Below, in pieces: positions 1 to 64,000 of a stretch of DNA of 64,000 nucleotides. A program made the position numbers and the translations under genes. How positions within the stretch are numbered: position 1 is the first letter of the stretch; every line of letters starts with the position of its first letter. The DNA is from Gammaproteobacteria bacterium. Lineage in GTDB: Bacteria > Pseudomonadota > Gammaproteobacteria > SZUA-229. A model generated the notes under the pieces. It worked only from the letters and a program-made list of their open reading frames with translations, was not told the origin of the DNA and ran no database searches. Where the stretch lies: contig JABDQW010000041.1 in NCBI GenBank assembly GCA_013042055.1, positions 1,540 through 65,539 on the forward strand, written 5' to 3'.

Positions 1-5
1 CGGCA

Positions 6-1448
6 TTGGGATTCTGGGCGGGTATCCCGTGGGCTTTGAAAATGCCGCTGGGTCACCTGGTCGATTTGATCTGGAAATTTAAATCGGTATTGGTGTTCAT
101 TGGCGCCGGACTGATCGCGGCGAGTTTGTTGATAATGGTCGGGCTGTTGTCCGATCCCGAGATGATGCGACAGATCATGCCGGCTGAGGCCTGGTATGTT
201 ATCAGCGCCTTACTCGCCCCAGTCGGCTATGTGCTACAGGACGTGGTGGCTGATGCGATGACGGTGGAGGCGGTGCCACGGTTCGACAAGCAGGGTCAGG
301 CATTCGATGCTGAAACCAAACGTTTGATGCATACTACGATGCAGACCCTGGGGCGGGTCGCAATTATTGGCGGCGGTGTGCTGGTCGCGTTGATGAACGT
401 GTACATGTTCAGCGATGTGGAAACGCTGGCGGAGTCTCAGAAGGTGAAAGTGTATACGGACATCTATCAGCTGGCCATGGTCATACCCGTGGTTTCGGTG
501 CTGGGTGTTCTGCTGGGGTATTACCTCAAATGGGGGCAATTCAAGCAGCTGCGGCTGTCAGGACACGGTCGTGTCGAAGCCTGGCACATGATCAATGTAC
601 AAGAACGAGCGCCGGCGCCGAACTGGTGGATCCTCGGTGGCAGCCTGGTGTTCGTGGTGTTTACCTTGAGCATGGGGCTGGGAGACATGCCCTATAACCA
701 GGAGATAATTTTTGTTGGCTCGATGACCATCATCGTGTTCTTGATGTTTCGTTTGACCAAGGTGCTGGATGCCGATTCGCGTCGGGTTCTGGTTGGTACG
801 GCCATCATCATTTTCGTCTACCGCGCTGTACCTACACCGGGGCCGGGTGCAACCTGGTGGATGATTGATGTGCTGGAATTTGATCAGCGGTTTCTTTCGG
901 TGCTGTCTCTAATCGCAGCCACGATAACCTTATTCGTCATGTTTCTGTTTCGGCGCTTCATGGCGGAAAAGTCGATCGCGTATATCGTCGTGTTTCTGAC
1001 GATCGTGAGTACGGCGTTAACCTTTCCGATCGTCGGTATGTATTACGGCTTTCACGAATGGACCGCGGCGCATACCGGTGGCATTGTCGATGCGCGTTTT
1101 ATCGCTATCGTCGACACGGCGCTGGAATCACCGCTAGGACAGGTTGCAATGATTCCAATGTTAGCCTGGATCGCCAATTCCGCGCCGGCGCAGCTCAAGG
1201 CGACCTTTTTCGCGGTGATGGCGTCCTTTACCAACCTGGCGTTATCGGCCAGCCAATTGGGAACCAAGTATGTCAACCAGATTTTTACTATCACACGTGA
1301 AGTGAAGGACCCGGTGACCGGTGAAGTAACAGTGCCCGCCAATTACGATGAGTTGGGTATTTTGCTGATCACCGTCACCTTGCTGGTTTTTGCGTTACCT
1401 TTGCTCACGGTCATCATCGTGAGACAAATCCGCTTGCAAAGCGCTTAG
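6..1448 (+). CDS. Polytopic membrane transporter, MFS/BT1 (folate-biopterin transporter)-like. The 5' end may lie outside the window, since the ORF begins at the edge with TTG.
   Basis: 480-aa ORF with about 12 hydrophobic segments. The MFS-like assignment rests on overall composition only. Confidence 0.45.
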   Translation: MGFWAGIPWALKMPLGHLVDLIWKFKSVLVFIGAGLIAASLLIMVGLLSDPEMMRQIMPAEAWYVISALLAPVGYVLQDVVADAMTVEAVPRFDKQGQAFDAETKRLMHTTMQTLGRVAIIGGGVLVALMNVYMFSDVETLAESQKVKVYTDIYQLAMVIPVVSVLGVLLGYYLKWGQFKQLRLSGHGRVEAWHMINVQERAPAPNWWILGGSLVFVVFTLSMGLGDMPYNQEIIFVGSMTIIVFLMFRLTKVLDADSRRVLVGTAIIIFVYRAVPTPGPGATWWMIDVLEFDQRFLSVLSLIAATITLFVMFLFRRFMAEKSIAYIVVFLTIVSTALTFPIVGMYYGFHEWTAAHTGGIVDARFIAIVDTALESPLGQVAMIPMLAWIANSAPAQLKATFFAVMASFTNLALSASQLGTKYVNQIFTITREVKDPVTGEVTVPANYDELGILLITVTLLVFALPLLTVIIVRQIRLQSA

Positions 1449-1655
1449 CCAACTTGCCCCCAAAATCCGCAAGATAGAGGGTGCCGGGATGGGAGGGGCT
1501 AGCAACTCAATGGCAGTGACACCGCTGATTTCGGCAATGATATGCCGTTCGAATCGTTTCGTCATCTGAATGCTGATTTCCCCGTGTTCTGATTTATGTT
1601 TATACTGTTCCTAATCGAGGCATTCAAGATCGAACTAAAACCATTGAATTGCAAT

Positions 1656-3020
1656 ATGTGGATTACGCACCCTGTTCTGCGATTAATTTTAGGATTGAGC
1701 CTAATTTGGTTCACACATGCTACCATGGCACAGGTCAGCGCAACGAAACGGGCTTACCTAGTTGAAATCGATGGCGCGATCGGTCCCGTAACCCAAGAGC
1801 TGATCGTGCGCACTATCGATAATGCGGAAGCCGATGGCGCATCCATGGTGATTTTGCAAATGAACACACCCGGTGGTCTGGATCACTCCATGCGTGAGAT
1901 CGTTCAGGCCATACTCGATGCGCATGTTCCAGTGATCACTTATGTCTCGCCGCAGGGTTCGCGCGCAGCCAGCGCAGGCACTTACATCCTGTATGCCAGC
2001 CATGTTGCAGCGATGGCGCCTGCGACCAACCTCGGGGCGGCAACGCCGGTGCAGCTTGGTGGAACGCCCGACCCACCGATTGACCCCACTGGAAACCAAG
2101 ACGCAGACAAAGGCGATGATGACAAGACCAGTATGGAGAAAAAAATCATCAATGATGCGACGGCCTACATCAAAGGCCTGGCAGAGCTCAGGGGACGTAA
2201 TGTGGAATGGGCTGAGCAGGCCGTGCGCGAAGCTGCCAGCTTGACTGCAGATGAGGCGCTGGAGAAGCAAGTCATTGACATTGTTGCTGTCGATCTTACG
2301 GCACTCCTTAAGCAGCTCGATGGCCGTCAACTCAATGTCAAGGGACGGAGTGTCACGCTCGATACCGATGGTTTGATCATTGAACGCATCACGCCGGATT
2401 GGCGTTCCAGCGTGCTCGCCATCATCACCAATCCAAATATCGCCTATGTGTTGATGCTCGTGGGCATCTATGGCCTAATTATGGAATTTTCAAATCCGGG
2501 CAGCATATTACCCGGTGTCGTCGGTACGATCAGCCTGCTGCTCGCTCTTTATGCCTTCCAGGTGCTACCGATCAACTACGCTGGCCTGGCATTGCTCGGC
2601 ATCGGCCTGGCGTTTATCGTCTCGGAACTGTTTGTCACCAGTGGCGGCATACTCGGCATGGGTGGTGTGGTAGCCTTTACGGTCGGTTCGATCATGCTAT
2701 TCGACGATGAATATATCGCCGTTTCGATACCATTGATCGGTGGCACGGCCCTGGTGGCTGCAGGATTCATGCTCTGGATCCTAAGAAAGTTCGCCACGCT
2801 CAGGCATAGCCAGGTGGTCAGCGGAGCCGAGTTCATGATAGGCCGCAGCGGCGAAGTGCTCGATGGATTCAAACGGCGGGGTCGGGTGGAAATCGACGGT
2901 GAGTCCTGGCTGGCCGAGAGCAAGGTACCTATGACCGCAGGACAAAAAATTCGTGTTGATGCCATTAACAAACTCGTTCTAAAAATAGAGCCGGTTGACG
3001 ATACAACCGGGGAGGAATAG
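1656..3020 (+). CDS. NfeD-family membrane-bound ClpP-class serine protease, the usual stomatin operon partner.
   Basis: N-terminal signal-like segment, then a ClpP-like block ([10 protein letters not shown]...SAGTYIL), central TM helices and a C-terminal OB-fold-like domain. It lies immediately upstream of the SPFH gene. The start was taken at MWITHP; the track start at 1596 is also possible. Confidence 0.75.
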
Positions 3021-3022
3021 CC

Positions 3023-3784
3023 ATGTACTTGTTGCAATACATAACGCCGGCCTTATTGGTGTTGGCAATTATCATCTCAGCGGTTCGCGTCTTGCGAGAA
3101 TACGAACGTGGTGTAATCTTTTTCCTCGGGCGCTTTCAGAAGGTTAAAGGGCCGGGCTTGATCATCGTCATCCCGGTTATTCAGAAAATGGTACGAGTCG
3201 ATCTGCGTGTCGTCACCTATGATATACCCACGCAGGATCTGATATCTCAAGATAATGTCACTGTTCGTGTCAGTGCGGTGTTGTATTTTCGCGTAATCGA
3301 TCCCGAACGTGCGATTATCCAGGTCGAACAGTACTTCAATGCAACCAATCAGTTGGCACAGACCACCTTGCGTTCCGTATTGGGTCAGCATGACCTCGAC
3401 GAAATGCTGTCACAACGCGAAAGGCTGAATGCCGATATCCAGAATATTCTCGATGAACAAACCGCGTCGTGGGGAATCAAGGTGACCAACGTGGAGATCA
3501 AGCATATTGATCTGAATGAGAGTATGATTCGCGCCATCGCCAAACAGGCCGAAGCTGAACGCGAGCGTCGTGCAAAGGTCATTCACGCCGAGGGTGAATT
3601 ACAGGCGTCTAGAAAGCTGTTCGAAGCCGCAGAGGTGATGTCGGCAAATCCACAAACGCTGCAGTTGCGCTACCTGCAAACACTGAATGATATCTCAAGT
3701 GAAAATGCGTCGACAATCGTGTTTCCGCTGCCGCTAGAAATTTTCAAGGCATTCGAAGCTAGAACGCAATCGCGAGATAAATAG
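3023..3784 (+). CDS. SPFH/stomatin-family protein (QmcA/prohibitin-like slipin).
   Basis: N-terminal TM helix followed by an SPFH domain ([18 protein letters not shown]...[15 protein letters not shown]) and a coiled-coil tail. GGAGG RBS. It follows the NfeD stop by 3 nt. Confidence 0.85.
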
Positions 3785-3971
3785 TGCCTGTCCTGCATTT
3801 TTTGCCAGGCGGCGAAGCACACTGAAAAGGCATTGGCACTGGCCAATATTCGATGCTAAATGGTCACCAGGGGTTGACAAAAATTTACGGTTGATGGTCG
3901 CGCTTTTATGGACAGATTCGACTCTTCTGGCTAAATTCTGATGGAGAAAGTAATACTTGGCGGAAGGCTAT

Positions 3972-5099
3972 ATGTCCGATCATATAGATACACTCGATGA
4001 CCTGAATAAACACATACCACTGAAACAAAAACTGACCAGTGCCCATCAGGTCATCAAAAAGAAACTGCCGTTCGTTGCACGGATTGCAATCGCTATATAC
4101 GATCAAGATACCCGTGTGTTGAAGACCTTCATCCACAGCAGTGATGAAACAACACCGCTGGAAAACTATCATGCACTCATCGATGATGCACCATCGCTGA
4201 AGGGCATTCTTAACCAGGGCCGACCTCGAGTAATCAATAATTTTCTGACCTTTGATCACAACGACAACGAGCACAATAAGCGGTTGGGTCGAGCGGGGTA
4301 TGCAGCCAGTTACACCATGCCGATATTCAACAACGGCGACTTCGTCGGATTTGTCTTTTTCAATTCGTTTCAGTCCGGCGTTTTCGACGAGCATGCGCTC
4401 AGTCAGCTCGATGTATTCGGCCATTTGATTTCGCTGTTGATCATAAGTGAAATATCGAATATTCAAACGCTAGCAGCCGCACTCAAAACCAGTGGAAAAA
4501 TTACCCATTTGCGAGATCCTGAAACAGGTTCGCATCTGGACCGCATGTCACGTTACAGTCGATTAATTGCCAGTGCTTTGGCCGATAAATACCAACTCGA
4601 AGATGATTACATCGAACACATTTTCATGTTTTCGCCGTTGCATGATATCGGCAAAATCGGTATCCCTGATGATATCCTGATGAAGCCGGCCAGGCTCGAG
4701 CCGAATGAGATGGAAATCATGAAGTCCCATACAGTAAAAGGTCGAGAAATTATCGATGAAATTCTTCACAATTTCGGCCTGGATGCGGTCGACTATGTCA
4801 ATATTCTGAGGAACATTGCCGAATTCCATCATGAGTCGGTCAACGGCGCTGGATATCCTGCTGGTAAGATAGGTGATGAAATTCCACTAGAAGCTCGCAT
4901 TGTTGCCGTCGCCGATATATTTGATGCGCTAACAAGCCGTAGGGTTTATAAACATGCGTGGACAAATGAAGCGGCATTTCACGCATTGCACCAGCTTGCA
5001 GGTGAAAAGCTTGATCAGGATTGTGTCAAAGCGCTCCTGGAGAATGTTGAAGAGATAGAAAAGATTCAGCAGCAGTTCAAACAAGATTGCTACGGATGA
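3972..5099 (+). CDS. HD-GYP domain c-di-GMP phosphodiesterase with an N-terminal GAF-like sensor domain.
   Basis: HDIGKIGIPDDIL and HHESVNGAGYP motifs. AGGAAGG RBS before the ATG at 3972. Confidence 0.85.
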   Translation: MSDHIDTLDDLNKHIPLKQKLTSAHQVIKKKLPFVARIAIAIYDQDTRVLKTFIHSSDETTPLENYHALIDDAPSLKGILNQGRPRVINNFLTFDHNDNEHNKRLGRAGYAASYTMPIFNNGDFVGFVFFNSFQSGVFDEHALSQLDVFGHLISLLIISEISNIQTLAAALKTSGKITHLRDPETGSHLDRMSRYSRLIASALADKYQLEDDYIEHIFMFSPLHDIGKIGIPDDILMKPARLEPNEMEIMKSHTVKGREIIDEILHNFGLDAVDYVNILRNIAEFHHESVNGAGYPAGKIGDEIPLEARIVAVADIFDALTSRRVYKHAWTNEAAFHALHQLAGEKLDQDCVKALLENVEEIEKIQQQFKQDCYG

Positions 5100-5236
5100 A
5101 GCAGAGACTGATCGTCTTTCACATCGTTGATCTCCATCCCGATCTCGTCTTTCGACTTATCCGCGATAGCCATTGGTCTTCGATTTAGCTGCGTACTTAG
5201 TATGTCAAGCTAAATGCGGGCTAAATTGCTTCGATG

Positions 5237-6232
5237 TTAGACGTTGTTCGCCGACAATGGTTTGTCTACAGTATCGCGCAGCTCTTTTTTGTATTCGTAC
5301 ATTAATTTGTCGCCCTCCGCCAGCAGAGTTTCCACGTTGTCGTGCTTGGTTGGATCATGTTCAACGACACCATAGGAGAACGAAATATCATAGCCACGAT
5401 TGGCCTGCTGATTATAGTTATCTAATTCGCCCCTGAAATTCTCCATGAGCTCTGTGGCCATTGGCTTTGTCGTATTGGAGAACAGAATAACGAATTCGTC
5501 GCCGCCGAGCCGTGCGAATAGATCCGTCGTTCGAAAAAAGCCTTTTATTTGCTCGCTGAAAGCGATCAATGCCCTGTCGCCCTCGGCGTGTCCAAAATTA
5601 TCATTGACCGGCTTGAATCCATTAAGATCAATAAAAACCAAAGAGGCGCAGGTCTCTTGTCGGGAGCACAGGTTCAGCGTGTGCTGGGCGAGCGTCATAA
5701 AACCTCTGCGGTTGGAAATTTTTGTCAAATCGTCCAGCGTTGCTAGTTGAGCCGCTTCGAGCTCGCGTTCAACCATCATGGCCAAATCTTTCAATGTGGC
5801 TAGATCTTCTTCTGACAGGCTTCTGGGCTTTCTGTCGATGATGCACAACGTCCCTAGTTTGCTGCCGTTATTGGAGCTCAATGGACACCCAGCGTAGAAC
5901 CGGATATGCGGATCATCAACGACCAATGGATTGTCTACAAAGCGCTCATCATCGGCTGCGTCAGGGATGATGAAGATATCGTCACCGAGTATCGCGTGTC
6001 CACAGAAGGAGATATCCCGGGGTGTTTCGCTCGCGCTGAGGCCAACGCAGGACTTGAACCACTGACGATTCGCATCAACCAGACTGACCAGCGCAATCGG
6101 AACGCCGAACAATCGTTTGGACATGCGAGTTACGCGGTCAAACCGCTCTTCAGCCTCGGTATCGAGTACATCGAGCGACTCCAGTGTCTTCAGTCGGTTC
6201 GCTTCATTTGCAGGAAAATCGGGTGTTTTCAT
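5237..6232 (-). CDS. GAF-domain diguanylate cyclase (GGDEF).
   Basis: N-terminal GAF-like region. C-terminal GGDEF domain with an intact RLGGDEF active-site motif and RxxD-like context. Confidence 0.85.
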   Translation of the reverse strand: MKTPDFPANEANRLKTLESLDVLDTEAEERFDRVTRMSKRLFGVPIALVSLVDANRQWFKSCVGLSASETPRDISFCGHAILGDDIFIIPDAADDERFVDNPLVVDDPHIRFYAGCPLSSNNGSKLGTLCIIDRKPRSLSEEDLATLKDLAMMVERELEAAQLATLDDLTKISNRRGFMTLAQHTLNLCSRQETCASLVFIDLNGFKPVNDNFGHAEGDRALIAFSEQIKGFFRTTDLFARLGGDEFVILFSNTTKPMATELMENFRGELDNYNQQANRGYDISFSYGVVEHDPTKHDNVETLLAEGDKLMYEYKKELRDTVDKPLSANNV

Positions 6233-6337
6233 ACTAATCCCACTTCGTTGTGGAGTGAGTCACGTCACTACTGTTATTATTTTTATGTTTAGGAAACGCT
6301 GATTTTCAGAGTTCACCGGCGGCTCACGGATGTGCCG

Positions 6338-6369
6338 CCATTTTCAATCACCTATGTGATTGAAAATGG
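6338..6369. promoter_or_regulatory. Perfect 14-bp inverted repeat with a 4-nt spacer (CCATTTTCAATCAC-CTAT-GTGATTGAAAATGG), about 105 bp upstream of the GAF-GGDEF gene. Candidate operator.
   Basis: Read directly. No flanking U-run in either orientation, so it is unlikely to be a terminator. Confidence 0.3.
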
Positions 6370-6656
6370 GAAAAAATAAAAAATCGCATTATCATTTTTT
6401 GTGCGCTGATAATTCCGGCATGGAATTATACAGAGCTTCCCTCATTAGAATAGATTTTATATTGATTGAATATAGCAGCTAAATCACGAAATACTATTGT
6501 ATACAATACGTTTTGGTAGCGATGAGAACGGCTTGTTATACCATGCGTTTAGTATTGTTTCCTTTCATGTGTTCGACGAAGTAGTCAATTGATTTTCTTT
6601 ACGCCCTTGTTGCGCGGCGGTGGTGGGATTTGAACTCCCGGCTCGACAACCACTCG

Positions 6657-6703
6657 TTAACCAGGATGTTGCACGTCCGCCTTCATGCAAGATCCGGGTT
6701 AGC
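6657..6703. repeat. Small palindromic repeat, family 3 (ends AACCnGGATnTTGCACG ... CnTGCAAnATCCGGGTTA).
   Basis: Related copies at 7429..7513 and 12001..12050. Confidence 0.5.
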
Positions 6704-6956
6704 GGATTAGCCCGTCGCTCATGTGTAAATTTCCGCACAGGAATGTAAATTTATCGTCCTAAATATTCCTGAATGCGTATTTGCAGCGTATTCCCGCTAT
6801 AATTCGTCTTGCTTTTGGAACCAATAAGTTGGTGCTGCATATTGAGCGAACACATGCGGTCGATTGGCGGGGCTGTGAATCGATGGCTGACCGTTTCAAC
6901 TGCATAACCAGCATATTCCTGAAATCCAAATTTTTTATTCAATAGGCGGGCTAGAC

Positions 6957-7355
6957 ATGAGTGAGCAAAAGACAACAGCGTTAGCCAGTGAGACCAGCGC
7001 GGTCTGGCAGAATCACGTATCTGTTCCAGAGACCCCAGAAGGCTTTACCGTTAGAACCACATACCCGGGTAATCCGAATGGTGTCGAAGTGATGCTTGAG
7101 CGCTGGGAAGCTGGTTCTGAAGAACCGCCACATTCACATCCTGGTGATGATATGACGATTGTGGTAGAGGGCAGGATGGCCATCCAGTTTTATTCTCGAT
7201 CGGCCGATGGCCTCGTCGCCGATGGCGAGCAGATTGTGCTCAACAAAGGCGATACAGGCTATATTCAGGCAGGGCGGATTCATGATGCTAAATACCTCGA
7301 TGAATGCAAGTTGGTTTATGTGCACGAGAGGGCGTTTGGTTTCACAGCGGAATAG
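6957..7355 (+). CDS. Cupin-domain protein.
   Basis: HSHPGDD...G(x)5...H motif typical of a cupin metal site. 132 aa. Confidence 0.6.
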   Translation: MSEQKTTALASETSAVWQNHVSVPETPEGFTVRTTYPGNPNGVEVMLERWEAGSEEPPHSHPGDDMTIVVEGRMAIQFYSRSADGLVADGEQIVLNKGDTGYIQAGRIHDAKYLDECKLVYVHERAFGFTAE

Positions 7356-7428
7356 TCAATAGTGCCGTTATCGTGTGCTGCACCGTTGATACATTTTCGA
7401 TCTGATTGGGCGCCGTTATCGACGCCAA

Positions 7429-7513
7429 CTAACCCGGATGTTGCACGAAGGCGGACGCGCACAGTTTTCTATTTGCTCCAAAAATCCAAATCCTTCGCGC
7501 AAGCTCCGGGCTA
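7429..7513. repeat. Small palindromic repeat, family 3, longer copy.
   Basis: TAACCCGGATGTTGCACG ... CGCGCAAGCTCCGGGCTA inverted ends. Confidence 0.5.
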
Positions 7514-7673
7514 ATAATCTTAACCGAAACTTAAGAATACAAGTGAATCGTTATAAAAACCGGATATTTACTGGACATTTAGTCTGAAGTCGGAATAGAG
7601 TAGGGCTTCATCAAGACTAACTCAATTATTGGGCTACATTCTAGCGATATCATAAGCACATAGGAGGCCAAGT

Positions 7674-8486
7674 ATGCATCGCAAGATCTCACTAACACTC
7701 AGCCTGTTTGCGGTTACAGCGACACTTGCCGTTTCTGCACCAGTTCAGGCAAGGTCAGCTGAACAAGCGATTGAATCCAAGGTAAAGCAGTCCATCGATC
7801 GCGACGGAGATGGAAAGCTAAATAGAAGAGAGCAAGCCTATGCCCGCCAGCTACAGCGGATTGTTGACCAGGACTGGGATGGAAAAGTCAGCGATTATGA
7901 AAAACAACGTGTGATGAAGATAATCAACTGGGTTGATAAAAATGATGATGGACGTATCAGCGACCGTGAACGCGATCGCGCGATCAGCGTTTACAAGCAG
8001 ATTGATATCGATGGTGATGGGCGCGTCAGCTATCAAGAGGAAACCTTCGCCACCTGGGTGTATGAAGAAGTGGATTATAATCGCGACGGTAAAATCAGTG
8101 AGGCCGAAAAAGCACGTGCAAACAAGTTTCTCAACTATGTCGACCGCGACGATGATGGCTTTATATCACGCAGGGAACAAGCCTTTGCCAGTGAGAAATT
8201 CGATCGCATAGACCGCAACGATGACGGCGGTATCAGCAAGCGTGAAATGCGAATGAGCGGTTTGCCGGAACCACCGCCACCGAGGCGTGAGGAATTTGGT
8301 CGTATGGATTTTAATGATGACTTTGGCCGGCACCATGATTACCGTATGCGTCGTGCGCCTGAACCGCCGCCAATGCGTGAGGAATTCGGTCGGATGGGAT
8401 TTGATGATGATTTCGGTCGGGGTGATGATTACCGTATGCGCCGTGCACCTGAACCGCCACCACCACGTCATTATCCACGTTGGTAG
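7674..8486 (+). CDS. Secreted multi-EF-hand calcium-binding protein with a Pro/Arg-rich tandemly repeated C-terminus.
   Basis: Signal peptide followed by seven D-x-D/N-x-DG-x-I/V-S-x-x-E loops (DRDGDGKLNRRE, DQDWDGKVSDYE, DKNDDGRISDRE ...). AGGAGG RBS. Confidence 0.7.
   Translation: MHRKISLTLSLFAVTATLAVSAPVQARSAEQAIESKVKQSIDRDGDGKLNRREQAYARQLQRIVDQDWDGKVSDYEKQRVMKIINWVDKNDDGRISDRERDRAISVYKQIDIDGDGRVSYQEETFATWVYEEVDYNRDGKISEAEKARANKFLNYVDRDDDGFISRREQAFASEKFDRIDRNDDGGISKREMRMSGLPEPPPPRREEFGRMDFNDDFGRHHDYRMRRAPEPPPMREEFGRMGFDDDFGRGDDYRMRRAPEPPPPRHYPRW
8262..8470 (+). repeat. Tandem repeat of about 120 bp x 2 inside the EF-hand gene, encoding EPPPxREEFGRMxFxDDFGRxxDYRMRRAPEPPP x2.
   Basis: Read directly at both DNA and protein level. 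Confidence 0.6.
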
Positions 8487-8580
8487 CAAGTCAAACCGCA
8501 CTGATCAATAAATGGGGGCTTGTGCCCCCATTCTTTTGACAACGATGTCAAAACCAACAGCTAAGACAAAAGAAATAATA

Positions 8581-9435
8581 ATGAAGCCATCAATATATCA
8601 ACTATTCTTGGTATTGGGGATCTTGTTAGTCGCGGGTTGTGCTGAATTAGCCAAACACGCCGAAACTATCAAGCCAAATGCTGAACTCACAGCAACGCGA
8701 CTGGCAAATATCAATTTTGACCAAGCTGACCTGGTATTTGACCTGGCGATAGAAAATCAGAATCCAATAGCGATCAACGTGGCAAGACTGGATTATGATT
8801 TAAAGATTGAGGATCAGGCATTGCTCAGTGGCGTCACAGCCCAAGGGCTGCAAATCAAGCCGGTGTCTACCAGTACCGTGCAGTTACCGGTGACGCTAAA
8901 ATTCGATGATCTCAGAAAACTACCTGGTGAAATCTGGCAACAGGATCACTTTACCTACCAGCTTGATTCAGCGTTTGTTGTCGATCTGCCGGTTATCGGT
9001 CCTTATACAATACCGGTATCGAAAAAGGGAGAGCTGCCGGTGCCAAAATTACCCGTAATACGAATCGCGAACATACAGCTGAAGAGTCTCAGTTTGCTGA
9101 CGGCAGAGCTGGTTGCTCAGGTGGAAATTGAGAATCCCAATGTCTTTGATCTCGGCTTCAGTGACTTCGATTATCGACTAAATGTAAATCAGCAGCCGTG
9201 GGGGCAGGGTAGCATAAATAAAAGTAGCCGTATTCCAAAGAAGAGCAAAGGAATGATTGAAGTGCCAGTCAAGCTGAACGTCGCAAGTTTGGGGCAAACT
9301 GCCTATCGCTTACTTTCGGCCAGAGAAACGCTGGAATATCAGCTCACCGGTGGCATGACACTGGACAGCGATTTCGAGATGTTCCGGAATTATAAGATGC
9401 CGCTGGATATTCAGGGTAAAGCCAACATACTGTGA
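8581..9435 (+). CDS. Lipoprotein with tandem LEA_2/WHy-like (LEA14-type) domains.
   Basis: Lipobox LVAGC. Repeated beta-rich modules resembling the LEA14/WHy water-stress domain. The start was taken at MKPSIY. Confidence 0.55.
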   Translation: MKPSIYQLFLVLGILLVAGCAELAKHAETIKPNAELTATRLANINFDQADLVFDLAIENQNPIAINVARLDYDLKIEDQALLSGVTAQGLQIKPVSTSTVQLPVTLKFDDLRKLPGEIWQQDHFTYQLDSAFVVDLPVIGPYTIPVSKKGELPVPKLPVIRIANIQLKSLSLLTAELVAQVEIENPNVFDLGFSDFDYRLNVNQQPWGQGSINKSSRIPKKSKGMIEVPVKLNVASLGQTAYRLLSARETLEYQLTGGMTLDSDFEMFRNYKMPLDIQGKANIL

Positions 9436-9770
9436 ATTCAATACCGTAGTGACTCGGACTTAACCCGACAGCAAGTGTTTGAGTGAGCATGGCAGTTAAA
9501 TGCCAGTGCTCGAAAGCTGCTATGTTACGCCCTCGCTTTCGGTAGCCTCAGCTTTCTGACCGGTTTGTCATAAAAACATCGGCTAGATAAATGTACTACA
9601 CTCCAACAGGCTCTAGCAAAACGGTATTTGCTGAAGCTTATTGGTAACGACCCCTGTCTTTCCGGCGAAATGCAAAGCTGTGATCGTGAAATCGATCGAC
9701 CTATCGGACCGCGATGCTCGGGGTCGGTGCCAGCAACATGACCATAATAATAATTTCTCGGTGAATATTT

Positions 9771-10283
9771 ATGAAATCGTCTACCTACAACACGTCCGTC
9801 TTTCTGTTCTGTGCTTTATCCATTTCTTCGGCTGCCGGCGCAGATGGCTGGAACTGCAGCCATACCGATCTCGTCAGGGAAGTGCTAATTGAATATCCCG
9901 AGGGCGGTGCCGTCCCCTGTAATGTCGTTTACAAGAAAGCCATGGAAGGTTTTGCCGATCAGGTGCTATGGTCTGCCTCTAATGAGCAAGGCTATTGTGA
10001 GCAAAAAGCACGTGAGTTCGTCGTCAAGCTCGAATCCTGGGGCTGGGGCTGTGTCGAGGTCGCAAGTTCTGACGTCGCTGAAACCGCAGAGGATTCTGAA
10101 TCGAACGCAACACCTGCGCTCGAAGCCAGCCCTGAAGCTGCACCGGCAGGTGAGTCAGCGCCCGAACAGCAGGCGAGCTCTGAAGCAGAGACGACAACCG
10201 AGACAACACCGGAACAAAACGTCGATTTACCGAAGGTCGAGTCCGTCGACACGAACACGCCAGTTGCTGATAAGATTCAATAG
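9771..10283 (+). CDS. Secreted hypothetical protein with a Cys-containing N-domain and an acidic, disordered Ala/Glu/Ser/Thr/Pro-rich C-tail.
   Basis: Signal peptide. Six Cys in the first 110 aa. Low-complexity tail. Confidence 0.4.
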   Translation: MKSSTYNTSVFLFCALSISSAAGADGWNCSHTDLVREVLIEYPEGGAVPCNVVYKKAMEGFADQVLWSASNEQGYCEQKAREFVVKLESWGWGCVEVASSDVAETAEDSESNATPALEASPEAAPAGESAPEQQASSEAETTTETTPEQNVDLPKVESVDTNTPVADKIQ

Positions 10284-10364
10284 TCTTACTCGAGCGCTTT
10301 GTCAGAACATCGCTCGCGTTGGTCGGTATGAAGAAAAAGCCGTATAGTCTGGTGAAAACGAAAT

Positions 10365-11921
10365 ATGAAATCCCTGGGTGCGGTTGCCTGTGGCCATCCG
10401 CAAACCGCAGAAGCAGCGGAATTGATTCTAAAAGAAGGTGGGAATGCATTTGATGCCATAATCGCGGCATTCCTGATGTCATGTGTTGTCGAACCTGTGT
10501 TGGCCTCACTCGGTGGTGGTGGTTTTATGCTGGCTCATACCGCTGAACGGCGCGATGTCATTTATGACTTTTTTGCCCAGACACCGCGAAATCCTTTAGC
10601 ATCGGACAGGCTCGATTTCTATCCCATCCAGGCTGATTTTGGAGCGACGACTCAGGAATTCCACATAGGCCTGGCATCGGTTGCCACACCCGGTGCAGTC
10701 CGGGGCATATTCAGAATTCACCAGGACTTGGGTACTCTACCCATGACAGAACTTGTCCAGCCTGCAGTGGAGGCGGCACGTTATGGCGTGACCATGAGTG
10801 CTTTCCAAGCCTCGATACTGAAAATTATCGCGCCCATTTTGACCGCGACTGAACCAGTGCGACAGCAGTATCAGGGTCCGGAGCAGTCGGGCTCGCTGGT
10901 TAATAAGGGTGAATTATTCAAACAGTCACAGCTTGCGTATTTTCTAGAGGCGCTAGCCAGAGAAGGTAGCGAACTTTTCTATCAGGGTGAGATAGCCCAG
11001 GCGATATCGGATATGTGCACGCATGGTGGCGGCCAGTTGACTCGACAGGATTTGGCCAAGTACCAGGTCGAGCTGCGTCGCCCAGTCCGACTACGCTATC
11101 AACAGCACCATGTATTGACCAATCCCGCACCGTCCTGTGGCGGCACCTTGATCGCCTTCGCCTTGAGTTTGTTGGAGCACGTTGGTATCAACCGTTCTGA
11201 ATTTGGCTCAGCGGGACATTTACAGGTGCTGGCCAAGGTCATGCGACTGACGAACGAGGCACGTTTCCGGGCGCATTCAACCTCGTCTGAATCCATTGCG
11301 CTGCAACATTTACTAGACGCCAGGCTATTGAACGAATATCGGGAGAAAATCAGCGGTAACAGTCGCAGTCTACGCGGCACGACACACATGAGCGTGATGG
11401 ACTGCAACGGCAATGTTGCAGGACTGACGGCAAGCAATGGCGAAGGTTGTGGGCACATGGTTCCCGATACCGGCGTCATGCTGAATAATATGCTTGGTGA
11501 GGAAGATCTGAATCCCGATGGTTTTTATTGTTGGCCGGTCAATCAGCGCATGACTTCGATGATGGCGCCGACACTGGTGATTTCACCCCAGGGCAAAAAG
11601 ATCAGCCTGGGGTCGGGTGGTTCAAACCGCTTACGAACGGCAATATTGCAAGTCTTGGTCAACCTCATCGATTTCAACATGCCATTATACGATGCTGTTA
11701 ACCACCCGCGATTACACTATGAGAATGATTTGATCAGCATTGAGCCCGGCTTTAATGGCGATACCATCCAGACCCTGCTGGCAGAACACGAAAATCACAA
11801 GATCTGGCAGCAGCAAAACATGTTTTTCGGCGGTGTGCATGCGGTTTCCGAGCACCTGGGCCAGTTTAGCGGTGCCGGCGATCTGCGCCGCGCCGGTGTC
11901 GCTCGCGTTGTTGAGGTTTAG
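10365..11921 (+). CDS. Gamma-glutamyltranspeptidase-family Ntn hydrolase, with no signal peptide.
   Basis: Catalytic TTHMSVMD Thr nucleophile region and GGT-like glycine-rich motifs. 518 aa. The stop TAG is the first 3 nt of a MITE terminus. Confidence 0.8.
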   Translation: MKSLGAVACGHPQTAEAAELILKEGGNAFDAIIAAFLMSCVVEPVLASLGGGGFMLAHTAERRDVIYDFFAQTPRNPLASDRLDFYPIQADFGATTQEFHIGLASVATPGAVRGIFRIHQDLGTLPMTELVQPAVEAARYGVTMSAFQASILKIIAPILTATEPVRQQYQGPEQSGSLVNKGELFKQSQLAYFLEALAREGSELFYQGEIAQAISDMCTHGGGQLTRQDLAKYQVELRRPVRLRYQQHHVLTNPAPSCGGTLIAFALSLLEHVGINRSEFGSAGHLQVLAKVMRLTNEARFRAHSTSSESIALQHLLDARLLNEYREKISGNSRSLRGTTHMSVMDCNGNVAGLTASNGEGCGHMVPDTGVMLNNMLGEEDLNPDGFYCWPVNQRMTSMMAPTLVISPQGKKISLGSGGSNRLRTAILQVLVNLIDFNMPLYDAVNHPRLHYENDLISIEPGFNGDTIQTLLAEHENHKIWQQQNMFFGGVHAVSEHLGQFSGAGDLRRAGVARVVEV

Positions 11922-11961
11922 CCCGCATTTCTCCCGTGATCCTGGCGAGAAATGCGGACTA
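11919..11961. repeat. Minimal 43-bp hairpin version of MITE family 1 (TAGCCCGCATTTCTC...GAGAAATGCGGACTA).
   Basis: Left and right TIRs abut with almost no internal sequence. Confidence 0.6.
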
Positions 11962-12000
11962 CTCTGGCAAGCCCAAGATTTTGGTGAGAAATGTTGTTAG

Positions 12001-12050
12001 CCCTGATATTGCACGTAAAACCCAAATCCTTCATGCAGTATCCGGGTTAG
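12001..12050. repeat. Small palindromic repeat, family 3 copy.
   Basis: CCCTGATATTGCACG ... CATGCAGTATCCGGGTTAGC. Confidence 0.5.
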
Positions 12051-12273
12051 CAGATGGCCATCAGGCCGTGTTTGTATAGAAATCATCACCATCCTCCGGC
12101 TGGATCGAGGTGTAAAGTTTTCTGAAAAATGTAAGCCTGGTTTTACACTTTAGCCCCACTGGAATCAGTCGTGATATCGCCTAAGCTACTGATTTATATA
12201 AGTCCTATGAATTTCAGGCACGGATCCTGCCTCTAATTATGTGAAATGAGCTGAATTATATGGAGGTAGCGAA

Positions 12274-12447
12274 ATGAGCATAATCATTAATTTGTTCCTT
12301 ATGGCGTATTTGCTGGTAATGGTTGTACTCTCTATCCTGACCCTGTTCTGGGCGACGTTATTGATATTCAAGCCGCTGTCGACAACTAAAGAACGAACGG
12401 GTCGGGCAATGAGCATGATACCGGAACGAACTGGTTGCACCGAATAA
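12274..12447 (+). CDS. Small (57 aa) hydrophobic membrane peptide.
   Basis: An ATG ORF with a single TM segment, followed by a hairpin plus T-run terminator. The antisense 75-aa ORF in the track is judged spurious. Confidence 0.3.
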   Translation: MSIIINLFLMAYLLVMVVLSILTLFWATLLIFKPLSTTKERTGRAMSMIPERTGCTE

Positions 12448-12462
12448 AATTTCGGAGATAAC

Positions 12463-12500
12463 AAGCCGGCCTCAGAATCAAGCGGCCGGCTTTTTAAATG
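12463..12500 (+). terminator. Rho-independent terminator (AAGCCGGCC...GGCCGGCTTTTT).
   Basis: 9-bp GC stem followed by TTTTT. Confidence 0.55.
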
Positions 12501-12583
12501 TAGAGGCGACGCGCCGAGCGCTGGGCGTTCTCGAAGTCATTGACAACCCGCAATTCGCATCAAACTTCGCATATAATCAGAAT

Positions 12584-12895
12584 ATGCGATGTTTAATATT
12601 CCTGATCTGCGCAGCCGCCTTAACCGGCGGCTGTTCCATGTCAGTGACCTCTCCTACTGCCGAGAAAGTGGCATTGTACGATGATCGAGATGCCGTGCCG
12701 ACTGATTGTGAAGAGCTGGGTGAGGTGACGGCAAGTGTGTGTGCAAATACCACGCCCTGTCCAGCTGAAGTCATGAAGCGGGATATTCGTGAGAAAGCGT
12801 ACCTGGAATATGGCGCCGATGCGGTGTGGTTGGCCAATACTACTCTTGCTGGGACAGAAGTCGTAGGTTATGGCGTTGCCTACCTATGCAGGTAG
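12584..12895 (+). CDS. Small lipoprotein, paralogous to 21251..21589.
   Basis: Lipobox LTGGCS. Shared pattern C-x2-LG-x-V...GAD/GGD...Y-x-C with the other lipoprotein. Confidence 0.5.
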   Translation: MRCLIFLICAAALTGGCSMSVTSPTAEKVALYDDRDAVPTDCEELGEVTASVCANTTPCPAEVMKRDIREKAYLEYGADAVWLANTTLAGTEVVGYGVAYLCR

Positions 12896-12969
12896 CTGTG
12901 AGATCTAATGATCTCTGCGATGTAGCCGACGGTCCTGTCGAACCGTCGGATCCAAGCGAATAGCGATAA

Positions 12970-13611
12970 TTAATCATTCAGTTTTTCTTTGATTGCTTCA
13001 ATCACCGTATCGGATGAGGTCGCTTTTACGGATAACAGCATGCCCTCGTTTTTGTAAAAGTCGACAAGGGGGGCTGTCTGCTCGTTGTAGACGTTCAGTC
13101 GGTTGTTGATGGCTTCTTCTGTTTCATCGTCACGCTGGACCACAGCGCCGCCGCATTTATCGCAAACACCTTCGACTTTGGGTGGGTTGGATTTGACGTT
13201 GTAGATTTCACCGCAATCTGAACAGGTGCGGCGTGTGGTCAATCGATCGAGAATGACCTCCCGCGGCACGTCGATTTCAACAGCAAAATCGAGTTTCTCG
13301 CCCATTTTCTCCAGCAGGACTTTCAATGCATCGGCCTGGGGAATTGTACGTGGGAAACCGTCTAAAAGGTAGCCGGCCTTGCAATCGTCTTCTTTTAGGC
13401 GTTCTTCCATGATACCCATAATCAAATCATCGGAAACCAAATCGCCGGCCTTCATTGCCGCCTCAGCTTTTTTACCCAGTTCGGTGCCGGCAGCGACTGC
13501 ACCACGCAGGATGTCGCCGGTAGAAATTTGAACGGAACCATCCATTTTGGTCAAAAGTTTTGCAACGGTGCCTTTGCCGGCACCAGGGGCACCTAAGAGT
13601 ATGAGTTTCAT
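12970..13611 (-). CDS. adk: Adenylate kinase.
   Basis: MKLILLGAPGAGKGT P-loop and a Zn-ribbon lid (CSDCG...CDKCGG). About 213 aa. Confidence 0.9.
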   Translation of the reverse strand: MKLILLGAPGAGKGTVAKLLTKMDGSVQISTGDILRGAVAAGTELGKKAEAAMKAGDLVSDDLIMGIMEERLKEDDCKAGYLLDGFPRTIPQADALKVLLEKMGEKLDFAVEIDVPREVILDRLTTRRTCSDCGEIYNVKSNPPKVEGVCDKCGGAVVQRDDETEEAINNRLNVYNEQTAPLVDFYKNEGMLLSVKATSSDTVIEAIKEKLND

Positions 13612-13794
13612 GGTAATTCCTCGGAGTTTATAGCAATAGTTGTGCAGCACGGTTTCAGCGTGCCTGCGCGCGTAATTTGGAGGGCGTATTTTGTTGTTTT
13701 TGGGAAAAAAAATAAAGGCTTTTCCTGCAATTTCGGCTTCGGGCTCGTTCTTTCCTATACTCTTGGTGTACCAAATTCATCAAGAGGATGTTCC

Positions 13795-14172
13795 ATGGCT
13801 ACCGTTATTCAGACCGTTGATGGCGTTATCGTGAACCAGTTTGATGTCGATCCGGCCGGTTTGAGTTTTGGGCGTTCAGCCAACAATCAGGTACAGATTG
13901 ACGATACTGCCGTCAGTAGCAACCACGCCGAAATTCTGATCGAGCGAAACAAGGAAGGTAAACTGACATACCTTATCCATGACGTTGGCAGTACCAATGG
14001 TACATTCTTGAACGATCAAAAAGTGGAATGTCAGCCGCTCCACCACAAGGACATCATTCGTGTTGGCTGGAATCATTTTGTTTTTATCGACGAAAATCAG
14101 CGTGACTTCGAGAAGACCGACAAGATAACAAAAAGTTGGATACCCGGCCTATACTTCACGGAAAAGAAATAA
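13795..14172 (+). CDS. FHA-domain protein.
   Basis: GRS...N...SxxHA...GSTNGTFLN core FHA motifs. The start was taken at MATVIQ. Confidence 0.65.
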   Translation: MATVIQTVDGVIVNQFDVDPAGLSFGRSANNQVQIDDTAVSSNHAEILIERNKEGKLTYLIHDVGSTNGTFLNDQKVECQPLHHKDIIRVGWNHFVFIDENQRDFEKTDKITKSWIPGLYFTEKK

Positions 14173-14190
14173 GACCGCCAGTCATCGGGC

Positions 14191-14435
14191 TAGCCCGCAT
14201 TTCTCACTAGGATCACGGGAGCAGGCGCAGGATTCGTGTTCGTAAGCGCCGCTCTGGAGCGAAAAGCGTAGCAATAGCTACGGTTTGAGTGAAGAGCAAG
14301 CTCACGGACACGAAGACTAGCCTGAACCGTGATAGGCATGCTGGAAAACGCAATGTATTTTGATCATCCAGGTATTCTTCAAAGAGACCAATGCCTTATC
14401 AGAATCCTACGCCGCCTGGTGAGCAATGCGGGCTA
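14191..14435. mobile_element. MITE family 1, full copy (about 245 bp, perfect 20-bp TIR TAGCCCGCATTTCTCAC(C/T)AG).
   Basis: Read directly. The right-end TAG, read on the minus strand, is the stop codon of the HDOD gene. Confidence 0.8.
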
Positions 14436-15311
14436 GGAAGCGCCTGGGCTCTCCAGTGCCTGTATAATCGACTGTATCTGTTGTCTGGATTCTTCGATGA
14501 TTTCTGAGGCAGTCTCGTCTGTAATTTCGAGTCGCTTCATCGCAGGTATAGTCTCCCAATCCAGGTCAGTCGGGGGATGTGGCTCTTCGTTTTGAGAAAA
14601 CAGATTGGCAATCATAACTACATCACTGAGATTGGCTGGGCCAAAATGCATGCGATCGAGTATCTCATGTTCGTGGGCTGCTTTAATTGTGTCTTCATTA
14701 AAATTCCAGGTCTCAAGAATTTTGCGCCCGATGCTGCTGTGCCACTTCTTCATAATATCATCCAGCATACGGGGTTCGCTGAATAATACCGGATACTGTT
14801 CGGAACGTGTCAGAATGTAGTATTTGCCGATGTCATGGAGCAAGCCTGCGAGCATGGCTTCGTCCGGGTTGATCTTTGTCAGTTTTTTTGCAATGACATA
14901 CGATAAAGCACCCACATTCATGCTGTGGTGCCACAAGTCTTCCAGATACGGCCGCAGCACTTCCACCGAACTGGAATGCAGCAATTGGTCTACAGCAATC
15001 GCAACGGCTGTGTTGTATGCCATTTTGAATCCCATGCGCGTTACAGCCATGCGAATATCAGTGATTCTGGAGCCGGCGCCATTGACCATCGCTGAATTGG
15101 CGACTTTTAACAGGCGTGCGCTGAATATGGGATCAGATCCCACAACACGTGCAACATGCTCGGCGGTTACCTCAGGATCGGCCAGTGCATTCTTAATGCG
15201 TACCGCAACATCGGGAAATGCGGGGATTTCTAAGTTGCCACTGTTCAACTCCTCGCCCAGGTTTGTGACAAACTCAAATCCGCAATTAAATGCTTGCGTC
15301 GCTTCGTTCAT
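14433..15311 (-). CDS. HDOD-domain signalling protein.
   Basis: HDOD hallmarks (FPDVAVRI...ARLLKVANSA...GLLHDIGK). Confidence 0.7.
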   Translation of the reverse strand: MNEATQAFNCGFEFVTNLGEELNSGNLEIPAFPDVAVRIKNALADPEVTAEHVARVVGSDPIFSARLLKVANSAMVNGAGSRITDIRMAVTRMGFKMAYNTAVAIAVDQLLHSSSVEVLRPYLEDLWHHSMNVGALSYVIAKKLTKINPDEAMLAGLLHDIGKYYILTRSEQYPVLFSEPRMLDDIMKKWHSSIGRKILETWNFNEDTIKAAHEHEILDRMHFGPANLSDVVMIANLFSQNEEPHPPTDLDWETIPAMKRLEITDETASEIIEESRQQIQSIIQALESPGAS

Positions 15312-15885
15312 AAGTTATGACCTCATTGCGTCACGTGGTGTGATTTCTTGTTGTTTTTTATCTCACTCAATCATCGGCATCATGCTACTAATCTTTAGCA
15401 CATTCGGAGGAGTATTTGTGAATTTCACAGCGAAGGTAAACAATCGGCTTTTGGTTATTCAGCAAGGCCGGTGATGGCTGAAGTGGCTGTTATCTCGCTA
15501 AGAGCGTTTTTGGCGTGTTGTCTATCGAAGCGTCAAGGTCTAAGGCGCTACAATCTAGCAGCAATTTCAATCGTTTCATGCATGCTGGAGAGGAATCGAA
15601 TTGTATACAAAAAGCAACAAAAATCAGCGCCCGCACTTCATAAACCCTAGTCTGTCTCCTATTATTAAGTGAGTGAAATGCGAATGAATTCACAACATTA
15701 TTGAGTCTGCGTTCGTGCGATATCCAGGCTAAAGGCCTGTTCGCGGTACACACGGAGGCGAACGCTAAATGATCGATCGTACAATCAGCATCTGCTTGGC
15801 CAGCGGACAAAATCCTGTAGTGAAATGTCATACCGATGCGTTAGGTTGTCCTGTAACCACTGAATTGACTGAGAAACGGTATTTT

Positions 15886-17094
15886 ATGCACAGATATATG
15901 GGGATGTTGTTGTGTATGCTTATCTACGTACAGGCTGCAATGGCGCAGGATACTGAATTTTCTCGCTGCATTACCCAGTTAAAACACAGGGCTAAACAAG
16001 AAGAGCTGCCATCGAGGATCATTGATGAGGTGCTGGGCAAGCTGCAGCTGCAGCCTCGCGTAATTGAACTCGACCGTGCACAACCCGAATTCACACAGAC
16101 CTTTGCCAGTTACGTTAATCGTCGCATTACTCCACAACGAATTTCACGCGGTCAGGTATTGCTCGAACAGCATCATAAACTGCTATCGCGTTTACATGAT
16201 GAGTATGGTGTACCCGGCGCCTATCTGGTTGCATTTTGGGGTTTAGAAACCAATTACGGTAGTTATCTCGGCAGCATGCCGACCCTCGATTGCCTGGCGA
16301 CATTAGCCTGCGATCAACGCCGACGAGAGTTTTTTACCGATGAACTGATTCAGGCATTGTTTTTGCTGGATCGTGAATCGCTCACACCGGAGGAAATGCG
16401 AGGTTCCTGGGCTGGCGCCATGGGACATACGCAGTTCATGCCCTCGGCATACAATCGATTTGCCATTGACGGTGACGGCGACGGTAAGGTCAATTTGTGG
16501 CGCAGTAAACAGGATGCACTCGCTAGCGGCGCAAATTACCTGCACGAACTCGGCTGGCAACGCGGCCAGCGCTGGGGATACGAGGTCGTGTTGCCGCAAC
16601 AATTTCCATACAGTGAAACTGGACTTACTAACCGCCAACCATTGCGCTACTGGCATGATCTGGGTGTCAGGGCCGCCAATGGAGCGACGATCAACGATTT
16701 CGCTACAAAGGCATCCGTGCTGGTGCCGGCAGGTCACTCAGGGCCAGCATTCCTGGTGTTTGCGAATTTCGATGTGATTATGCGTTGGAACCGTAGTGAA
16801 TTCTATGCACTGGCTGTCGCCTTGTTGGCAGATCGGCTTGTCGGCGCCGGACCGCTGGTTCGACCTCCTTCGACCCGCGAGCCAGCGTTAAGTCGCGGTA
16901 CGATTGAACGGTTGCAGCGGCAACTGAATGAGCTGGGTTACGATGCCGGTAATATCGATGGTCTGATGGGGGCGTCGACACAGGCAGCTTTGCGCCGTTT
17001 TCAGGCTGCTAAAGGCATGATTGCTGACGGCTATCCTGACGCTAAAACGCTGTGTGCACTGTCAATAAGCCTCGGATCGATATCATGTCGGTAG
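15886..17094 (+). CDS. mltB: Lytic murein transglycosylase B family protein with a C-terminal peptidoglycan-binding domain.
   Basis: FWGLETNYG and GAMGHTQFMPS motifs, a DGDGDGK Ca-site, and a C-terminal PG_binding_1-like LNELGYDAG...G...T..A...FQ region. The start was taken at MHRYMG with a signal peptide. Confidence 0.8.
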   Translation: MHRYMGMLLCMLIYVQAAMAQDTEFSRCITQLKHRAKQEELPSRIIDEVLGKLQLQPRVIELDRAQPEFTQTFASYVNRRITPQRISRGQVLLEQHHKLLSRLHDEYGVPGAYLVAFWGLETNYGSYLGSMPTLDCLATLACDQRRREFFTDELIQALFLLDRESLTPEEMRGSWAGAMGHTQFMPSAYNRFAIDGDGDGKVNLWRSKQDALASGANYLHELGWQRGQRWGYEVVLPQQFPYSETGLTNRQPLRYWHDLGVRAANGATINDFATKASVLVPAGHSGPAFLVFANFDVIMRWNRSEFYALAVALLADRLVGAGPLVRPPSTREPALSRGTIERLQRQLNELGYDAGNIDGLMGASTQAALRRFQAAKGMIADGYPDAKTLCALSISLGSISCR

Positions 17095-17906
17095 CGAGAC
17101 AACAGCGACATGCTAGCATCGGTTATGGCACCTTGGCGACCTGCGTTGCACTTCTTCTGTTTTTGGCCATGTTTGGTTTCCACAGTAATCGATGGGCGGT
17201 GAGATTTCCGCCGCTGCCGGATTTCGCCGCTTATGATCAGGTTAAAGACATGAAGGCCGCTTTTCTCGATTATCTGACGCCTATTGTAGAATATCACAAC
17301 GTACAAGTGCTTCATGAGAGAAAACGTTTGCAGAAGATTCACCGTGCCGTAGAAGATGACAAAACGCTGGCTCGCTCGCAATCCAGATGGTTGCATGAAC
17401 TCGCGCAAAAATATAATGTTGGCTGGAATCCGCAAGACACCGCGGCTGTCACCGCTGAGCTGCTCAACCGGGTGGATATCGTTCCACTGCAACTCGCGCT
17501 GGTACAGGCCGCGAAAGAATCTTCCTGGGGACGCTCGAGGTATGCGGTCCAAAGCAACAATATCTTTGGCCAATGGTGTTTTAGGCAAGGATGCGGTGTC
17601 GTTCCGAAGGAAAGGCCTGCTGGTGCCAGACATGAGGTTCGCAAGTTTGACAGCGTCAGTGACGCGATTCGCAGTTATATACATAACCTGAATTCACACT
17701 ACCGATATGGTAATTTGAGAGAAATACGTCAGAGCCTGAGGCAAAAAGGCCAGGCTGTTGAAGGTGACGAGTTGGTTGATGGCTTAATGTTCTATTCCGA
17801 GCGACGTCAAAAATATGTCGAGGAGATTCGGTCTATGATCAGGCAATTACGTTTCTTTCAGCGACAACGCTTTAGAATAAGTCAGGTTGTCGCCGATTCG
17901 TCCTGA
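17085..17906 (+). CDS. Bax/FlgJ-type glucosaminidase-domain protein (mannosyl-glycoprotein endo-beta-N-acetylglucosaminidase family).
   Basis: LALVQAAKESSWGRSRYAVQSNNIFGQW matches the glucosaminidase core. The N-terminus has a TM anchor. It overlaps the mltB 3' end. Confidence 0.6.
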   Translation: MSVARQQRHASIGYGTLATCVALLLFLAMFGFHSNRWAVRFPPLPDFAAYDQVKDMKAAFLDYLTPIVEYHNVQVLHERKRLQKIHRAVEDDKTLARSQSRWLHELAQKYNVGWNPQDTAAVTAELLNRVDIVPLQLALVQAAKESSWGRSRYAVQSNNIFGQWCFRQGCGVVPKERPAGARHEVRKFDSVSDAIRSYIHNLNSHYRYGNLREIRQSLRQKGQAVEGDELVDGLMFYSERRQKYVEEIRSMIRQLRFFQRQRFRISQVVADSS

Positions 17907-17942
17907 CATTTTTTCTCCGCTGTTGTTGTGGTATTCAACTTG

Positions 17943-17993
17943 GCTGCGGGCTACTCCTGCGCCTGCTCCCGTGATTTTGGTGAGAAATGCAGT
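17943..17993. repeat. Degenerate, inverted fragment of the MITE family 1 left end.
   Basis: CCTGCGCCTGCTCCCGTGAT...GGTGAGAAATGCAG is the reverse complement of the element's first 40 bp. Confidence 0.5.
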
Positions 17994-18297
17994 CTTGTGT
18001 CATATCGGGGTCAGGGTAGTTGAAAATTTTGCAAATGTCACCATGATAGGAATGGTTATCGCAACACAATGCTGTGATCCGCAAAATGGCTAGTCAGCGT
18101 GCGTCCTGTTATGCGAGCGTAAGATTTCGTTAGTAGTGGGTCACCAGAAATGAGCAATGTTCAGCAACAAGCGATGACTTGTCGATTAATATTCTATAAT
18201 TATGCTTTTTAAACCGGCCTGGCCTTCTCTCCCGGCGTGGATAGCGTTTCCATCGGCTGAGAAATCCTGGCTAAACAGACGAAAATGAGAGAGATAA

Positions 18298-18549
18298 ATG
18301 CCCAAGTACGATTATCGCTGCGAGCTTAACCATCAGACCGTCGAAGTCACCCATTCCATGAATGAGACTGTCAAAACATGGGGCCAGCTATGTGCGCTTG
18401 CTGGAATCGAAACCGGAAAAACACCGAAAGATAGCCCGGTACATAAAATTATCAGTGGTGGCTACGTAGCCACGGGTGCGCCCTCGCCAACCCCCGCTTG
18501 CACAGCACCCAGTTGTTGCAGCGGCGGCATCTGCGGCCTTGACAGTTAA
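18298..18549 (+). CDS. Small Cys-rich protein, possibly an FmdB-family zinc ribbon.
   Basis: MPKYDYRC N-terminus as in FmdB-type regulators, and a C-terminal CTAPSCCSGGICG Cys cluster. Confidence 0.35.
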   Translation: MPKYDYRCELNHQTVEVTHSMNETVKTWGQLCALAGIETGKTPKDSPVHKIISGGYVATGAPSPTPACTAPSCCSGGICGLDS

Positions 18550-18891
18550 TCTAAAGGTGAGCCACGCGAAGTGAAAACTGGAGCGAGCAAGCTATCCTTG
18601 CTTCGTGGCTTGCTGCAAAGTTCCAAGCATTTCGCCGCAGTCCTCCGATTTTTGGCTACACGCTTTTTGGGCAAGAAGGTAACGCTGAGAATGTAGCCCG
18701 AGTTTGAGCGCATCCAGCATTTGCCGCGAACAGGCAAAATACAGAACCTTTCAGCGATCAGCGGCTTAACGGGCGTGGCCGCGCTGGTCATCCCCGCTGA
18801 GATCCTGGTGTTTGGTGGATGCCGATGTCCTTGCATTGCTGCAACAGTAAAGGTAAAAATGCGATCAACAATTAAAACGCTGGAGTAGAAC

Positions 18892-19329
18892 ATGATTACT
18901 TACGAGGAATTAAACGCACAAAACCACCGCATCACAGAACTGTCCAACGTACTCCATTACCTGTTCAAGGATCGGTCTATGTGTGATACGGGTTCGTGTT
19001 GCGACCTTTTCTACCGTTATGTCGATCTGGTCAAAGAGCATGTCGAAATTGTTGATAAAGAAATGTACAAAGATCTGCTCGCCAGTCCGGATGATAAAGT
19101 CACCAATGTAGCAAAGAATTTCATGTCCGGTTCCGTAGAAGTCAAAAAGATACTACGCGAATTTACTCACCGGTGGTGTCCAGCGTCGAAGAAAAGAGAC
19201 TCACTGCATATAAAGGATCATGCCCAATTTCTGCAAGATACCGACGAGTTGTTTGAGATCGTACTGCAGCGTATTCAGGATGAAACTGAACACTTGTATC
19301 CCTTGGTGCGCAGTTTGAGCAGTGACTAA
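18892..19329 (+). CDS. Hypothetical protein, possibly a hemerythrin-like four-helix metal-binding domain.
   Basis: H/E spacing (H..E...H....HxxxD/E) loosely consistent with an HHE cation-binding domain. The assignment is tentative. Confidence 0.35.
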   Translation: MITYEELNAQNHRITELSNVLHYLFKDRSMCDTGSCCDLFYRYVDLVKEHVEIVDKEMYKDLLASPDDKVTNVAKNFMSGSVEVKKILREFTHRWCPASKKRDSLHIKDHAQFLQDTDELFEIVLQRIQDETEHLYPLVRSLSSD

Positions 19330-19368
19330 ATCGGCACGTCTTACAGCAGCATATTGGGTTGGTGGCCT

Positions 19369-19778
19369 AGCCCGCATTTCTCACCAGGATCACGGGAGCA
19401 GGCGCCGGAACGAGCCCCCAGGTCTCACCAGATGAACGAGCCCTCACTTGATCTTTGAATCCACAGACCATTTTGCTCAGTCGGCAATACACAAGGTTAT
19501 TCCACTCCCTCCCAAAATGGTCTGTGAATCCAAATCTCGGCGTGATCATCTCGCCCCCAGGCAAGACCTGCGGGCTGGTGTTCGTAAGCGCCGCTCTGGA
19601 GCGAAAAACGTAGCCACAGCTACGGTTTGAGTGAAGAGCAAGCTTACGGACACGAAGACCAGCCTGAACCGTGATAGGCATGCTTTAATTACACCGTGTT
19701 TTTATGATCATTCGAGCTTTTTGACATTAAGCAATAACTTATCAATGTCCTACGCCGCCTGGTGAGAAATGCGGGCTG
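19369..19778. mobile_element. MITE family 1 copy carrying a nested insertion of about 170 bp, which is a second palindromic element.
   Basis: Canonical TIRs at both ends. An extra segment at 19406..19576 is bounded by its own inverted repeat (GAATCCACAGACCATTTT ... AAAATGGTCTGTGAATCC). Confidence 0.75.
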
Positions 19779-19888
19779 ATACCAGTGGTATTTGTTGCAA
19801 AAAGCCATCAACGATTGCATGAACCCTCGGTGTCAAACCACCGCATCGTCTACATGCCGTTATTCCAGTGGTTTCGACCAGTGAAGCT

Positions 19889-20383
19889 TTACCGTTCAGC
19901 GTAATTTAGCGGTATTGAAACGCCAGTGTCACCATCTGCAAGTAACATGAATAAGCTAGCCCAGTTTTCATCGTTAAAAGTCTGCATGATATGATCACGG
20001 CATGAAAGCTTGTATTGTAGGACTTCCCGTTGTAGCCGGAATATTTCGTTTTGCATCTGCTGCAATCTTGCGGAGGAGACTGTCGGGGATATAGCTGCTT
20101 CCTTGATTGCGATACGCTTACGTGCGATTTTCTTCATCGCGGCTAGCATCGGCGTTGCACTCTGGTCGCGCCAGCGATAAAGCTCGGCAGCCTGTTCGTC
20201 GGTCAATCCAATAAAATCCTTGTTTTTTATTATGACCGGAAGCAGGGTGGGGAGATGACTTATTTTGTCGAGCTGTTCGATGGACGAGACGATGTTGTCT
20301 TCAACTCGCTCCAGTGAAGGATCAGCAGGAGCCATTGCCGGTAACGAGACGAGAAATAGTGTCAGTAATTTTGTCAGGTGCAC
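19889..20383 (-). CDS. Periplasmic protein with an LTxxQ motif (Spy/CpxP-like).
   Basis: Signal peptide, an LTDEQ motif and a helical composition. The assignment is tentative. Confidence 0.45.
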   Translation of the reverse strand: MHLTKLLTLFLVSLPAMAPADPSLERVEDNIVSSIEQLDKISHLPTLLPVIIKNKDFIGLTDEQAAELYRWRDQSATPMLAAMKKIARKRIAIKEAAISPTVSSARLQQMQNEIFRLQREVLQYKLSCRDHIMQTFNDENWASLFMLLADGDTGVSIPLNYAER

Positions 20384-20417
20384 GATTCAACCTCCTATTT
20401 GTTTGTTGAGCTATAAT

Positions 20418-20652
20418 CCTAGATTCCGCAGTTGATCGCTATTACTTCTAGTCAATTCTATGATTATTGCACAGTTATGCAGTATTTGACGTTCACCCAA
20501 TGGGTGAGTCGCTACACAGTTTATCGCCGCCCCGCTAGCGCCATGGCGGCGTTGCAACTTTTGCCAAGGACGACGGCCATTAGCTGCAAGTCGCGCCTTG
20601 CCCTGACGCTAGAGGTGCAGCGCTAAATCTGTGTTCAACTGCGGAATCTAGG
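20418..20652. mobile_element. MITE family 2 (about 235 bp; TIR CCTAGATTCCGCAGTTGA ... TCAACTGCGGAATCTAGG).
   Basis: Near-identical second copy at 33368..33595. Confidence 0.8.
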
Positions 20653-21250
20653 ATAATTTGGTCCATTTATGACGACCGTACGATGGCATCTCGTATACAT
20701 TGATCCAGCCTCAGCACTCACCGTGCCCGATATGGATTGGCTAGCAAACGTTTGATTACAGGAATTCGTCGTCTGCGCAGCGCGAAATCAGGTCGGACCA
20801 TAGCATGGTTTATGCGCTATGTTGCTGCAAGATGATGAACATTCGCGCTTATGAAACGCAACGTCTTTATGTGCCTGAGCTGGCCTGTAACGAAAGCAAT
20901 CGTCCATCTTTACCAGCTACTTACAATGTTTCAAACAGCCAACTAAGATACGATCATAGAACACGTGGCCATTATGCCTTGGTTATCGCATGCGGTGGGC
21001 GAATTATATCGCACGACAATCGAATATAGAAGTTGAGAAAAATCGTTTGGCTGATTAACGTCGAGTGTTCATCACTCGGTTCAGTTGTTGATTTATGTAA
21101 TCTACGGGCGAAATGTATGATTGTCTTGGCGTTATTTACGTTAAAATACGCAACAAGCTGGACCGGGCGATTAAATGTAAATTATTGTCATTTCCAGTGG
21201 CTATACACATGTTCCTAATTAACATCCGTGTGATCAAAAACGTTGACAAT

Positions 21251-21589
21251 ATGAAGTTGAATCAATATTTCCTGTGCATCATCATGCTATGGCTGTCTGG
21301 GTGTACTTGGGTTGAAACCACTAAAGAAGGTGGCGAGGTGTTTCTTGTCAAATCCTACAATGTGCAATCCTGTCAGCACCTCGGATCAACGAGATCGACG
21401 GTCAAGCATGAAATTGGGCCAATCACGAGAAGTGAAGACAAAGTTAGGGAAGAACTGGTGACTCTTGCGAAAAATCGTGCGGCAGATATGGGCGGGGACT
21501 CAATTGTCGCGGCTGGGCCTGCTACCGATGGTTCGATGACTTTTGACATATATAAATGCGGCGATTCACCACAAACGACTAGTGATTAG
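21251..21589 (+). CDS. Small lipoprotein, paralog of 12584..12895.
   Basis: Lipobox LSGC. Shared Cys/Gly pattern with the paralog. Confidence 0.5.
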   Translation: MKLNQYFLCIIMLWLSGCTWVETTKEGGEVFLVKSYNVQSCQHLGSTRSTVKHEIGPITRSEDKVREELVTLAKNRAADMGGDSIVAAGPATDGSMTFDIYKCGDSPQTTSD

Positions 21590-21604
21590 CAGCGGGAGCG
21601 AGGC

Positions 21605-22057
21605 ATGAAATCAAGAATATTTACGGCATCTGTGTTTTTTCTGAGCCTGATTTCCTGCACTGGGAGTGACGATACTACAGATAAGGCAAGCACAGTCAGT
21701 GAAACTACGCAAGATATCGTCGAGACAGGGGAGAACCGGACCGCAATACCCGAACTCCCAGTGTCAGCAAAGGTAACTTCGGCTACACCTGCGGAACAGG
21801 TAGCCGCCACCAATACGGGTGAATCGGTATACAACAGGGCATGTGCAGGCTGCCATATGACAGGTGCGGCTGACGCACCCAAGATCGGTGATAAAGCTGC
21901 ATGGGCAGACCGTATTTCACAAGGTGCTGATGCACTCGTAAATTCGGCGATCAATGGCATTCCTGGAACCGCAATGTTGGCGAGAGGAACTTGCAATGCC
22001 TGTAGCGACGACGACCTTAAACTCGCAGTCGACTACATGATTTCTCAGAGTCAATGA
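21605..22057 (+). CDS. Cytochrome c5-family mono-haem c-type cytochrome (lipoprotein-anchored).
   Basis: CAGCHMTG haem-binding site, downstream GIPGTAMLARG and C..C. Lipobox LISC. Confidence 0.75.
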   Translation: MKSRIFTASVFFLSLISCTGSDDTTDKASTVSETTQDIVETGENRTAIPELPVSAKVTSATPAEQVAATNTGESVYNRACAGCHMTGAADAPKIGDKAAWADRISQGADALVNSAINGIPGTAMLARGTCNACSDDDLKLAVDYMISQSQ

Positions 22058-22078
22058 ATCCATTAGTGATGGTCCAAT

Positions 22079-22357
22079 ATGTCTTATGATGCTTTAACCT
22101 TCTCGGCTGTCGTTATTACAGTCGTGATCACAGTTGTGATTATTCTGGTCAGCCGCAGTAACGCGAATAACGAAAGAAAAATGCGGCTGCTAGCCAAGCA
22201 CCTGACAATGCTGGAGAGCAATGAAGAAGCTCTCCAGTTGTGCAAAGAGATACATGAAAAATATCCTGACCTATGTGTCGGATTGGACTATACCTTCAGT
22301 GAAAGCAAAGATGGTGTCAAGATCGATCAGTGGAAATCGCATTTGCCGAAACCTTAA
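22079..22357 (+). CDS. Small membrane-anchored hypothetical protein.
   Basis: 92-aa ORF with an N-terminal TM helix. It could be non-coding. Confidence 0.3.
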   Translation: MSYDALTFSAVVITVVITVVIILVSRSNANNERKMRLLAKHLTMLESNEEALQLCKEIHEKYPDLCVGLDYTFSESKDGVKIDQWKSHLPKP

Positions 22358-22628
22358 TACAAATCGGAATTAAACACGTTGGCGCGCGATGATATGGGGG
22401 GATAGCTACGCTTAAGTCACGCGAGTATTGCGCTTGCTACCTTGACTTTGTTGTTATCAGGCTGGTTACTGGCGGATAGTCCGTCATTCGCCGAGCACGC
22501 GAACGATGCAACAAAGAGCACCGTGATGGGCAAGGTGATAAAAAAGTTCAGTTTTTAAAACCGGAATCGTGGGACAAGCGCAAATGAGTCACCGGACGCA
22601 AGCGGCTTATGAGAGCGAGTTCTACTGT

Positions 22629-23693
22629 ATGACAAGAATATTGTCATTTCTGGTGCTTCTGCTGGTCTGGGTGCCCTCACAGGCGACTACTCATTGTGTA
22701 ATCCTGCAATATCATCACTTCAGTGATCAGACACCTGCCATAACGAGCGTCAGTCCGGCACAGTTTGATGATCATTTGGCCTATCTATCGACACACAAGT
22801 TCAATGTTCTGCCGTTACGTCAGGTTGTAGCCGCGCTCAGGCAAAATAAGACGCTGCCGGATCGTTGCGTCAGCCTAACCGTTGATGATGCTTACCAGTC
22901 TGTTTATACCAATGCATTTCCACGATTGCAGAAGCTGGGTTGGCCGCTGACAGTATTTGTCAATTCCGAGGCCGTCGACCGGGGGCTTGCTTCATACATG
23001 ACATGGGATCAGATGCGCGAATTATCATCACAGGGTGTGGTTTTTGAAAATCACGGTCATGGTCATATCCACATGATTCGCAAAAATAGTGCTGAAAGCG
23101 ATCAGGATTGGCGACAAAGGATAACGAATGACGTCAATACAGCGCAGCGAAGAATTAGCGAAGAAATTGGTGATGCGCCACAGCTATTTGCTTATCCGTA
23201 TGGTGAATTCAGTCCCGCCACAGCAGAAATTATTGATGCAATGGGTCTTGTTGGTTTTGGTCAGCAGTCTGGGCCGGCTTGGTCGGGGGCGGATTTTGCT
23301 GCACTACCGCGTTTCCCCATGGCGGCCAAGTACGCCGAACTAAAGAATTTCAGGATTAAAGTGAACACATTACCATTACCCGTTGTCGGGCTATGGCCGA
23401 AAGACCCACTGCTGGTTTTACAGCAGCGACGTCCAACATTGAAGCTCAAGCTCGTTGCAGGTGCCTATTCGAAAGCGGAATTACAATGTTATATCAATGG
23501 CAGCAGCGATGTCGCGATTAACTGGTCAAGAGATATTCCTGACCAGTTGACGGTCACGCCAAATTTTGATCTGCGCCCTGGAAGGCATCGGACCAATTGT
23601 ACGATGCCGTCGCCTGAGAAGGGTCGTTTTCACTGGTACAGCCATAACTGGTTTGTCCGAAATCCTGACGGTAGCTGGTACTCGGAGTACTAG
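22629..23693 (+). CDS. Polysaccharide deacetylase (CE4/NodB-homology) family protein.
   Basis: Signal peptide. TVDDAY, FENHGHGH and related CE4 motifs. The stop TAG is the first 3 nt of a MITE family 1 terminus fragment. Confidence 0.7.
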   Translation: MTRILSFLVLLLVWVPSQATTHCVILQYHHFSDQTPAITSVSPAQFDDHLAYLSTHKFNVLPLRQVVAALRQNKTLPDRCVSLTVDDAYQSVYTNAFPRLQKLGWPLTVFVNSEAVDRGLASYMTWDQMRELSSQGVVFENHGHGHIHMIRKNSAESDQDWRQRITNDVNTAQRRISEEIGDAPQLFAYPYGEFSPATAEIIDAMGLVGFGQQSGPAWSGADFAALPRFPMAAKYAELKNFRIKVNTLPLPVVGLWPKDPLLVLQQRRPTLKLKLVAGAYSKAELQCYINGSSDVAINWSRDIPDQLTVTPNFDLRPGRHRTNCTMPSPEKGRFHWYSHNWFVRNPDGSWYSEY

Positions 23694-23746
23694 CCCGCAT
23701 TTCTCTCCCTGGTATCTGACAAAGGATATGAGTCCGCGAACAACGC

Positions 23747-23800
23747 TAATGAAGTAAAAGAACCTTTATTTTTAGCTGTCTTATTTGCGTGTTTTGCGTT
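23747..23800. repeat. Fragment of the CGCAAA-type palindromic repeat (family 4).
   Basis: TTATTTGCGTGTTTTGCGTTTTTGGCGGAC, similar to 51262..51345 and 62581..62686. Confidence 0.4.
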
Positions 23801-23851
23801 TTTGGCGGACATATTTTCATGAGTCATTAGTGTCCTTGATGACCTTGCGGG

Positions 23852-24487
23852 TTAGTTCACAATTTGACGTTTACCTAGTTTGCTGATGACCTCAGCGATC
23901 TCGTGGCTGAGCATTTCGATGGTCTTGCTCAAGGCGGTAGCAATTTCAGTGTATGAGGCTGCGGGTTTGATGGCGGTAGTGAATTCCGATTTTTTCATGA
24001 ATAATAAGCTGGTGCCCTTGTCGGTGCGAATACTCCAATTGGCGACAAGCGTCGCATTGCCTTGTCTGTCGGCATCAAGTTGCCATACATCGATCAGTAT
24101 TTGGTAGTTGATATCTGGCCAGTTGCGCGATGGGTGCAAGGTAACTTTATCGGTATTCAGCAGCAACGACAGATTCTCTGCAAGGATACGAGCGAAGTTG
24201 TTTTGTAGAGGCTCAGCCCAGCGGTGTGTTTCTGATAAATTCAGCTGTGTACTATCACTTCGGGTAACCATCTGTGTTCTATCGAGGTATCCCGGGAACT
24301 GGATGGGACCAATACCGATGTGCATCATACTATGCTGTTTAACTGGGATTGGTCTGGTGTCATTTTGTGACATTGGCTCCAATAGGTAAAAGTTTGATGG
24401 TGGTGTGGTACCGCATGCGCCGAGCGCTAATACCAATAAAAGTAGCGTCAGTTGCGCAGGTTTAGGTCGATAATTTGATGCGATCAT
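23852..24487 (-). CDS. ABC-transport auxiliary lipoprotein (PqiC/YmbA-like, DUF330).
   Basis: Lipobox LALGAC. The fourth gene of the Mla-like operon, as in the PqiC-type arrangement. Confidence 0.6.
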   Translation of the reverse strand: MIASNYRPKPAQLTLLLLVLALGACGTTPPSNFYLLEPMSQNDTRPIPVKQHSMMHIGIGPIQFPGYLDRTQMVTRSDSTQLNLSETHRWAEPLQNNFARILAENLSLLLNTDKVTLHPSRNWPDINYQILIDVWQLDADRQGNATLVANWSIRTDKGTSLLFMKKSEFTTAIKPAASYTEIATALSKTIEMLSHEIAEVISKLGKRQIVN

Positions 24488-24488
24488 G

Positions 24489-25394
24489 CTAATCCCGTGG
24501 ATTCTTGCCTTTAAACAGTGTTTCCGGCTGCCGTTCAATGGTTTCAGCAAACATACGTATCGAGCGAGCCGCATTGACGATTTCTTCCAATGCCATGTTG
24601 AGGTTGTAGATCTGGGTCGAATCTTCGCTTAATAATTGCTTTGTGTTACTCAAAAGTGTGTTTGCTTCTTGTAGTGTGTTTTGCAGGTCAAGCAGAGTCG
24701 TCGTTGCATTATCTGCAATGGGCTGGATGTTACGGTCGATGTTTTTTGTGAGTTTGTCGACCGATTGCAGTGTCTGTTTGAGTATGTTTACCGTTTGTAT
24801 GATATCGGGTGAATTGACGATCTGATTAATTGCCGTCAATGAGGAGGTGATGTCGTTCAGGATCTGCTCAATCGGTAGTCTCTGAAATTGTTCGCTGAAC
24901 TTTTCGATTGTCATCGGGATCGTCGGTATCTCGGGTAATTCACTGTCACCAAGATAGTGCGCGCGCGTGTTGGGATGGTAATCGAGTTGAATGGCCATTT
25001 GAGAGGTCAGTATGCTTTGCAAATGCAGTTGTGCACGCAATCCCAGTTCTTCGACCATGTAGGTAAGACGGTCTTCCTCGGGATCGGGTACGTGTAATTG
25101 TCTGACGATCTCGACTGCGTCTGGGTCGAATTGGACGATCACCGGGATATAAAACTCGCCATCGAGCGGGTGAAACTTTACCTCGATATCGATTACGGTA
25201 CCGATCTTGACACCCCGTACATTGACTGGAGCGCCTCTCTGCAGGCCTTCGACCGAGCCAGTAAAATACATAATGGCTTTTTGACTGTCCTTGAACAGGG
25301 CGACATTACCGAGTAGTAGAAATGCGCTTATCGCCAGTGCAATCGCAGCGATCACAAAAGCACCGATCAGCGTCGAGCTCGCACGCTTGCTCAT
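24489..25394 (-). CDS. MCE-domain substrate-binding protein (MlaD/PqiB-like).
   Basis: N-terminal TM helix followed by an MCE domain (GAPVNVRGVKIGTVIDIEV). Confidence 0.8.
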   Translation of the reverse strand: MSKRASSTLIGAFVIAAIALAISAFLLLGNVALFKDSQKAIMYFTGSVEGLQRGAPVNVRGVKIGTVIDIEVKFHPLDGEFYIPVIVQFDPDAVEIVRQLHVPDPEEDRLTYMVEELGLRAQLHLQSILTSQMAIQLDYHPNTRAHYLGDSELPEIPTIPMTIEKFSEQFQRLPIEQILNDITSSLTAINQIVNSPDIIQTVNILKQTLQSVDKLTKNIDRNIQPIADNATTTLLDLQNTLQEANTLLSNTKQLLSEDSTQIYNLNMALEEIVNAARSIRMFAETIERQPETLFKGKNPRD

Positions 25395-26173
25395 CGTTCA
25401 CCCCTTGTGAGGAAAGTCCTTACCGTCGGGTCTGGGGACTCCATACGTAATTTTTTCGGATCGCCTGTTGCTATCATGGTTCTGCTTGCTGCATCCAAAA
25501 ATACTGAATTATTGCCAATGGCGAATATACTCGCCAGTTCGTGTGTCACTACGACGACAGTGGTGCCTAGACTATCACGTAATTCAATGATCAGATCGTC
25601 TAGTCTGCGGGCGCTGATCGGGTCAAGACCTGCACTGGGTTCATCAAAGAAAAGAATCTCTGGGTCCAGTGCCATTGCTCGTGCCAGGCTGGCGCGCTTT
25701 CTCATGCCACCACTGAGTTCGGCGGGATAGTATTCTTCGTGGCCGGACAGTCCCACCAAAGCAAGTTTGTATGAAACCACATCACTGATTTCGGCAGCGT
25801 TCAGTTGTGTATACTCGGTCAGTGGTAAGGCAATGTTTTCAGCTAGTGTCATTGAGCTCCACAATGCACCGGCCTGGAACATAACACCAAAACGTTGTTT
25901 TATCTCTTGCTGCTTTTCCAGATCTGATTTCCAATAGTTGTCCTCACTAAAGTACACATCCCCAAGTGCGGGCTGCTTCAGGCCGATCATATGCTTTAGC
26001 AGGGTTGTTTTTCCACACCCGCTGCCGCCCATAATGATGAAAATGTCGCCATATTGAACAGAGAAATTGAGATTTTGTTGAATGACAAACTCACCGTACA
26101 TCATGGTCAGGCCGACCACAGAAATGTGAGCCCGGTTTGTCAGTTTTGGCCTATCGGACTTCATAGGGCGCAT
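25391..26173 (-). CDS. ABC transporter ATP-binding protein (MlaF-like).
   Basis: Walker A GGSGCGKTT, signature LSGGMRKRASLA and Walker B ILFFDEP. Confidence 0.85.
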   Translation of the reverse strand: MRPMKSDRPKLTNRAHISVVGLTMMYGEFVIQQNLNFSVQYGDIFIIMGGSGCGKTTLLKHMIGLKQPALGDVYFSEDNYWKSDLEKQQEIKQRFGVMFQAGALWSSMTLAENIALPLTEYTQLNAAEISDVVSYKLALVGLSGHEEYYPAELSGGMRKRASLARAMALDPEILFFDEPSAGLDPISARRLDDLIIELRDSLGTTVVVVTHELASIFAIGNNSVFLDAASRTMIATGDPKKLRMESPDPTVRTFLTRGER

Positions 26174-27325
26174 TCATATATCCAGCTTTTGCAATATGAT
26201 TGTGGTCAATGATGCCGCAACAACAATGCTGACAATACTCGTAACCACAGCTGAGGTGGTTGCTTGGCCCACAGCCTGAGCACTGCGGCCACATTGTATG
26301 CCCCGCAGGCAGCCAGCCAGAGCTATCAAGACGCCATAAAGCGTTCCTTTCATCATGCCGACGGTAACGTGCGTGAAATTCAACGCGCGCAGGGTCTGCT
26401 GATAGTACTCGTAAACGCTCAGATCGAATACGGTAACGGCGACAAAGACGCCTGCAGCAATCCCGACCAGGCCAGCATACAAGGATAACAGGGGCATCAT
26501 TAGAGTCAGTGCCAGCAACCGTGGCATAACCAGATAGTCCATTGGAGAAATACCGAGCGTCTGGAAAGCATCGATCTCCTCATTGACCTGCATTGTGCCG
26601 AGCTCCGCGGCGTAAGCAGCTCCGGTACGGCCCGCCATGATGATAGCGGTCATTAGTGCGCCGACTTCCCTGACCATGGCAATGCCGACCAAGTCGGCAA
26701 CATATATTTGCGCGCCAAAGCGCTCGAGTTGCAAGGCGCCCATGTAGGCGAGAATCAGGCCAACAAGAAAGCTGATGAGCGAGACGATCGGCAGTGCCTT
26801 TGGCCCGACCTGTTGAATAATGTACAAAAGTTCGGAGACGGTGTATTGGGCTTCGCCTGTGACCAGGCGTGCCATCGATTTCAGTGATTCACCCAGAAAG
26901 TGGAGCGCAGCAGGAACTGCTTCGATAGTATCCAGCGTGACATTGCCAACATGGCTGAGCAGATTTTCCTTTTGGTCGCGTCTAGTCGTGTCTTTACTTG
27001 CAGACGAGGATGACGCCAGGTCGAGTAATTTGCGTACACCGGAGGGTAAGCCATCTGGGACGAACTGAAGCTGGCTGAGCTCGCAGCTGCGATACAATTT
27101 AGACAGAAATACTAGCAGCCCTGAGTCCCATCGGGTGATGCCGTCCGTGGAAAATGTGATCCGCTCGAGTTTGGAAGCCGATGCGAATTTCTTCATCACT
27201 GCTTCAACAGACGGCAGTTCATCTCGCAGACACCATGAACCACTAAAGACCAGCTGCAAGCTAACAGCATCCGTAGTCTTGAGCTCAAGGGTGCTATTGT
27301 TATGAGTATTGTCTTGTGCAGTCAT
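26174..27325 (-). CDS. ABC permease (MlaE-like) fused to an N-terminal STAS/MlaB-like domain.
   Basis: C-terminal MlaE-type permease. The N-terminal ~110 aa are STAS-like. The track's N-terminal extension is encoded by a MITE and was not counted. Confidence 0.7.
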   Translation of the reverse strand: MTAQDNTHNNSTLELKTTDAVSLQLVFSGSWCLRDELPSVEAVMKKFASASKLERITFSTDGITRWDSGLLVFLSKLYRSCELSQLQFVPDGLPSGVRKLLDLASSSSASKDTTRRDQKENLLSHVGNVTLDTIEAVPAALHFLGESLKSMARLVTGEAQYTVSELLYIIQQVGPKALPIVSLISFLVGLILAYMGALQLERFGAQIYVADLVGIAMVREVGALMTAIIMAGRTGAAYAAELGTMQVNEEIDAFQTLGISPMDYLVMPRLLALTLMMPLLSLYAGLVGIAAGVFVAVTVFDLSVYEYYQQTLRALNFTHVTVGMMKGTLYGVLIALAGCLRGIQCGRSAQAVGQATTSAVVTSIVSIVVAASLTTIILQKLDI

Positions 27326-27333
27326 AACGCAGC

Positions 27334-27547
27334 ATGCGGGCTGGTGTTCGTAAGCGCTGCTCTGGAGCGAAAAGCGTAGCCATTGCTGCGGTTTGAGTGA
27401 AGAGCAAGCGTAGGGACACGAAGACCAGCCTGAACCGTGATAGGCATGCTCAAATAACACACTGTATTTCTGATCATCCTAGCTTTTTCCGAAGGGACCA
27501 ATGCCTTATCAGTATTCTACGCCGCCTGGTGAGCAATGTGGGCTAGT
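27334..27547. mobile_element. MITE family 1 copy, truncated at the left (right 214 bp).
   Basis: Matches the internal and right TIR consensus. It abuts the mla operon start. Confidence 0.7.
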
Positions 27548-27632
27548 AAAAACGGGAAAAGAAATTTAGATGTAACAGGCTATACTTAATTCTGTCTTGT
27601 ATAGAACAATATCAACGAGGTGGTAATCTGTC

Positions 27633-27980
27633 ATGGATTTCGATCAATTGCTGAGGTCGCTGAGAGAAAATCCGAGTGAAATTGAGTACGATGATGTGTT
27701 GGCTTTAATTGATGAATTGTACGAATTTACCCCAGTGAAATTCACGAATGGTGATCTGGTCAATGAGGCGGGCCGTAATTTGGGGTCATGCAAGATACTT
27801 GCGTTTGCCAGGCTCGTTCGCTTGACAGAAGAACAGGCATTGAATTGTTTTGGATCTTATTATCGCGATGATGTGCTCAAGTACCCGAATCATCTCGATC
27901 ATCCCAACATACGCAATTTCATGAAAGCAGGCTGGCAGGGCGTCAACTTTGAGGGCGTGGCGCTAAGATTGAAAGAGTGA
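27633..27980 (+). CDS. HopJ-family (type III effector HopJ1-like) small protein.
   Basis: About 115 aa with conserved FTP..F.NG...N..G.N.GSCK..AFA and NIRNFM..GW.G..F blocks, recalled from HopJ-family members. Confidence 0.55.
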   Translation: MDFDQLLRSLRENPSEIEYDDVLALIDELYEFTPVKFTNGDLVNEAGRNLGSCKILAFARLVRLTEEQALNCFGSYYRDDVLKYPNHLDHPNIRNFMKAGWQGVNFEGVALRLKE

Positions 27981-28118
27981 CGGTGTGGCGCACCATGCAT
28001 GCCGGGTACTGACCAGTGCTTAGCCCGCATTTCTCAACAGGCGGCGTATCGCGATGTCGCTAGAGATTTACATTGCGTATACTGAGCGGCTTTCACCTAT
28101 CCCAGCAAAGGCGAGCGG

Positions 28119-28325
28119 ATGAATATAGAGTCATTGCAAAGTGAAGTTCAGGCGCATGTGGATCGTGGTAACTATCATGCCGCCGTCAATATCGCACTAT
28201 CCGGATTGAATGCCTGTGTCAGGCAGCAGGATCAGGCCAGTGCCGATCAATGTCTGAACCTTATAGAGGCCGTCGTACAGCAACTCGTTCGCGAATTTGG
28301 CAGTCAGGATTATATTGATCGATAA
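28119..28325 (+). CDS. Small hypothetical protein (68 aa).
   Basis: ORF followed by a bidirectional hairpin terminator. No recognisable motif. Confidence 0.3.
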   Translation: MNIESLQSEVQAHVDRGNYHAAVNIALSGLNACVRQQDQASADQCLNLIEAVVQQLVREFGSQDYIDR

Positions 28326-28352
28326 AAAAGGCCAGTAGTACCGGCCTTGTTG
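28324..28352. terminator. Bidirectional hairpin terminator between convergent genes (AAAAAAGGCCAG...CCGGCCTTGTTGTTT).
   Basis: GC stem with A-run and T-run flanks. Confidence 0.45.
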
Positions 28353-28356
28353 TTTA

Positions 28357-30441
28357 CTATTTCCTGCCTTCGCGTTCCAGCGTTTCCTTGATAACCTCTT
28401 CCGCCACGTTCTTCGGACACGGCATGTAGTGCAAAAACTCCATAGAAAATTGGCCGCGACCCGATGTCATTGTGCGCAGGTCGCCAATATAACCGAACAT
28501 CTCACTCAGCGGGCACTCGGCTTTGATGCGGACACCGGTCGTACCTGGCTCTTGTGACTTGATCATGCCGCGGTGTCGATTCAGGTCGCCAATGACGTCC
28601 CCCACGTGGTCATCGGGCGTGAAAACATCCACTTTCATGATCGGTTCCATCAGCTGCGGGCCAGCCTTCGGCATGGATTGGCGATAGGCCGCCTTCGATG
28701 CCAACTCATACGCGATCGCGGACGAGTCGACAGGGTGATAGGCGCCATCGGCCAGTGTTACCTTGAAATCGAGACAAGGGAAGCCGGCGAGAACACCGCG
28801 TTCCATGCTGGCACCGAATCCCTTTTCCACGGCCGGCCAGAATTCGCGAGGAACATTGCCGCCGGTAACTTTAGACTCGAACTCGAAGCCGCTACCTGGC
28901 TCGCCAGGTTCTATGCTGTAATCGATTTTGGCGTACTGCCCTGATCCACCCGTCTGCTTTTTGTGGGTATAGCTGTCTTCAATGCGCTGAGTGATGGTTT
29001 CACGGTAGGCGACCTGGGGTTTGCCGACGTCAACATCGACACCATGGGTACGTTTCAGGATGTCGATCTTGATATCGAGGTGCAGCTCGCCCATGCCTTT
29101 CAGAATGGTTTCACCGGAATCTTCATCGGTTTCAACACGGAATGACGGATCTTCCTGAATCATTTTACCGATTGCGATACCGAGCTTCTCCGAAGCACCC
29201 TTGTCTTTGGGGGCTACCGCAATCGAAATAACCGGATCCGGGAAAATCATTGGCTCGAGTGTCGCCGGCGCCTTGGGATCGCACAGCGTATGGCCAGTCT
29301 GTACGTTCTTCATACCAATCACCGCAACGATATCACCAGCTTGCGCGCCATCGAGTTCGATACGCTCATCGGCGTGCATTTCTACAATGCGTCCGATGCG
29401 CTCGGTCTTGCCGGTAAATGTATTTAAAACGGTGTCGCCTTTATTCAGCTTGCCGGAGTAGATGCGGATAAAAGTCAGGGCACCAAAACGGTCATCCATG
29501 ATCTTGAATGCGAGCGCTCGTAGCGGCTTACTCGGATCTACGATCGCTACTTCGCCGGTTTCCTGGCCTTCATCGTCTGTTTCGGGCTGCGGTTTGACCT
29601 CGGTCGGGTCGGGTAGAAAATCGACAACCGCATCTAACACCAGCTGTACCCCCTTGTTCTTGAATGCCGAGCCGCAATATGTCGGGAAAAAATCCAGATT
29701 GATCGTGCCCTTGCGAATACAGCGTTTGATATCGTCGATGGCCGGCTCTTCGCCTTCCAGATACATTTCCATTAGCTCATCGTCCTGCTCGACCGCGGTC
29801 TCGATCAGTTTTTCGCGCCATTCTTCGACAGTGTCCGCCATATCCGCCGGAACTTCCTGTATTTCGTAGTTTTCCGGCTGGCCGGAATCGTCCCACACCC
29901 AGGCTTTACGCGTCAGTAGATCCACCACGCCGGTGAAATTGTCTTCAACACCAATTGGCAGCACCATGACCAGGGGATTGGCGCCCAGCACGTCTTCGAC
30001 CTGTTTTACCACGCGATAGAAATCCGCGCCGATGCGATCGAGCTTATTGACGAAAATGACGCGAGCGACCTCCGAATCATTTGCATAACGCCAGTTCGTC
30101 TCAGACTGGGGCTCAACCCCGCCTGAACCGCAGAATACGCCAACACCGCCATCCAGTACCTTCAGCGAGCGATATACTTCGATGGTGAAGTCGACATGGC
30201 CCGGTGTGTCGATGATATTCATGCGATGATCATCCCACTCGCAACTGGTGGCCGCCGACTGGATGGTAATGCCGCGCTCAGCCTCCTGTTCCATGAAGTC
30301 GGTGGTCGCCTCACCATCATGGACTTCGCCGGTTTTGTGGATTTTTCCGGTCAGTTTCAGAATGCGCTCCGTGGTCGTTGTTTTACCGGCATCCACGTGT
30401 GCGAAGATCCCTATATTTCGGTATTTGGATAAATCAGTCAT
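28357..30441 (-). CDS. Elongation factor G family GTPase, standalone (not in an rpsL-rpsG-fusA-tuf context). Probably an EF-G2 paralog.
   Basis: G1 [21 protein letters not shown] and all five EF-G domains. About 695 aa from MTDLSKY. Confidence 0.88.
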
Positions 30442-30683
30442 TGTGCTGGTTGCTCTATGCAGTTCAAGATTAATCGGTTGGCGTTCCTGGACCACGCTGC
30501 AGGTAGGCTGGCTTTGCCAGTCAGATACGCCTGTTCTCAATCCCGTCATCTTTGCTATCGCCGTGTTCGCGCATGCTAGCCAAAAAACAGGAGCGCGGAT
30601 TATATACTAAATGGAGACTTATTACGGCAGTTTTGCGTGTATTAACCGGCATTTAACTCGCAGTTGGGGCAGAAAATACGGGT

Positions 30684-30929
30684 TAGCCCGCATTTCTCAC
30701 CAGGATCACGGGAGCAGGCGCAGGATTCGTGTTCACAAGCGCTGCTCTGGAGCGAAAAGCGTAGCAATGGCTACGCTTTGAGTGAAGAGCGAGCTTGCGG
30801 ACACGAAGACCAGCCTGAACCGTGATAGGCATGCTCGAATAACACACTGTATTTTTGATCATCTGGCTATTCTCCATAGGATTAGTGCCTTATCAGTTTT
30901 CGACGCCGCCTGGTGAGAAATGCGGGTTA
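30684..30929. mobile_element. MITE family 1, full copy.
   Basis: Perfect TIRs TAGCCCGCATTTCTCACCAGG ... CCTGGTGAGAAATGCGGGTTA. Confidence 0.8.
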
Positions 30930-31031
30930 GGGCCGTGATTAGGTACGTAAACAGCCAGAAATTGGTGTTCTATGGTTGGAATTTGAGCATATCGCCGACG
31001 ATATTCGTTAGCCTGTGAAATAAAATGCCTT

Positions 31032-31409
31032 CTAGTGCTGGATCAGCGCGAAATCCGCCGTGGCCGTGGTTTTGTCGATATGAACCCGTATCTCGCAATA
31101 GGCGTTTTCCGCCGTGGGGTCATCGCCGCAAACACAGCCGGCCACGATTTCGGTGAAAAATACCCCCAGCGTGGCTTGAATGCTGTCTGAGTTCTGACTG
31201 GCGTTGATTATGGTGACCGAAACATCGTTGTCGTCAACGACACCGCAGCGCGTTACGGCTTTTTGTAGGGGCAGGCTACCTCTGGGCAGGTCCTCGATTT
31301 CACGCTTGAGCGCCGATTTCCACGATTCGTGCGGCCATTCATGGAGGGCTTCAGCGAGTTTTGGCAGTTTTGGCTTGGTTTTTTGCGTCATCGTCCTGGC
31401 ACGTTTCAA
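31032..31409 (-). CDS. Hypothetical protein.
   Basis: ORF whose start overlaps the upstream gene's stop (ATGA). No recognised motif. Confidence 0.4.
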   Translation of the reverse strand: MKRARTMTQKTKPKLPKLAEALHEWPHESWKSALKREIEDLPRGSLPLQKAVTRCGVVDDNDVSVTIINASQNSDSIQATLGVFFTEIVAGCVCGDDPTAENAYCEIRVHIDKTTATADFALIQH

Positions 31410-31816
31410 GTGATCAGAGGCGCGTGGCCTGCACGACGGCGAAGATGATTGATCGTCCGCAGCACCGGGGCACGCATGATGACCCAGCGCTCAAGCCGGT
31501 ATTTACCAGGAAAGTTGATAAACATGATGCCGATCACGATCGTCAGTATACCCTGTCCGGGTAGGACCAGCATCGCGATTCCGAGAATGATGAAGAGGTA
31601 GCCCAGCAAATTTTTTGTTATCAGCAGTGTCCAGCGTATAACCGGGTGTTCATGGGCCCAGGGTTCCCAGCGGTGGCGCTTGCTTTCACTGAAGTAGTCT
31701 TCAGGGATTCTGATAACCAGAAATGGAATGGCGATCAATGTGCCGAAAAAGCTAACGACGGAAAACGCCGCCAGATACCAGACAGTTGATTCGCTTATGG
31801 TAGAACCGTCGAACAT
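31406..31816 (-). CDS. Small membrane protein (PGPGW-like).
   Basis: Two or three TM helices. LPGQGILT resembles the PGPGW motif. Confidence 0.4.
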   Translation of the reverse strand: MFDGSTISESTVWYLAAFSVVSFFGTLIAIPFLVIRIPEDYFSESKRHRWEPWAHEHPVIRWTLLITKNLLGYLFIILGIAMLVLPGQGILTIVIGIMFINFPGKYRLERWVIMRAPVLRTINHLRRRAGHAPLIT

Positions 31817-31923
31817 GTTAATGTCTATGCGGATGCCTGAATATGCACGGCTTCATATATTACAATATCCCAAGCCGGCTGATAACGATCTAACAACAAA
31901 TACACGCTGGTGAGGAGCGAGCC

Positions 31924-32322
31924 ATGCTATTACACAATGAGGCGCTGGGCAAACTGATACTGCGCTTAACAGTCGGTATCCTGATATTGTTACATGGTGT
32001 TGATAAGATTACACATCCGGCTAAAGTCGATTACATCGCGAGCACACTTTCAGCTTCGATGTTTCCGTCAGCACTTGCATATGGCGTCTATCTAGGTGAA
32101 GTGATAGCGCCACTCATGCTCATTTTCGGGATATTCACTCGATATGGGGCAATCCTCATCGTCATCAATATGGTGTTTGCGATTATGCTGATGCACATGC
32201 ATCATTTATTCGCGCTAACTGAGCATGGTGGCTGGCGATTGGAATTACAGGGCTTCTTCCTGTTCGGTGCGCTGGCTATCGTCTTTTTAGGCAGCGGCAG
32301 ATTTGCGTTCAAAGCGGATTGA
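31924..32322 (+). CDS. DoxX-family membrane protein.
   Basis: LRLTVGILILLHG and four TM helices. Confidence 0.7.
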   Translation: MLLHNEALGKLILRLTVGILILLHGVDKITHPAKVDYIASTLSASMFPSALAYGVYLGEVIAPLMLIFGIFTRYGAILIVINMVFAIMLMHMHHLFALTEHGGWRLELQGFFLFGALAIVFLGSGRFAFKAD

Positions 32323-32562
32323 CAAAAGGGTGAGATTTGGATTCTAAGCGATCAGCACTGACAGCGCAGGAGTCTGCCAAGTTAAGGAATCTCTGATGAA
32401 TTCCATCCAGGAATTATCAGAGCAAAAAAATGCGATTTTTATTTTTTTTCATTTTCAATCGCATCTGTGATTGGAAATGACGGCACATTGGTGTGCCGCA
32501 GGGAAACTCTGAATAAATCAGAGTTTCCTTAATTTTATATTCGATCAAAAAGGAAAGCTAAA

Positions 32563-33366
32563 ATGAGAAAGACGTTAATTGCAATGATTGTCGTTTTAAT
32601 CGTCGTCGTTGTTGCGGTATTCTATGTCTTCAGCAATCTCGATGCCATTGTAGAGGCAGCGATTGAGCAGTACGGCACAGAAGCGGTAAAAACCTCGGTG
32701 CAGGTCGAAGGAGTCGCGATTAAACTAACCGAGGGTGCGGCAGCTATCCAGGGCTTGACGGTTGCCAATCCCGACGGATTCTCATTGCCACATGCCTTTT
32801 CTTTAGGAGAGATTGCCGTTGATATCAATCTTGAAAAGACGGACAAGGAGCTCATTGCGATTGATGCAATTCGTATCGCAGCGCCGCAGGTTTTCTACGA
32901 GATCAATGCGGAAGGCCAAGCTAGCCTCAATATTCTTGCAGACAACCTGGGCAGCGATAGCGGCGCGAGCAGTTCGACATCTGCACCAGACGAATCTTCA
33001 ACTGCCGAACAGACAGCGCCAATACGACTGGATATTGCACGCTTCGAACTAAAGGAAGCGAGTTTACGCGCCAAGGCGGTACCCTTGGATAACAAAGCTT
33101 ATGACCTCAAATTACCGGCGCTGGTGTTGACTAACCTACAGGGAACACCCGAACAGATATCGAAACAGGTACTTGATCGATTGATCGATCACGCGAGAGC
33201 AGAAATCAAGAAGCAGGGTCTCGACAAAGAGCTCACCAAACTCAAGGCCAAAGCGCAACAAAACATCGATGAGGAGCGGGCGAAATTAGAACAGAAAGCC
33301 GATGAGGTGCTTGAGGAACAAAAACAGGAAGCCGAGGACAAGCTAAAAAATCTGCTCAATCGTTAA
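32563..33366 (+). CDS. Membrane-anchored hypothetical protein with a C-terminal coiled coil.
   Basis: N-terminal TM helix and a Lys/Glu-rich helical tail. Confidence 0.45.
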   Translation: MRKTLIAMIVVLIVVVVAVFYVFSNLDAIVEAAIEQYGTEAVKTSVQVEGVAIKLTEGAAAIQGLTVANPDGFSLPHAFSLGEIAVDINLEKTDKELIAIDAIRIAAPQVFYEINAEGQASLNILADNLGSDSGASSSTSAPDESSTAEQTAPIRLDIARFELKEASLRAKAVPLDNKAYDLKLPALVLTNLQGTPEQISKQVLDRLIDHARAEIKKQGLDKELTKLKAKAQQNIDEERAKLEQKADEVLEEQKQEAEDKLKNLLNR

Positions 33367-33367
33367 A

Positions 33368-33595
33368 CCTAGATTCCGCAGTTGATCGCTATTACTTCTA
33401 GTCAACTCTATGACTATTCGAAAAGTTATGCAGTATTTGACGTTCACCCAACGGGAGAGTCGCTACACAGTTTATCGCCGCCCCTCTAGCGGCGTTGCAA
33501 CTTTTGCTAAGGACTATGGCCATTAGCTGCAAGTCGCGCTTTGCCCTGACGCTAGAGGTACAGCGCTAAATCTGCGTTCAACTGCGGAATCTAGG
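33368..33595. mobile_element. MITE family 2, second copy.
   Basis: About 90% identical to 20418..20652 over its full length. Confidence 0.8.
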
Positions 33596-33947
33596 TTAAA
33601 CGAGCGAGAATAATGCGTGAAATATTAGGGGCCTGGGGCGAATGGCGCTCACTTAAGCAAAACATAGACTTGCGAGGAACGAAGCAATTTCTTATGAGGT
33701 AACGCAAAGTTGCAAAGATCGCCACGCTACCGCTCGCGATGACGCGATTTTGCGCCTGAGCGCTTGCGTAATGGCCCAACCATGCACATGATGTGCCACG
33801 AGCCAGGGGGGATACGCGTCGAGTTCATTGTTCCGGCTTGAAATCATGGCTTCAAATCAGACAAGATTTTCATTATGATCAATAAATCTCGTTTTGTCTG
33901 GAACTGGGGGATCTGATAACGCGGCGTATTTTTCGGAGGTTGGTTCG

Positions 33948-35315
33948 ATGAGTTATGTTAACAAGCATCAAGTGACCGAAGGCATTGAGAGACATGCCGA
34001 AGTTGGGGAGAAAAACGGCCACAGCTTCACTGGATACACGAATACACCTTTATTTCATGAGCGCGTCACTCGGTTTGATCGCTGGTTGGCGCGGGCAATG
34101 ATGGAGGTTGTTGGTAGTCCTGACGGCACGCTTCGTTTGTGGGACGGGCAAAGCGTAAGCGCTCATGTCGATAAACCCATGCCAGTGATTCAATATGGGA
34201 ATCGCCTGGCTATGTGGAAAACCCTGATCAATCCTGAACTGAACTGGGGCGATCTCTACTGTAATGGCCAGATTCAGTTCCAAGGTGATCTGGCCGTTTT
34301 CCTGGAGACAGTCTACCGTCATCTTTACAGCACCAGAGAGAACAGAAGCTGGCTGCATCGTTTCCTCGTCTGGCTCGGGCATCGCCGTATTGCAAATACC
34401 GAAGCCAGGGCAGAAGAGAATATCCATCATCATTACGATATTGGTAATGATTTTTACAAGCTGTGGCTCGATGCCGAAGCGATGCAATACACCTGCGGCT
34501 ATTTTCCGGACCCTGATATGACGCTGGAGCAGGCCCAGCTTGCTAAGATGCATCACGTGTGCCGAAAATTACAGCTCAACCCCGGTGATACGGTCGTCGA
34601 GGCGGGTTGCGGCTGGGGCGGGCTGGCACTTTTCATGGCCAAGCATTATGGTGTCAAGGTCAAGGCCTATAACATTTCAAAACAGCAGATAATTTATGCC
34701 CGTCAATGTGCCGAGCAGCAAGGCTTGTCGGACAGGGTTGAATTCCTGCTTGACGACTATCGCAATATAACCGGAAAATTTGATGTGTTCCTATCAGTTG
34801 GCATGCTTGAGCATGTCGGCCGAGGCGATTACCCTGCTCTGGGCGCGCTGATCGAACGTTGCCTCAAGCCTGAAGGCCGCGGTTTGATTCATACCATTGG
34901 CCGTATAAAGCCGGCTCCGATGAACGCATGGATCGAACGTCGAATATTTCCAGGCGCCTACCCGCCCAGTCTGAGGGAAATGATGGAGATTTTCGAGCCT
35001 AAACGGCTGTCAGTCCTGGATGTTGAAAACCTGAGATTACATTATGCCAAAACGCTGGACTACTGGCTGCAAAGGTTTGAGCAGCATCGGGATGAAGTCG
35101 CAGCTATGATGGATGAGGAATTTGTCAGGGCCTGGCGTCTATATCTGGCCGGTTCCATTGCTGCATTCAGAGCCGGCGAACTGCAGTTGTACCAAGTTGT
35201 GTTTGCCCGAGATACCAACAACGATGTGCCGTGGTCACGCGCACACTTGTATCGATATGGATCAGAAAGCAGGCGGAAGCTCAGTGTTGTCGAGGGTGAC
35301 ACGATTCATGCTTGA
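33948..35315 (+). CDS. Cyclopropane-fatty-acyl-phospholipid synthase family SAM-dependent methyltransferase (candidate BfaB-like lipid methyltransferase).
   Basis: SAM motif VVEAGCGWGG and CFA-synthase C-terminal blocks. It has an N-terminal extension of about 100 aa relative to E. coli Cfa. Confidence 0.8.
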   Translation: MSYVNKHQVTEGIERHAEVGEKNGHSFTGYTNTPLFHERVTRFDRWLARAMMEVVGSPDGTLRLWDGQSVSAHVDKPMPVIQYGNRLAMWKTLINPELNWGDLYCNGQIQFQGDLAVFLETVYRHLYSTRENRSWLHRFLVWLGHRRIANTEARAEENIHHHYDIGNDFYKLWLDAEAMQYTCGYFPDPDMTLEQAQLAKMHHVCRKLQLNPGDTVVEAGCGWGGLALFMAKHYGVKVKAYNISKQQIIYARQCAEQQGLSDRVEFLLDDYRNITGKFDVFLSVGMLEHVGRGDYPALGALIERCLKPEGRGLIHTIGRIKPAPMNAWIERRIFPGAYPPSLREMMEIFEPKRLSVLDVENLRLHYAKTLDYWLQRFEQHRDEVAAMMDEEFVRAWRLYLAGSIAAFRAGELQLYQVVFARDTNNDVPWSRAHLYRYGSESRRKLSVVEGDTIHA

Positions 35316-36432
35316 TGTATTGATCATCGGCGGGGGACCTGCAGGATCGACTCTGGCGTGGGCTTTGCGACATGCCGGGTTGAAAATTGCGATATTGGAC
35401 AAAGAGAATTTTCCTCGGCAGAAAGTCTGCGCCGGGTGGGTGACACCCGCAGTAATGCAGGAGCTGGAAATTGACCTTGATGACTATGCCAGCGGCCGGA
35501 TACTGCAGCCTGTCAACGGTTTTCGTATCAGTCAAATCGGGCAGAAGCAGGTGCAGTCACATTACCCCGGCGGACCCGTGAGTTATGGCATCCGTCGCAT
35601 CGAGTTTGATCATTATCTGTTGCAACGCTGTCAGGCAGAATTGCGGACCGGGGAGGCTTTCAAACGCATGGAACGCACTGACCACGGGTGGTGCGTGAAT
35701 GGCGATATCGAGACAAGGCTGGTGGTCGGCGCAGGCGGGCATTTCTGCCCGGTTGCGCGCGCCATCGGCGCAAAAGGTGTGAGCGAGCTTGCCGTTGCTG
35801 CGCAGGAAGTTGAGTTTGAAATGACAGCCGAGCAACTGGCTGCCTGTAACATTGATACGAGAGTGCCCGAGCTTTTCTTCACTTCCGATCTTAAAGGCTA
35901 TGGCTGGGTTTTCCGCAAACAGAATTACCTTAATATTGGTCTGGGCCGCGAAGACAGGCACAGACTGTCGAGCCATGTACAGGGCTTCATTCGATACCTC
36001 AAACAACAGGGCAAGGTTCCGCGCGACATGCCGGAAAAACTAAACGGCCACGCCTACCTGCTCTATCCTCACGCGGTAAGAAACATTGTCAGCGACAATG
36101 TGTTCCTGATAGGTGATGCCGCCGGCCTTGCCTACCCTCAGAGCGGTGAAGGTATTCGTCCCGCGGTTGAATCGGCAATTCTTGCCGCCGGCGTTATCAT
36201 AGACTGTGCTGGTGACTTTGCGGCGGTACAACTTCATTCCTATCAGGAACGCATCGAGCAGCGCTTCGGTCAACGTCATCCCGAACCCAATGTGGTAGAA
36301 CGGCTGCCACTCGGTATCAAACAGCTGATCGCTTCCACGCTGATGAAAACGGACTGGTTCACTCGGAAGATCGTGACCGATCGCTGGTTTTTGCATTTAG
36401 ACCAGAAGCCACTGAATTCTGCCTCAGCCTGA
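35308..36432 (+). CDS. FAD-dependent oxidoreductase, geranylgeranyl-reductase-like (candidate BfaA-like enoyl/methylene reductase).
   Basis: GGGPAGS Rossmann motif and a GD FAD site (IGDAAG). It overlaps the methyltransferase stop by 8 nt. Confidence 0.75.
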   Translation: MLDVLIIGGGPAGSTLAWALRHAGLKIAILDKENFPRQKVCAGWVTPAVMQELEIDLDDYASGRILQPVNGFRISQIGQKQVQSHYPGGPVSYGIRRIEFDHYLLQRCQAELRTGEAFKRMERTDHGWCVNGDIETRLVVGAGGHFCPVARAIGAKGVSELAVAAQEVEFEMTAEQLAACNIDTRVPELFFTSDLKGYGWVFRKQNYLNIGLGREDRHRLSSHVQGFIRYLKQQGKVPRDMPEKLNGHAYLLYPHAVRNIVSDNVFLIGDAAGLAYPQSGEGIRPAVESAILAAGVIIDCAGDFAAVQLHSYQERIEQRFGQRHPEPNVVERLPLGIKQLIASTLMKTDWFTRKIVTDRWFLHLDQKPLNSASA

Positions 36433-36451
36433 TCCTTTACAGGTCAACTCA

Positions 36452-36826
36452 CTATGGCGGGGGATTGTCGACGAGGATGGCAGTCCAGATCATCGCGGCG
36501 ATAATCAGAGAGATCAACACAGCCGCCGAGCCCATATCTTTTGCACGTCCCGAGAGTTTATGGAGTTCGTCACCGACACGGTCAACGACTGCTTCAATTC
36601 CGGAATTGAGCAGTTCTACTGTCAGGACGAAGAGGACACTGCCTATCAGAACCGCCTTGTCTGTCCAATCCTGACCCAGATAAAAACCCAGCGGTATCAT
36701 GATTACAGCCAGCCATACTTCCTGCCTGAACGCCGATTCATGCTTGTAGGCGGCCTTGAGGCCCAGCCAGGAGTAGCCTGTCGCATTGATGATTCTTCTT
36801 ATTCCTGTTGCGTCGGTTTTTCCCAT
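36452..36826 (-). CDS. dgkA: Diacylglycerol kinase.
   Basis: Prokaryotic DgkA: about 120 aa, three TM helices, and SGIEAVVDR-like conserved blocks. Confidence 0.85.
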   Translation of the reverse strand: MGKTDATGIRRIINATGYSWLGLKAAYKHESAFRQEVWLAVIMIPLGFYLGQDWTDKAVLIGSVLFVLTVELLNSGIEAVVDRVGDELHKLSGRAKDMGSAAVLISLIIAAMIWTAILVDNPPP

Positions 36827-36850
36827 TATTGGCTCCACAGGATTGGGTCA

Positions 36851-37849
36851 TCAGCCGACATGAATCTGTTCCATCAGATAACACAGACAGTCCTGTCTGA
36901 TGGCTCTCTCGTTGGTAGTATACATGGACAGAGTGGCATTTTTCCTAAGAACGATCTTTGAGTCCGCGATCTCAAAGAATTCGCTGGTAATGTCCTCGCT
37001 ACTTTCGTTTGTCACAACAAGGTGTGCCTCACTTTCAGGTTTGAGGCCGGCAAAGATGGAACCTGTGCCCAGTTGTTCGAAGTTCATGTTTTCGAGATCA
37101 TAGCTGAGGTGGATATCAGCGTTGTTATCGGTTCCTAAAGAAAATATCTCTGGTACGGTCACACGTGCCACGGTATGAAACAGATTGATATGTGATGGGT
37201 GTTCCGATGGCAGTTTGTCGGTATTTAGTACTGCCTGCAAGTAGCGGGTAGAGTGAGTCACGCCGTCAGCTTGGCCTGACTGGCCGCACTCGAGTACGAC
37301 CGCTGGGCAGAAATCAGAGAATGCGGCGGATTGTACACCTTTGGGACTAGTGAAATAAACCACTGTTGTGCCAAACATGCCGGCAAGCTGTATACAGTGC
37401 GGATTGAGGATGTTGACACAGGCGTAGTGTGGGTTAAGACCGGTATTGTTGTGAATATCGATACTGGCGAACGTTTTACGCTTGTACATGATGTTCGCAA
37501 TGGTTTTCATCATATCTGTTTCCGCGCAGTCATCATGATGAGTTCCAGGCCATATGCGATTGTAGTCGGGCTGTTGGTCCAGTCTTCGTTGTGCTACAGC
37601 CGCGGCGTCAACATTACCGATGAATATCGACACGGCGCGTGGCAGCGGTTTGTTCTGATATTGCTTCAGCAGGCGTTGAATGGCATAAAAGCCGGTTGTT
37701 TCGTTGCCATGGAGCAGTGTGCATATAAACAAAGGTTCCCGTTTTTCACCCGGCAAGTGTATTAATGTAGGCGAGCCAAGTATTCGTTTTAGTTCGGTCG
37801 CGTCGGCTTCGAGCAATCCGTTTGGAAGGGTATCGGTTTCGTGTAACAT
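36851..37849 (-). CDS. Succinylglutamate desuccinylase/aspartoacylase (AstE/AspA) family zinc hydrolase.
   Basis: LHGNE Zn-binding motif and an M14-like fold signature. Confidence 0.7.
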   Translation of the reverse strand: MLHETDTLPNGLLEADATELKRILGSPTLIHLPGEKREPLFICTLLHGNETTGFYAIQRLLKQYQNKPLPRAVSIFIGNVDAAAVAQRRLDQQPDYNRIWPGTHHDDCAETDMMKTIANIMYKRKTFASIDIHNNTGLNPHYACVNILNPHCIQLAGMFGTTVVYFTSPKGVQSAAFSDFCPAVVLECGQSGQADGVTHSTRYLQAVLNTDKLPSEHPSHINLFHTVARVTVPEIFSLGTDNNADIHLSYDLENMNFEQLGTGSIFAGLKPESEAHLVVTNESSEDITSEFFEIADSKIVLRKNATLSMYTTNERAIRQDCLCYLMEQIHVG

Positions 37850-39295
37850 TTATGTATAGCTTTCAAAGTCCCATTCATGTACGGGCTTGTTCGATTGTTG
37901 ATTGTGATAGTAACTCTTTGTCAGTAGCTGCATGTCACGGCCGTTAAGCTCGACGAATTTGCGCTGCCATTGTGTACCCGTCTGCCCGCTTTCGATGCGC
38001 GCTTGGATTATGCCCAGGTAGAAACTGCAGTCGGCGTCTGATATGCCGAGTTTGCTCAGTCCGGTTTCAGCTTCGGATAACAGTTTGTCTAATACCAGAG
38101 TTCGAATAGTGTATTTGTTTCCGTCTGCCCAAAGCAATCGATTACTCAGACCCACTTGTGCTGATCGGTAGAAATTATCTTTAGTTTCGGCAAATGTTAG
38201 CGTCGATTCGGGCGGGTTTACGCAGGTTGCATAGTACTCCACAAGTCCATAATAGAAAGCGATGTTCGCAATATTGTCGACCGTGCTGGCCGCGCTTGAC
38301 ATCGTGCGATGTTCGATTCTCAAGTGAGCTGTGCCATCGTCATCGAAGCCAATGAGCGGTCGATTCCAGCGCCATATCGTGCCATTGTGCAGTCGTAGGT
38401 GGTTCAATTTCTCAGCATCACTGTCGTAGCTCACCGGAAGTAGCACGGGATAGTGCTCAAGATTCTCACTAAAGCATTCGAATAAGGATTCCCGTGCATA
38501 CTGACTACCAAAAGTGACACGATGTAGCGGTCCACTGGCGGCGCCGCCAATGCCACCAATGTCGACGGATTGCTCAAACACCGGTATGCGAGTTTCATAC
38601 CATAGATCCCGATTGAACATAAAAGGTGCATTAGCACCAACTGCAACTAGGGGCGCCGAGAGTACCATCGATGCATTGTAATAACGCACCGCTCTATCTT
38701 GCGGCGTTTGTAAATGTATTTGCAGTGATGTTGACGCAGCTTCGAGCATCACATCCTTGTGTAAGACCTCAAGGTGCTCATTGCCATTGATGTTCAAGCT
38801 GATGGTTTTACCCTTGCGTTGCCTCAGGACCTGCTCGTTAAGGGCCTTGTAGCGGTCCAGCGAAGAAATGTTCTGCAGCGACAGATCGCTGTTGGTCAAT
38901 GTCGGCAATATACCGATACCCAGCATGTTGCAGCCGATATCATTTGATGTTTGCTTGCACTGTTCCCACAGTTTTCGAAGTTGCTCGTCAAAAATACGCA
39001 ATAGATCCTTATTAAAAGGCTGTGGATCTGCATTGAGTTCAATGTTGAACTTGGCCAATTCAGGAAACAAATAAGGATTGTTAGCATGTTCAAGAAATGC
39101 TTCGTTTCGTGGACAAGGCGAAGCGTCATCATCGATCAGCCATGCTTCCAGTTCATAACCTGCTACGGGGTCTTTTGTCGACAAGGCATGATTGTTAAAC
39201 CATTCTGCAAGAATTTCTGTTTCTTGTTTCAGGTGTTTCTGATATTGGTGATAATCGCTTTTTACGAAACGACTATATTTTATTTCTTCACCCAT
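37850..39295 (-). CDS. Glutamate-cysteine ligase family (GshA/GCS2-like) carboxylate-amine ligase.
   Basis: Loose matches to GCL blocks (LQIHLQ; LSAPLVAVGANAPF). The stop abuts the AstE-like gene start. The assignment is tentative. Confidence 0.45.
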   Translation of the reverse strand: MGEEIKYSRFVKSDYHQYQKHLKQETEILAEWFNNHALSTKDPVAGYELEAWLIDDDASPCPRNEAFLEHANNPYLFPELAKFNIELNADPQPFNKDLLRIFDEQLRKLWEQCKQTSNDIGCNMLGIGILPTLTNSDLSLQNISSLDRYKALNEQVLRQRKGKTISLNINGNEHLEVLHKDVMLEAASTSLQIHLQTPQDRAVRYYNASMVLSAPLVAVGANAPFMFNRDLWYETRIPVFEQSVDIGGIGGAASGPLHRVTFGSQYARESLFECFSENLEHYPVLLPVSYDSDAEKLNHLRLHNGTIWRWNRPLIGFDDDGTAHLRIEHRTMSSAASTVDNIANIAFYYGLVEYYATCVNPPESTLTFAETKDNFYRSAQVGLSNRLLWADGNKYTIRTLVLDKLLSEAETGLSKLGISDADCSFYLGIIQARIESGQTGTQWQRKFVELNGRDMQLLTKSYYHNQQSNKPVHEWDFESYT

Positions 39296-39317
39296 GCCAC
39301 GTATCCAGATAATAGAC

Positions 39318-39980
39318 CTAACTTAGAAATGATCGTAATTGAGCTAGCCGCTCAATGGTGCCAATATCGATCCACTTACCATTATATATCTCTCCACTAA
39401 TTTTATTTTGCTCTGCTTTTTTTCTAAGGATGGGTGCAAGTGCCCTTTTTCCCGGTTTTGTACCAGCGAATAACTCTGCTGAGTACAAACCAATGCCGCT
39501 GTAAGTCAGCATATCTTCTCCAATATTGCTAATTAATCCGTTCTCTAAGGCGAAATCACCCCCTGTATTATGCTCTGGATTGTGAACCAGGACGAGGTGG
39601 GCCACTTTGTCCAGCAGTTTGTTGGTGAGTCCAGTAAAATCGTAATCGCACCAGATGTCACCATTGATAACGATGAAGCGGTCCGTGTCTAACAATGGCA
39701 ATGCGTTGATTATTCCACCGGCGGTTTCAAGGGCTTCTTCACCCTCGTCAGAATAGCTTATCTTCGTATGATAGTTTCGGCCATCACCCAAGATGTCCCT
39801 GACTTGATTACCAAGCCACGAAATATTGATAATCACATCCTCAATGCCGGCTCTAGCAAGATTGAGCAGGTGATATTCGATTAGACGGTGTTGACCCACT
39901 TGTATCAAGGGCTTTGGTGTCATGTCAGTATGTGGTCGCAGGCGTTCTCCACGACCTGCGGCCAGGATCATTGCCTTCAT
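39318..39980 (-). CDS. murU: N-acetylmuramate alpha-1-phosphate uridylyltransferase-like nucleotidyltransferase.
   Basis: MKAMILAAGRGERLRP nucleotidyltransferase motif. Adjacent to an AmgK-like kinase, as in Pseudomonas. Confidence 0.7.
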   Translation of the reverse strand: MKAMILAAGRGERLRPHTDMTPKPLIQVGQHRLIEYHLLNLARAGIEDVIINISWLGNQVRDILGDGRNYHTKISYSDEGEEALETAGGIINALPLLDTDRFIVINGDIWCDYDFTGLTNKLLDKVAHLVLVHNPEHNTGGDFALENGLISNIGEDMLTYSGIGLYSAELFAGTKPGKRALAPILRKKAEQNKISGEIYNGKWIDIGTIERLAQLRSFLS

Positions 39981-40137
39981 CGATGGATACTCCCAAACGC
40001 GATCGTTATGTGCGAAAGTTGTGTTGGCACGGCGTTCGGATCCAGGACTAGGAATGCATCTAAACAACCAATCCTCATGTGCTCACCACTGAGTTTTCTG
40101 ATCAAAATGTAATGATCGAATAGTGTAGAGGTATTCA

Positions 40138-41106
40138 TCAAATGACTTCCGGATGGTTTAATACCGTCTTTTCGAGTAGATTGAGTAGGGGTGATAAATC
40201 CTGATATTGGCTGCAGGTGTTTACAATATACTTAAGCGTTAAGGGTAAATCGTGTAGATACTGTGATTTGCCATCACGGTAGTTTAAACGTGCGAATATT
40301 CCCAGTACCTTAAGATGGCGCTGCACACCCATCAAATCGAACCAGCGAATAAAGCACTCTCGTGCAACAGGTAGCTCGATCGATGTTTTATCCAGGTATT
40401 CATCCAGCCAGGTTTCGATTCGTTCTCTTGGCCATTCAATGTAGCAGTCCTTGAACAACGATACCAGGTCATAAGTAAGTGGGCCAATGACTGCGTCCTG
40501 GTAATCAATAACACCGGGATTGTTATCGTCGACCAGCATCAGGTTGCGTGAGTGGTAATCGCGGTGGACGAATACTCTTGGTTGCTGAAGCGCTGAGTCG
40601 ATCAATAGATCGAAGATGTCTCCAAGCACAGATTTCTGTTGATTATCGAGCGCGACTTTCAGGTGTTTGTTCAAGTACCAGGGTTCAAACAGTCCCATTT
40701 CGTCATGCAGGCGCATTCTGTTGTAGTCTGGTAAATGATCTTGTATGCCTTGCATGTTGATCAATGCGGTCAGGGCATCGCCGTATAATCTGTTACTGCT
40801 GTCCTCATCGAGGTGGTCAAGATACTGCCGGTCGCCCAGATCAGCGAGTAGCAGTAGGCCGCGATCAAGGTCCATGCAAATGATCTCAGGCGCGTTGACA
40901 TTAGCGCCGCGCAGGAGTTCGGTGATATGAACGAAAGGCCGACAATCTTCTTTATCAGTTGGCGCATCCATGACGACAAAAGTCTGCCCTGAAAGACGGT
41001 CGGTGACACGAAAATAACGTCGAAAGCTGGCATCGGCAGACGCGGGACGAATATCTGTCAAATCATATTCGTGAATCGATTTTAACCAGTGTTTGAGTTG
41101 CGACAT
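40138..41106 (-). CDS. amgK: Anomeric MurNAc/GlcNAc kinase (aminoglycoside-phosphotransferase-fold).
   Basis: APH-fold motifs (HRDYHSRNLM, DYQD). Paired with murU. Confidence 0.65.
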   Translation of the reverse strand: MSQLKHWLKSIHEYDLTDIRPASADASFRRYFRVTDRLSGQTFVVMDAPTDKEDCRPFVHITELLRGANVNAPEIICMDLDRGLLLLADLGDRQYLDHLDEDSSNRLYGDALTALINMQGIQDHLPDYNRMRLHDEMGLFEPWYLNKHLKVALDNQQKSVLGDIFDLLIDSALQQPRVFVHRDYHSRNLMLVDDNNPGVIDYQDAVIGPLTYDLVSLFKDCYIEWPRERIETWLDEYLDKTSIELPVARECFIRWFDLMGVQRHLKVLGIFARLNYRDGKSQYLHDLPLTLKYIVNTCSQYQDLSPLLNLLEKTVLNHPEVI

Positions 41107-41308
41107 TCGCAAAAAACTATCGTGATTCAATGAAACGGTTCCATCGTTACTACTAACGCGGTACATGTTATCAGCCTTACGAGAATTTTTTTAAATAGAA
41201 AACGGTGTTGTTGTATCAGGGAAATGCGTTCTTGTGCCTCTTCTGTTTCTCTTTTCGAGCAGTCAGCTGGCGCCACGGCAATATTGTGTAAGTGCGGGGA
41301 CAGTGTAA

Positions 41309-41899
41309 CTACCGGCTTCCAACAATCAGTTTTGGTGCCGCACCCTCTTCGATAATGCTGGTGAGTATGCCGCCGTATTCTATCTTCAAGCTGCTGTAGA
41401 CGCGATCGAGCTCCATCCCGAGTATATTTGCAGTTATGACGCGGATGATGCCGGCGTGAGCAACAATGAGTACATTTTCGTTGGTGTGTCTTTTTACGAT
41501 CTCTTGATAAGCCTGCCAGACCCGGTGCGAAAACGATTCCAATGGTTCGGCCCCGTCCGGGCGGTTTCTGATCGGATCTTTATAAAAATGTTCGAGGGCA
41601 TCGGGGCTCAAGCTGAGGATCTCATCGGGGCTCAAACCCTCCCATATACCGAAACCAACCTCTTTGAAACGATCATCGACGCTGTATCCGATTTTGAGCT
41701 TTTTCGACAGCTTTTGTGAAAAGTCCAGGCAACGTGAGAGGGGCGAAGTGGTGATGTGCCGCCAACTCGTGCGATCGGCAACAGCATCCCACATCTGCTG
41801 CCAGCCTGCGTCCGTCAACGGGTCATCAACACCGTGCCCACGATATCGGCGGCCTCCTACTGGCTCGCCGTGGCGGATAACGTCTATTCGTGTAGTCAT
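41309..41899 (-). CDS. Histidine phosphatase family protein (phosphoglycerate-mutase-like).
   Basis: RHGE catalytic motif at the N-terminus. About 196 aa. Confidence 0.75.
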   Translation of the reverse strand: MTTRIDVIRHGEPVGGRRYRGHGVDDPLTDAGWQQMWDAVADRTSWRHITTSPLSRCLDFSQKLSKKLKIGYSVDDRFKEVGFGIWEGLSPDEILSLSPDALEHFYKDPIRNRPDGAEPLESFSHRVWQAYQEIVKRHTNENVLIVAHAGIIRVITANILGMELDRVYSSLKIEYGGILTSIIEEGAAPKLIVGSR

Positions 41900-41980
41900 T
41901 GTCAGTTACGCGGCATTACTGCATGTCAGCGGCCATATTACATCTGTCATAGAATGCTGATATGTTATTGAGTGTCTATG

Positions 41981-42826
41981 TTACCCTAGCCAGCCGCCTA
42001 AAGTGAGTAAGGCGAGCACTGCTATCCAGATTAAAATCGACCGCGTGACCAGGTTTTTTGCAGTTATTATGCTGGATATTTCATCCGTCGCTTCATGGTC
42101 GCGCAGTGCGCCCATTCCGGTATTCACCAGAACATCGTAGTTGTCGAGCGCAAGATCGGGCTCGTATGGCCTGTTGCGATAGGCCTGTAAGGCGCCATCA
42201 AAATGTCCGGTCAAGGCATAGCCAAGCGCTAGCATTCTAGCCGGTACCCATGTCAATACGGCCTGAAACAGCATCGAAACGGCTGTCAGGCTATCGTCAA
42301 GACCGTGGTGTTTACTCAGATTAGTTGTCAAACGATACAATACTGCGCCAACCGGACCGATAATGACAAACCAGAAGATCACGGCGAAAATACGTTCATT
42401 AGCGACGTACAATATGGCGCGGGTAACGTCATTGGTTTGTTGATCGGGTGCCGACGATGCGGCACGCTCTGTCAATGCGCTGGCGAAATGCAACGCTTCA
42501 TCTTGATCGCCAAGGCGGCGGGCATCCAGGTAGTACTCAATATCGCTACTCAGGCATGCTGGCCCGAGACAGTAAGCAAAGACGAGTATGCCAAACAACA
42601 GATGGAGAAAACCCAGGAATATGTCCGAGAGCAGGTATTGAATGGTGGCGATGACCAGCACCGGAAGTATCAGTACTGCTATGGTTTGTACGACTCCGTT
42701 TGAAGGAGGAAGCAGGCGCAATACTGAATTGGTGTAATATTCAAACCAGGACAAGTCTCGGAGATCGTGCAGGTGCCTGAAGGCACGATCGAACATAAGA
42801 CCAATGATTATAGATATGAGTGCCAT
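41981..42826 (-). CDS. ampE: AmpE-like membrane protein.
   Basis: Polytopic protein of about 281 aa immediately downstream of ampD, as in the E. coli ampDE operon. Confidence 0.55.
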   Translation of the reverse strand: MALISIIIGLMFDRAFRHLHDLRDLSWFEYYTNSVLRLLPPSNGVVQTIAVLILPVLVIATIQYLLSDIFLGFLHLLFGILVFAYCLGPACLSSDIEYYLDARRLGDQDEALHFASALTERAASSAPDQQTNDVTRAILYVANERIFAVIFWFVIIGPVGAVLYRLTTNLSKHHGLDDSLTAVSMLFQAVLTWVPARMLALGYALTGHFDGALQAYRNRPYEPDLALDNYDVLVNTGMGALRDHEATDEISSIITAKNLVTRSILIWIAVLALLTLGGWLG

Positions 42827-43167
42827 AAATCAACAGCTAGCAATGTCGTCTGTCAGCTGTGAGCAGAATGTACATGGACAATCCCCCTTTTAGTACGCGT
42901 GTATTGTTGTTGTGCACGACAGCTGGCTACGTTGCAGCCACTGCAGGGCTCCATTCTCCAAATGCATTGGTCGTTCAGCATTGTGGTGTTGACGACTTCA
43001 TCGACGACTGTACCTGATTTCGTTCAGCATTGTGCGTCTCATTGGCCCGTTATTGGTTGGTTTTGCCTCAGACCTGGTTGATTTTTGTTCGAACCCTGCT
43101 GACAGGGGCACACAAACAGATTTAACCACGCTACACACAACTAATAATAGCTGTCTGCGCGTGTTTT

Positions 43168-43716
43168 TCAGCTCAGTAAAGAAGAAAGTTTATCCCAGTC
43201 AAATCCAGTGCCCGGGTCAGTTTTACGCCCCGGGGCGATATCTGAATGCCCGGCAATACGTTGTGCCGTGAGCGACGGGTATTGTTTACACAGCGCTTTG
43301 ACAAGTTCGACCAGTGTCTGGTATTGACCGTTCTCAAAAGAATCGTGATCGGTACCCTCTAGCTCAATGCCGATTGAAAAATCATTACAGCATTGTTTGC
43401 CTTGATAGCACGATTCACCCGCGTGCCAGGCACGCTTGTGAAACGGAACAAACTGGATAATACTGCCATCGCGTCGGATCAATGCGTGGGCAGAGACCTC
43501 CAATTGATGTATCTGCTTAAAATACGGGTGCGCATCGGCCGGTAAGGTGTTGGTGAACAGCTGGGTTACGCGCTCGTTACCGTATTCACCGGGGGGCAGG
43601 CTGATCGAATGAATAACGAGCAAATTAATTTCGGCATGCTTCGGCCTGTCATCCATATTCGGAGACGGGGTATACACTGCTTGCCTGAGCAGATGGGTAG
43701 CAGGGTCAATCTGCAT
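43168..43716 (-). CDS. ampD: 1,6-anhydro-N-acetylmuramyl-L-alanine amidase AmpD.
   Basis: Amidase_2 motifs (VIHSISLPPGEY, AWHAGES, GHSDIAPGRKTDPG). Confidence 0.85.
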   Translation of the reverse strand: MQIDPATHLLRQAVYTPSPNMDDRPKHAEINLLVIHSISLPPGEYGNERVTQLFTNTLPADAHPYFKQIHQLEVSAHALIRRDGSIIQFVPFHKRAWHAGESCYQGKQCCNDFSIGIELEGTDHDSFENGQYQTLVELVKALCKQYPSLTAQRIAGHSDIAPGRKTDPGTGFDWDKLSSLLS

Positions 43717-43722
43717 GCGGGC

Positions 43723-43970
43723 TAGCCCGTATTTCTCATCAGGATCACGGGAGCAGGCGCAGGATTCGTGTTCGTAAGCGCCGCTCTGGAGCGAAAAGCG
43801 TAGCCATAGCTACGGTTTGAGTGAAGAGCAAGCTTACGGACACGAAGACTAGCCTGAACCGAGATAGGCATGCTTGAATTACACACTGTATTTTTAATCA
43901 TCCCGACTTTTCTCCAAAAGGACCAATGCTTTCTCTGTTTTCTGCGCCGCCTGGTGAGAAATACGGGTTA
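43723..43970. mobile_element. MITE family 1, full copy between ampD and coq7.
   Basis: TIRs TAGCCCGTATTTCTCATCAGG ... CCTGGTGAGAAATACGGGTTA. The right-end TAA, read on the minus strand, is the coq7 stop codon. Confidence 0.8.
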
Positions 43971-44606
43971 GATCCAATACGTGCTGCCTGTCATGACTTT
44001 TGACATTGCCTGCATCAGCTTTTTCATCGGGAACGGTAAGGATTTTCCGCCATGATCGAGCGCCGTTGTGGCATGTTTGGCCTCATCGATTTTCATTTGC
44101 TCGAGTATAGCGCGGCTGCGACCGTCACAAGCAGGTAGTTTCTCGAGATGCGAATCAAGGTGCCGGACAACCTGATGCTCTGTCTCCGCGAGGAAGCCCA
44201 GGTTCCATCTGTCACCAAGTGCGCCGGCAAAAACACCAATGGCAAAAGAGCCGGTATACCATAGTGGGTTGAGAAGGCTGGTTCGTTCACCCAGTTCTCG
44301 CAATCGGTTTTGTGTCCATACCAGGTGATCGTTTTCTTCGAGTGCGGCTTGTTCCAGTTTTTGGCGAACCGCATCATTCTGCGCAGTGAGCGACTGTCCC
44401 TGGTACAAGGCTTGTGCTGAAACTTCGCCTGCGTGGTTAATTCGCATCAATCCGGCGACGTGCCTGTTTTCCGCTGCATCGAGCTCGCATTCTTCGATGC
44501 TTTGCGCAGGATAAGGGCGATGCGTGGCCACAGGTTTGCCGGCAATGGTACGCAATGCGGTGTCGGTATGCATCAGAAATCGGTCAAATAGGCTGTAGTG
44601 TCTCAT
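43968..44606 (-). CDS. coq7: Demethoxyubiquinone hydroxylase Coq7 (di-iron carboxylate).
   Basis: Ferritin-like ExxH motifs (EENDHL, ETEHQVVRHL, DEAKHA). Confidence 0.85.
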   Translation of the reverse strand: MRHYSLFDRFLMHTDTALRTIAGKPVATHRPYPAQSIEECELDAAENRHVAGLMRINHAGEVSAQALYQGQSLTAQNDAVRQKLEQAALEENDHLVWTQNRLRELGERTSLLNPLWYTGSFAIGVFAGALGDRWNLGFLAETEHQVVRHLDSHLEKLPACDGRSRAILEQMKIDEAKHATTALDHGGKSLPFPMKKLMQAMSKVMTGSTYWI

Positions 44607-44689
44607 AACTCGAATAGGTAGTTGGAATCAATTCTGCCTTGCGTTGAATGCACTTACAATAACCGTTATTTTACTCACAGGAGCGGCGT

Positions 44690-44998
44690 ATGTCTTTCTA
44701 TCAATACCACGTATTTTTCTGTACCAACGAGCGGCAACAGGGCGAACAATGCTGCGAACAATGCAACGCAACAGCAATCCGCAATTATGCCAAGGATCGA
44801 ATCAAGCAATTGGGTCTGGCTGGGCCGGGAAATGTTCGCATCAATACGGCTGGATGTCTGGATCGCTGCGAACTGGGCCCCGTCATTGTCGTTTATCCGG
44901 AAGAGGTTTGGTACACCTATCTTGATCGTGAAGATGTCGATGAAATCATTAGCGAGCATCTGATCAATGGCCGTGTTGTGCGCAGATTGATTATATAA
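44690..44998 (+). CDS. Thioredoxin-like [2Fe-2S] ferredoxin-domain protein.
   Basis: Cys pattern C11...C21C...C25 / C56...C60 with the (2Fe-2S) ferredoxin fold signature VFFCTN. Confidence 0.6.
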   Translation: MSFYQYHVFFCTNERQQGEQCCEQCNATAIRNYAKDRIKQLGLAGPGNVRINTAGCLDRCELGPVIVVYPEEVWYTYLDREDVDEIISEHLINGRVVRRLII

Positions 44999-45075
44999 GT
45001 TGCTGTAAATAAAAGGAGTAATCTTAGATTGTTGCGAATCGAACCTGGCCAACCTTAACATAACCTTAAAAAAGC

Positions 45076-45104
45076 TTGACAGTGACATCATTATATTAGA
45101 TAAT
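45076..45104 (+). promoter_or_regulatory. Sigma70-like promoter TTGACA-17-GATAAT upstream of rplM-rpsI.
   Basis: Consensus -35 hexamer, 17-nt spacer and a 5/6 match at -10. A/T-rich upstream. Confidence 0.35.
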
Positions 45105-45305
45105 TCTAATACGCTCTGAAATGAGTAACTATTTCTACTCCTCCATCCTCCCTTTGGTGGTTTAAGCGCGGATTTTTATCCGCGCCTTTTTTTGTCCCAA
45201 ATATGCTGAAAACGCTTGTCGCTGGTGGCTATTTTCTGTATCATTGCGCGTCTTTGTCTCGCGCCCTTTGGGTGCTCACAACCTTGATTTGATTGGATTT
45301 GTTCA

Positions 45306-45734
45306 ATGAAAACATTCAGCGCCAAAGCGGAAACCGTAGAACGGGATTGGTTCCTGATCGATGCCGAGGGCAAAAAGTTAGGTCGGTTAGCCTCCGAGAT
45401 TGCTCGTCGCTTACGCGGCAAACACAAAGCGGTATACACACCGCATGTCGATACCGGGGATTACATTATCGTGATTAATGCTGAAAAAGTTGCTATCAGC
45501 GGCAACAAGGCTAGAGACAAGATTTACTACCGGCATTCGGGTTACCTGGGTGGAATGAAAGAGATCAACTTCGAAGACCTGATACAAAAAGCACCTGAGC
45601 TCGTCATCGAGACAGCGGTAAAAGGGATGTTGCCCAAGAATCCGCTGGGTAGAGCAATGTTTCGCAAGCTCAAGGTATACGCGGGTACGGAACACAAACA
45701 TGCTGCGCAACAACCGCAAGTATTAGATATTTAA
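45306..45734 (+). CDS. rplM: 50S ribosomal protein L13.
   Basis: Full-length 142-aa L13 sequence. Confidence 0.95.
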
Positions 45735-45747
45735 AGGGTTATTTAGA

Positions 45748-46137
45748 ATGGCAGATAGTTACTACGCAACCGGTCGTCGCAAATCCTCGAGTGCCCGAGT
45801 CTACCTGAATAATGGCAGTGGCAACATCACGATCAATGGCAGGCCCCTTGATGTGTTCTTTGGTCGACAAACAACCCGCATGATCGTTCGTCAGCCGCTC
45901 GATGTTGTTGAAATGAATGACAAATTCGATGTCAATGTCAAGGTTAGCGGTGGCGGTAACTCTGGTCAGGCCGGTGCTATTCGTCACGGTATTACGCGTG
46001 CGTTGATCGAATACGACGAGGCACTTCGCAAAGATCTGCGTAAAGCGGGCTTTGTAACGCGCGATGCGCGTGAAGTCGAGCGGAAGAAGGTCGGTTTGCG
46101 CAAGGCTCGTCGCGCGACTCAATTCTCGAAACGATAA
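45748..46137 (+). CDS. rpsI: 30S ribosomal protein S9.
   Basis: Full-length 129-aa S9 ending in RRAPQFSKR. Confidence 0.95.
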
Positions 46138-46206
46138 AATCGTTCCGAGAAGTGGCGAGGGAAAAGTCACTAGGGAAGAGGTACTATCAGATGGAAGTTA
46201 TTAGCA

Positions 46207-46560
46207 ATGGAAGCGCTCAAGAATCTTACTGTATGGAAGCGGGCTTGCCGTTTGTCTGTTGAATTGTATAAAGCGACGGCTAACTGTAAAGAACATAGTT
46301 TCAAAGATCAATTAACGCGTGCCGGGCTTTCAATAGCATAAAACATTGCCGAGGGTTATGAGCGAGACAGTGTCCGTGCACGACTCCAGTATCTTTATGT
46401 TGCCTAGGGGTCTTGTGGCGAAGTCTGGACCTAATTGATGATTGCACGATCTGCAGGTTTTATGGACTCAGCGATATGCAAAGAGCTGCAATGCGAAACA
46501 GTTGAAATCTCAAACATGATTTGGGGATTGATTAAGCATTATAAAAAAACAGTTGAATAA
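46207..46560 (+). pseudogene. Four-helix-bundle protein (23S rRNA intervening-sequence protein family) pseudogene with three in-frame nonsense codons.
   Basis: A single frame reads MEALKNLTVWKRACRLSVELYKATANCKEHSFKDQLTRAGLSIA*NIAEGYERDS...YLYVA*GSCGEVWT*LMIA...ISNMIWGLIKHYKK, matching the family consensus with S, L and Q replaced by stops. Confidence 0.6.
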
Positions 46561-46606
46561 CCTCTCCACTCGTCCCTTGTAACTTGTAACTTGTACCTGT
46601 ATTAAT

Positions 46607-46680
46607 TGGGGAATCGTCTAACGGCAGGACAGCGGACTCTGACTCCGCCAATCTAGGTTCAAATCCTAGTTCCCCAGCCA
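46607..46680 (+). tRNA. tRNA-Gln (anticodon CUG).
   Basis: Cloverleaf: 7-bp acceptor stem TGGGGAA/TTCCCCA, anticodon loop CTCTGAC, T-loop TTCAAAT, 3' GCCA. Similar to E. coli tRNA-Gln. Confidence 0.75.
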
Positions 46681-47201
46681 AAACTCCAGTAGTACCAAAT
46701 GTGGCTGTTACCTGATGTTAGCCAAATAACCTCACCCCGTTCAGTGGCCGTTTGGGCTGCCTATGTAACGAAATCCGACTTAGTATTACTGCGATTTACT
46801 GTTTGATCAACTGCCTGTCTACTTGTGACGAACGATTTTGCGTCGTGACCTTGCAGCGATCGTTCAGAGGGATATTTTTGCAAAAATATTGTAAGAACGT
46901 GATCCAGGTCACTTAACTTGGTATAGCATCAAATTTATTGAGGTAATTCCTGCATTTTTGCCGGCAAATGCCTGAAAAAAAACATTATCGCTCTTGCAAT
47001 TTCACAATATCTGAATATACTGCACCTAATCCTCCGAGACTACGCTTTGTGTATCTTGTGGGATTTCATTCGAAAATTATTGCTTGCTCACATAAGACCT
47101 GGTAAACAGGCAGAAGTTTAATGAGATGCGAAAAAGTTTCGGATGGTTATTTTGTAATCATAGCTATGATGATAAATTAACTAATGCAGGAGTCTTGCAT
47201 A

Positions 47202-48329
47202 ATGAAAAAATCTTTAATTGCAACTGCCGTTGCTGCAGGTATGCTGGCTACCGGAGCCGCTCAAGCAGATCCTACAGTCTACGGTCTACTTCACTTAAGT
47301 ATCGATACCTTCAATGATGCGCACTACGCGGGTACGGGTGACGGTACGATCGTCAAACCAGACTCACCGGAAATGCGGAGCAACACCTCTGCGATCGGTG
47401 TGAAAGGCACTGAAGACCTCGGTGGCGCTCTGAAAGCGATCTACAAGGCTGAGTTCAAGATCGATCCGTTCGACGGTGGTCAGAGTATCCAGCGTCGTGA
47501 CATCTGGGTTGGTCTGAAAGGCGGCTGGGGTAAGCTCGCTGCTGGTACCATGAGCACCAACTACAAGCAGATGGGCGGTAAGATCGACCCCTTGTACCGT
47601 ACCGTTGCTGAAGCGCGTGGCATCCTCAACATGCAATCGGGTCTGCACGGCGGTGCCGGTACGGATGGCCAGGGTCGTCAGGAACAGACGCTGCAGTACA
47701 CCACGCCGAAGATGGCTGGTTTCGAACTCGTGCTGAACACGACGGTTTCAGCTGCTGATGCAGGTAACTGTGATCAGACTGCTGCCCTGGCAGCAGGCGC
47801 AGGCTGTGACGAAACCATCGGCGCCGGTATTCGCTGGTCGAACAAGAGCTTCCTGGTCTATCTTGACTACCTGGATCCGAATGCCGCCAGCACCGGTAAG
47901 ATCAACACTACCACCCTTACGTTCGACCAAGGCGGCAAAGACGAATCGGTCGCCAAGATCGGTGGTAAGTGGACCGGCAAAGCCTTCCAGGTGTCTGCCC
48001 AGTACGAAGCGACTGAAGACCAGCTTGGTGGTAACTACATGTTCGCCAACGGTCTGTGGAACATCAACAAGAACAATGTCGTGACACTGTCTGCTGGACA
48101 GCAGGAAGACATCTCGTCCGCATACGCACTGGCCTATGTCTACAAGATGAGCAAACTGTCCAATGTCTATATCGGTTACGGTTCTGTTGAGTCTGATACG
48201 TGCTTGACAGACGCTACGACTGGTGCAAGAACTTGCAGCTACTCAGGTACAGGTTACTTCGATGATGCCGGTACTAACGCTGCGGACAAAGGCTCTGTAG
48301 TCACTCTGGGTATCCGCAAGAGCTTCTGA
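47202..48329 (+). CDS. Outer-membrane general porin.
   Basis: Signal peptide ending AQA, beta-strand alternation, C-terminal aromatic residue (F). Long 5' UTR. Confidence 0.75.
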   Translation: MKKSLIATAVAAGMLATGAAQADPTVYGLLHLSIDTFNDAHYAGTGDGTIVKPDSPEMRSNTSAIGVKGTEDLGGALKAIYKAEFKIDPFDGGQSIQRRDIWVGLKGGWGKLAAGTMSTNYKQMGGKIDPLYRTVAEARGILNMQSGLHGGAGTDGQGRQEQTLQYTTPKMAGFELVLNTTVSAADAGNCDQTAALAAGAGCDETIGAGIRWSNKSFLVYLDYLDPNAASTGKINTTTLTFDQGGKDESVAKIGGKWTGKAFQVSAQYEATEDQLGGNYMFANGLWNINKNNVVTLSAGQQEDISSAYALAYVYKMSKLSNVYIGYGSVESDTCLTDATTGARTCSYSGTGYFDDAGTNAADKGSVVTLGIRKSF

Positions 48330-48373
48330 TTTATTGTTGATCTGAATGATCAATCAGTAATCAGGCTTGAAAG

Positions 48374-48402
48374 AACGGGATCTTCGGATCCCGTTTTTTT
48401 TA
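48374..48402 (+). terminator. Rho-independent terminator (ACGGGATC-TTCG-GATCCCGT plus T8).
   Basis: Perfect 8-bp stem, a tetraloop and a T-run. Confidence 0.65.
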
Positions 48403-48786
48403 TCTAAAAGCCGGGCAATGCTGCGTTTCTCACCGGTGGGGGAAATGTCACAAAGATGATTAATAACAAATATTAGCCGCGAAAAACGCAAAGGACGCAA
48501 ACTATTCAGAGCGTGAACGCATACTGTCGCCAAGCGAATCGGGCACATGTTGGACGAATGCTGTCACGTGCGGTTGGGAGCACCGAGCGCGACGAACTGG
48601 GTCTGCATGGACCAACTGCGGGGAACTGTTCGGTGTTTGCGACCGCAATACATTACACTTTCGCGTTATTTGCGTTTTTCGCGGCTAATGCAATATTTGA
48701 ATCCAGCATGCAATGTGTGGATTAGACAGGTACAATTTCCCTCCAAGATAATACGAGTCAATTCAAGCGAGTGAGAGGCGCACACT

Positions 48787-49449
48787 ATGACGCAGGATGA
48801 AATGAAGAAAAAAGCAGCCGAAGCTGCGCTCGAGTATGTGGTGACGGATTCCATCGTCGGTGTGGGTACCGGTTCCACCGTCAACTTCTTCATCGACCTG
48901 CTGGCGGAAATCAAGCACAAGATCGAAGGTGCGGTCTCCAGTTCCGAGGCCTCGACCGAACGCATGAAACAACACGGTATTCGTGTCTACGATCTCAATG
49001 CAGTCAACGAGCTACCCGTATACATCGATGGTGCTGACGAGTCGGATCACTATCTGAATCTGATCAAGGGTGGCGGTGGCGCACTGACACGTGAAAAAAT
49101 CATTGCCGGCGCCAGTGACAAGTTTGTCTGCATCGCCGATGAAAGCAAGTTGGTCGACGTCTTAGGCACATTCCCATTGCCGGTTGAAGTCATTCCGATG
49201 GCACGCAGCTTTATCGCGCGTGAATTGGTCAAGCTCGGTGGTCGACCGGTGTGGCGCGATAACTTCATCACCGATAATGGCAATATCATACTCGATGTGC
49301 ACGATTTTGAGATTCTGCAACCGATGAAAACAGAGGCCGAGATCAACAAATTACCTGGCGTGGTTACTGTTGGCATCTTTGCCAATCGCCCGGCGGATGT
49401 GTTAATCCTGGGTGCGCCTGATGGCGCGAAGACTGTGTATTCTAAATAG
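48787..49449 (+). CDS. rpiA: Ribose-5-phosphate isomerase A.
   Basis: [13 protein letters not shown] and [11 protein letters not shown] motifs. Confidence 0.9.
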
Positions 49450-49454
49450 GCAGG

Positions 49455-49505
49455 TGTTTTTTACGCAAAGGACGCAAAGGCGCGAACAACGCAAAGGTTT
49501 TTCTT
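49455..49505. repeat. CGCAAAGG-type short repeat (family 4) downstream of rpiA.
   Basis: ACGCAAAGGACGCAAAGGCGCGAACAACGCAAAGG. Confidence 0.4.
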
Positions 49506-49717
49506 ATTTGGTAGGCGCGGCTTGAGCCGCGATTGGCTGCTCGCGTTGATGTGTATCGAATTCGCGGCTGAAGCCGCTCCTACACCGATGTTGCAATCTT
49601 AGAAAACATCGATTGGAAGATTTTCCTCGCACCTTGTTACTCGTCCCTCGCCACTTTCATATCTGCTATAGTCCGATTATCACCGCGTGATCGCGCACCA
49701 CACTGCGATAGCAATGT

Positions 49718-51229
49718 ATGACGACCAAATACATCAAAAAGATTCTTGAGGCGCATGTGTACGATGTGGCTGAGGAAACGCCGCTGGATAACGCGCTCAA
49801 TCTGAGCAAGCGTCTGAACAATCGCGTGCTGATGAAGCGCGAAGATCTGCAAAGTGTGTTTTCATTTAAGTGTCGTGGCGCATACAATCGTATCTACCAG
49901 CTGCTGAAGCAGCAAAAGGTCGAGGGCGTAATTGCGGCGTCGGCCGGTAATCACGCACAGGGTGTCGCACTGGCTGCAACCCGGCTCGGAATCGATGCAA
50001 CCATCGTCATGCCTAAAACCACACCGGATATCAAGGTAAAGGCAGTCCAGGCCAGGGGCGGCAAAACGGTGCTGGTGGGAGATGCCTATGATGATGCTTA
50101 TCAACATGCGATCAAGCTTGCGGGACAGAAAAACCTCGAATTTATCCATCCCTACGACCATCCCGACACAATTGCTGGGCAGGGAACCATCGGCATGGAA
50201 ATCCTGCGCCAACATAATGACGGCATCCATGCCGTATTCGTACCTGTCGGTGGTGGCGGATTGATCGCTGGTGTCGGTGCCTATATCAAATACTTGCGAC
50301 CAAGCACCAAGATTATCGGCGTGGAGCCGGAAGATGCGGCGAGCATGGCCGAAGCCTTGCGTATGAAACGACGCGTGGTACTCGACAGTGTCGGTCTGTT
50401 TGCCGATGGTGTTGCAGTCAAACAAGTGGGGAGTGAAACATTTCGCATTGCCAGGCAGTGCGTCGATGATGTCGTCTGTGTTTCAACCGACGAGATCTGT
50501 GCTGCGATCAAAGATATTTTTGACGACACGCGTACGATCATGGAACCAGCCGGTGCACTGGCTGTAGCAGGGATGAAGAAATATGTCGAAGAAGCCGAAA
50601 TCGTCGATCAAACCTTGGTTGTGATCAACAGTGGCGCCAATATGAATTTCGACCGTCTGCGGCATGTTTCTGAGCGAGCCGAACTCGGTGAGCAGCGCGA
50701 AGCCTTGCTCGCAGCTACGATTCCGGAGCGGCCAGGCAGCTTTAGAACTTTTTGTAAAACCATAGGTAAGCGCGGCATCACTGAGTTCAATTATCGTTAC
50801 TCTGATACCGATGATGCTCAGATTTTCGCTGGCGTGAAGCTGGTCAAAGGCATGGTGGAAAAGGAGGAGTTGATCGACAAGTTGCAGGCAGCCGGTTATC
50901 CGGTTGTTGATATGACCGATAATGAAATGGCTAAGAATCATGTCCGCTATATGGTCGGCGGTCGTTTCCCCGATGTCAGTAATGAAGTGCTGTATCGTTT
51001 TGAGTTTCCAGAAAGGCCGGGCGCACTGCTGGATTTTCTAACCCGCATCGGTAAGCGCTGGAATATCAGTCTGTTTCATTATCGAAATCACGGTGCAGCC
51101 TACGGTCGCGTACTCGTCGGCTTGCAGACACCTGATGAGCAACGCCAGGAGTTGGTAAGTTATCTGGATAAGTTGGGATATCGCTATTGGGAGGAAACGG
51201 ATAATCCGGCATACAGGATTTTTCTTTAG
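49718..51229 (+). CDS. ilvA: Biosynthetic threonine dehydratase with tandem C-terminal ACT-like regulatory domains.
   Basis: PLP-site FSFKCRGA, GGGGL, about 503 aa. Confidence 0.9.
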   Translation: MTTKYIKKILEAHVYDVAEETPLDNALNLSKRLNNRVLMKREDLQSVFSFKCRGAYNRIYQLLKQQKVEGVIAASAGNHAQGVALAATRLGIDATIVMPKTTPDIKVKAVQARGGKTVLVGDAYDDAYQHAIKLAGQKNLEFIHPYDHPDTIAGQGTIGMEILRQHNDGIHAVFVPVGGGGLIAGVGAYIKYLRPSTKIIGVEPEDAASMAEALRMKRRVVLDSVGLFADGVAVKQVGSETFRIARQCVDDVVCVSTDEICAAIKDIFDDTRTIMEPAGALAVAGMKKYVEEAEIVDQTLVVINSGANMNFDRLRHVSERAELGEQREALLAATIPERPGSFRTFCKTIGKRGITEFNYRYSDTDDAQIFAGVKLVKGMVEKEELIDKLQAAGYPVVDMTDNEMAKNHVRYMVGGRFPDVSNEVLYRFEFPERPGALLDFLTRIGKRWNISLFHYRNHGAAYGRVLVGLQTPDEQRQELVSYLDKLGYRYWEETDNPAYRIFL

Positions 51230-51261
51230 CCCCCTGATTACTGAATGGGGATAGGAGGCCG

Positions 51262-51345
51262 CGAAAAACGCCAATAACGCAAAAGGGCCTTTGTTTTTGT
51301 GGTTTTCTGTTTGCGTGCTTTGCGTTATTTGCGGACGTGTTTGCC
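51262..51345. repeat. Family 4 palindromic element (about 85 bp) between the convergent ilvA and ygfA genes.
   Basis: CGCGAAAAACGCCAATAACGCAAAAGGGCCTTTGTTTTTG...TTTGCGTTATTTGCGGACG. Inverted copy at 62581..62686. Confidence 0.55.
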
Positions 51346-51346
51346 A

Positions 51347-51937
51347 TCATCGCGAAGTTCTGATGACGCGTTGTTCGGTTGCGATCATGTCCAATGGTAT
51401 ATCCCAGCTGTTCATTGTCAGTTCATCTTCGCGTTGAAGCTCGTGTGCAAGACCGATCAGCGTTGGCTTGGAATGTGTTCGAGAACGTCTGTAGGCCAGC
51501 GAACGGTCATAGAAGCCGCCACCCATGCCAAGACGGTTCCCGTTTTCGTCGAAGGCGACCAGCGGTAATAGCATCAAATCGAGCTGCCAGGCGCAGATCC
51601 AATGCAGTGGCCTGCAAGCTGGCTCGTGAATACCAAAACGGTTGATGGTCATGTCCATGCCCGCTGAGTAGGGCGCGAAGTAAAGCTTGCTTTGAAACGG
51701 TGAAAGAACAGGCAGGTACACTTGTTTGCGTAATTTCCATGCCGTTTTTACAATGTCTTCCGGATCAATCTCACCGTCATTGGCAAGGTAACAGGCGATG
51801 CGATTACTGCGCAGAAAGGCGGTCTGACGACAGACCTGCGTACCAAGAGTCGCCGCGTGGTTGGATTGTTGAAGCGCTGTGAGTTGTTTACGACGTTGGC
51901 GGTTACGATGCCGAATCAGGCTGTTGTTTGAGGGCAT
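51347..51937 (-). CDS. ygfA: 5-formyltetrahydrofolate cyclo-ligase.
   Basis: Aligns by eye to E. coli YgfA (LGMGGGFYDR). It lies downstream of 6S RNA as in E. coli. Confidence 0.8.
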   Translation of the reverse strand: MPSNNSLIRHRNRQRRKQLTALQQSNHAATLGTQVCRQTAFLRSNRIACYLANDGEIDPEDIVKTAWKLRKQVYLPVLSPFQSKLYFAPYSAGMDMTINRFGIHEPACRPLHWICAWQLDLMLLPLVAFDENGNRLGMGGGFYDRSLAYRRSRTHSKPTLIGLAHELQREDELTMNSWDIPLDMIATEQRVIRTSR

Positions 51938-51964
51938 AGCAGCGAAATGAATAGAAGGTGCCTC

Positions 51965-52152
51965 CAAAAGTGCCGTAGCAACTACTGCTAACCTTGAACC
52001 AGAGGTTCAGGTGGGGACAGCGATCATACCTCAGGCTTCCCGCTCATGGCGGTATTGCACATAGTATAACCAGCGCGACTCCCCTGGTTAGTAGTTAAGG
52101 CTCAAGGGTTTTTCAGTTTGCTTACGCACACCCTAGAGACACCCAAACCTAA
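51965..52152 (-). ncRNA. ssrS: 6S RNA.
   Basis: The reverse complement contains UCUCUAGGGUGUGCGUAAGC...CCCUUGAGCC...CACCUGAACCUCUGGUUCAAGG, matching E. coli 6S blocks UCUCUGAGAUGUUCGCAAGC / CCCCUGAGCC / CACCUUGAACCAAGGGUUCAAGG. It sits between zapA and ygfA. The ends are approximate. Confidence 0.65.
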
Positions 52153-52198
52153 TTCTTGCGGAGGGCTGAAACGGTCATCAGCACTCCTCCTTGATACT

Positions 52199-52501
52199 TT
52201 ATGATAACTTAATTTCTCGTATGCTGCTGTCAATTTTTTCTGATAGAGAGTCTATGCGATCATTGAGTTCAGAGTGTTCGGCTTGCATTGCTCTACCGTT
52301 TAGCAACTCGTGGCAAAGATTGAGCGCTGTTATGATCGCGATTCGCTCGGTACCGATAACAGAGCCTTTATTTTTGATTTCATTGAGTTTTCTATTTAGT
52401 TCTTCAGCTGAAGCGCGCAGGCTGTCCTGTTCTCCAGCGGGGCATGCGATCCGGTATTCTTTGTCAAGAATAGTGATGCTGAGGGATTCCTGATTTTTCA
52501 T
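52199..52501 (-). CDS. zapA: Cell division protein ZapA.
   Basis: 100 aa, aligns to E. coli ZapA, canonical position upstream of ssrS. Confidence 0.8.
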   Translation of the reverse strand: MKNQESLSITILDKEYRIACPAGEQDSLRASAEELNRKLNEIKNKGSVIGTERIAIITALNLCHELLNGRAMQAEHSELNDRIDSLSEKIDSSIREIKLS

Positions 52502-52531
52502 CGGCGGACTTGCTCAATTACTGGATGACTA

Positions 52532-52744
52532 TCATGCAGATTCCATGGAGCGCAGACGAGTAATCATGGCCTCGACTTGTGATCTGACCTGCTCCTTCTG
52601 TTCAAGCAAGGTCGCGCGTTCGCCAGATAGAGCCTGCATTTGCGCGCGCAGATCGATGTTATCTTTTCCTAAACGTTTGCAGATATCAAGTAGTTGGTTG
52701 ACTTGCTCTTCGAGACGCTGGATTCTTGCGGTGGTATCGTTCAT
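52532..52744 (-). CDS. Small coiled-coil protein upstream of zapA (ZapB-like/TIGR02449-like).
   Basis: 70-aa heptad-repeat protein. Its position matches the Pseudomonas arrangement. Confidence 0.5.
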   Translation of the reverse strand: MNDTTARIQRLEEQVNQLLDICKRLGKDNIDLRAQMQALSGERATLLEQKEQVRSQVEAMITRLRSMESA

Positions 52745-52894
52745 AGCTTTTTCTAATTGTTATCGGGGTGGTGCCGGTCGCTGGATTAAATAAATCGCAT
52801 AAGCATCCGCTGGATGCAAACACATCAGTCCTAATACTAGGACGACAACGCCCTTGGGTCAAATGAAACTGCCTGTTGCTTTTACTGACTAAGC

Positions 52895-52916
52895 TAGGGC
52901 CTGTTAACAGGCCCTA
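52895..52916. repeat. Perfect 22-bp palindrome TAGGGCCTGTTAACAGGCCCTA, upstream of ygfB.
   Basis: An identical copy at 53512..53533 immediately follows ygfB, and its TAG is the ygfB stop. Confidence 0.6.
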
Positions 52917-52943
52917 CGATAACTGTCGTGATAGAATCAGTGT

Positions 52944-53513
52944 ATGCATCAGTTGCCGGAAATCGCCGCCGTAGAAGAATTGCTTTACAGAATTGACGCC
53001 AACATGGGCGCTGCAGAGGCCCATGGAGCGCTCTGTGGTATGCTTTGTGCCCGCGGGACTGTCGAACTGTCTGAATGGGTCGATCACGTCATTGGAGAGC
53101 AGGATCACGGTGGCCGATTGTTACACGATGTCGTTCATGAGTTGTCGGAACTGCATCAATCGACGCTTGAAATGATAAATGATGCAGGCGGTGAATTCAG
53201 GCTGTTGTTACTCGATGACGATGATGCCTTGGCGGAGCGAGTGGAGACACTGGCGGCGTGGTGTCAGGGGTTTATTTATGGGCTCGCAGCGGGTGGTATC
53301 CGACAGAACAGTGAGTTGCCCGATGATGCAGCGGAACTGTTGAAGGATATGGTCGAAATTTCCCGTGCTAGTCATGAGGTGGATAATATGGCGGTAGAGA
53401 TCGAGGAAGAGGACGAAGTTGCTTATATGGAAATCGAGGAATATGTGCGTATGGGTACACTGCTGATCTATGAGGAACTACAGCCACTACAGTCGACTCA
53501 AACGATCCATTAG
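52944..53513 (+). CDS. ygfB: UPF0149-family protein YgfB.
   Basis: YgfB-like sequence. Conserved position upstream of pepP. Confidence 0.75.
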   Translation: MHQLPEIAAVEELLYRIDANMGAAEAHGALCGMLCARGTVELSEWVDHVIGEQDHGGRLLHDVVHELSELHQSTLEMINDAGGEFRLLLLDDDDALAERVETLAAWCQGFIYGLAAGGIRQNSELPDDAAELLKDMVEISRASHEVDNMAVEIEEEDEVAYMEIEEYVRMGTLLIYEELQPLQSTQTIH

Positions 53514-53533
53514 GGCCTGTTAACAGGCCCTAG
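53512..53533. repeat. Second copy of the 22-bp palindrome TAGGGCCTGTTAACAGGCCCTA.
   Basis: Identical to 52895..52916. Confidence 0.6.
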
Positions 53534-53558
53534 GGTAAACGAGCAAGAATCAAGATTA

Positions 53559-54860
53559 ATGAACATCAAGATTTACGCACAGCACCGTCGGCAATTAATG
53601 CGCATGATGGGTGAAAACTCTATTGCCGTATTACCAGCGGCCCCGGTTCTTTTGCGTAACCGAGATGTCGAACATGGCTTTCGCCAAGACAGTGACTTTT
53701 ATTATTTGAGCGGGTTTCCAGAGCCGGAGTCAGTCATCGTGCTCGTGCCTGGCCGTAAGCAGGGGCAGTTTATTCTGTTCGTGCGGGACCGAGACAAGAA
53801 AAAAGAAACTTGGGATGGCAGGCGTTACGGCCCGGAGGGCGCAGTCGAGCAGTTCGGTGCGGATCAGGCTTATCCGATCACCGATCTCGAAGACATCCTT
53901 CCCGGTCTGATGGAGCATTGCGAAAGCGTGTATTACACCATCGGGCTGAATCCCGAGTTCGACAAACATGTGATGAACTGTGTCAATAATCTGCGCAGCA
54001 AGGCACGCGGGGGTACGCATGTGCCTTACGAGTTCGTATCGCTTGATTACCTGTTGCATGATATGCGTCTGTACAAACACCGCGATGAACTTCGGTTGAT
54101 GCGTAAGGCGGCAAAGATATCGGTACAGGCGCACATAGACGCGATGCAAGCTTGCGAGCCTGGAGTGTACGAATACCAGCTCGAAGCAGAGTTATTATAT
54201 CGCTTTAATCGACAGGGTGCCGGTTGGGCCTATCAGTCGATTGTTGGCGGTGGCGCCAACAGCTGCATTCTGCACTACACCGAAAACAACCAGATTTTGA
54301 ATGATGGGGACATGGTGTTGATCGATGCGGGTGCTGAATACAAGGGATATGCCGCAGATATCACGCGCACCTTTCCAGTAAATGGCCGTTTTACTGATGC
54401 GCAACGGGAAATCTATGAGCTGGTGTTGGAATCTCAGCAGGCAGCCATGAAGAAGATCAAGCCCGGTAATCACTGGAACGATCCGCATGAAGCTGCGGTG
54501 CGTGTGTTGACCAAGGGCATGGTCGAACTGGGATTGTTGAAGGGTAGTATAAGGAATCTGATCAAAGAGGAGCAGTACAGCAAGTTCTATATGCACAGGA
54601 CAGGGCACTGGTTAGGCATGGATGTCCACGATGTGGGTGATTACAAGGTTGATGATGAGTGGCGTTTGCTGGAGCAGGGCATGGTGCTGACAGTGGAGCC
54701 TGGTTTGTATATTCCTGCCGGGAGACGTGGTGTCAAGCGCTGGTGGAACATCGGCGTGCGTATCGAGGATGATGTGGCGGTAACAAGGGATGGGCATGAA
54801 ATGCTCTCGGCAGGATTACCCAGAACCAGTGATGAGATCGAGGCGGTTATGGCGGGCTGA
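53559..54860 (+). CDS. pepP: Xaa-Pro aminopeptidase.
   Basis: M24B motifs (HGTGHWLGMDVHD, metal ligands D/D/H/E/E). Confidence 0.9.
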   Translation: MNIKIYAQHRRQLMRMMGENSIAVLPAAPVLLRNRDVEHGFRQDSDFYYLSGFPEPESVIVLVPGRKQGQFILFVRDRDKKKETWDGRRYGPEGAVEQFGADQAYPITDLEDILPGLMEHCESVYYTIGLNPEFDKHVMNCVNNLRSKARGGTHVPYEFVSLDYLLHDMRLYKHRDELRLMRKAAKISVQAHIDAMQACEPGVYEYQLEAELLYRFNRQGAGWAYQSIVGGGANSCILHYTENNQILNDGDMVLIDAGAEYKGYAADITRTFPVNGRFTDAQREIYELVLESQQAAMKKIKPGNHWNDPHEAAVRVLTKGMVELGLLKGSIRNLIKEEQYSKFYMHRTGHWLGMDVHDVGDYKVDDEWRLLEQGMVLTVEPGLYIPAGRRGVKRWWNIGVRIEDDVAVTRDGHEMLSAGLPRTSDEIEAVMAG

Positions 54861-54879
54861 GCGCTATGACTGAAAAAAC

Positions 54880-56106
54880 GTGAATGTGAGTGAGTCAGCG
54901 ATAGATTGTGATGTGTTGATCATAGGCGGCGGGCTGGTCGGCGCCAGTTTGGCGTGCGCTCTAGAGGACAGCGGGCTCTCCATCCGAGTTGTCGAGGCCG
55001 TTCCGCTACAGTCCCAGGTACAACCCAGTTATGATGACAGAACAGTCGCCTTGTCGTGGGGAAGCCGCTGTATTTTTGAGGGCATGGGGATTTGGGCGAT
55101 CCTTGCCGATCGCGCGGAAGCAATCACCACGATTCACATTTCTGATAAGGGCCATTTCGGTGCGACACGGTTACGCAACGAAGAAGAGCAGGTCGAGGCG
55201 TTGGGATATGTCGTAGAAAACCGCGTGCTTGGTGAAGCCTTATACCAGCGTTTGCAACAAAATAGCAGGCTCAGGCTCCATTGTCCTGCGCGTTTAGTCA
55301 GAATTGACCAACAAGGCGATGCAGTAGTCGCCATTGTCGACGAGAACCAAACCCAGCAGGCATTCCGTGCGCGACTGATGGTGGCAGCGGACGGCGTGAT
55401 TTCACAGGTGCGTGACATGCTGCATATCGGTAGCAGCGTACAGGATTATGGCCAGAGCGCGGTAATTGCCAATGTTACGCCTGGTATCAAGCATAATAAT
55501 ACCGCCTATGAGCGTTTTACCGATGCGGGCCCAATTGCGCTCCTTCCGATGACACAAAACCGATGTTCGCTTGTCTGGACCGTACCGACTGCTCAGGCTG
55601 CGGAACTGATGCAGATGAATGATGCGGATTTTCTACTGCTGCTTCAACAACGTTTCGGTTTTCGTCTTGGGCAATTACGCAGAGTCGGTAGCCGCCATGT
55701 CTACCCGCTGAAGCTGATTGAAACGACCCAAATCGTGCGCAATCGCGTAGTGATTGTCGGTAATGCCGCACATGCTGTTCATCCGGTTGCAGGGCAGGGT
55801 TTCAATCTCGCTCTCAGGGACATCGCTATTCTTTCCGAGCTGGTAGCAGCATCACCAGATGTGGGTGACAGCAGGTTGCTGCAGACTTACGTTGAACAAC
55901 GGCAGCATGACGCTAGACGCGTTTATCGGTTTACCGATAGTTTGATAAAAATATTCTCCAACAACTATGCACCACTGGGCCATCTCAGAGCCGCGGGTCT
56001 GGTCGCGGTCGGATTGATACCACCCCTGCGTCATCAGCTGGCACGTATGAGCATGGGGCTCAGTGGTCGTTCATCTGAAATGGGTCGCAGGGCCGGGCGT
56101 GTCTGA
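54880..56106 (+). CDS. ubiH: 2-octaprenyl-6-methoxyphenol hydroxylase (flavin monooxygenase).
   Basis: GGGLVGASLA FAD motif and a GNAAH...G.G.N DG-like site. In ygfB-pepP-ubiH-ubiI synteny. Confidence 0.85.
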   Translation: MNVSESAIDCDVLIIGGGLVGASLACALEDSGLSIRVVEAVPLQSQVQPSYDDRTVALSWGSRCIFEGMGIWAILADRAEAITTIHISDKGHFGATRLRNEEEQVEALGYVVENRVLGEALYQRLQQNSRLRLHCPARLVRIDQQGDAVVAIVDENQTQQAFRARLMVAADGVISQVRDMLHIGSSVQDYGQSAVIANVTPGIKHNNTAYERFTDAGPIALLPMTQNRCSLVWTVPTAQAAELMQMNDADFLLLLQQRFGFRLGQLRRVGSRHVYPLKLIETTQIVRNRVVIVGNAAHAVHPVAGQGFNLALRDIAILSELVAASPDVGDSRLLQTYVEQRQHDARRVYRFTDSLIKIFSNNYAPLGHLRAAGLVAVGLIPPLRHQLARMSMGLSGRSSEMGRRAGRV

Positions 56107-57286
56107 ATCAGATATCAGACACTACGATGTCGTTATCGCCGGGGGCGGCATCACGGGTTTGACGCTGGCCGCGGCCCTGCGCGACACAAGCTTGCGCATC
56201 GCGATCATCGATCAAAATCAACCTGTCGCTGTTAGCGATGAATACTCGTTGCGTGTTTCCGCGATTAACCACGCTGCCTTGCGGCTGTTCGATGAGGTTG
56301 GCGCCTTTGAAGGTATGGTTAAGCTGCGTGTTTCCCCGTTTCGCGAAATGCACGTCTGGGATTCGACTGGGGTCGGGCAAATACATTTCGATTCGGCGGA
56401 GCTTGGATTGGATACGCTCGGCTACATTATAGAAAATAATGTCATCCAACACGCATTGCTGGCCGTGATTGAACAGGCTGATACCATCGATTGGCTGTGT
56501 CCTGCCAAAATCGCATCGCTTGAATTGAATCACAGTCTGAAGCGAGTCGACTTGGACGGTGGAAAAAGCTTAACGGCGCATTTGGTGGTGGGTGCTGACG
56601 GTGCGAACTCGCTCGTGCGCCAAGCGATGTGCATCGTACTGCTGCGCAGACCTTATAAACAACAGGCTATTGTTTGCACCGTCGCTACAGAATATGATCA
56701 TCAGCAAACAGCATGGCAGTGTTTCTTACCCACCGGTCCGTTGGCGTTGTTGCCGCTTCAAAATGGCCAGTGTTCTGTAGTCTGGTCATTGGATCAAGCT
56801 GAAGCTGAGACCATTTTGGCGCTTGATAATGCGGCCTTCGCAGCCAGGCTCGAACAGGCGTTCGAGTACCGTTTGGGTTCAGTAAAAGCCGTGTCCTCAA
56901 GAGCGATGTTCCCGCTGGGACATGGCCATGTTGATCGTTACGTACAACCGGGTCTGGCCTTGCTCGGGGACGCGGCGCACACAATTCATCCGCTCGCCGG
57001 GCAAGGCGCTAACCTGGGTATTAGTGATGCGGCGTGCTTGGCTAAGGTGATCAGCGAAGCCCTGCAGGCGCGCCGACGTTGGAGTGCGCTGTACACGCTG
57101 CGAAAGTATGAGCGCAGCCGCAAAGGCGCCAATCAACTGATGGAGGCATCCATGACCACTTTCAAGTATCTGTTCGGTAATGACAACCCGTTTTTGGCGG
57201 AATTGCGCAACGCCGGTTTGAATCTGGTTGACCATGCCGCACCAGTCAAGCAGATCTTGATCAAACGGGCATTAGGAGGGATCTAG
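56099..57286 (+). CDS. ubiI: 2-octaprenylphenol hydroxylase UbiI/VisC.
   Basis: GGGITGLTLA, GDAAH. Probably a GTG start overlapping the ubiH stop; the track extends to 56063. The stop TAG is a MITE family 1 terminus fragment. Confidence 0.8.
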   Translation: MSESDIRHYDVVIAGGGITGLTLAAALRDTSLRIAIIDQNQPVAVSDEYSLRVSAINHAALRLFDEVGAFEGMVKLRVSPFREMHVWDSTGVGQIHFDSAELGLDTLGYIIENNVIQHALLAVIEQADTIDWLCPAKIASLELNHSLKRVDLDGGKSLTAHLVVGADGANSLVRQAMCIVLLRRPYKQQAIVCTVATEYDHQQTAWQCFLPTGPLALLPLQNGQCSVVWSLDQAEAETILALDNAAFAARLEQAFEYRLGSVKAVSSRAMFPLGHGHVDRYVQPGLALLGDAAHTIHPLAGQGANLGISDAACLAKVISEALQARRRWSALYTLRKYERSRKGANQLMEASMTTFKYLFGNDNPFLAELRNAGLNLVDHAAPVKQILIKRALGGI

Positions 57287-57367
57287 CCCGCATTTGTCAC
57301 GCGAAATGTCTGGATATTATTGTTCTGAAAGGTGTAGGATTGCGCTTCACAATCAACGCTATCTGCC

Positions 57368-58453
57368 ATGAGTAACAAAACCGTACTATACGACAAGCAT
57401 ATTGAATATGGGGGCAAAATTGTCGATTTTGCTGGATGGCAGATGCCTGTGAATTATGGCTCACAAATCGATGAGCACCACCAGGTTCGACAAGATGCGG
57501 GTATGTTCGATGTTTCCCACATGACGGTGATCGATCTGACAGGTGAGGGTGTGAAGCCGTTTCTACAAGTTTTACTCGCCAATGACGTCGTCAGGTTAAA
57601 ACAGCCTGGAAAGGCGCTCTACAGCTGTATGTTGAATCATGACGGCGGTGTCATCGATGATTTGATCGTTTATTTCATGCATGATGACTGGTATCGTATG
57701 GTCGTCAACGCAGCCACCCGTGACAAAGACCTGGCTTGGATCGATGAACAATCCGCCGGCTATGATGTCGAGATCAATGAGCGGTCTGATCTGGCGATGA
57801 TCGCTGTACAGGGTCCGCATGCGCGGGAAAAGGCGATAGAAGCATTACCGGTTGATGTGGTTGAAGCAGTGTCGGGGCTCGAAAGATTTTTCGGTTGTGC
57901 CTGTGGCGAATGGTTCGTCGGAAGAACGGGTTACACTGGTGAAGACGGTTTCGAAATCATGCTACCTGACACCGAAGCACCGGCATTATGGGATGGTTTG
58001 GCGGAAGCGGGTGTCAAGCCCTGTGGTTTGGGTGCTCGTGATACGTTGCGTCTCGAGGCTGGGATGAACTTATACGGTGCGGACATGACCGAGTCGACCT
58101 CTCCTTTGATCTCAGGTCTGGGATGGACAGTCGCTTGGGAACCCGAAGACCGTGAATTTATTGGCCGGACTATTTTGCAAGAGCAACGTGACCAGGGTGT
58201 TGTGTCTAAATGGGTCGGCCTGATACTGGAAGGCAAGGGCATATTGCGCGGCCATCAGAAAGTGGTGGTCGAAGGGGTGGGCGAAGGCGAGACCACCAGT
58301 GGTACGTTCTCGCCTACATTGAAACGATCAATTGCACTTGCTCGTGTTCCCAAAGAAACCGGAGATAAGTGTCAGGTAGAGATACGCGGTAAGTTATTGA
58401 ATGCTTTCGTTGTCAAGCCAGTATTTGTTCGTGACGGTAAAGCCGCGTCATGA
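57368..58453 (+). CDS. gcvT: Glycine cleavage system aminomethyltransferase T.
   Basis: Full-length GcvT of 361 aa. Confidence 0.9.
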   Translation: MSNKTVLYDKHIEYGGKIVDFAGWQMPVNYGSQIDEHHQVRQDAGMFDVSHMTVIDLTGEGVKPFLQVLLANDVVRLKQPGKALYSCMLNHDGGVIDDLIVYFMHDDWYRMVVNAATRDKDLAWIDEQSAGYDVEINERSDLAMIAVQGPHAREKAIEALPVDVVEAVSGLERFFGCACGEWFVGRTGYTGEDGFEIMLPDTEAPALWDGLAEAGVKPCGLGARDTLRLEAGMNLYGADMTESTSPLISGLGWTVAWEPEDREFIGRTILQEQRDQGVVSKWVGLILEGKGILRGHQKVVVEGVGEGETTSGTFSPTLKRSIALARVPKETGDKCQVEIRGKLLNAFVVKPVFVRDGKAAS

Positions 58454-58542
58454 TTGTGTCAGTTGAAACAAGTGATTCTCGTCGTCCATTGAACAATGTA
58501 ATATCACCACAGATCTTTTCGAGAATATAATAGGTTATCGTT

Positions 58543-58932
58543 ATGAGCGAAATACCCTCTGAACTGAAATACACAAAATCACACGAATGGGTGAGAGACG
58601 AAGGCGATGGTACCGTCACAGTCGGTATTACGGATCATGCGCAGGAATTGCTCGGTGATCTTGTCTTTGTCGAGTTGCCTGAAACAGGGACTGAAATGTC
58701 AGCTGAGGATGCCGTCTGCGTGGTGGAATCCGTCAAGGCAGCGTCTGACGTTTATATGCCAGTCAGCGGTGAAGTGGTTGTGGTCAATGAAGGCCTGGTA
58801 GATGCACCCGAAACGATCAACGATTCGCCATACGATGATGGCTGGCTTATCAAAATCAAGTTGTCGAATCCCGATGAACTCAGCGGCTTGATGGACGCGG
58901 ACAGTTACGACGTTGAGACAGCAGAAGACTAG
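58543..58932 (+). CDS. gcvH: Glycine cleavage system H protein.
   Basis: Lipoyl-lysine motif ESVKAAS. Confidence 0.92.
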
Positions 58933-58934
58933 CA

Positions 58935-60320
58935 ATGCCGTTCATACCCCATACTGATCAGGAAATCGATGAAATGCTGGAGGCCATTGGTATTAAGGAT
59001 ACCGATGCGCTCTTTGCAGAAATTCCATCGCATTTGAGGGTGTCCGGTCTTGAGGGCATTCCAGAGGGAATGACCGAGATGGACGTTTCCCGCCTGATGC
59101 ATCAACGCGCTGCCGAAAACAAACAGGCCGTCTGTTTTCTTGGAGCGGGCGCATACGAGCATCATATACCCGCGGCGGTTTGGCAGCTTACCACACGAGG
59201 TGAATACTATACGGCCTACACACCGTATCAGGCCGAGGCATCGCAAGGGACGCTGCAGCTGACATACGAATACCAAAGTATGATGACCGCCCTGACCGAC
59301 ATGGATGTGTCGAATGCTTCCCTCTATGACGGCGCCTCGGCTCTTGCTGAGGCGATATTGATGGCCGTCCGGGGCAATCGTAAGTCTAAATCACGTAAAA
59401 TTGTGATCCCAAGAACGGTTCATCCTGCGTACCGGAAAACTGCTAATACCATAGTCGGCGGCCAGAATATTGAGCTGGTCGAGGTCGATTATAACCGTGC
59501 AAGCGGGACCGTGTCGTTGGATGCGATCAAGCAGGCTGCGGGCGACGATGTCACCGCCGTGGTCATTCAGCACCCCAGCTTCTTCGGTACGCTGGAAGAC
59601 GTCGATGCGATTACTGACTGGGCGCACCAGAACAATGCGTTGATGATAGCGATCACGAATCCATTGAGCATAGCGATATTAAAACCGCCCGGTCAATGGG
59701 GTGAACGTGGCGCGGACATCGCCTGTGGTGACGGGCAGCCGCTTGGTGCACCGCTTTCATCTGGTGGGCCTTATTATGGTTTCCTGTGCTGCAGTCAAAA
59801 ACTCGTGCGCCAAATGCCGGGACGTATCGTCGGCCGCACCACCGATGTAAATGGTACTCGGGGGTTCGTATTGACCTTGCAGGCACGCGAACAGCATATC
59901 AGACGCTCCAAGGCGACATCGAATATCTGTACTAACCAGGGATTGGTCGTAACTGCATCGACGATACATATGGCTATTCTGGGCCCGCGGGGTTTGGAAC
60001 ATACCGCAGCGGCTTGTCACGCGAATACGCGCGCTTTGGTTGAGCAATTGAATGCGATCGATGGCGTCGAAACGGCTTTCAGCAGCCCGATATTCCATGA
60101 GTCGGTACTGCTTCTCGACAGGCCGGCTGATCAAGTACTCGAAGCACTGGCAGAGCGAGATATTCTGGGTGGTTATGATCTCGCCGCGGATTATCCAGAG
60201 CTGGGTAACGCGATACTGGTCTGCGCCACCGAACTCAGGACCGAAGAAGACATTATGGCCTACCGAAGCGCACTGCAGGCTATTCTGGATGTAGAAATCC
60301 GACACAAGGAAATCGCCTGA
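58935..60320 (+). CDS. gcvPA: Glycine dehydrogenase (decarboxylating) subunit 1.
   Basis: N-terminal half of the P-protein as a separate ORF of 461 aa. Confidence 0.9.
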
Positions 60321-61780
60321 TGCTGATTCACGAACATTCTAAACCCGGGCGCATTGGTGCGCCCCAGGCGCCTGTAGTCAAAGCGGATATTAGCGACATC
60401 CCCGAACAATTCGTGCGTAAGGAGCGCGCTAGACTACCTGAAGTGTCAGAATTGCAAGCGGTGAGACACTATACACGTCTCTCGAAGAAGAATTTTTCCA
60501 TCGACACGCATTTTTATCCGCTTGGCTCGTGCACGATGAAATACAATCCGCGAGCCTGTAATTCACTGGCGATGTTGCCTGGCTTTTTGTCAAGGCATCC
60601 CTTGACGCCGGATAGATACAGTCAGGGTTTTCTTGCCTGTATGTACGAATTGCAGTCGATGCTATGTAACGCGATGGGTATGGCTGCTTTCTCGCTGGCG
60701 CCGATGGCCGGCGCACAGGGCGAATTCGCTGGTATCAAGATGATCAGTGCCTACCACAAAGCGAACAAAGACGACGCGCGTAAAGAAGTACTGGTTCCAG
60801 ACGCGGCGCACGGTACCAACCCGGCTACGGCGACGATGTGTGGATTCACCGTCAAGGAGATACCGACACTGGATAACGGTGACGTCAATCTGGATGCGTT
60901 GCGGCAAGCAACCGGTCCGCAGACTGCCGCCCTGATGCTGACCAATCCTTCGACTCTGGGTGTGTTTGAACGCCAGATCGAGAAAATTGCGGCGATTGTG
61001 CACGAGGCAGGTGGTCTACTTTACTACGATGGCGCTAACCTGAATGCGATTCTCGGCAAGATACGCCCGGGCGATATGGGTTTCGACGTCATACACACCA
61101 ACTTGCACAAAACGTTCTCAACGCCTCACGGCGGAGGCGGTCCTGGCTCAGGTGCAGTCGGTGTTGCCGCGAGGTTGGAACCTTTTCTGCCGTTGCCCCT
61201 GATAAGCAAGGAGAATAACCAGTATCGCTCCTTAACTGGGCAAGATGCGCCGCAGTCAATTGGATACCTTTCGGCGTTTATGGGTAACGCCGGCGTGTTG
61301 TTGCGCGCGTATATCTATATGCGTTTGCTGGGTAAAACCGGCATGGAGCGTGTAGCAGAGTTCGCAACATTGAACGCGAACTACATGATGGCCGAAGCCA
61401 AACGCCGTGGCTTCCAACTGGCTATACCAGAACGCCGTGCCAGCCACGAATTCATTATCACGTTGAAGAAAGAAGCTAGCGAACTGCATGTTACCGCAAT
61501 GGACTTTGCCAAACGTCTGCTTGATCTAGGCTATCACGCCCCGACAACGTATTTCCCGCTACTGGTGCCCGAGTGCCTATTGATCGAGCCGACGGAATCG
61601 GAGGCCAAAGAAGTGCTGGATGGTTTCATGGATGCGCTCGAGCAAATTCGTGAAGAAGCGAAAACCGATCCTGAGCTGGTAACGACTGCTCCGCACACCT
61701 TGCCGGTACAGCGTCTTGACGAGGTCAGTGCCGCCCGCAATCTTGATTTGGCTTGGAAAACCGAGCGACATCCGGGTTAG
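60320..61780 (+). CDS. gcvPB: Glycine dehydrogenase (decarboxylating) subunit 2.
   Basis: C-terminal PLP-binding half (NLHKTFSTPHGGGGPG). Confidence 0.9.
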   Translation: MLIHEHSKPGRIGAPQAPVVKADISDIPEQFVRKERARLPEVSELQAVRHYTRLSKKNFSIDTHFYPLGSCTMKYNPRACNSLAMLPGFLSRHPLTPDRYSQGFLACMYELQSMLCNAMGMAAFSLAPMAGAQGEFAGIKMISAYHKANKDDARKEVLVPDAAHGTNPATATMCGFTVKEIPTLDNGDVNLDALRQATGPQTAALMLTNPSTLGVFERQIEKIAAIVHEAGGLLYYDGANLNAILGKIRPGDMGFDVIHTNLHKTFSTPHGGGGPGSGAVGVAARLEPFLPLPLISKENNQYRSLTGQDAPQSIGYLSAFMGNAGVLLRAYIYMRLLGKTGMERVAEFATLNANYMMAEAKRRGFQLAIPERRASHEFIITLKKEASELHVTAMDFAKRLLDLGYHAPTTYFPLLVPECLLIEPTESEAKEVLDGFMDALEQIREEAKTDPELVTTAPHTLPVQRLDEVSAARNLDLAWKTERHPG

Positions 61781-61783
61781 CTG

Positions 61784-62491
61784 TTAGCCCAATTCGACAC
61801 AGTTGCGGCCTTTGTTCTTTGCATGGTAGAGCGCAGCGTCTGCGCGTTTGAACAGCGCTCCCACATCATCCTGATCCTTTTTGTATTCCGTTGCTCCGAA
61901 ACTGCAGGTGAGATTGCCGATCTCGCTGAATCGATGTTCAGCGATGTCCTTGCGTAAGCGCTCAGCATGGACGGTGGCGCCAGATATATCAGTCGCCGGT
62001 GTCAGGATGATGAACTCTTCACCGCCGTATCGTGCAAATATGTCAGCACTTCGGTTGGCTTTTTGAACGATGTTAGCAACTTCCCTCAGTGTCTCATCGC
62101 CTACCGGGTGGCCGTATTCATCATTGATTCCCTTGAATTGGTCAAGATCAAAAAAAATCAGGGAAAAGGTTCCGCCATAGCGTTTGACTCTGTCGATTTC
62201 CGAATCGAGGAAATGACTAAAATGTAATCTGTTATAAATATTCGTGAGTGGGTCGGTGTAAGCCACCAGGCTCATTTGCTCTTGTAGCAGTTTAATCCTT
62301 GCCAACAGGTATCCGAACAGCAAACCGGCAAACACGGGTACGACAAAGGCCTCAGGTGTCAGCGGTACGTCGAGCATGTATTTCGCATGAATGATATTCA
62401 AACCAGAAGTAAACAAACACGATATGAATATGTATAAAAAATACACCAGGATTTTTTTACGTGCTGGTAAAATGATATGTTGCATTGTCAT
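61784..62491 (-). CDS. Membrane-anchored GGDEF diguanylate cyclase.
   Basis: N-terminal TM helices, RYGGEEF active site. The start was taken at MTMQ. Confidence 0.75.
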   Translation of the reverse strand: MTMQHIILPARKKILVYFLYIFISCLFTSGLNIIHAKYMLDVPLTPEAFVVPVFAGLLFGYLLARIKLLQEQMSLVAYTDPLTNIYNRLHFSHFLDSEIDRVKRYGGTFSLIFFDLDQFKGINDEYGHPVGDETLREVANIVQKANRSADIFARYGGEEFIILTPATDISGATVHAERLRKDIAEHRFSEIGNLTCSFGATEYKKDQDDVGALFKRADAALYHAKNKGRNCVELG

Positions 62492-62580
62492 GAATTTGAG
62501 AGCGCGGCAGCGTCCTTGAAAGAAGCTATGTCGGCAATCATATCGCCTTTTCATCGATACAGGAAGGAAACCAAATGTGC

Positions 62581-62686
62581 AAACAGATCAAGATGAATGT
62601 GTCCGCAAATAACGCAAAGTACGCAAATAAGACATACAAAAACAAAGGCTCTTTTGCGCGGGCGTTATTTGCGGATTTATATCCTT
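62581..62686. repeat. Family 4 palindromic element (inverted relative to 51262..51345).
   Basis: GTCCGCAAATAACGCAAAGTACGCAAATAAGACATACAAAAACAAAGGCTCTTTTGCGCGGGCGTTATTTGCGGAT. Confidence 0.55.
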
Positions 62687-62818
62687 GGTCTGAATTTAGG
62701 GAGAGAGAGGTGGGAACTTGCGCACTGTTTCTATCAGTGACTTAACAGCAACGATCGCTGTTTGCATATCATGGCATGCTTTACCTGTCCGACAGTGTTA
62801 AACGCTTATTACGTCGTC

Positions 62819-63448
62819 TCATACGGTATGCTGTTCGAGCACTTCATGCGCGGCCGAACGCATTACGTCCTCTGATACGACGCCGGTTAACTTTCTCTCG
62901 CCAAAGATAAAACTGGGAACAGCCTGTATATCGAAGGTTCTCGCCTTACGATAATTAGACATGATGCGCTGCTGGTATTTTTCATCCTGCCAGGCTGATT
63001 CAACAGCATCTTTGTGTATACCGCTGCTGTCCGCGATCTCATGCAGTATATTCCTGTCACCGATGTTTTTACGATCGACGAAGAACGCTGTGAACAATTT
63101 TTCGTGCAGGTCGTAGAATTTTTCACGGCCTGATTCCTTTGCTGTCTCCGCTAGCAGCAGTGCATCCCTGGAATTCGTTGTGAAGGTGTGTTCGGCGATC
63201 GGGATGCTTTCCTCTCGGGCGACAACTTCAAGGTTGTGCATCAGCTGGTTCCATTGTTTGGAAGGGTAGTCCAGGGAGGTCACCGGCTCTCCCTCGGCTG
63301 GTGTTTCAGGATGGATCTCGATGAAGCACCAGTTGATTTTTAAATCATAAGTATCACGAAGCCGCATCAATCGATGATGGCCGACATAGCAGAAGGGACA
63401 GATGTAATCGCTAAACACAGTCACCCTGAGTTCTGGTACATTCATCAT
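62819..63448 (-). CDS. DsbA-family thiol oxidoreductase (FrnE/2-hydroxychromene-2-carboxylate isomerase-like).
   Basis: CPFCY active site at the N-terminus, DsbA-like fold length. Confidence 0.75.
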   Translation of the reverse strand: MMNVPELRVTVFSDYICPFCYVGHHRLMRLRDTYDLKINWCFIEIHPETPAEGEPVTSLDYPSKQWNQLMHNLEVVAREESIPIAEHTFTTNSRDALLLAETAKESGREKFYDLHEKLFTAFFVDRKNIGDRNILHEIADSSGIHKDAVESAWQDEKYQQRIMSNYRKARTFDIQAVPSFIFGERKLTGVVSEDVMRSAAHEVLEQHTV

Positions 63449-63471
63449 ACTGACCCTCTTTGAGTGAGATT

Positions 63472-64000
63472 ATGCATAAGGCTATAGCACAGCACATACT
63501 ATTACTACTGACAGTGTTCTTTTCTGCCAGTTCTTGTCCCCAGGATTTTCGCTGGGAAGCGGGTGTCGGCGCAGTCGCAATACATCTGCCGCTGTATCCC
63601 GGTTCTTCACAGGATGCTGGTTACCTGATACCGTTTCCCTATTTGCGCCTAGAGTCAAAATACCTTGATATCGACCAGGGTATCGAGAGCAATCTCTTCA
63701 GGACCAACAAGGTCAGGTTTAGCCTCAGCGGCGGCTTGGGCGTGCCTGTTAACAGCGCTGACAGCATTGCGCGCGCTGGCATGCCTGATCTCGACTTGGT
63801 GCTACAACTCGGTCCTTCTGTTGACATTATCTTTGACAAGCGCAGTCAAGGTGCCCGTGAATTTCGCCTCGAACTGCCTGTACGCCTCGCGGTTGCCACT
63901 GATTTTTCCTCAACACGGAATATTGGCTGGTTGTTTGAACCGCGGCTCGTGTATGAGTCGAAGCGTAAACACAAAGCGGGCTGGGCCTATGAATATACTG
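63472..64000 (+). CDS. MipA/OmpV-family outer-membrane protein, truncated 3' by the window end.
   Basis: Signal peptide MHKAIAQHILLLLTVFFSASS. MipA-like beta-strand blocks (YLRLESKYLDIDQG...FEPRLVYE). The ORF is open to the window end. Confidence 0.65.
   Translation, partial: MHKAIAQHILLLLTVFFSASSCPQDFRWEAGVGAVAIHLPLYPGSSQDAGYLIPFPYLRLESKYLDIDQGIESNLFRTNKVRFSLSGGLGVPVNSADSIARAGMPDLDLVLQLGPSVDIIFDKRSQGAREFRLELPVRLAVATDFSSTRNIGWLFEPRLVYESKRKHKAGWAYEYT

Follow-up and report, generated by a model that had tools for sequence, protein, structure and literature searches.

What kind of repeat recurs so often between the genes of this gammaproteobacterial contig, and what is the hairpin inside it for? 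The window, meaning the whole 64-kb stretch of DNA that was analyzed, contained 14 matches to the terminal motif TAGCCCGCATTTCTCACCAG with at most three mismatches (0.01 expected), and these included every coordinate at which an earlier note on this DNA had listed members of a dense repeat family (family 1). A covariance model (R1) placed hairpin cores at exactly five sites, each on the + strand. Besides these five hairpin-bearing copies there were at least six terminal fragments, which amounts to a copy or fragment about every 5-6 kb. Across the core, the copy at 27344 aligned with the four full ones, and the sequences flanking the window copies were unrelated to one another, indicating independent insertions rather than a single duplicated segment. 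By the earlier note, a genome-wide search with no further copies would have spoken against its reading; instead, a genome scan found the family at a minimum of 79 genome loci in at least eight species-level Gammaproteobacteria MAGs, and a metagenome scan found at least 120 stretches carrying it. What recurs here is a genuine family of non-coding "hitch-hiker" transposons, ~240 bp long and carried by uncultured Gammaproteobacteria. As elements they are of a common type (MITEs), with a single unusual conserved part, the hairpin.

Structure of the element

The element proper was 240-241 bp long, with CCCGCATTTCTC as its first letters. This is within the size range of MITEs (about 50-800 bp), and like them it carried no transposase gene; its sole ORF was a frame of 49-72 codons without coding signature. 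The ~240-bp unit consists of an 18-nt left terminal inverted repeat (TIR), CCCGCATTTCTCACCAGG, a 128-nt imperfect hairpin that directly adjoins it (element positions 19-146), a spacer of ~75-96 nt that is conserved in length and not in sequence, and a right TIR, whose end lies 84-97 nt past the hairpin in nearly all clades. The TIR had been described as a perfect 20-bp repeat starting with TAG. An inverted repeat is indeed present, but it is ~18 nt long and imperfect in most copies (97-98% column identity across 54 copies), and the three leading nucleotides are part of a 4-bp target-site duplication (TSD). Equal architecture was also found with a second, different TIR type (CCCGGATAYTGCATGAAGG).

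Length variants of 166, 305 and 405 bp were present, the 405-bp form being a nested insertion. The 166-bp deletion variants lacked the left arm and apex of the hairpin, yet were common in metagenomes, which argues that the full hairpin is not strictly required for mobility.

Copies and fragments in the window

Canonical copies were located on the + strand at 14194..14432 (239 bp; hairpin 14210-14337; R1 score 149.4 bits), 30687..30926 (240 bp; hairpin 30703-30830; 141.5 bits) and 43726..43967 (242 bp; hairpin 43742-43869; 149.7 bits). The first was bounded by CTAG duplications at 14190-14193 and 14433-14436, the right one of which provides the stop codon of an HDOD gene (14433-15311, minus strand). 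The second, with the non-palindromic direct duplication TTAG / TTAG, lay between two minus-strand genes and hence antisense to both. The third had flanks of CTAG and TTAG; COQ7 (43968-44606, minus strand) takes its stop codon from the right TSD, and ampD starts 7 nt to the left of the copy. The 405-bp copy at 19371..19775 (+ strand; hairpin 19546-19679; flanks CTAG / CTGA; 97.6 bits) was a composite, in which a related MITE of ~160-165 bp is nested at about position 43 of a family-1 element (about 19415-19574). Such composites form a recurrent subfamily, also found at loci L010, L056, L059, L072 and L079. The copy at 27344..27542 (+ strand; hairpin core 27322-27445; 94.1 bits), upstream of mlaE, was 5'-truncated and kept an intact right TIR followed by CTAG. 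It derives from the composite type, its junction of ...ATGCGGGCTG with GTGTTCG being identical to that of the 405-bp copy (19368).

The remaining pieces were shorter. A 37-bp micro-element at 11922..11958 (minus strand), an internal-deletion derivative that fuses the left-end 28 nt to the terminal 15 nt of the right end, lay directly on the stop codon of a gamma-glutamyltranspeptidase gene. Short-read contigs with this gene broke off no more than about 40 bp from its stop, at the micro-element. A left-end fragment at 17955..17993 (minus strand) corresponded to element positions about 7-42 with 94% identity. What had been listed as a fragment at 23691 turned out to be the left terminus of an entire 155-bp element (23694..23848, + strand). 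Its termini are those of family 1, CTAG-CCCGCATTTCTC ... CCTTGCGGG-TTAG, its interior is unrelated, and its left TSD serves as stop codon for a polysaccharide deacetylase gene. An inverted solo right end, CCCGCATTTCTCAACAGGCGGCGTA preceded by TTAG, was found at 28024..28048 (minus strand), and a terminal remnant of about 27 bp, CCCGCATTTGTCACGCGAAATGTCTGG, at 57287..57313 (+ strand), on the stop codon of an FAD-monooxygenase gene (56063-57286). A degenerate right-end fragment of about 64 bp at 3792..3855 (minus strand), just past the stop of an SPFH gene, was absent from the earlier list.

Target site and position relative to genes

Insertion duplicates a 4-bp YTAR target, with the preference CTAG > TTAG, TTAA > CTAA. 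Both flanking tetramers were YTAR in 80 of 113 elements and identical in 58 of the 113, and non-palindromic pairs were direct in 13 cases and inverted in none. Left and right tetramers agreed at position 1 (P = 1e-7) and position 4 (P = 6e-11; Fisher). Across the many copies, which stood in unrelated flanks, flank conservation was limited to YTAR. Insertion polymorphism was seen between two related MAGs, one with the filled site TTAG-element-CTAG (L013) and the other with a single CTAA (L075).

The target rule also bears on the position of the copies. Since YTAR contains TAG or TAA, and the duplication regenerates the stop, surviving copies often sit exactly on stop codons: of 128 element ends, 17 had the TAR of the TSD serving as the stop codon of an ORF of 100 aa or more. 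A position at gene 3' ends, earlier described as constant, was common but not constant (a gene end within 80 bp in 38 of 64 copies), and is largely explained by the same stop-containing target. Genes read into copies from the right in 45 cases and from the left in 20, and in tandem gene contexts 17 copies were antisense and 4 sense (P = 0.007). Copies thus tend to be antisense to neighboring genes. Relative to GC skew, no bias in orientation was found (49:44).

Conservation of the internal hairpin

Positions 19-146 fold as one long hairpin (-119 kcal/mol, z = -9), and the fold is very stable on either strand. The short hairpin noticed earlier, GCGTAGC-AAT-AGCTACG, is real and forms the sequence-conserved apex of this far longer structure. 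Double changes occurred at 28 of 39 pairs; shuffles gave 9.9 +/- 2.1 such pairs, and slid controls 7-16. In a more diverged set they occurred at 33 of 37 pairs (216 cells versus 76 +/- 8), a count made on an alignment fitted to the covariance model and thus leaning towards structure. Compensatory substitutions above controls are the mark of a structured single-stranded motif, whether RNA or ssDNA. Wobble pairs were asymmetric (89 G.U cells versus 24 A.C cells), favoring the + strand, and the apex and an AAGA bulge were conserved in sequence across clades. As judged from these sequence comparisons, the hairpin structure is shown to be under long-term selection on the + strand.

Pairwise divergence within one genome was 3.7% in positions 1-145 and 24% in positions 146-220. 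Shared polymorphism per site was 1.0 in the hairpin part versus 8.8 in the spacer; singletons per site were 0.37 in the hairpin, 0.77 in the spacer and 0.89 in the left TIR. This roughly twofold rarity of hairpin singletons may point to a degree of post-insertion selection, and hence to function at individual loci. When the whole window was searched against Rfam 15 at gathering score, only 6S RNA and a tRNA were found and the element was unmatched; a search of 30600-31000 gave no match even at E <= 10.

Mobilization and comparison with known elements

The claim that the window lacks a transposase held up, in that Pfam searches of its 40 largest ORFs returned housekeeping genes only. The elements are therefore presumably mobilized in trans. 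Across about 1.1 Mb of related loci there was likewise no transposase near the TIRs, and neither the window nor these loci yielded an autonomous partner sharing the TIRs. IS200/IS605- or IS630-type ends had been suggested earlier, a proposal at odds with the 4-bp YTAR duplication and the unbiased orientation relative to GC skew. An IS630/Tc1-type (Correia-like) MITE, which duplicates TA, was rejected, as the outer tetramer bases (positions 1 and 4) are duplicated too.

The 4-bp YTAR duplication is the one expected of mobilization by the IS5 group. IS5 ends start GGAAGGTGCGAA... and are unlike the element's CCCGCATTTCTC. The target rule itself is IS5-like: IS5 (IS5 family, IS5 group) also inserts into the 4-bp sequence 5'-YTAR-3', which it duplicates, and it favors non-coding DNA (PMC5009759). 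Neither the window nor the ~1.1 Mb of related loci yielded an IS5-like transposase with the element's TIRs. In the IS1380 family, the ends start with CC and the duplications are 4-5 bp long. One member, ISEcp1, has the IRL CCTAGATTCTACGT and 5-bp direct repeats (PMC6061673) and shares only a loose pattern with the family-1 TIR. A second MITE family in the window has an end that is almost exactly this IRL. IS701 duplications are exactly 4 bp (PMC2266710), and its end consensus, ---YACT-Y--YR, was unmatched by the element. For neither IS1380 nor IS701 did the window or the ~1.1 Mb of loci yield a cognate gene.

Among MITE-like repeats, the earlier comparison with Correia and ERIC elements was apt in kind, but the family differs from both in its TSD (YTAR, not TA). 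ERIC or IRU elements of Enterobacteriaceae and Vibrionaceae (127-bp imperfect palindromes) are likewise non-coding, intergenic, present in tens to hundreds of copies and conserved across species, with length variants by internal insertions and deletions, spurious ORFs inside and a long hairpin fold; further details on ERIC are given in Hulton 1991 and Wilson & Sharp 2006. In ERIC the hairpin is the whole element and the duplication is TA, whereas here an asymmetric internal hairpin lies by one TIR, the duplication is 4-bp YTAR and the element is twice the size. A blastn search (word size 11) against all 5,426 complete E. coli genomes gave no match, so identity with ERIC was rejected. ERIC has reported effects on mRNA stability (PMC10969869). 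Correia or NEMIS elements of Neisseria are also TIR-bounded MITEs of 100-200 bp and are very dense, with a density similar in order of magnitude to that found here; they have internal-deletion subtypes and no transposase identified in the host genome. Correia elements duplicate TA and carry promoters and an IHF site (PMC10969869); the present family differs in its YTAR TSD and its covarying internal hairpin, and the one copy scanned showed no promoter-like site. QMITE2 of Coxiella and other 3'-UTR MITEs lie mainly just downstream of ORFs, and their transcripts are predicted to be stable stem-loops (PMC10969869). The present family resembles them in this; the QMITE2 duplication is 7-9 bp rather than 4 bp and, unlike here, no internal hairpin supported by covariation is reported.

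Possible roles of the hairpin

The explanation that we consider probable is that of a MITE family for which a transposase cutting at YTAR is supplied in trans, the hairpin being a cis-acting part of the element and not serving neighboring genes. The predicted transposase would make a 4-bp staggered cut at YTAR, like that of IS5, and the hairpin would most likely be something that lineages need in order to keep propagating; for example, the apex palindrome CGTAGC-N4-GCTACG may be presented to the transposase or to a host factor. Several points count against this explanation: no autonomous partner was found in the window or in about 1.1 Mb of loci, the 166-bp variants are common although they lack the left arm and apex, the singleton deficit hints at function at individual loci, the + strand wobble bias would fit an RNA as well, and a purely cis-acting transposition signal does not predict an orientation bias relative to host genes.

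Alternatively, the hairpin might act in host transcripts when transcription continues into it from the gene upstream, by terminating them, stabilizing their 3' ends or serving as an RNase III/E processing site, as reported for ERIC and Correia. Proximity to gene 3' ends, the stability of the fold on both strands, a G.U bias that points to a single-stranded fold and the post-insertion constraint suggested by the singleton deficit would all suit such a role, and MITE RNAs are known RNase substrates (PMC10969869). However, the terminator proposed earlier could not be recovered: no stem with a U-tract was found on either strand of 30500-31100, and the T5 run lies about 25 nt past the hairpin. The antisense tendency of the copies argues against a terminator or 3'-UTR role, because it places the minus strand in host transcripts while the wobble pairs favor the + strand, and the excess conservation is mostly in shared and not in private polymorphisms. 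A role in host transcripts is thus unlikely, and the hairpin is probably not a device serving neighboring genes.

Less likely again is a mobile small-RNA gene, with the + strand hairpin transcribed alone, antisense to its neighbors, as a regulatory RNA or a transposase RNA cofactor. Covariation with + strand wobble bias, the antisense orientation, and the apex and AAGA bulge conserved across clades agree with this idea, and the lack of an Rfam match would make such an RNA an undescribed one. Only the 18-nt TIR separates the variable flank from the hairpin, however, leaving no space for a conserved promoter, and a sigma-70-like site was not found in the one copy scanned.

That the element encodes a small minus-strand protein is highly improbable. 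A 59-aa ORF (MIKNTVCYSSMPITVQ...VRNAG) with its stop codon in the TSD has no interruption in clades A, B and D, has an ATG that a GGAG precedes by about 10 nt (noted by eye in the consensus), runs in the same direction as host genes, remains in frame through the nested ~160-165-bp insert to give a 104-aa ORF at 19367-19681, and has led gene callers to 236 "hypothetical protein" clusters. Against it, substitutions at codon positions 1/2/3 showed no third-position excess either within the family (114/52/55) or between clades (15/17/20, 17/23/24 and 11/16/18), and frequent polymorphisms were non-synonymous (Cys/Gly, Gly/Ser). The exact internal start context ATGCCTATC of the 49-aa ORF was missing from 28 of 54 copies, clade C had in-frame stops, and the database matches were all of 49-124 aa and, bar one, domain-free.

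Micro-elements of 26-60 bp at gene ends do resemble REP hairpins and there is a top-strand structural bias, but a REP/RAYT-type or IS200/IS605-derived (PATE) single-strand element, defined here by no TSD, no TIR and insertion that is strand-specific relative to replication, or a plain dispersed segmental duplication, is scarcely credible given a genuine duplication of 4 bp whose YTAR sequence varies, 18-nt TIRs, balanced orientation to GC skew and unrelated flanks at each copy.

A more far-reaching possibility can be put forward only tentatively and is itself doubtful: transposition may be unable to proceed without the 128-nt + strand hairpin, which would act as a nucleic-acid cofactor or as a structure to be recognized. 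It could be an RNA with this fold, or a hairpin in top-strand DNA, with the conserved apex recruiting the transposase. If this were true, these repeats would represent a class of mobile non-coding elements in which the order TIR, hairpin, 96-nt spacer, TIR is fixed and persists across TIR types, possibly without any linked transposase gene.

Copies and length variants

The 20-mer that the earlier note gave as the terminal inverted repeat (TIR) of family 1, a non-coding MITE, had 14 matches in the window at three or fewer mismatches (0.01 expected), with one at every TIR coordinate listed. The four full copies, the copy at 27344 and the short terminal pieces were also recovered by direct-repeat analysis and blastn, and a covariance model search found exactly five hairpin cores, all on the plus strand. 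The flanks of the copies are unrelated, and the copies are therefore separate insertions rather than parts of a duplicated segment.

Several length forms were found. The 405-bp copy at 19371-19775 is a composite, with a MITE of about 160 bp with related TIRs nested at about position 43; this form was also present outside the window at five loci in three MAGs, and the 160-170-bp type of the nested element was also found free-standing. Further forms were a 166-bp variant without positions 34-100, forms of 303-307 bp and 361 bp, and micro-elements of 26-60 bp, which contain scarcely anything besides two TIRs. The 155-bp element at 23694-23848 has family 1 termini and a different interior. Because the variants and this element have the same termini, there are several MITE families with one common pair of ends, presumably using one transposase. 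The short dispersed repeats GCCGCGAAAAACGC(A/C)AA... (23720-23758, 48476-48501, 49466-49495, 51245-51283 and 62589-62627), one of which sits within the 155-bp element and is palindromic with GCGTTTTTGGCGGAC, may be another small repeat family.

Target-site duplication

Family 1 is bounded by a 4-bp target-site duplication. In an element set drawn from the window, 79 genome loci and 120 metagenome loci, 113 elements were scored for flanks. The four bases outside CCCGCATTTCTC... and ...GAGAAATGCGGG were YTAR on both sides in 80 of the 113 and identical in 58, and flank conservation stopped at the tetramer. The non-palindromic TTAG and CTAA flank pairs were direct in 13 cases and inverted in none, and the left and right tetramers agreed at their outer bases (Fisher P = 1e-7 at position 1 and 6e-11 at position 4). 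These two observations place the "TAG" that had been read as the start of the TIR inside the duplication; without it the element measures 240-241 bp and has TIRs of 18 nt. A TA-only duplication of the IS630 kind in a CTAG target leaves the outer-base agreement unexplained and was ruled out by the flank contingency tables, and a conserved "CGGG" to the left of the window copies, which had raised the idea of insertion at the element's own ends, was gone in the larger set. At one filled and empty pair of orthologous sites, MAG_Ve_Sed_22 has TTAG-element-CTAG and MAG HOU_bin.0136 has a single CTAA. None of the copies in the window yielded a clean empty site; in the syntenic loci L073, L070 and L076 the intergenic regions concerned have diverged too far.

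Selection on the hairpin structure

Within one genome, pairwise divergence was 3.7% at positions 1-145, 24% at positions 146-220 and 2.8% in the right TIR, and values between genomes were close to these. Positions 19-140 form one long imperfect hairpin (-119 kcal/mol, z = -9; -111 kcal/mol for the minus strand), which is maintained by selection on its structure. Copies carrying the core 24-mer vary too little for a test of pairing, and those found by the TIR alone include deeply diverged clades. In a MAFFT alignment of 39 sequences, 28 of the 39 pairs had double-sided changes, compared with 9.9 +/- 2.1 in shuffles and 7-16 in slid registers. The covariance model of the hairpin core (R1) picked up still more diverged members; in the resulting alignment, itself fitted to the model, double changes affected 33 of 37 pairs (216 cells, compared with 76 +/- 8). 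Across the clades, sequence conservation was seen at the apex CGTAGC-N4-GCTACG, in an AAGA bulge and at the base GGAT...ATAGG. G.U cells (89) exceeded A.C cells (24) among those that were not Watson-Crick, which indicates that selection acts on the plus-strand fold in single-stranded form, as RNA or as top-strand DNA. The family 1 element matched no RNA family in an Rfam search. In nearly all clades the right TIR ends 84-97 nt past the hairpin, mostly 96-97 nt, and the sequence of the spacer between them is not conserved.

The same hairpin architecture (R1, 74 bits) was found in an element with a second TIR, CCCGGATAYTGCATGAAGG, which is 245 bp long with CTAG flanks (1408-1652 of the collected locus L152). 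This sister family is also present in the window, mostly as micro-elements with YTAR flanks, with three TIR matches (6654-6698, 7433-7451 and 12004-12047; 0.03 expected).

The minus-strand reading frame

The minus strand of family 1 has a 49-72-codon open frame whose stop lies in the duplication (a 59-aa ORF); in the composite copy (19367-19681, minus strand) the nested insert (165 bp) is in frame and extends it to 104 aa. The frame is open in the three diverged clades A, B and D and has in-frame stops in clade C. A protein database search with this ORF returned at least 236 clusters, all "hypothetical proteins" of 49-124 aa and none longer; these were short orphan ORFs only, with no transposase C-terminus among them. 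A protein-coding reading was rejected on substitutions at codon positions 1/2/3, which showed no third-position excess: the counts were 114/52/55 among family members and 15/17/20, 17/23/24 and 11/16/18 in comparisons of clades. Common polymorphisms alter the amino acid. The ORF is therefore treated as non-coding, and its persistence as a curiosity. Gene callers annotate the frame, and family 1 has in this way seeded at least 236 spurious "hypothetical protein" clusters in public databases. In the window, the mechanical mlaE ORF (26174-27460, minus strand, 428 aa) has its MlaE domain from residue 214 and an N-terminal extension that enters the 5'-truncated copy at 27344, so the true mlaE start is probably downstream.

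Position and orientation relative to genes

The "constant position at gene 3' ends" claimed in the earlier note holds in part: a gene 3' end lay within 80 bp of 38 of 64 copies. The TAR of the duplication served as stop codon to the neighboring ORF at 17 of 128 element ends; in the window this is so for the HDOD gene, COQ7, the deacetylase gene, ggt and the monooxygenase gene. Copies lie exactly on stop codons because the YTAR target contains a stop codon and the duplication regenerates it, and the YTAR rule is thus a mechanistic reason for the clustering of MITEs at gene ends.

The elements are also biased in orientation. Genes read in from the right end in 45 cases and from the left end in 20, and in tandem gene contexts 17 elements were antisense and 4 sense (P = 0.007). 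A bias toward one replication strand, suggested by the five plus-strand copies in the window, was dropped when orientation against GC skew proved to be 49:44.

The location near gene ends had led to the proposal that the hairpin is a terminator, or a 3'-UTR device, in host transcripts. Since genes read in mostly from the right, host read-through would be mostly of the minus strand, whereas the wobble pairs favor the plus strand, which speaks against this proposal. In the one copy scanned, neither strand had a stem followed by a U-tract or a sigma-70-like promoter.

Search for a transposase

No transposase was found in the window, as had been stated: a Pfam search of the 40 largest ORFs gave only housekeeping functions, including adk, an EF-G paralog, mla genes, ilvA, gcvT/P, ubiH-like genes, pepP and rpiA. 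Rfam and ARAGORN matched only 6S RNA (51957-52142, minus strand, 84.5 bits) and tRNA-Gln(CTG) (46607-46680, plus strand). Other features of the window were an EF-hand protein gene (7674-8486) with an internal 90-bp tandem duplication (8273-8452, 81% identical); two occurrences, 616 bp apart, of the perfect REP-like palindrome TAGGGCCTGTTAACAGGCCCTA (52895-52922 and 53511-53538), on either side of an ORF at 52944-53513; and a 481-aa ORF (37850-39295, minus strand) whose sole Pfam match, GCS2 at E = 2.5e-4, is not a confident one, and whose neighbors are an AstE/AspA-like gene and a nucleotidyl-transferase gene.

Across 600 kb of genome loci, the only ORFs that recurred from locus to locus were frames that cross the MITE. 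Solo TIRs beside large ORFs led to ordinary or housekeeping genes only, and TIR pairs 0.7-4 kb apart in the metagenome loci enclosed only ordinary genes. At one locus (L139, 656-1403) a YceI-family gene lies between a micro-element of about 60 bp and another of about 26 bp, each on the stop codon of a neighboring gene; the arrangement resembles a composite but gave no sign of moving as a unit, and it was rejected as a parent element. These searches indicate that the partner is rare, absent or has different ends.

IS5 elements have a YTAR target and a 4-bp duplication (PMC5009759), the rule found here for family 1, and IS701 duplications are exactly 4 bp (PMC2266710), the same length. By the duplication and the CC start, the only clues to its family, the partner would be IS5-, IS701- or IS1380-like. 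Family 1 is likely mobilized in trans by a YTAR-cutting DDE transposase. A second MITE family in the window (20417-20657 and 33367-33602; two copies, 92-95% identical) has the TIR CCTAGATTCCGCAGTTGATC and 5-bp AT-rich duplications (ATAAT and TTAAA). The first 9 nt of its end are those of the ISEcp1 IRL, CCTAGATTCTACGT, an element with 5-bp direct repeats (PMC6061673), and it is therefore probably derived from an IS1380-family element.

Family 1 is alike in kind to the bacterial MITEs ERIC, Correia and QMITE2 (reviewed in PMC10969869), with no sequence relation to ERIC. It differs from all three in its IS5-like YTAR duplication, in its internal, asymmetric hairpin supported by covariation, and in an architecture and length kept across two TIR types.

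Distribution

Beyond the window, the core 24-mer was found in at least 79 stretches from at least eight species-representative MAGs, and the TIR alone in at least 120 metagenome stretches. Among the matches listed, all hosts of the core 24-mer were uncultured Gammaproteobacteria, some labeled Thiotrichales, Thiotrichaceae or Ectothiorhodospiraceae, and the closest relative of the window's genome was HOU_bin.0136, with about 80% nucleotide identity in syntenic genes; the genome of the window was itself absent from the collected loci. The TIR had no match in viral contigs, and no family 1 match was found in the plasmid collection or the E. coli genomes searched. Short-read contigs with the window's ggt gene stop about 40 bp or less from its stop codon, at the micro-element site; short-read assemblies break at family 1 copies. 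A model of the element would clean up the annotation of the uncultured Gammaproteobacteria that host it.

What selection acts on

Compared with the spacer, the hairpin had 8.5-fold fewer shared polymorphisms (1.0 per site, 8.8 in the spacer) but only 2-fold fewer singletons (0.37 per site, 0.77 in the spacer); the left TIR had singletons at the spacer's rate (0.89 per site). The large deficit of shared polymorphisms beside the small deficit of singletons indicates that constraint acts mostly along the lineages that are still transposing and not on each resident copy, the pattern expected if propagation requires the hairpin in cis. The hairpin likely acts in cis. The common 166-bp deletion form argues against an absolute need for the whole hairpin, and the remaining 2-fold deficit of singletons leaves room for some function at individual loci. 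A covarying hairpin and a free-running spacer within one selfish element make an unusually clean contrast, in which one can study which features apart from the terminal repeats a MITE must have to keep propagating, and whether this demand acts on RNA or on single-stranded DNA.

Follow-up and report, generated by a model that had tools for sequence, protein, structure and literature searches.

The window, as we call the whole 64-kb stretch of DNA analyzed here, contains five genes (encoding a GGT-family protein, an HDOD protein, a polysaccharide deacetylase, Coq7 and a UbiI-like protein) that end on a TAG or TAA directly before the family-1 sequence CCCGCATTTCTC, and a further gene, ygfB, that ends on a TAG before a separate palindrome. 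The first-pass annotation had described these six genes as having their stop codons at the start of a repeat, and all six were confirmed: the open reading frames end on the claimed triplets, and Pfam matches that reach or come near the C-terminal end of the profile (G_glu_transpept, HDOD, Polysacc_deac_1, COQ7, FAD_binding_3 and UPF0149) identify them as real genes. An additional stop-codon case was found at the ABC_trans_aux lipoprotein gene (23852..24574, minus strand), which a decayed right terminus, CCTTGCGGG, adjoins. Decayed remnants make up three of the five family-1 stop cases on the original list. The features at the stop codons are as follows.

10365..11921, plus strand: GGT-family gene, stop TAG at 11919-11921, G_glu_transpept match to the profile end
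11918..11921, plus strand: TTAG target copy at the GGT stop
11922..12050: composite of three decayed mini-elements, in the order TTAG, CCCGC..GCGGA, CTAC, right-end fragment, TTAG, CCCTGATATTGC..GCAGTATCCGGG, TTAG (12047-12050)
14190..14193: left CTAG target copy of the HDOD/FHA element
14194..14432: full-length family-1 MITE, CCCGC...GCGGG, 239 bp
14433..14436, minus strand: right CTAG target copy, at the HDOD stop
14433..15311, minus strand: HDOD gene, stop TAG at 14435..14433
22569..23693, plus strand: polysaccharide deacetylase gene, stop TAG at 23691-23693, Polysacc_deac_1 match
23690..23693, plus strand: CTAG target copy at the deacetylase stop
23694..23851: family-1 remnant with a left terminal repeat of 19 nt, the right tip CCTTGCGGG and a nested family-2 MITE
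23852..23855, minus strand: TTAG target copy, ABC_trans_aux stop TAA at 23854..23852
43722..43967: CTAG (43722-43725) and full-length element (43726-43967, 242 bp) between coq7 and ampD
43968..43971, minus strand: coq7 target copy, CTAA on the minus strand
43968..44606, minus strand: coq7, stop TAA at 43970..43968
52944..53513, plus strand: ygfB, stop TAG at 53511-53513, UPF0149 match
53510..53533, plus strand: TTAG, 16-bp palindrome GGCCTGTTAACAGGCC and CTAG (a 22-bp palindrome in the first-pass annotation)
56063..57286, plus strand: UbiI-like gene, stop TAG at 57284-57286, FAD_binding_3 match
57283..57313, plus strand: CTAG and decayed remnant of about 27 nt (CCCGCATTTGTCACGCGAAATGTCTGG) at the UbiI-like stop

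A CCCGC at 43717-43721 is a remnant adjoining the ampD ATG. Three more copies had been placed within 40 bp of a stop codon, and these indeed lie 37, 39 and 40-41 nt after stops; the coordinate originally given for the first of them, 17943, is 37 nt past the stop of the gene at 17052..17906. They are listed here together with two other family-1 copies in the window.

17946..17997: decayed fragments, ..GCGGG CTAC followed by a 39-nt inverted left end and CTTG, about 40 nt past the stop of 17052..17906
19367..19779: composite 405-bp element with flanks CTAG and CTGA and a left part from another subfamily, 39 nt past the stop of 18892..19329
27291..27546: family-1 copy without the normal left 45 nt, right terminus GTGGG, then CTAG (27543-27546)
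28020..28063: TTAG, 36-nt terminal fragment and CTAG, beginning 40 nt past the stop of the HopJ gene
30683..30930: full-length element (30687-30926, 240 bp) in a non-palindromic direct repeat, TTAG/TTAG

Family 1 has terminal inverted repeats, CCCGCATTTCTCACCAGG at one end and CCTGGTGAGAAATGCGGG at the other. A search with TAGCCCGCATTTCTCAC allowing up to 3 mismatches recovered 16 termini in the window, where chance alone would give 0.19. Copies are present at about 10 sites in the 64 kb. Full copies in the window measure 239 to 242 bp, in agreement with a modal size of 240 to 250 bp across the family (22 + 47 copies), and the loci recovered exceed 112 in one collection and 120 in the other, both numbers being lower bounds. 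The elements are non-coding, with no protein-family ORF inside, and we judge the ORF at 19367..19681, within a family-1 copy, to be spurious. Family 1 thus combines the features by which bacterial MITEs are recognized (short non-coding sequence, terminal inverted repeats, a target-site duplication, and dispersed, mobile copies), and is a MITE, a transposable element that is non-autonomous and about 240 bp long.

We then asked whether the TAG or TAA at the gene ends belongs to the element. The first-pass annotation had counted it as the first three nucleotides of the repeat, a view that did not hold. When complete copies were collected with an internal probe, 38 of 52 were flanked by identical 4-mers (CTAG in 22, TTAG in 7, TTAA in 7 and CTAA in 2), and with a probe that excluded the flank, YTAR stood directly before 107 of 145 ends. 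The stop-codon TAG or TAA is part of this duplicated 4-bp target, YTAR and mainly CTAG, and not of the element, so that the stop codon is the gene's own. A different reading is that family 1 is an IS630/Tc1-mariner-type MITE that duplicates only TA at CTAG sites and supplies, as its own first base, the G that completes TAG. Palindromic CTAG targets yield identical sequences under both models, IS630 is a known user of CTAG that duplicates TA, and in our first sample, which was selected by terminus, many flank pairs differed by one base, including four TTAG/CTAG pairs that fit a TA-only duplication; under a 4-bp duplication, such mismatches require mutation after insertion. The non-palindromic flanks separate the two models. 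Among the 38 identical pairs, 9 were non-palindromic (TTAG/TTAG in 7, CTAA/CTAA in 2), whereas the mirror-image pair TTAG/CTAA expected for a TA-only duplication occurred once among the 52 complete copies; moreover, the window copy at 30683-30930 is flanked by TTAG on both sides, and the transposase that these terminal repeats enclose in other genomes (see below) is of the IS1380 family. TA-only duplication, which we had first favored on the terminus-selected sample, was therefore rejected on the internal-probe sample, and we regard an IS630-type origin as extremely improbable. Self-targeting of older termini was also considered, but flanks like GAAATGCGGG showed no more than a weak enrichment (7 of 226 ends), in a comparison whose control was contaminated by true right ends.

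The HDOD locus provides a direct comparison of empty and filled alleles. Two conspecific contigs that are 99.8 to 100% identical to the window (L122 and L125) lack exactly the 239-bp segment plus one CTAG, and read ...TTC CTAG CCCGATG where the filled allele, which is also carried by L123 and L124, reads ...TTC CTAG (239 bp) CTAG CCCGATG. Because a family-1 copy is thus present or absent among contigs that are 99.8% identical, the HDOD insertion is recent and unfixed. One HDOD relative has the same length of 292 amino acids and the same tail. At coq7, relatives have an empty coq7-ampD site with the two genes 3 to 5 nt apart, and in L114 to L118, TAA occupies the same codon in a CTAA context; nearly all Coq7 relatives are 212 amino acids long, as is the window protein. 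An exact-protein look-up for Coq7 returned no record. In loci without the insertion, the stop is thus at the same position for HDOD (TAG, in the empty contigs) and Coq7 (TAA, in relatives). GGT homologues, at 517 to 518 amino acids, match the length of the window protein, and at the GGT stop, one relative (L126, 92% amino acid identity) also has a decayed element while another (L127, 84%) is empty. At the UbiI-like gene, the flanking CTAG implies a pre-existing TAG, and at ABC_trans_aux, the TTAG flank implies a pre-existing TAA. The native stop position is thereby shown for four of the six family-1 genes, namely, GGT, HDOD and Coq7 through homologues or relatives and, weakly, the UbiI-like gene through its flank. 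Downstream of 17906, the window and HOU_bin.0136 were too diverged to define an empty site.

The source of the transposase was suggested by two loci outside the Gammaproteobacteria. In an Acidobacteriota MAG (L009, 335-2047) and a Rhodospirillaceae MAG (L027, 1661-3351), reported as two other phyla, 1.7-kb elements are bounded by the 18-nt terminal repeat of family 1. Both encode an IS1380-family transposase: the L009 protein scored 396.6 bits against NF033539 (cutoff, 180) and 518.6 bits against PF13701, and the frameshifted L027 gene scored 246.5 and 326.2 bits, respectively. The duplications at these transposase-bearing copies are imperfect: the L009 flanks read CTAA/TTAA, and L027 has one A too many. 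Neither the window nor the gammaproteobacterial loci that we sampled yielded an IS1380 transposase. An ISAzo13 gene in L071 was considered as the partner transposase and rejected, because this IS has itself inserted into the right terminus of a MITE; the same nested position counts against the IS630-type model discussed above. On the strength of the shared termini, family 1 is most likely mobilized in trans by an IS1380-family DDE transposase, and we infer that an IS1380-type enzyme acts in this species. Family 1 is a recently mobile family, related to IS1380-family insertion sequences and present across phyla.

These results suggest a simple route to the stop-codon pattern. The transposase would insert into YTAR, with CTAG the most frequent target, followed by TTAG/CTAA and then TTAA, and would duplicate the 4 bp. 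Positions 2 to 4 of YTAR read TAG or TAA, and positions 1 to 3 read TAG or TAA on the opposite strand, so that any stop TAG or TAA preceded by a pyrimidine would be a legitimate target. One copy of the duplication would stay on the gene, leaving the protein unaltered through its last residue. Insertions at YTAR inside reading frames would destroy genes and be purged by selection, while those at stops and in 3' intergenic DNA would survive, producing a spike of copies flush with the stop codon. As each insertion would regenerate YTAR on both flanks, later insertions could pile up at the same place, which would account for the remnants that lie in tandem or inside one another at the GGT, deacetylase and coq7 sites. 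We consider it very probable that this is the best explanation: an IS1380-related MITE with a 4-bp YTAR duplication, whose copies at stop codons survive by selection.

We next compared the frequency of stop-codon overlap with nulls matched for this target, using 4-mer-matched (YTAR) sites outside ORF interiors and gene calls from a greedy longest-ORF proxy, not from annotation. For the window, the 4-mer-matched null predicts 0.6 ends that supply a stop, whereas 5 of the 15 do so (P of about 2e-4), in a small sample in which the pattern was noticed post hoc. With context-matched nulls, 23 of 198 ends in genome-contig loci were at stops against 16.7 expected (P = 0.07), and 33 of 321 ends in metagenome loci against 19.5 expected (P = 0.002). 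Family-wide, stop-codon overlap was thus 1.4 to 1.7 times the sequence-matched null. A stop was abutted by 10 to 14% of ends, as it was by 11 of 40 complete elements; the window is at the high end of this distribution. The ends showed a sharp spike at distance 0 from the stop (23 in the first sample, where all other distances had at most 4, and 22 in the internal-probe sample, where they had at most 2), and relative to random intergenic TA sites, 11.6% were observed against 3.7% expected per end, a roughly 3-fold enrichment. The enrichment beyond random intergenic placement on which the original observation depended is thus real. Reconstructed empty sites lay in open frames in 3 of 40 cases, compared to 73 of 261 control CTAG sites, an approximately 4-fold depletion; this test demanded 60 codons on either side, because stop-free stretches upstream of start codons confound a simpler test.

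The first-pass annotation had offered two explanations, one in which the element prefers stop codons or TA sites as targets and one of selection for insertions that preserve the reading frame, and each survived in part. There is a preferred sequence, YTAR, but not a preference for stop codons as such, since the YTAR null predicts most of the overlap; selection for harmless insertions is supported by the open-frame depletion. Both operate, though in a form other than that proposed. YTAR specificity combined with purifying selection explains most of the stop-codon overlap. Sequence context alone does not account for the 1.4- to 1.7-fold family-wide excess, and the window is well above its own null. 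Such a residue could indicate that the transposase or a host factor actively targets gene ends beyond YTAR, for instance by recognizing terminator hairpins, complexes stalled in transcription or translation, or extended motifs. The excess itself (33 versus 19.5, 23 versus 16.7 and, in the window, 5 versus 0.6) is what such targeting predicts, many further copies are found no more than 60 nt past a stop, and the target preference extends weakly to a GGG preceding the 4-mer (11.7%, compared to at most 4.9% in controls). However, the excess is small and of the magnitude expected if, within intergenic DNA, 3' ends but not promoters tolerate insertions, the two ends of the element abut stops about equally often (7 of 62 left ends and 15 of 93 right ends), and in the closest related genomes only 3 of 36 ends are at stops. 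Active targeting of gene ends therefore seems unlikely to us, and we infer that the residual excess is due to selection rather than targeting.

Selection could also act in a positive manner, if copies at stop codons were retained because their long hairpin RNA, beginning at the stop codon, and an internal terminator-like hairpin stabilize or terminate the upstream mRNA or slow translation termination. The RNA of the element folds at -95 kcal/mol (z = -4.9), far beyond shuffled controls, and contains a terminator-like hairpin on one strand. Among 51 distinct copies, conservation is 90% or higher at nearly every one of the left 145 nt (one column is at about 50%), while nt 146 to 222 are variable, and REPs located no more than 15 nt from a stop are reported to stall ribosomes (PMC12306157). 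Rfam searches of the whole window at gathering thresholds returned 6S RNA and one tRNA and nothing else, and a permissive Rfam search with one family-1 element gave no match. The orientation of copies at stops is unbiased by the left and right counts given above, the HDOD copy is polymorphic, and three of the five originally listed window cases have decayed; the conservation of one arm may also reflect the requirements of transposition. We thus think it improbable that these copies are kept for their usefulness, and it is similarly doubtful that stop-flush copies form a dispersed post-transcriptional module instead of being merely tolerated. If they did, the terminal stem of about 20 bp and the strongly conserved left arm of 145 nt would fold into a structure right at the stop codon. 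This structure could influence termination or the rescue of ribosomes, how stable mRNA 3' ends are, or coupling to the downstream gene (for example, coq7-ampD), and selection would help to retain such copies across several phyla.

Insertion at YTAR followed by selective survival therefore remains our preferred explanation, and it yields a simple rule: where the duplicated target includes TAG or TAA, a transposon can lie flush with a gene and leave the protein unchanged. For annotation, gene 3' ends that overlap such repeats are to be expected without truncation. Family-1 sites are also points at which assemblies of these sediment gammaproteobacteria break, as in L123 and L124, and a recently active, cross-phylum MITE family with a defined 4-bp target is a possible strain marker.

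With respect to known systems, family 1 resembles IS1380, IS1247 and ISEcp1 in the 18-nt repeat that bounds NF033539/PF13701 elements and in having CC as the first bases of the termini. Both have a short target duplication, of 4 bp here and 4 to 5 bp in the IS1380 family (ISfinder). For IS1247, a member of this family, it is 5 bp (PMC3281130, table 2). Unlike IS1380-family insertion sequences, the window copies are 240-bp non-coding derivatives and smaller remnants, and our literature searches found no paper in which a member of the IS1380 family, or a MITE of that family, is described as using YTAR/CTAG as its target. IS5, which duplicates a 4-bp YTAR, and IS630, which uses CTAG, share the target sequence class with family 1 but differ in transposase family and terminal repeats, and the flank pairs of family 1 do not fit the TA-only duplication of IS630.

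Overlap of repeats with stop codons has precedents. BOX elements of Streptococcus pneumoniae overlap gene 3' ends and carry the stop in 36 cases, with no evidence of truncation (Croucher et al. 2011, PMC3049150), but BOX elements are modular (boxA/B/C), are without a demonstrated YTAR duplication or IS1380 link, and hold the stop within the repeat itself, whereas the family-1 stop lies within the duplicated target. GTAG-tagged REP sequences overlap stop codons to an extent comparable to that of family 1 (Di Nocera et al. 2013, PMC3733652); REPs, however, are 20- to 40-bp hairpins tied to RAYT tyrosine transposases, without IS-type terminal inverted repeats or target duplication. By analogy, this precedent may apply directly to the ygfB palindrome (GTAG/CTAG plus palindrome). 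GGCCTGTTAACAGGCC has two exact copies in the window (the second at 52894-52917), with flanks CTAG/CTAC and TTAG/CTAG, and no empty ygfB allele was seen, the palindrome being present in 5 of 5 conspecific contigs shown. Set against these systems, the stop-codon pattern of family 1 is real but largely explained, and represents no new kind of system.

A search of the window for TAGCCCGCATTTCTCAC, allowing up to 3 mismatches, returned 16 termini of family 1, a MITE of about 240 bp, against 0.19 expected by chance. The first-pass annotation had named six genes that end on a TAG or TAA triplet at a repeat border, five at family 1 and one (ygfB) at a separate palindrome. All six ORFs in a mechanical ORF list of the window do end on these triplets, and they are real genes, with Pfam matches that reach or approach the C-terminal end of the profile.

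ORFs of the window that end on the claimed triplet
10365..11921, plus strand: GGT-family ORF (Pfam gamma-glutamyltranspeptidase)
14433..15311, minus strand: HDOD ORF (Pfam HDOD)
22569..23693, plus strand: polysaccharide deacetylase ORF (Pfam polysaccharide deacetylase)
43968..44606, minus strand: coq7 ORF (Pfam COQ7)
56063..57286, plus strand: UbiI-like ORF (Pfam FAD-binding monooxygenase)
52944..53513, plus strand: ygfB ORF, at the separate palindrome (Pfam UPF0149/YgfB)

The three further copies placed near stop codons were also recovered, 37 to 41 nt past the stop. We found one additional, previously unlisted case: the ABC_trans_aux lipoprotein gene (23852..24574, minus strand) takes its TAA stop from the TTAG at 23852-23855. 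Since the block after the deacetylase gene terminates in that tetramer (...CCTTGCGGG TTAG), the two convergent genes both end at borders of a single insertion block. A family-1 terminus remnant, TTTAGCCCGCATT (approximately 5210-5222, minus strand), lies 16 nt past the TAA that ends the GGDEF/GAF gene 5237..6232.

Comparison with orthologous empty sites placed the ancestral stop at the same codon, TAG for the HDOD gene and TAA for coq7. At the HDOD locus, conspecific contigs from other samples are 99.8 to 100% identical to the window. Two of them (L122 and L125) carry the empty allele, ...GCTTC CTAG CCCGATGACTGG, in which 17 nt separate the HDOD stop from the FHA stop; the filled allele, ...GCTTC CTAG (239 bp) CTAG CCCGATGACTGG, is that of the window and two others (L123 and L124). 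The element arrived recently at this site and is polymorphic. Coq7 homologues are nearly all 212 aa long, as in the window, and relatives at 83 to 89% identity read TAA ATA ATG or TAA ATTCA ATG, a coq7-ampD gap of 3 to 5 nt, at the junction that in the window reads TAA (242 bp) CTAG CCCGC ATG. Because these relatives have TAA at the coq7 stop, the TAA there, correctly read but ascribed to a diverged element end, is an ancestral TAA inside a CTAA target. In a 90% identical relative (L113, 2137-2151), coq7 and ampD are separated by a 12-nt remnant, TAG CCCGTATTTCTC ATG. GGT homologues are 517 to 518 aa long; at this stop, a relative at 92% has a decayed element, and one at 84% has none, its TAG lying one codon further on.

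A first sample of loci, chosen by terminus, did not separate duplication of TA from duplication of 4 bp. We then used an internal, terminus-independent probe, GGACACGAAGACNNGCCTGAACCGNGATAGGCA, on metagenome contigs (at least 120 loci). Flanking 4-mers were identical in 38 of 52 complete copies (CTAG/CTAG, 22; TTAG/TTAG, 7; TTAA/TTAA, 7; CTAA/CTAA, 2), and the mirror-image flanks expected of a TA-only duplication were seen once among the 52, so that this alternative was rejected. The window copy at 30683-30930 is flanked by TTAG/TTAG. The element proper is thus CCCGC...GCGGG and duplicates YTAR; TAG or TAA, previously taken for its first three nucleotides, belongs to the target. Positions 2 to 4 of YTAR provide the stop codon of a left-hand gene and positions 1 to 3, on the other strand, that of a right-hand gene, and duplication leaves each neighbour one intact copy. 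The element RNA is strongly folding and includes a terminator-like hairpin, which may have effects where an insertion sets them immediately behind a stop codon or separates once-coupled genes. REPs located no more than 15 nt from a stop codon have been reported to stall ribosomes (PMC12306157).

We next compared stop overlap with chance, using greedy longest ORFs of at least 100 aa as a proxy for genes. The null was, for each 4-mer and orientation, the share of stop codons among the sites lying outside ORF interiors.

Element ends at stop codons
Window: 5 of 15 ends; context-matched null 0.6; P = 2e-4
Genome loci, one genome per species: 23 of 198 ends; null 16.7; P = 0.07
Metagenome loci, ends of probed elements: 22 of 155
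Metagenome loci, all ends: 33 of 321; null 19.5; P = 0.002

Tabulated distances to the stop showed a sharp spike at 0, with at most 4 ends (genome loci) or 2 (metagenome loci) at any other distance, and so stop enrichment is present. Left and right ends lay at stops at similar rates in the metagenome loci, where 11 of 40 complete elements abut a stop; the closest related genomes gave 3 of 36 ends. The pattern is real and general, and the window, with 5 or 6 stop-abutting of about 10 sites versus 27.5% of subfamily elements, stands at its high end. Placement at random intergenic TA sites predicts 3.7% per end and placement at CTAG sites 11.5%, and open-frame placement (60 codons or more to either side) was found for 3 of 40 reconstructed empty sites versus 73 of 261 control CTAG sites. 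The observation as a whole is confirmed. Its interpretation, target preference or selection, is partly supported: YTAR specificity and loss of intragenic insertions account for most of the overlap, leaving a 1.4- to 1.7-fold excess over the null that we tentatively attribute to unequal tolerance within intergenic DNA. Stop usage in the window is unusually rich in TAG (TAG 26, TGA 23, TAA 13; greedy ORFs of at least 100 aa), and such a host offers many YTAG targets; related metagenome loci gave TAG 154, TAA 165 and TGA 221.

A genome scan (one genome per species) with CCCGCATTTCTCACCAGG, from which TAG was deliberately omitted, matched more than 112 loci, which are spread over Gamma-, Alpha- and Deltaproteobacteria, Acidobacteriota, Planctomycetota and further groups. 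YTAR precedes 107 of 145 ends (CTAG 68, TTAG 17, TTAA 14, CTAA 8), and most pairs of ends are 240 to 250 bp apart. Two pairs spaced 1.7 kb (L009, 335-2047; L027, 1661-3351) encode IS1380-family transposases (NF033539, 397 bits, and PF13701, 519 bits, for L009; 246.5 and 326.2 bits for the frameshifted L027 copy), which are only about 47% identical yet have the terminus in common. Since the same terminus bounds these elements, family 1 is, judged by its ends, an IS1380-related MITE. No IS1380-family transposase was found in the window or the fetched gammaproteobacterial loci, and the element has no match in Rfam. A third large pair, in a Pseudomonadales MAG (L071), was rejected as a source of the partner transposase: it is a family-1-type MITE with an ISAzo13-family element (2121-4578; transposase, 557 bits) in its right terminal repeat, a case of one mobile element nested in another. 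Among 51 distinct metagenome copies, the left 145 nt (e.g., window 14194-14338) are at least 90% conserved nearly everywhere, with one column at about 50%, and nt 146 to 222 just 50 to 80%. In the hairpin CGTAGC..GCTACG, one change is compensatory (L093) and another is a G-U change. The conserved part could reflect transposition requirements or a functional RNA/DNA module.

The block after the GGT gene (11922-12046) comprises three small pieces, with CTAC and TTAG between them and TTAG closing, a layout that fits repeated insertion into YTAR sites recreated by each insertion. A CCCGC remnant precedes the ampD ATG (43717-43725), CTAG CCCGCA follows several full copies (including the right flanks of L077 and L093), and GGG is mildly enriched before the target 4-mer. 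Terminal-repeat remnants, alone or beside full copies, suggest that regenerated YTAR sites have undergone insertion and deletion repeatedly.

The ygfB palindrome, CTAG/TTAG + GGCCTGTTAACAGGCC + CTAG/CTAC, has two copies in the window and was present in 5 of 5 conspecific contigs among the matches listed; it may represent a REP of the GTAG type or, alternatively, the joined tips of a different YTAR-duplicating element. Another MITE-like repeat, the third, measures about 240 bp (20414-20656 and 33364-33608; termini CCTAGATTCCGCAGTTGATCGC...GCGTTCAACTGCGGAATCTAGG) and has 5-bp AT-rich duplications, ATAAT and TTAAA. Its terminus resembles the inverted repeat of ISEcp1 (IS1380 family), CCTAGATTCTACGT. 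In the second copy, the duplicated TTAAA includes the TAA (33364-33366) that ends gene 32563..33366, another stop codon within a target duplication. Family 2, with termini GTCCGCGAA(A/C)AACGC...GCGTT(A/T)TTTGCGGAC, occurs at 23730-23815, 48472-48689, 51245-51336 and 62589-62655, and in L120 (approximately 2215-2280); one of the copies sits inside the family-1 remnant that follows the deacetylase gene, and a related genome has a copy between the HDOD and FHA genes, the position of family 1 in the window. A short repeat, ...CATGCA(A/G)(G/T)ATCCGGG TTAGC (6680-6711, 12028-12059 and 61770-61789), resembles a related element's right terminus, its left partner being CCCTGATATTGC at 12003; the copy at 61770-61789 overlaps the final codons of gene 60320..61780 together with its TAG stop, opposite the stop of 61784..62554, just 3 nt off. 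A 90-bp tandem direct repeat (8273-8452, 81% identical) in ORF 7674..8486 gives a 30-residue protein repeat. The sole Rfam matches in the window at gathering thresholds were 6S RNA (51957-52142, minus strand, 84.5 bits), adjoining the zapA/ygfB region, and one tRNA (46607-46677, plus strand).

That a repeat can carry the stop of the gene upstream is already documented. Pneumococcal BOX elements carry it for 36 genes (PMC3049150), and GTAG REPs have also been described in this role (PMC3733652). Coxiella MITEs extend or end genes (PMC5896051). Our literature search found no account of a YTAR-duplicating, IS1380-related element behind stop overlap. Family 1 shares its overlap with upstream stops with BOX elements and GTAG REPs; specific to it are the 4-bp YTAR duplication as the cause and its membership in an IS1380-related family present in many phyla.

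What the first reader, a model, noticed from the sequence alone, without database searches (positions are those of the whole stretch)
33948..36432. Cfa-like methyltransferase translationally coupled to a geranylgeranyl-reductase-like flavoprotein: candidate operon for mid-chain methyl-branched fatty acids
The 455-aa CFA-synthase-family methyltransferase carries an N-terminal extension of about 100 aa not found in E. coli Cfa. Its stop overlaps by 8 nt the start of an FAD-dependent reductase of the family that saturates C=C bonds in isoprenoid lipids. The described route to 10-methyl (tuberculostearic-type) fatty acids uses exactly this pairing: a Cfa-like enzyme makes a 10-methylene intermediate that an FAD oxidoreductase reduces (BfaB/BfaA in actinomycetes and some gammaproteobacteria). 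Here the reductase is of the GGR/FixC type rather than the amine-oxidase type, which would make this a variant pair. The lipid kinase gene dgkA is immediately adjacent and convergent.
Basis: partly seen in the sequence, partly recalled or inferred. Interest (0 to 1): 0.6.

Follow-up and report, generated by a model that had tools for sequence, protein, structure and literature searches.

The report
Known tmpBA 10-methyl fatty acid operon

Summary
A 455-aa CMAS/Cfa-family methyltransferase sits at 33948-35315. A 374-aa geranylgeranyl-reductase (GGR)-family flavoprotein sits at 35308-36432. They overlap by 8 nt, and dgkA is convergent 19 nt downstream.

The pairing is not a new variant. Blitzblau et al. 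2021 (PMC7791843) described it as the tmpBA ("ten-methyl palmitate") operon of Marinobacter, Thiohalospira and Desulfobacter. The window proteins are 54-58% (TmpB) and 53-55% (TmpA) identical, full length, to the tested gammaproteobacterial pair. The methyltransferase falls in the TmpB clade with 100/100 bootstraps, apart from E. coli and Aquifex Cfa and from BfaB.

In 83 of 83 related genomes with enough upstream sequence, a methyltransferase of this family lies upstream of the reductase on the same strand. No third gene is conserved.

Most likely mechanism: TmpB methylates phospholipid-bound 16:1Δ9 to 10-methylene-16:0 (shown for orthologues in E. coli). TmpA then reduces it to 10-methyl-16:0 (inferred; never demonstrated).

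- the "100-aa N-terminal extension";
- BfaAB occurring in gammaproteobacteria;
- BfaA being of the amine-oxidase type.

The dgkA adjacency is lineage-specific. Verdict: an ordinary new member of a known system, of low interest.

The parts
33948..35315 (+). tmpB: SAM-dependent CMAS/Cfa-family methyltransferase, 455 aa (predicted fatty-acyl Δ9 10-methylene synthase)
   Evidence: PF02353, 3.7e-85. 58% and 54% identity, near full length, to T. halophila and M. hydrocarbonoclasticus TmpB. TmpB clade 100/100. Bicarbonate-site residues C183, E288, H315, I317 and Y366 conserved.
35308..36432 (+). tmpA: GGR-family FAD flavoprotein, 374 aa (putative 10-methylene reductase)
   Evidence: TIGR02032, 160.1 bits against a cut-off of 158.8. 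55% and 53% identity, full length, to Mhyd and Thal TmpA. The nearest solved structure is T. acidophilum GGR 3OZ2, by sequence and by fold, TM 0.74. GGR motifs present.
35308..35315 (+). 8-nt overlap ATGCTTGA between the tmpB stop and the tmpA start (probable translational coupling)
   Evidence: Read directly from the sequence. In the 83 related loci with both genes, about half abut within 3 nt or overlap, with start codons picked heuristically.
33935..33939 (+). GGAGG ribosome-binding site 8 nt upstream of the tmpB ATG
   Evidence: Sequence context. It supports the 455-aa start, the same length as the gene call in the syntenic relative L001.
33851..33879 (+). Sigma-70-like promoter match (TTCAAA-17-TATGAT) about 70 nt upstream of tmpB; weak evidence only
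   Evidence: Consensus scan, 9 of 12 matches. The region had 7 matches against 3.4 ± 1.9 expected.

Best explanation
The locus is a gammaproteobacterial-type tmpBA operon, a two-gene module that puts a methyl branch at C10 of monounsaturated membrane fatty acids.

Step 1. This is shown for orthologues and inferred here from 54-58% identity and clade membership. TmpB uses S-adenosylmethionine to methylate the cis-Δ9 double bond of phospholipid-bound C14-C16 acyl chains, mainly 16:1Δ9. Instead of closing a cyclopropane ring it gives the exo-methylene product, 10-methylenepalmitate.

Step 2. This is inferred and has never been demonstrated for any TmpA. TmpA is an FAD enzyme of the GGR family. 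It keeps the GGR FAD-binding and cavity motifs and the cysteine aligned with GGR Cys47. It is proposed to reduce this unactivated C=C to give 10-methylpalmitate. Its electrons would come from a donor not encoded in the module.

The 8-nt overlap couples translation of the two proteins. The pair is a self-contained unit found in varied genomic contexts across bacterial phyla.
For: - Prior description. PMC7791843 defines tmpBA as a Cfa-like TmpB followed by a GGR-like TmpA. Four of five operons made 10-methylenepalmitate in E. coli, including T. halophila (70%) and M. hydrocarbonoclasticus (45%), and the native hosts contain 10Me16:0.
- Identities. Window MT: 57.7% and 54.3% to Thal and Mhyd TmpB over about 400 aa. 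Window RD: 54.9% and 52.7% to Mhyd and Thal TmpA over about 370 aa. By contrast MT is 42% to E. coli Cfa, 37% to Aquifex CFAS and 37-39% to BfaB, over the catalytic domain only.
- Trees. Neighbour-joining trees place the window MT inside the gamma-type TmpB clade, 100/100 bootstraps, with either reference set.
- Curated models. The MT scores far below every curated Cfa equivalogue cut-off: 288/400, 344/600, 277/650. Mhyd TmpB behaves the same way.
- Linkage. 83 of 83 related loci with room have an MT upstream on the same strand, 79 of them directly adjacent. These span Gammaproteobacteria, Burkholderiales and Acidobacteriota.
- TmpA. Full-length alignment to GGR 3OZ2. AF2 model with pTM 0.75, best fold hit 3OZ2 at TM 0.74. 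GxGxxG (8-13), C41 aligned to the GGR Cys, Y198-x-W200-x-F202, R97-x-x-F100-D101 and L267-x-G269-D270 are all present, and most are invariant across TmpAs. The motif definitions come from PMC10821996.
Against: - No TmpA has shown reductase activity. It was inactive in E. coli and in yeast.
- Whether the product is methylene or cyclopropane cannot be read from the sequence. The five bicarbonate-site residues are identical in Cfa, BfaB and TmpB, so step 1 rests on homology at 54-58% identity.
- The organism is uncultured and no lipid data exist for it.
- TIGR02032 is passed by only 1.3 bits.
- The AF2 model is of moderate quality: mean pLDDT 71, and residues 71-88 and 343-365 are below 50.
Confidence: 0.8

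Rival explanations
1. The methyltransferase is an ordinary cyclopropane fatty acid synthase (Cfa), and the flavoprotein is an unrelated neighbour.
For: Best Pfam and NCBIfam hits are to Cfa models. The nearest solved structures are true CFA synthases 7QOS, 5Z9O and 6BQC. All bicarbonate-site residues are conserved.
Against: Scores are well under all Cfa equivalogue cut-offs. Identity to Cfa is 37-42%, against 54-58% to TmpB. The TmpB clade has 100/100 support and excludes E. coli and Aquifex Cfa. The reductase is linked in 83/83 loci and overlaps the MT stop. Orthologues made methylene products, not cyclopropane, in E. coli.
Confidence: 0.05
2. The pair modifies an isoprenoid lipid, such as a quinone or polyprenyl side chain, not a fatty acid. 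The basis would be that GGR enzymes reduce isoprenoid double bonds and some CMAS-like enzymes C-methylate prenyl chains.
For: TmpA belongs to the GGR family, with weak hits to MenJ and BchP/ChlP models. Weak MT hits to GPP and FPP C-methyltransferases. No TmpA activity on fatty acids has been shown.
Against: Orthologous TmpBs methylate C14-C18 Δ9-Δ11 fatty acids efficiently. The MT keeps the Cfa-type N-terminal region: the E. coli-type Cfa model (NF008686) aligns to it from model position 41, and a weak DUF7884 match covers residues 61-131. TmpA scores far below all isoprenoid-reductase equivalogue cut-offs: 111/343, 73/700, 66/580. Hosts carrying tmpBA contain 10Me16:0.
Confidence: 0.05
3. 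TmpB makes the methylene or methyl-branched intermediate, but TmpA is not a simple methylene reductase. It might isomerise or further process the intermediate towards a different end product, as UfaM products feed furan fatty acid synthesis.
For: TmpA was inactive in every heterologous test. The fold is shared with flavin monooxygenases and halogenases, which rank just behind the GGRs.
Against: All GGR-specific motifs are present, including the cysteine aligned with GGR Cys47. The top sequence and fold hits are GGRs. Hosts accumulate the saturated 10-methyl product. No other conserved gene in the neighbourhood could carry out the reduction. I had no UfaM, UfaD or UfaO sequences, so that comparison was not made.
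Confidence: 0.08

Closest known systems
tmpBA operon, gammaproteobacterial type (M. hydrocarbonoclasticus MARHY3375/3376; T. halophila SAMN05660831_00818/00819; Blitzblau et al. 2021, PMC7791843)
   Same: Same gene order and close apposition of the two genes. Same two families. 53-58% full-length identity for both proteins. Same clade. Same extended TmpA C-terminus.
   Different: A different, uncultured gammaproteobacterial lineage. About 40 extra, poorly conserved residues at the TmpB N-terminus relative to T. halophila. Different genomic neighbours. No experimental data.
tmpBA operon, Desulfobacter type (D. postgatei, D. curvatus, Desulfobacula toluolica)
   Same: The same Cfa-like plus GGR-like pairing and the same product class (10-methylene/10-methyl-16:0). 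The TmpAs are homologous, 32-34% identical, and share the CAGW and GAGGxxCP motifs.
   Different: The Desulfobacter TmpB is a close relative of E. coli Cfa (54% identity) and lies in a different clade from the window MT. Its TmpA is about 60 aa shorter and lacks the C-terminal region.
bfaAB (actinomycete 10-methylstearate / tuberculostearic acid pathway; Machida 2017, PMC5660069; Blitzblau 2021)
   Same: The same two-step chemistry: a SAM methylene synthase acting on a Δ9 acyl chain, then flavoprotein reduction. The MT belongs to the same CMAS superfamily and keeps the bicarbonate-site residues.
   Different: BfaA is a PF01565 FAD_binding_4 protein with no detectable similarity to the window reductase. 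It uses NADPH. BfaB is only 37-39% identical and forms a separate clade.
Cyclopropane fatty acid synthase (E. coli Cfa 6BQC; A. aeolicus 7QOS; L. acidophilus 5Z9O)
   Same: The E. coli-type Cfa model aligns over both the N-terminal region and the catalytic domain. SAM-binding motif and bicarbonate-site residues are shared. The substrate is probably phospholipid-bound.
   Different: 37-42% identity. Below the curated equivalogue cut-offs. A separate clade. The predicted product is exo-methylene rather than cyclopropane.
Archaeal geranylgeranyl reductase (T. acidophilum Ta0516, 3OZ2; S. acidocaldarius, 3ATQ)
   Same: Fold (TM 0.74), GxGxxG, the aligned cysteine, and the YxWxF, RxxFD and LxGD motifs.
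   Different: Only about 21% identity. The predicted substrate is a 1,1-disubstituted alkene on a fatty acyl chain, not a trisubstituted isoprenoid double bond. It is strictly coupled to a methyltransferase gene.

Membership tests
TmpB (tmp-operon methylene synthase, gamma type) | CMAS-family SAM methyltransferase with a Cfa-type N-terminal region | tested here: met
   PF02353, 3.7e-85. The E. coli-type Cfa model NF008686 aligns from model position 41. Weak DUF7884 match at residues 61-131.
TmpB (tmp-operon methylene synthase, gamma type) | Groups with the experimentally tested TmpB rather than with Cfa or BfaB | tested here: met
   54-58% identity. Clade support 100/100 in two trees.
TmpB (tmp-operon methylene synthase, gamma type) | Conserved Cfa bicarbonate-site residues (a selection criterion used in PMC7791843) | tested here: met
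   C183, E288, H315, I317 and Y366 align with E. coli C139, E239, H266, I268 and Y317.
TmpB (tmp-operon methylene synthase, gamma type) | Lies immediately upstream of tmpA on the same strand | tested here: met
   8-nt overlap. The same arrangement is found in 83/83 related loci.
TmpB (tmp-operon methylene synthase, gamma type) | Converts 16:1Δ9 to 10-methylene-16:0 | not testable with these tools
   Shown only for orthologues in E. coli.
TmpA (tmp-operon GGR-like flavoprotein) | Full-length homology to described TmpA | tested here: met
   54.9% and 52.7% identity over about 370 aa to Mhyd and Thal TmpA. 32-33% to the Desulfobacter type.
TmpA (tmp-operon GGR-like flavoprotein) | Reduces 10-methylene to 10-methyl | not testable with these tools
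   Never shown for any TmpA.
Geranylgeranyl reductase family (TIGR02032) | Passes the family HMM and carries the GxGxxG, catalytic Cys, (P)xxYxWxF(P), RxxFD and LxGD motifs | tested here: met
   160.1 bits against 158.8, a marginal pass. Motifs at residues 8-13, C41, 198-202, 97-101 and 267-270, as defined in PMC10821996. The two flanking prolines of PxxYxWxFP are replaced by L and R.
Specific isoprenoid reductases (BchP/ChlP, DGGGPL reductase, MenJ) | Reaches the curated equivalogue or subfamily score | tested here: not met
   110.9/343.3, 66/580 and 72.6/700.
Cyclopropane fatty acid synthase (true Cfa) | Reaches the curated equivalogue score | tested here: not met
   NF008686 287.6/400, NF053839 344.5/600, NF040703 277.3/650. 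Outside the Cfa branches in the trees.
BfaAB (actinomycete 10-methylstearate operon) | Reductase homologous to BfaA (FAD_binding_4) | tested here: not met
   BLASTP E = 1.2 against M. smegmatis BfaA. BfaA is PF01565; the window reductase is a PF01494/GGR type.
BfaAB (actinomycete 10-methylstearate operon) | Methyltransferase in the BfaB clade | tested here: not met
   37-39% identity over the catalytic domain only. Separate clade.

The most novel reading that the evidence does not exclude
TmpA is not the methylene reductase everyone assumes. It has failed in every heterologous test. It could therefore convert the TmpB product into something other than saturated 10-methyl-16:0, or act on another lipid, with the final reduction done elsewhere. 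A milder version is that TmpA is a true GGR-type reductase of a fatty-acyl exo-methylene, but depends on a host-specific electron donor that is not encoded next to it in any of 82 loci.
Probability: 0.1. Interest if true: 0.5.

Novelty: new member of a known kind. Interest (0 to 1): 0.2.

Why it matters
For this window it matters little. It lets the two genes be annotated as tmpB and tmpA, and predicts that this uncultured gammaproteobacterium carries 10-methyl-branched C16 (and C14) fatty acids.

Two modest wider points came out of the comparison.
1. The gamma-type tmpBA module is far more widespread than the 2021 paper's Desulfobacteraceae and gammaproteobacteria. It occurs in Burkholderiales, Rhodocyclaceae, Steroidobacteraceae, Terriglobales and Bryobacterales genomes. 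This bears on the use of 10Me16:0 as a biomarker for Desulfobacter or actinomycetes (that usage is from my own knowledge).
2. The module is always just two genes, has no ferredoxin partner, and occurs in evident aerobes. Any future attempt to reconstitute TmpA activity has to account for that.

Tried and rejected
1. Third conserved gene, such as a ferredoxin or other electron donor. I clustered all ORFs from 82 loci. Only the two genes and their shadow ORFs recur; the rest is Marinobacter-specific synteny.
2. dgkA as a functional partner. Rejected: it is adjacent only in L001, L002 and L006.
3. Regulatory RNA in the 580-nt upstream region. No Rfam match at E ≤ 1. The strong hairpin there is a repeated MITE-like element, not an operon feature.
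4. Later literature on TmpA or TmpB. Two full-text searches found nothing after the 2021 paper.
5. Amphipathic membrane helix in the TmpA C-terminal extension. The hydrophobic-moment scan did not single it out and the AF2 model is unreliable there, so I dropped the idea.
6. Bicarbonate-site residues as a discriminator of methylene versus cyclopropane product. They are invariant in all 33 sequences and so uninformative.
7. Terminator between tmpA and dgkA. None found in the 19-nt gap.
8. Not done: comparison with UfaM or UfaA1 (no sequences to hand), the reverse check of whether every gamma-type TmpB has a TmpA, and a large-database search with the methyltransferase, which I judged unnecessary.
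Full report
**Observation.** The ORF scan shows a + strand ORF at 33894-35315. Its ATG at 33948 gives a 455-aa protein and has a GGAGG 8 nt upstream. A second + strand ORF has an ATG at 35308 that gives a 374-aa protein ending at 36432. The junction reads ...CAT GCT TGA in the first frame and ATG CTT GAT in the second, an 8-nt overlap.

The first protein is a CMAS-family SAM methyltransferase (PF02353, E = 3.7e-85). The second passes the geranylgeranyl-reductase (GGR) family model TIGR02032, though narrowly: 160.1 bits against a cut-off of 158.8. dgkA (PF01219, 3.6e-36) lies at 36452-36838 on the minus strand, convergent, 19 nt from the reductase stop.

One element is wrong, the "about 100-aa N-terminal extension not found in E. 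coli Cfa". E. coli Cfa has its own N-terminal domain of about 100 aa, and the E. coli-type Cfa model aligns to the window protein from model position 41. In a multiple alignment the window protein adds three things: about 40 poorly conserved N-terminal residues (absent from T. halophila TmpB), a 13-residue insertion, and a 24-residue C-terminal tail.

**What it is.** A full-text search for BfaA/BfaB led to Blitzblau et al. 2021 (PMC7791843). That paper describes two systems.
- bfaAB, in actinomycetes.
- tmpBA ("ten-methyl palmitate"), in Desulfobacter, Desulfobacula, Marinobacter hydrocarbonoclasticus and Thiohalospira halophila.

[quoted passage not shown] Four of five tmpBA operons converted palmitoleate to 10-methylenepalmitate in E. 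coli (T. halophila 70%, M. hydrocarbonoclasticus 45%). C14-C16 Δ9 substrates were preferred. No TmpA showed activity in E. coli or yeast. The donor organisms are listed there as containing 10Me16 fatty acids.

**Test of orthology.** I used the protein sequences from that paper's Additional file 3.
- The window methyltransferase is 57.7% identical to T. halophila TmpB and 54.3% to M. hydrocarbonoclasticus TmpB, over about 400 residues.
- It is only 42% identical to E. coli Cfa, 37-39% to BfaB and 36-41% to Desulfobacter-type TmpB, and then over the catalytic domain alone. It is 37% identical to Aquifex aeolicus CFAS, 7QOS.
- The window reductase is 54.9% and 52.7% identical over its full length to the Marinobacter and Thiohalospira TmpA, and 32-33% to the Desulfobacter TmpAs. 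It has no significant similarity to BfaA (E = 1.2).
- Neighbour-joining trees place the window methyltransferase inside a clade holding the two tested gamma-type TmpBs and the methyltransferases from related loci. Support is 100/100 bootstraps with either reference set. That clade excludes E. coli Cfa, Aquifex CFAS, the Desulfobacter-type TmpBs and BfaB.
- The window methyltransferase falls well short of every curated Cfa equivalogue cut-off in NCBIfam, and M. hydrocarbonoclasticus TmpB does the same.
- The five residues of the Cfa bicarbonate site are conserved (C183, E288, H315, I317, Y366). They are invariant in all 33 sequences compared, so they cannot separate methylene-forming from cyclopropane-forming enzymes.

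**Linkage.**
- The reductase has thousands of database relatives. The listed ones are 68-99% identical, mostly from uncultured Gammaproteobacteria.
- Two relatives examined in context have the same methyltransferase-reductase pair overlapping in the same way, once in a syntenic neighbourhood and once in a completely different one.
- A scan of one genome per species found 575 genomes with a relative. In the best 80 plus the four earlier loci, a homologous methyltransferase lies upstream on the same strand in 83 of the 83 loci that have room. The loci comprise:
  - 79 loci where the methyltransferase is directly adjacent. In 78 of them it is about 50-77% identical to the window protein; in one (L022) it is a more distant 31% homologue about 200 nt away.
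  - 4 Terriglobales loci with a gap of about 470 nt.
  - 1 locus too short to tell.
- In about half of the loci the two genes overlap or abut within 3 nt, with start codons picked heuristically.
- Carriers include Marinobacter, Thiohalophilus, Thioalkalispiraceae, Steroidobacteraceae, Lysobacterales, Burkholderiales, Rhodocyclaceae, Terriglobales and Bryobacterales.
- Clustering all flanking ORFs showed no third conserved gene.
- dgkA is adjacent only in the three closest loci.

**The reductase.**
- By sequence, the nearest solved structure is the Thermoplasma acidophilum digeranylgeranylglycerophospholipid reductase 3OZ2, aligned over nearly the full length.
- An AlphaFold2 model (mean pLDDT 71, pTM 0.75; residues 71-88 and 343-365 are unreliable) has 3OZ2 as its best fold match (TM 0.74). 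The S. acidocaldarius GGR structures match at TM about 0.67 and rmsd about 3.9 Å. Flavin halogenases and monooxygenases of the same superfold follow.
- The motifs a 2024 review lists for archaeal GGRs (PMC10821996) are present: GxGxxG (residues 8-13); a cysteine (C41) aligned with the GGR Cys47 that is essential in the S. acidocaldarius enzyme; Y198-x-W200-x-F202 of the catalytic cavity; R97-x-x-F100-D101; and L267-x-G269-D270. Most are invariant across all TmpAs aligned.
- The protein does not reach the cut-offs of the specific isoprenoid-reductase models BchP/ChlP, DGGGPL reductase or MenJ.
- BfaA is a PF01565 FAD_binding_4 protein.

**Mechanism.** The best-supported account has two steps.
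1. TmpB methylates the Δ9 double bond of phospholipid-bound 16:1 (and 14:1) with SAM and releases the exo-methylene product. This is shown for orthologues and inferred here.
2. TmpA, a GGR-type FAD enzyme, reduces that unactivated double bond to give 10-methylpalmitate. This step is inferred from four points: strict genetic coupling, retention of the GGR motifs, the presence of the saturated product in host organisms, and the absence of any other conserved candidate gene. It has never been demonstrated.

The electron donor is unknown and is not encoded in the module. The authors of the 2021 paper suggested oxygen sensitivity or a missing electron carrier. The window also encodes COQ7, which by established knowledge is an O2-dependent hydroxylase. 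Many carriers are aerobes (my own knowledge). I therefore consider a missing donor more likely than intrinsic oxygen sensitivity. This is inference.

**Rivals.** Three alternatives were weighed.
- An ordinary Cfa next to an unrelated flavoprotein.
- A pair that modifies an isoprenoid lipid.
- A TmpA with a function other than methylene reduction.

Each is weighed in the rival-explanations section. None is favoured, but the third cannot be excluded while TmpA lacks a demonstrated activity.

**Novelty and verdict.** The locus is a new, uncharacterised member of a described system. I found no later work on TmpA in the library. Interest is low.

**Side observations.** The wider taxonomic spread of the module, the two distinct origins of "TmpB", a MITE-like repeat just upstream of tmpB, and a small Cys-rich ORF between the two genes in Terriglobales are listed in the noticed-in-passing section.

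Noticed in passing
window 33366-33600 and 20416-20654: Two copies of a MITE-like element of about 235 bp, 91% identical. Terminal inverted repeats are about 26-35 nt (arms 33355-33389 / 33574-33608, 89% complementary), and both copies are flanked by TAA. One copy sits directly after the stop codon of the DUF748 gene, in the 580-nt gap upstream of tmpB. It folds as a long hairpin (-102.7 kcal/mol, z = -7.5). There is no Rfam match, and its terminal repeat is absent from all 84 fetched loci, including the syntenic relatives.
   Followed up: partly
L005-L084 (genome-contig scan): The gamma-type tmpBA module is not confined to Gammaproteobacteria and Desulfobacteraceae as described in 2021. Intact pairs occur in genomes labelled Burkholderiales, Rhodocyclaceae, Steroidobacteraceae, Lysobacterales, Terriglobales, Bryobacterales, and in MAGs labelled Gemmataceae and Streptomycetaceae. 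575 species genomes hold a TmpA relative. If these pairs are functional, 10Me16:0 is a less specific lipid biomarker than is usually assumed.
   Followed up: partly
L067 4348-4566 (-), L077 4574-4792 (-); same gap in L080, L084: In four Terriglobales loci, tmpB and tmpA are separated by about 470 nt. In the two loci examined (L067, L077) the gap holds a conserved 72-aa Cys-rich ORF on the opposite strand (MAPLIEAERWCEQV...CPGCGSGLCE.H..C..CGVSFC.RCDHVC), with several CxxC pairs. It may be a zinc-ribbon or other metal-binding protein. Its function is unknown and it is absent from the window.
   Followed up: no
reference sequences from PMC7791843 (no window coordinates): The proteins named TmpB fall into two separate lineages. 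Desulfobacter-type TmpB is 54% identical to E. coli Cfa over its full length and groups with it (100/100). Gamma-type TmpB forms its own clade. The TmpA partners of both types are homologous (32-34% identity). Methylene-forming activity therefore sits very close to a true cyclopropane synthase in sequence space. With the few references used, this hints that methylene formation arose or was recruited more than once.
   Followed up: partly
window 36851-39295 (-): Downstream of dgkA lies a conserved pair of genes. One is a succinylglutamate desuccinylase/aspartoacylase-like protein (PF24827, 332 aa). The other is a 481-aa protein with only a sub-threshold match to the glutamate-cysteine ligase family 2 (GCS2, 20.9 bits against a cut-off of 21). 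They abut directly (37849/37850), and the same arrangement is present in L001 and L002. The function of this pair was not examined.
   Followed up: no
window 35308-36432, residues about 320-374 of TmpA: Gamma-type TmpAs carry a conserved C-terminal region of about 55 aa (LP.GIKQ..AS.LM.T.WFT..IVT..WFL) that the Desulfobacter-type TmpAs lack. AF2 predicts helices there with low confidence (pLDDT 35-55). Its role is unknown.
   Followed up: partly
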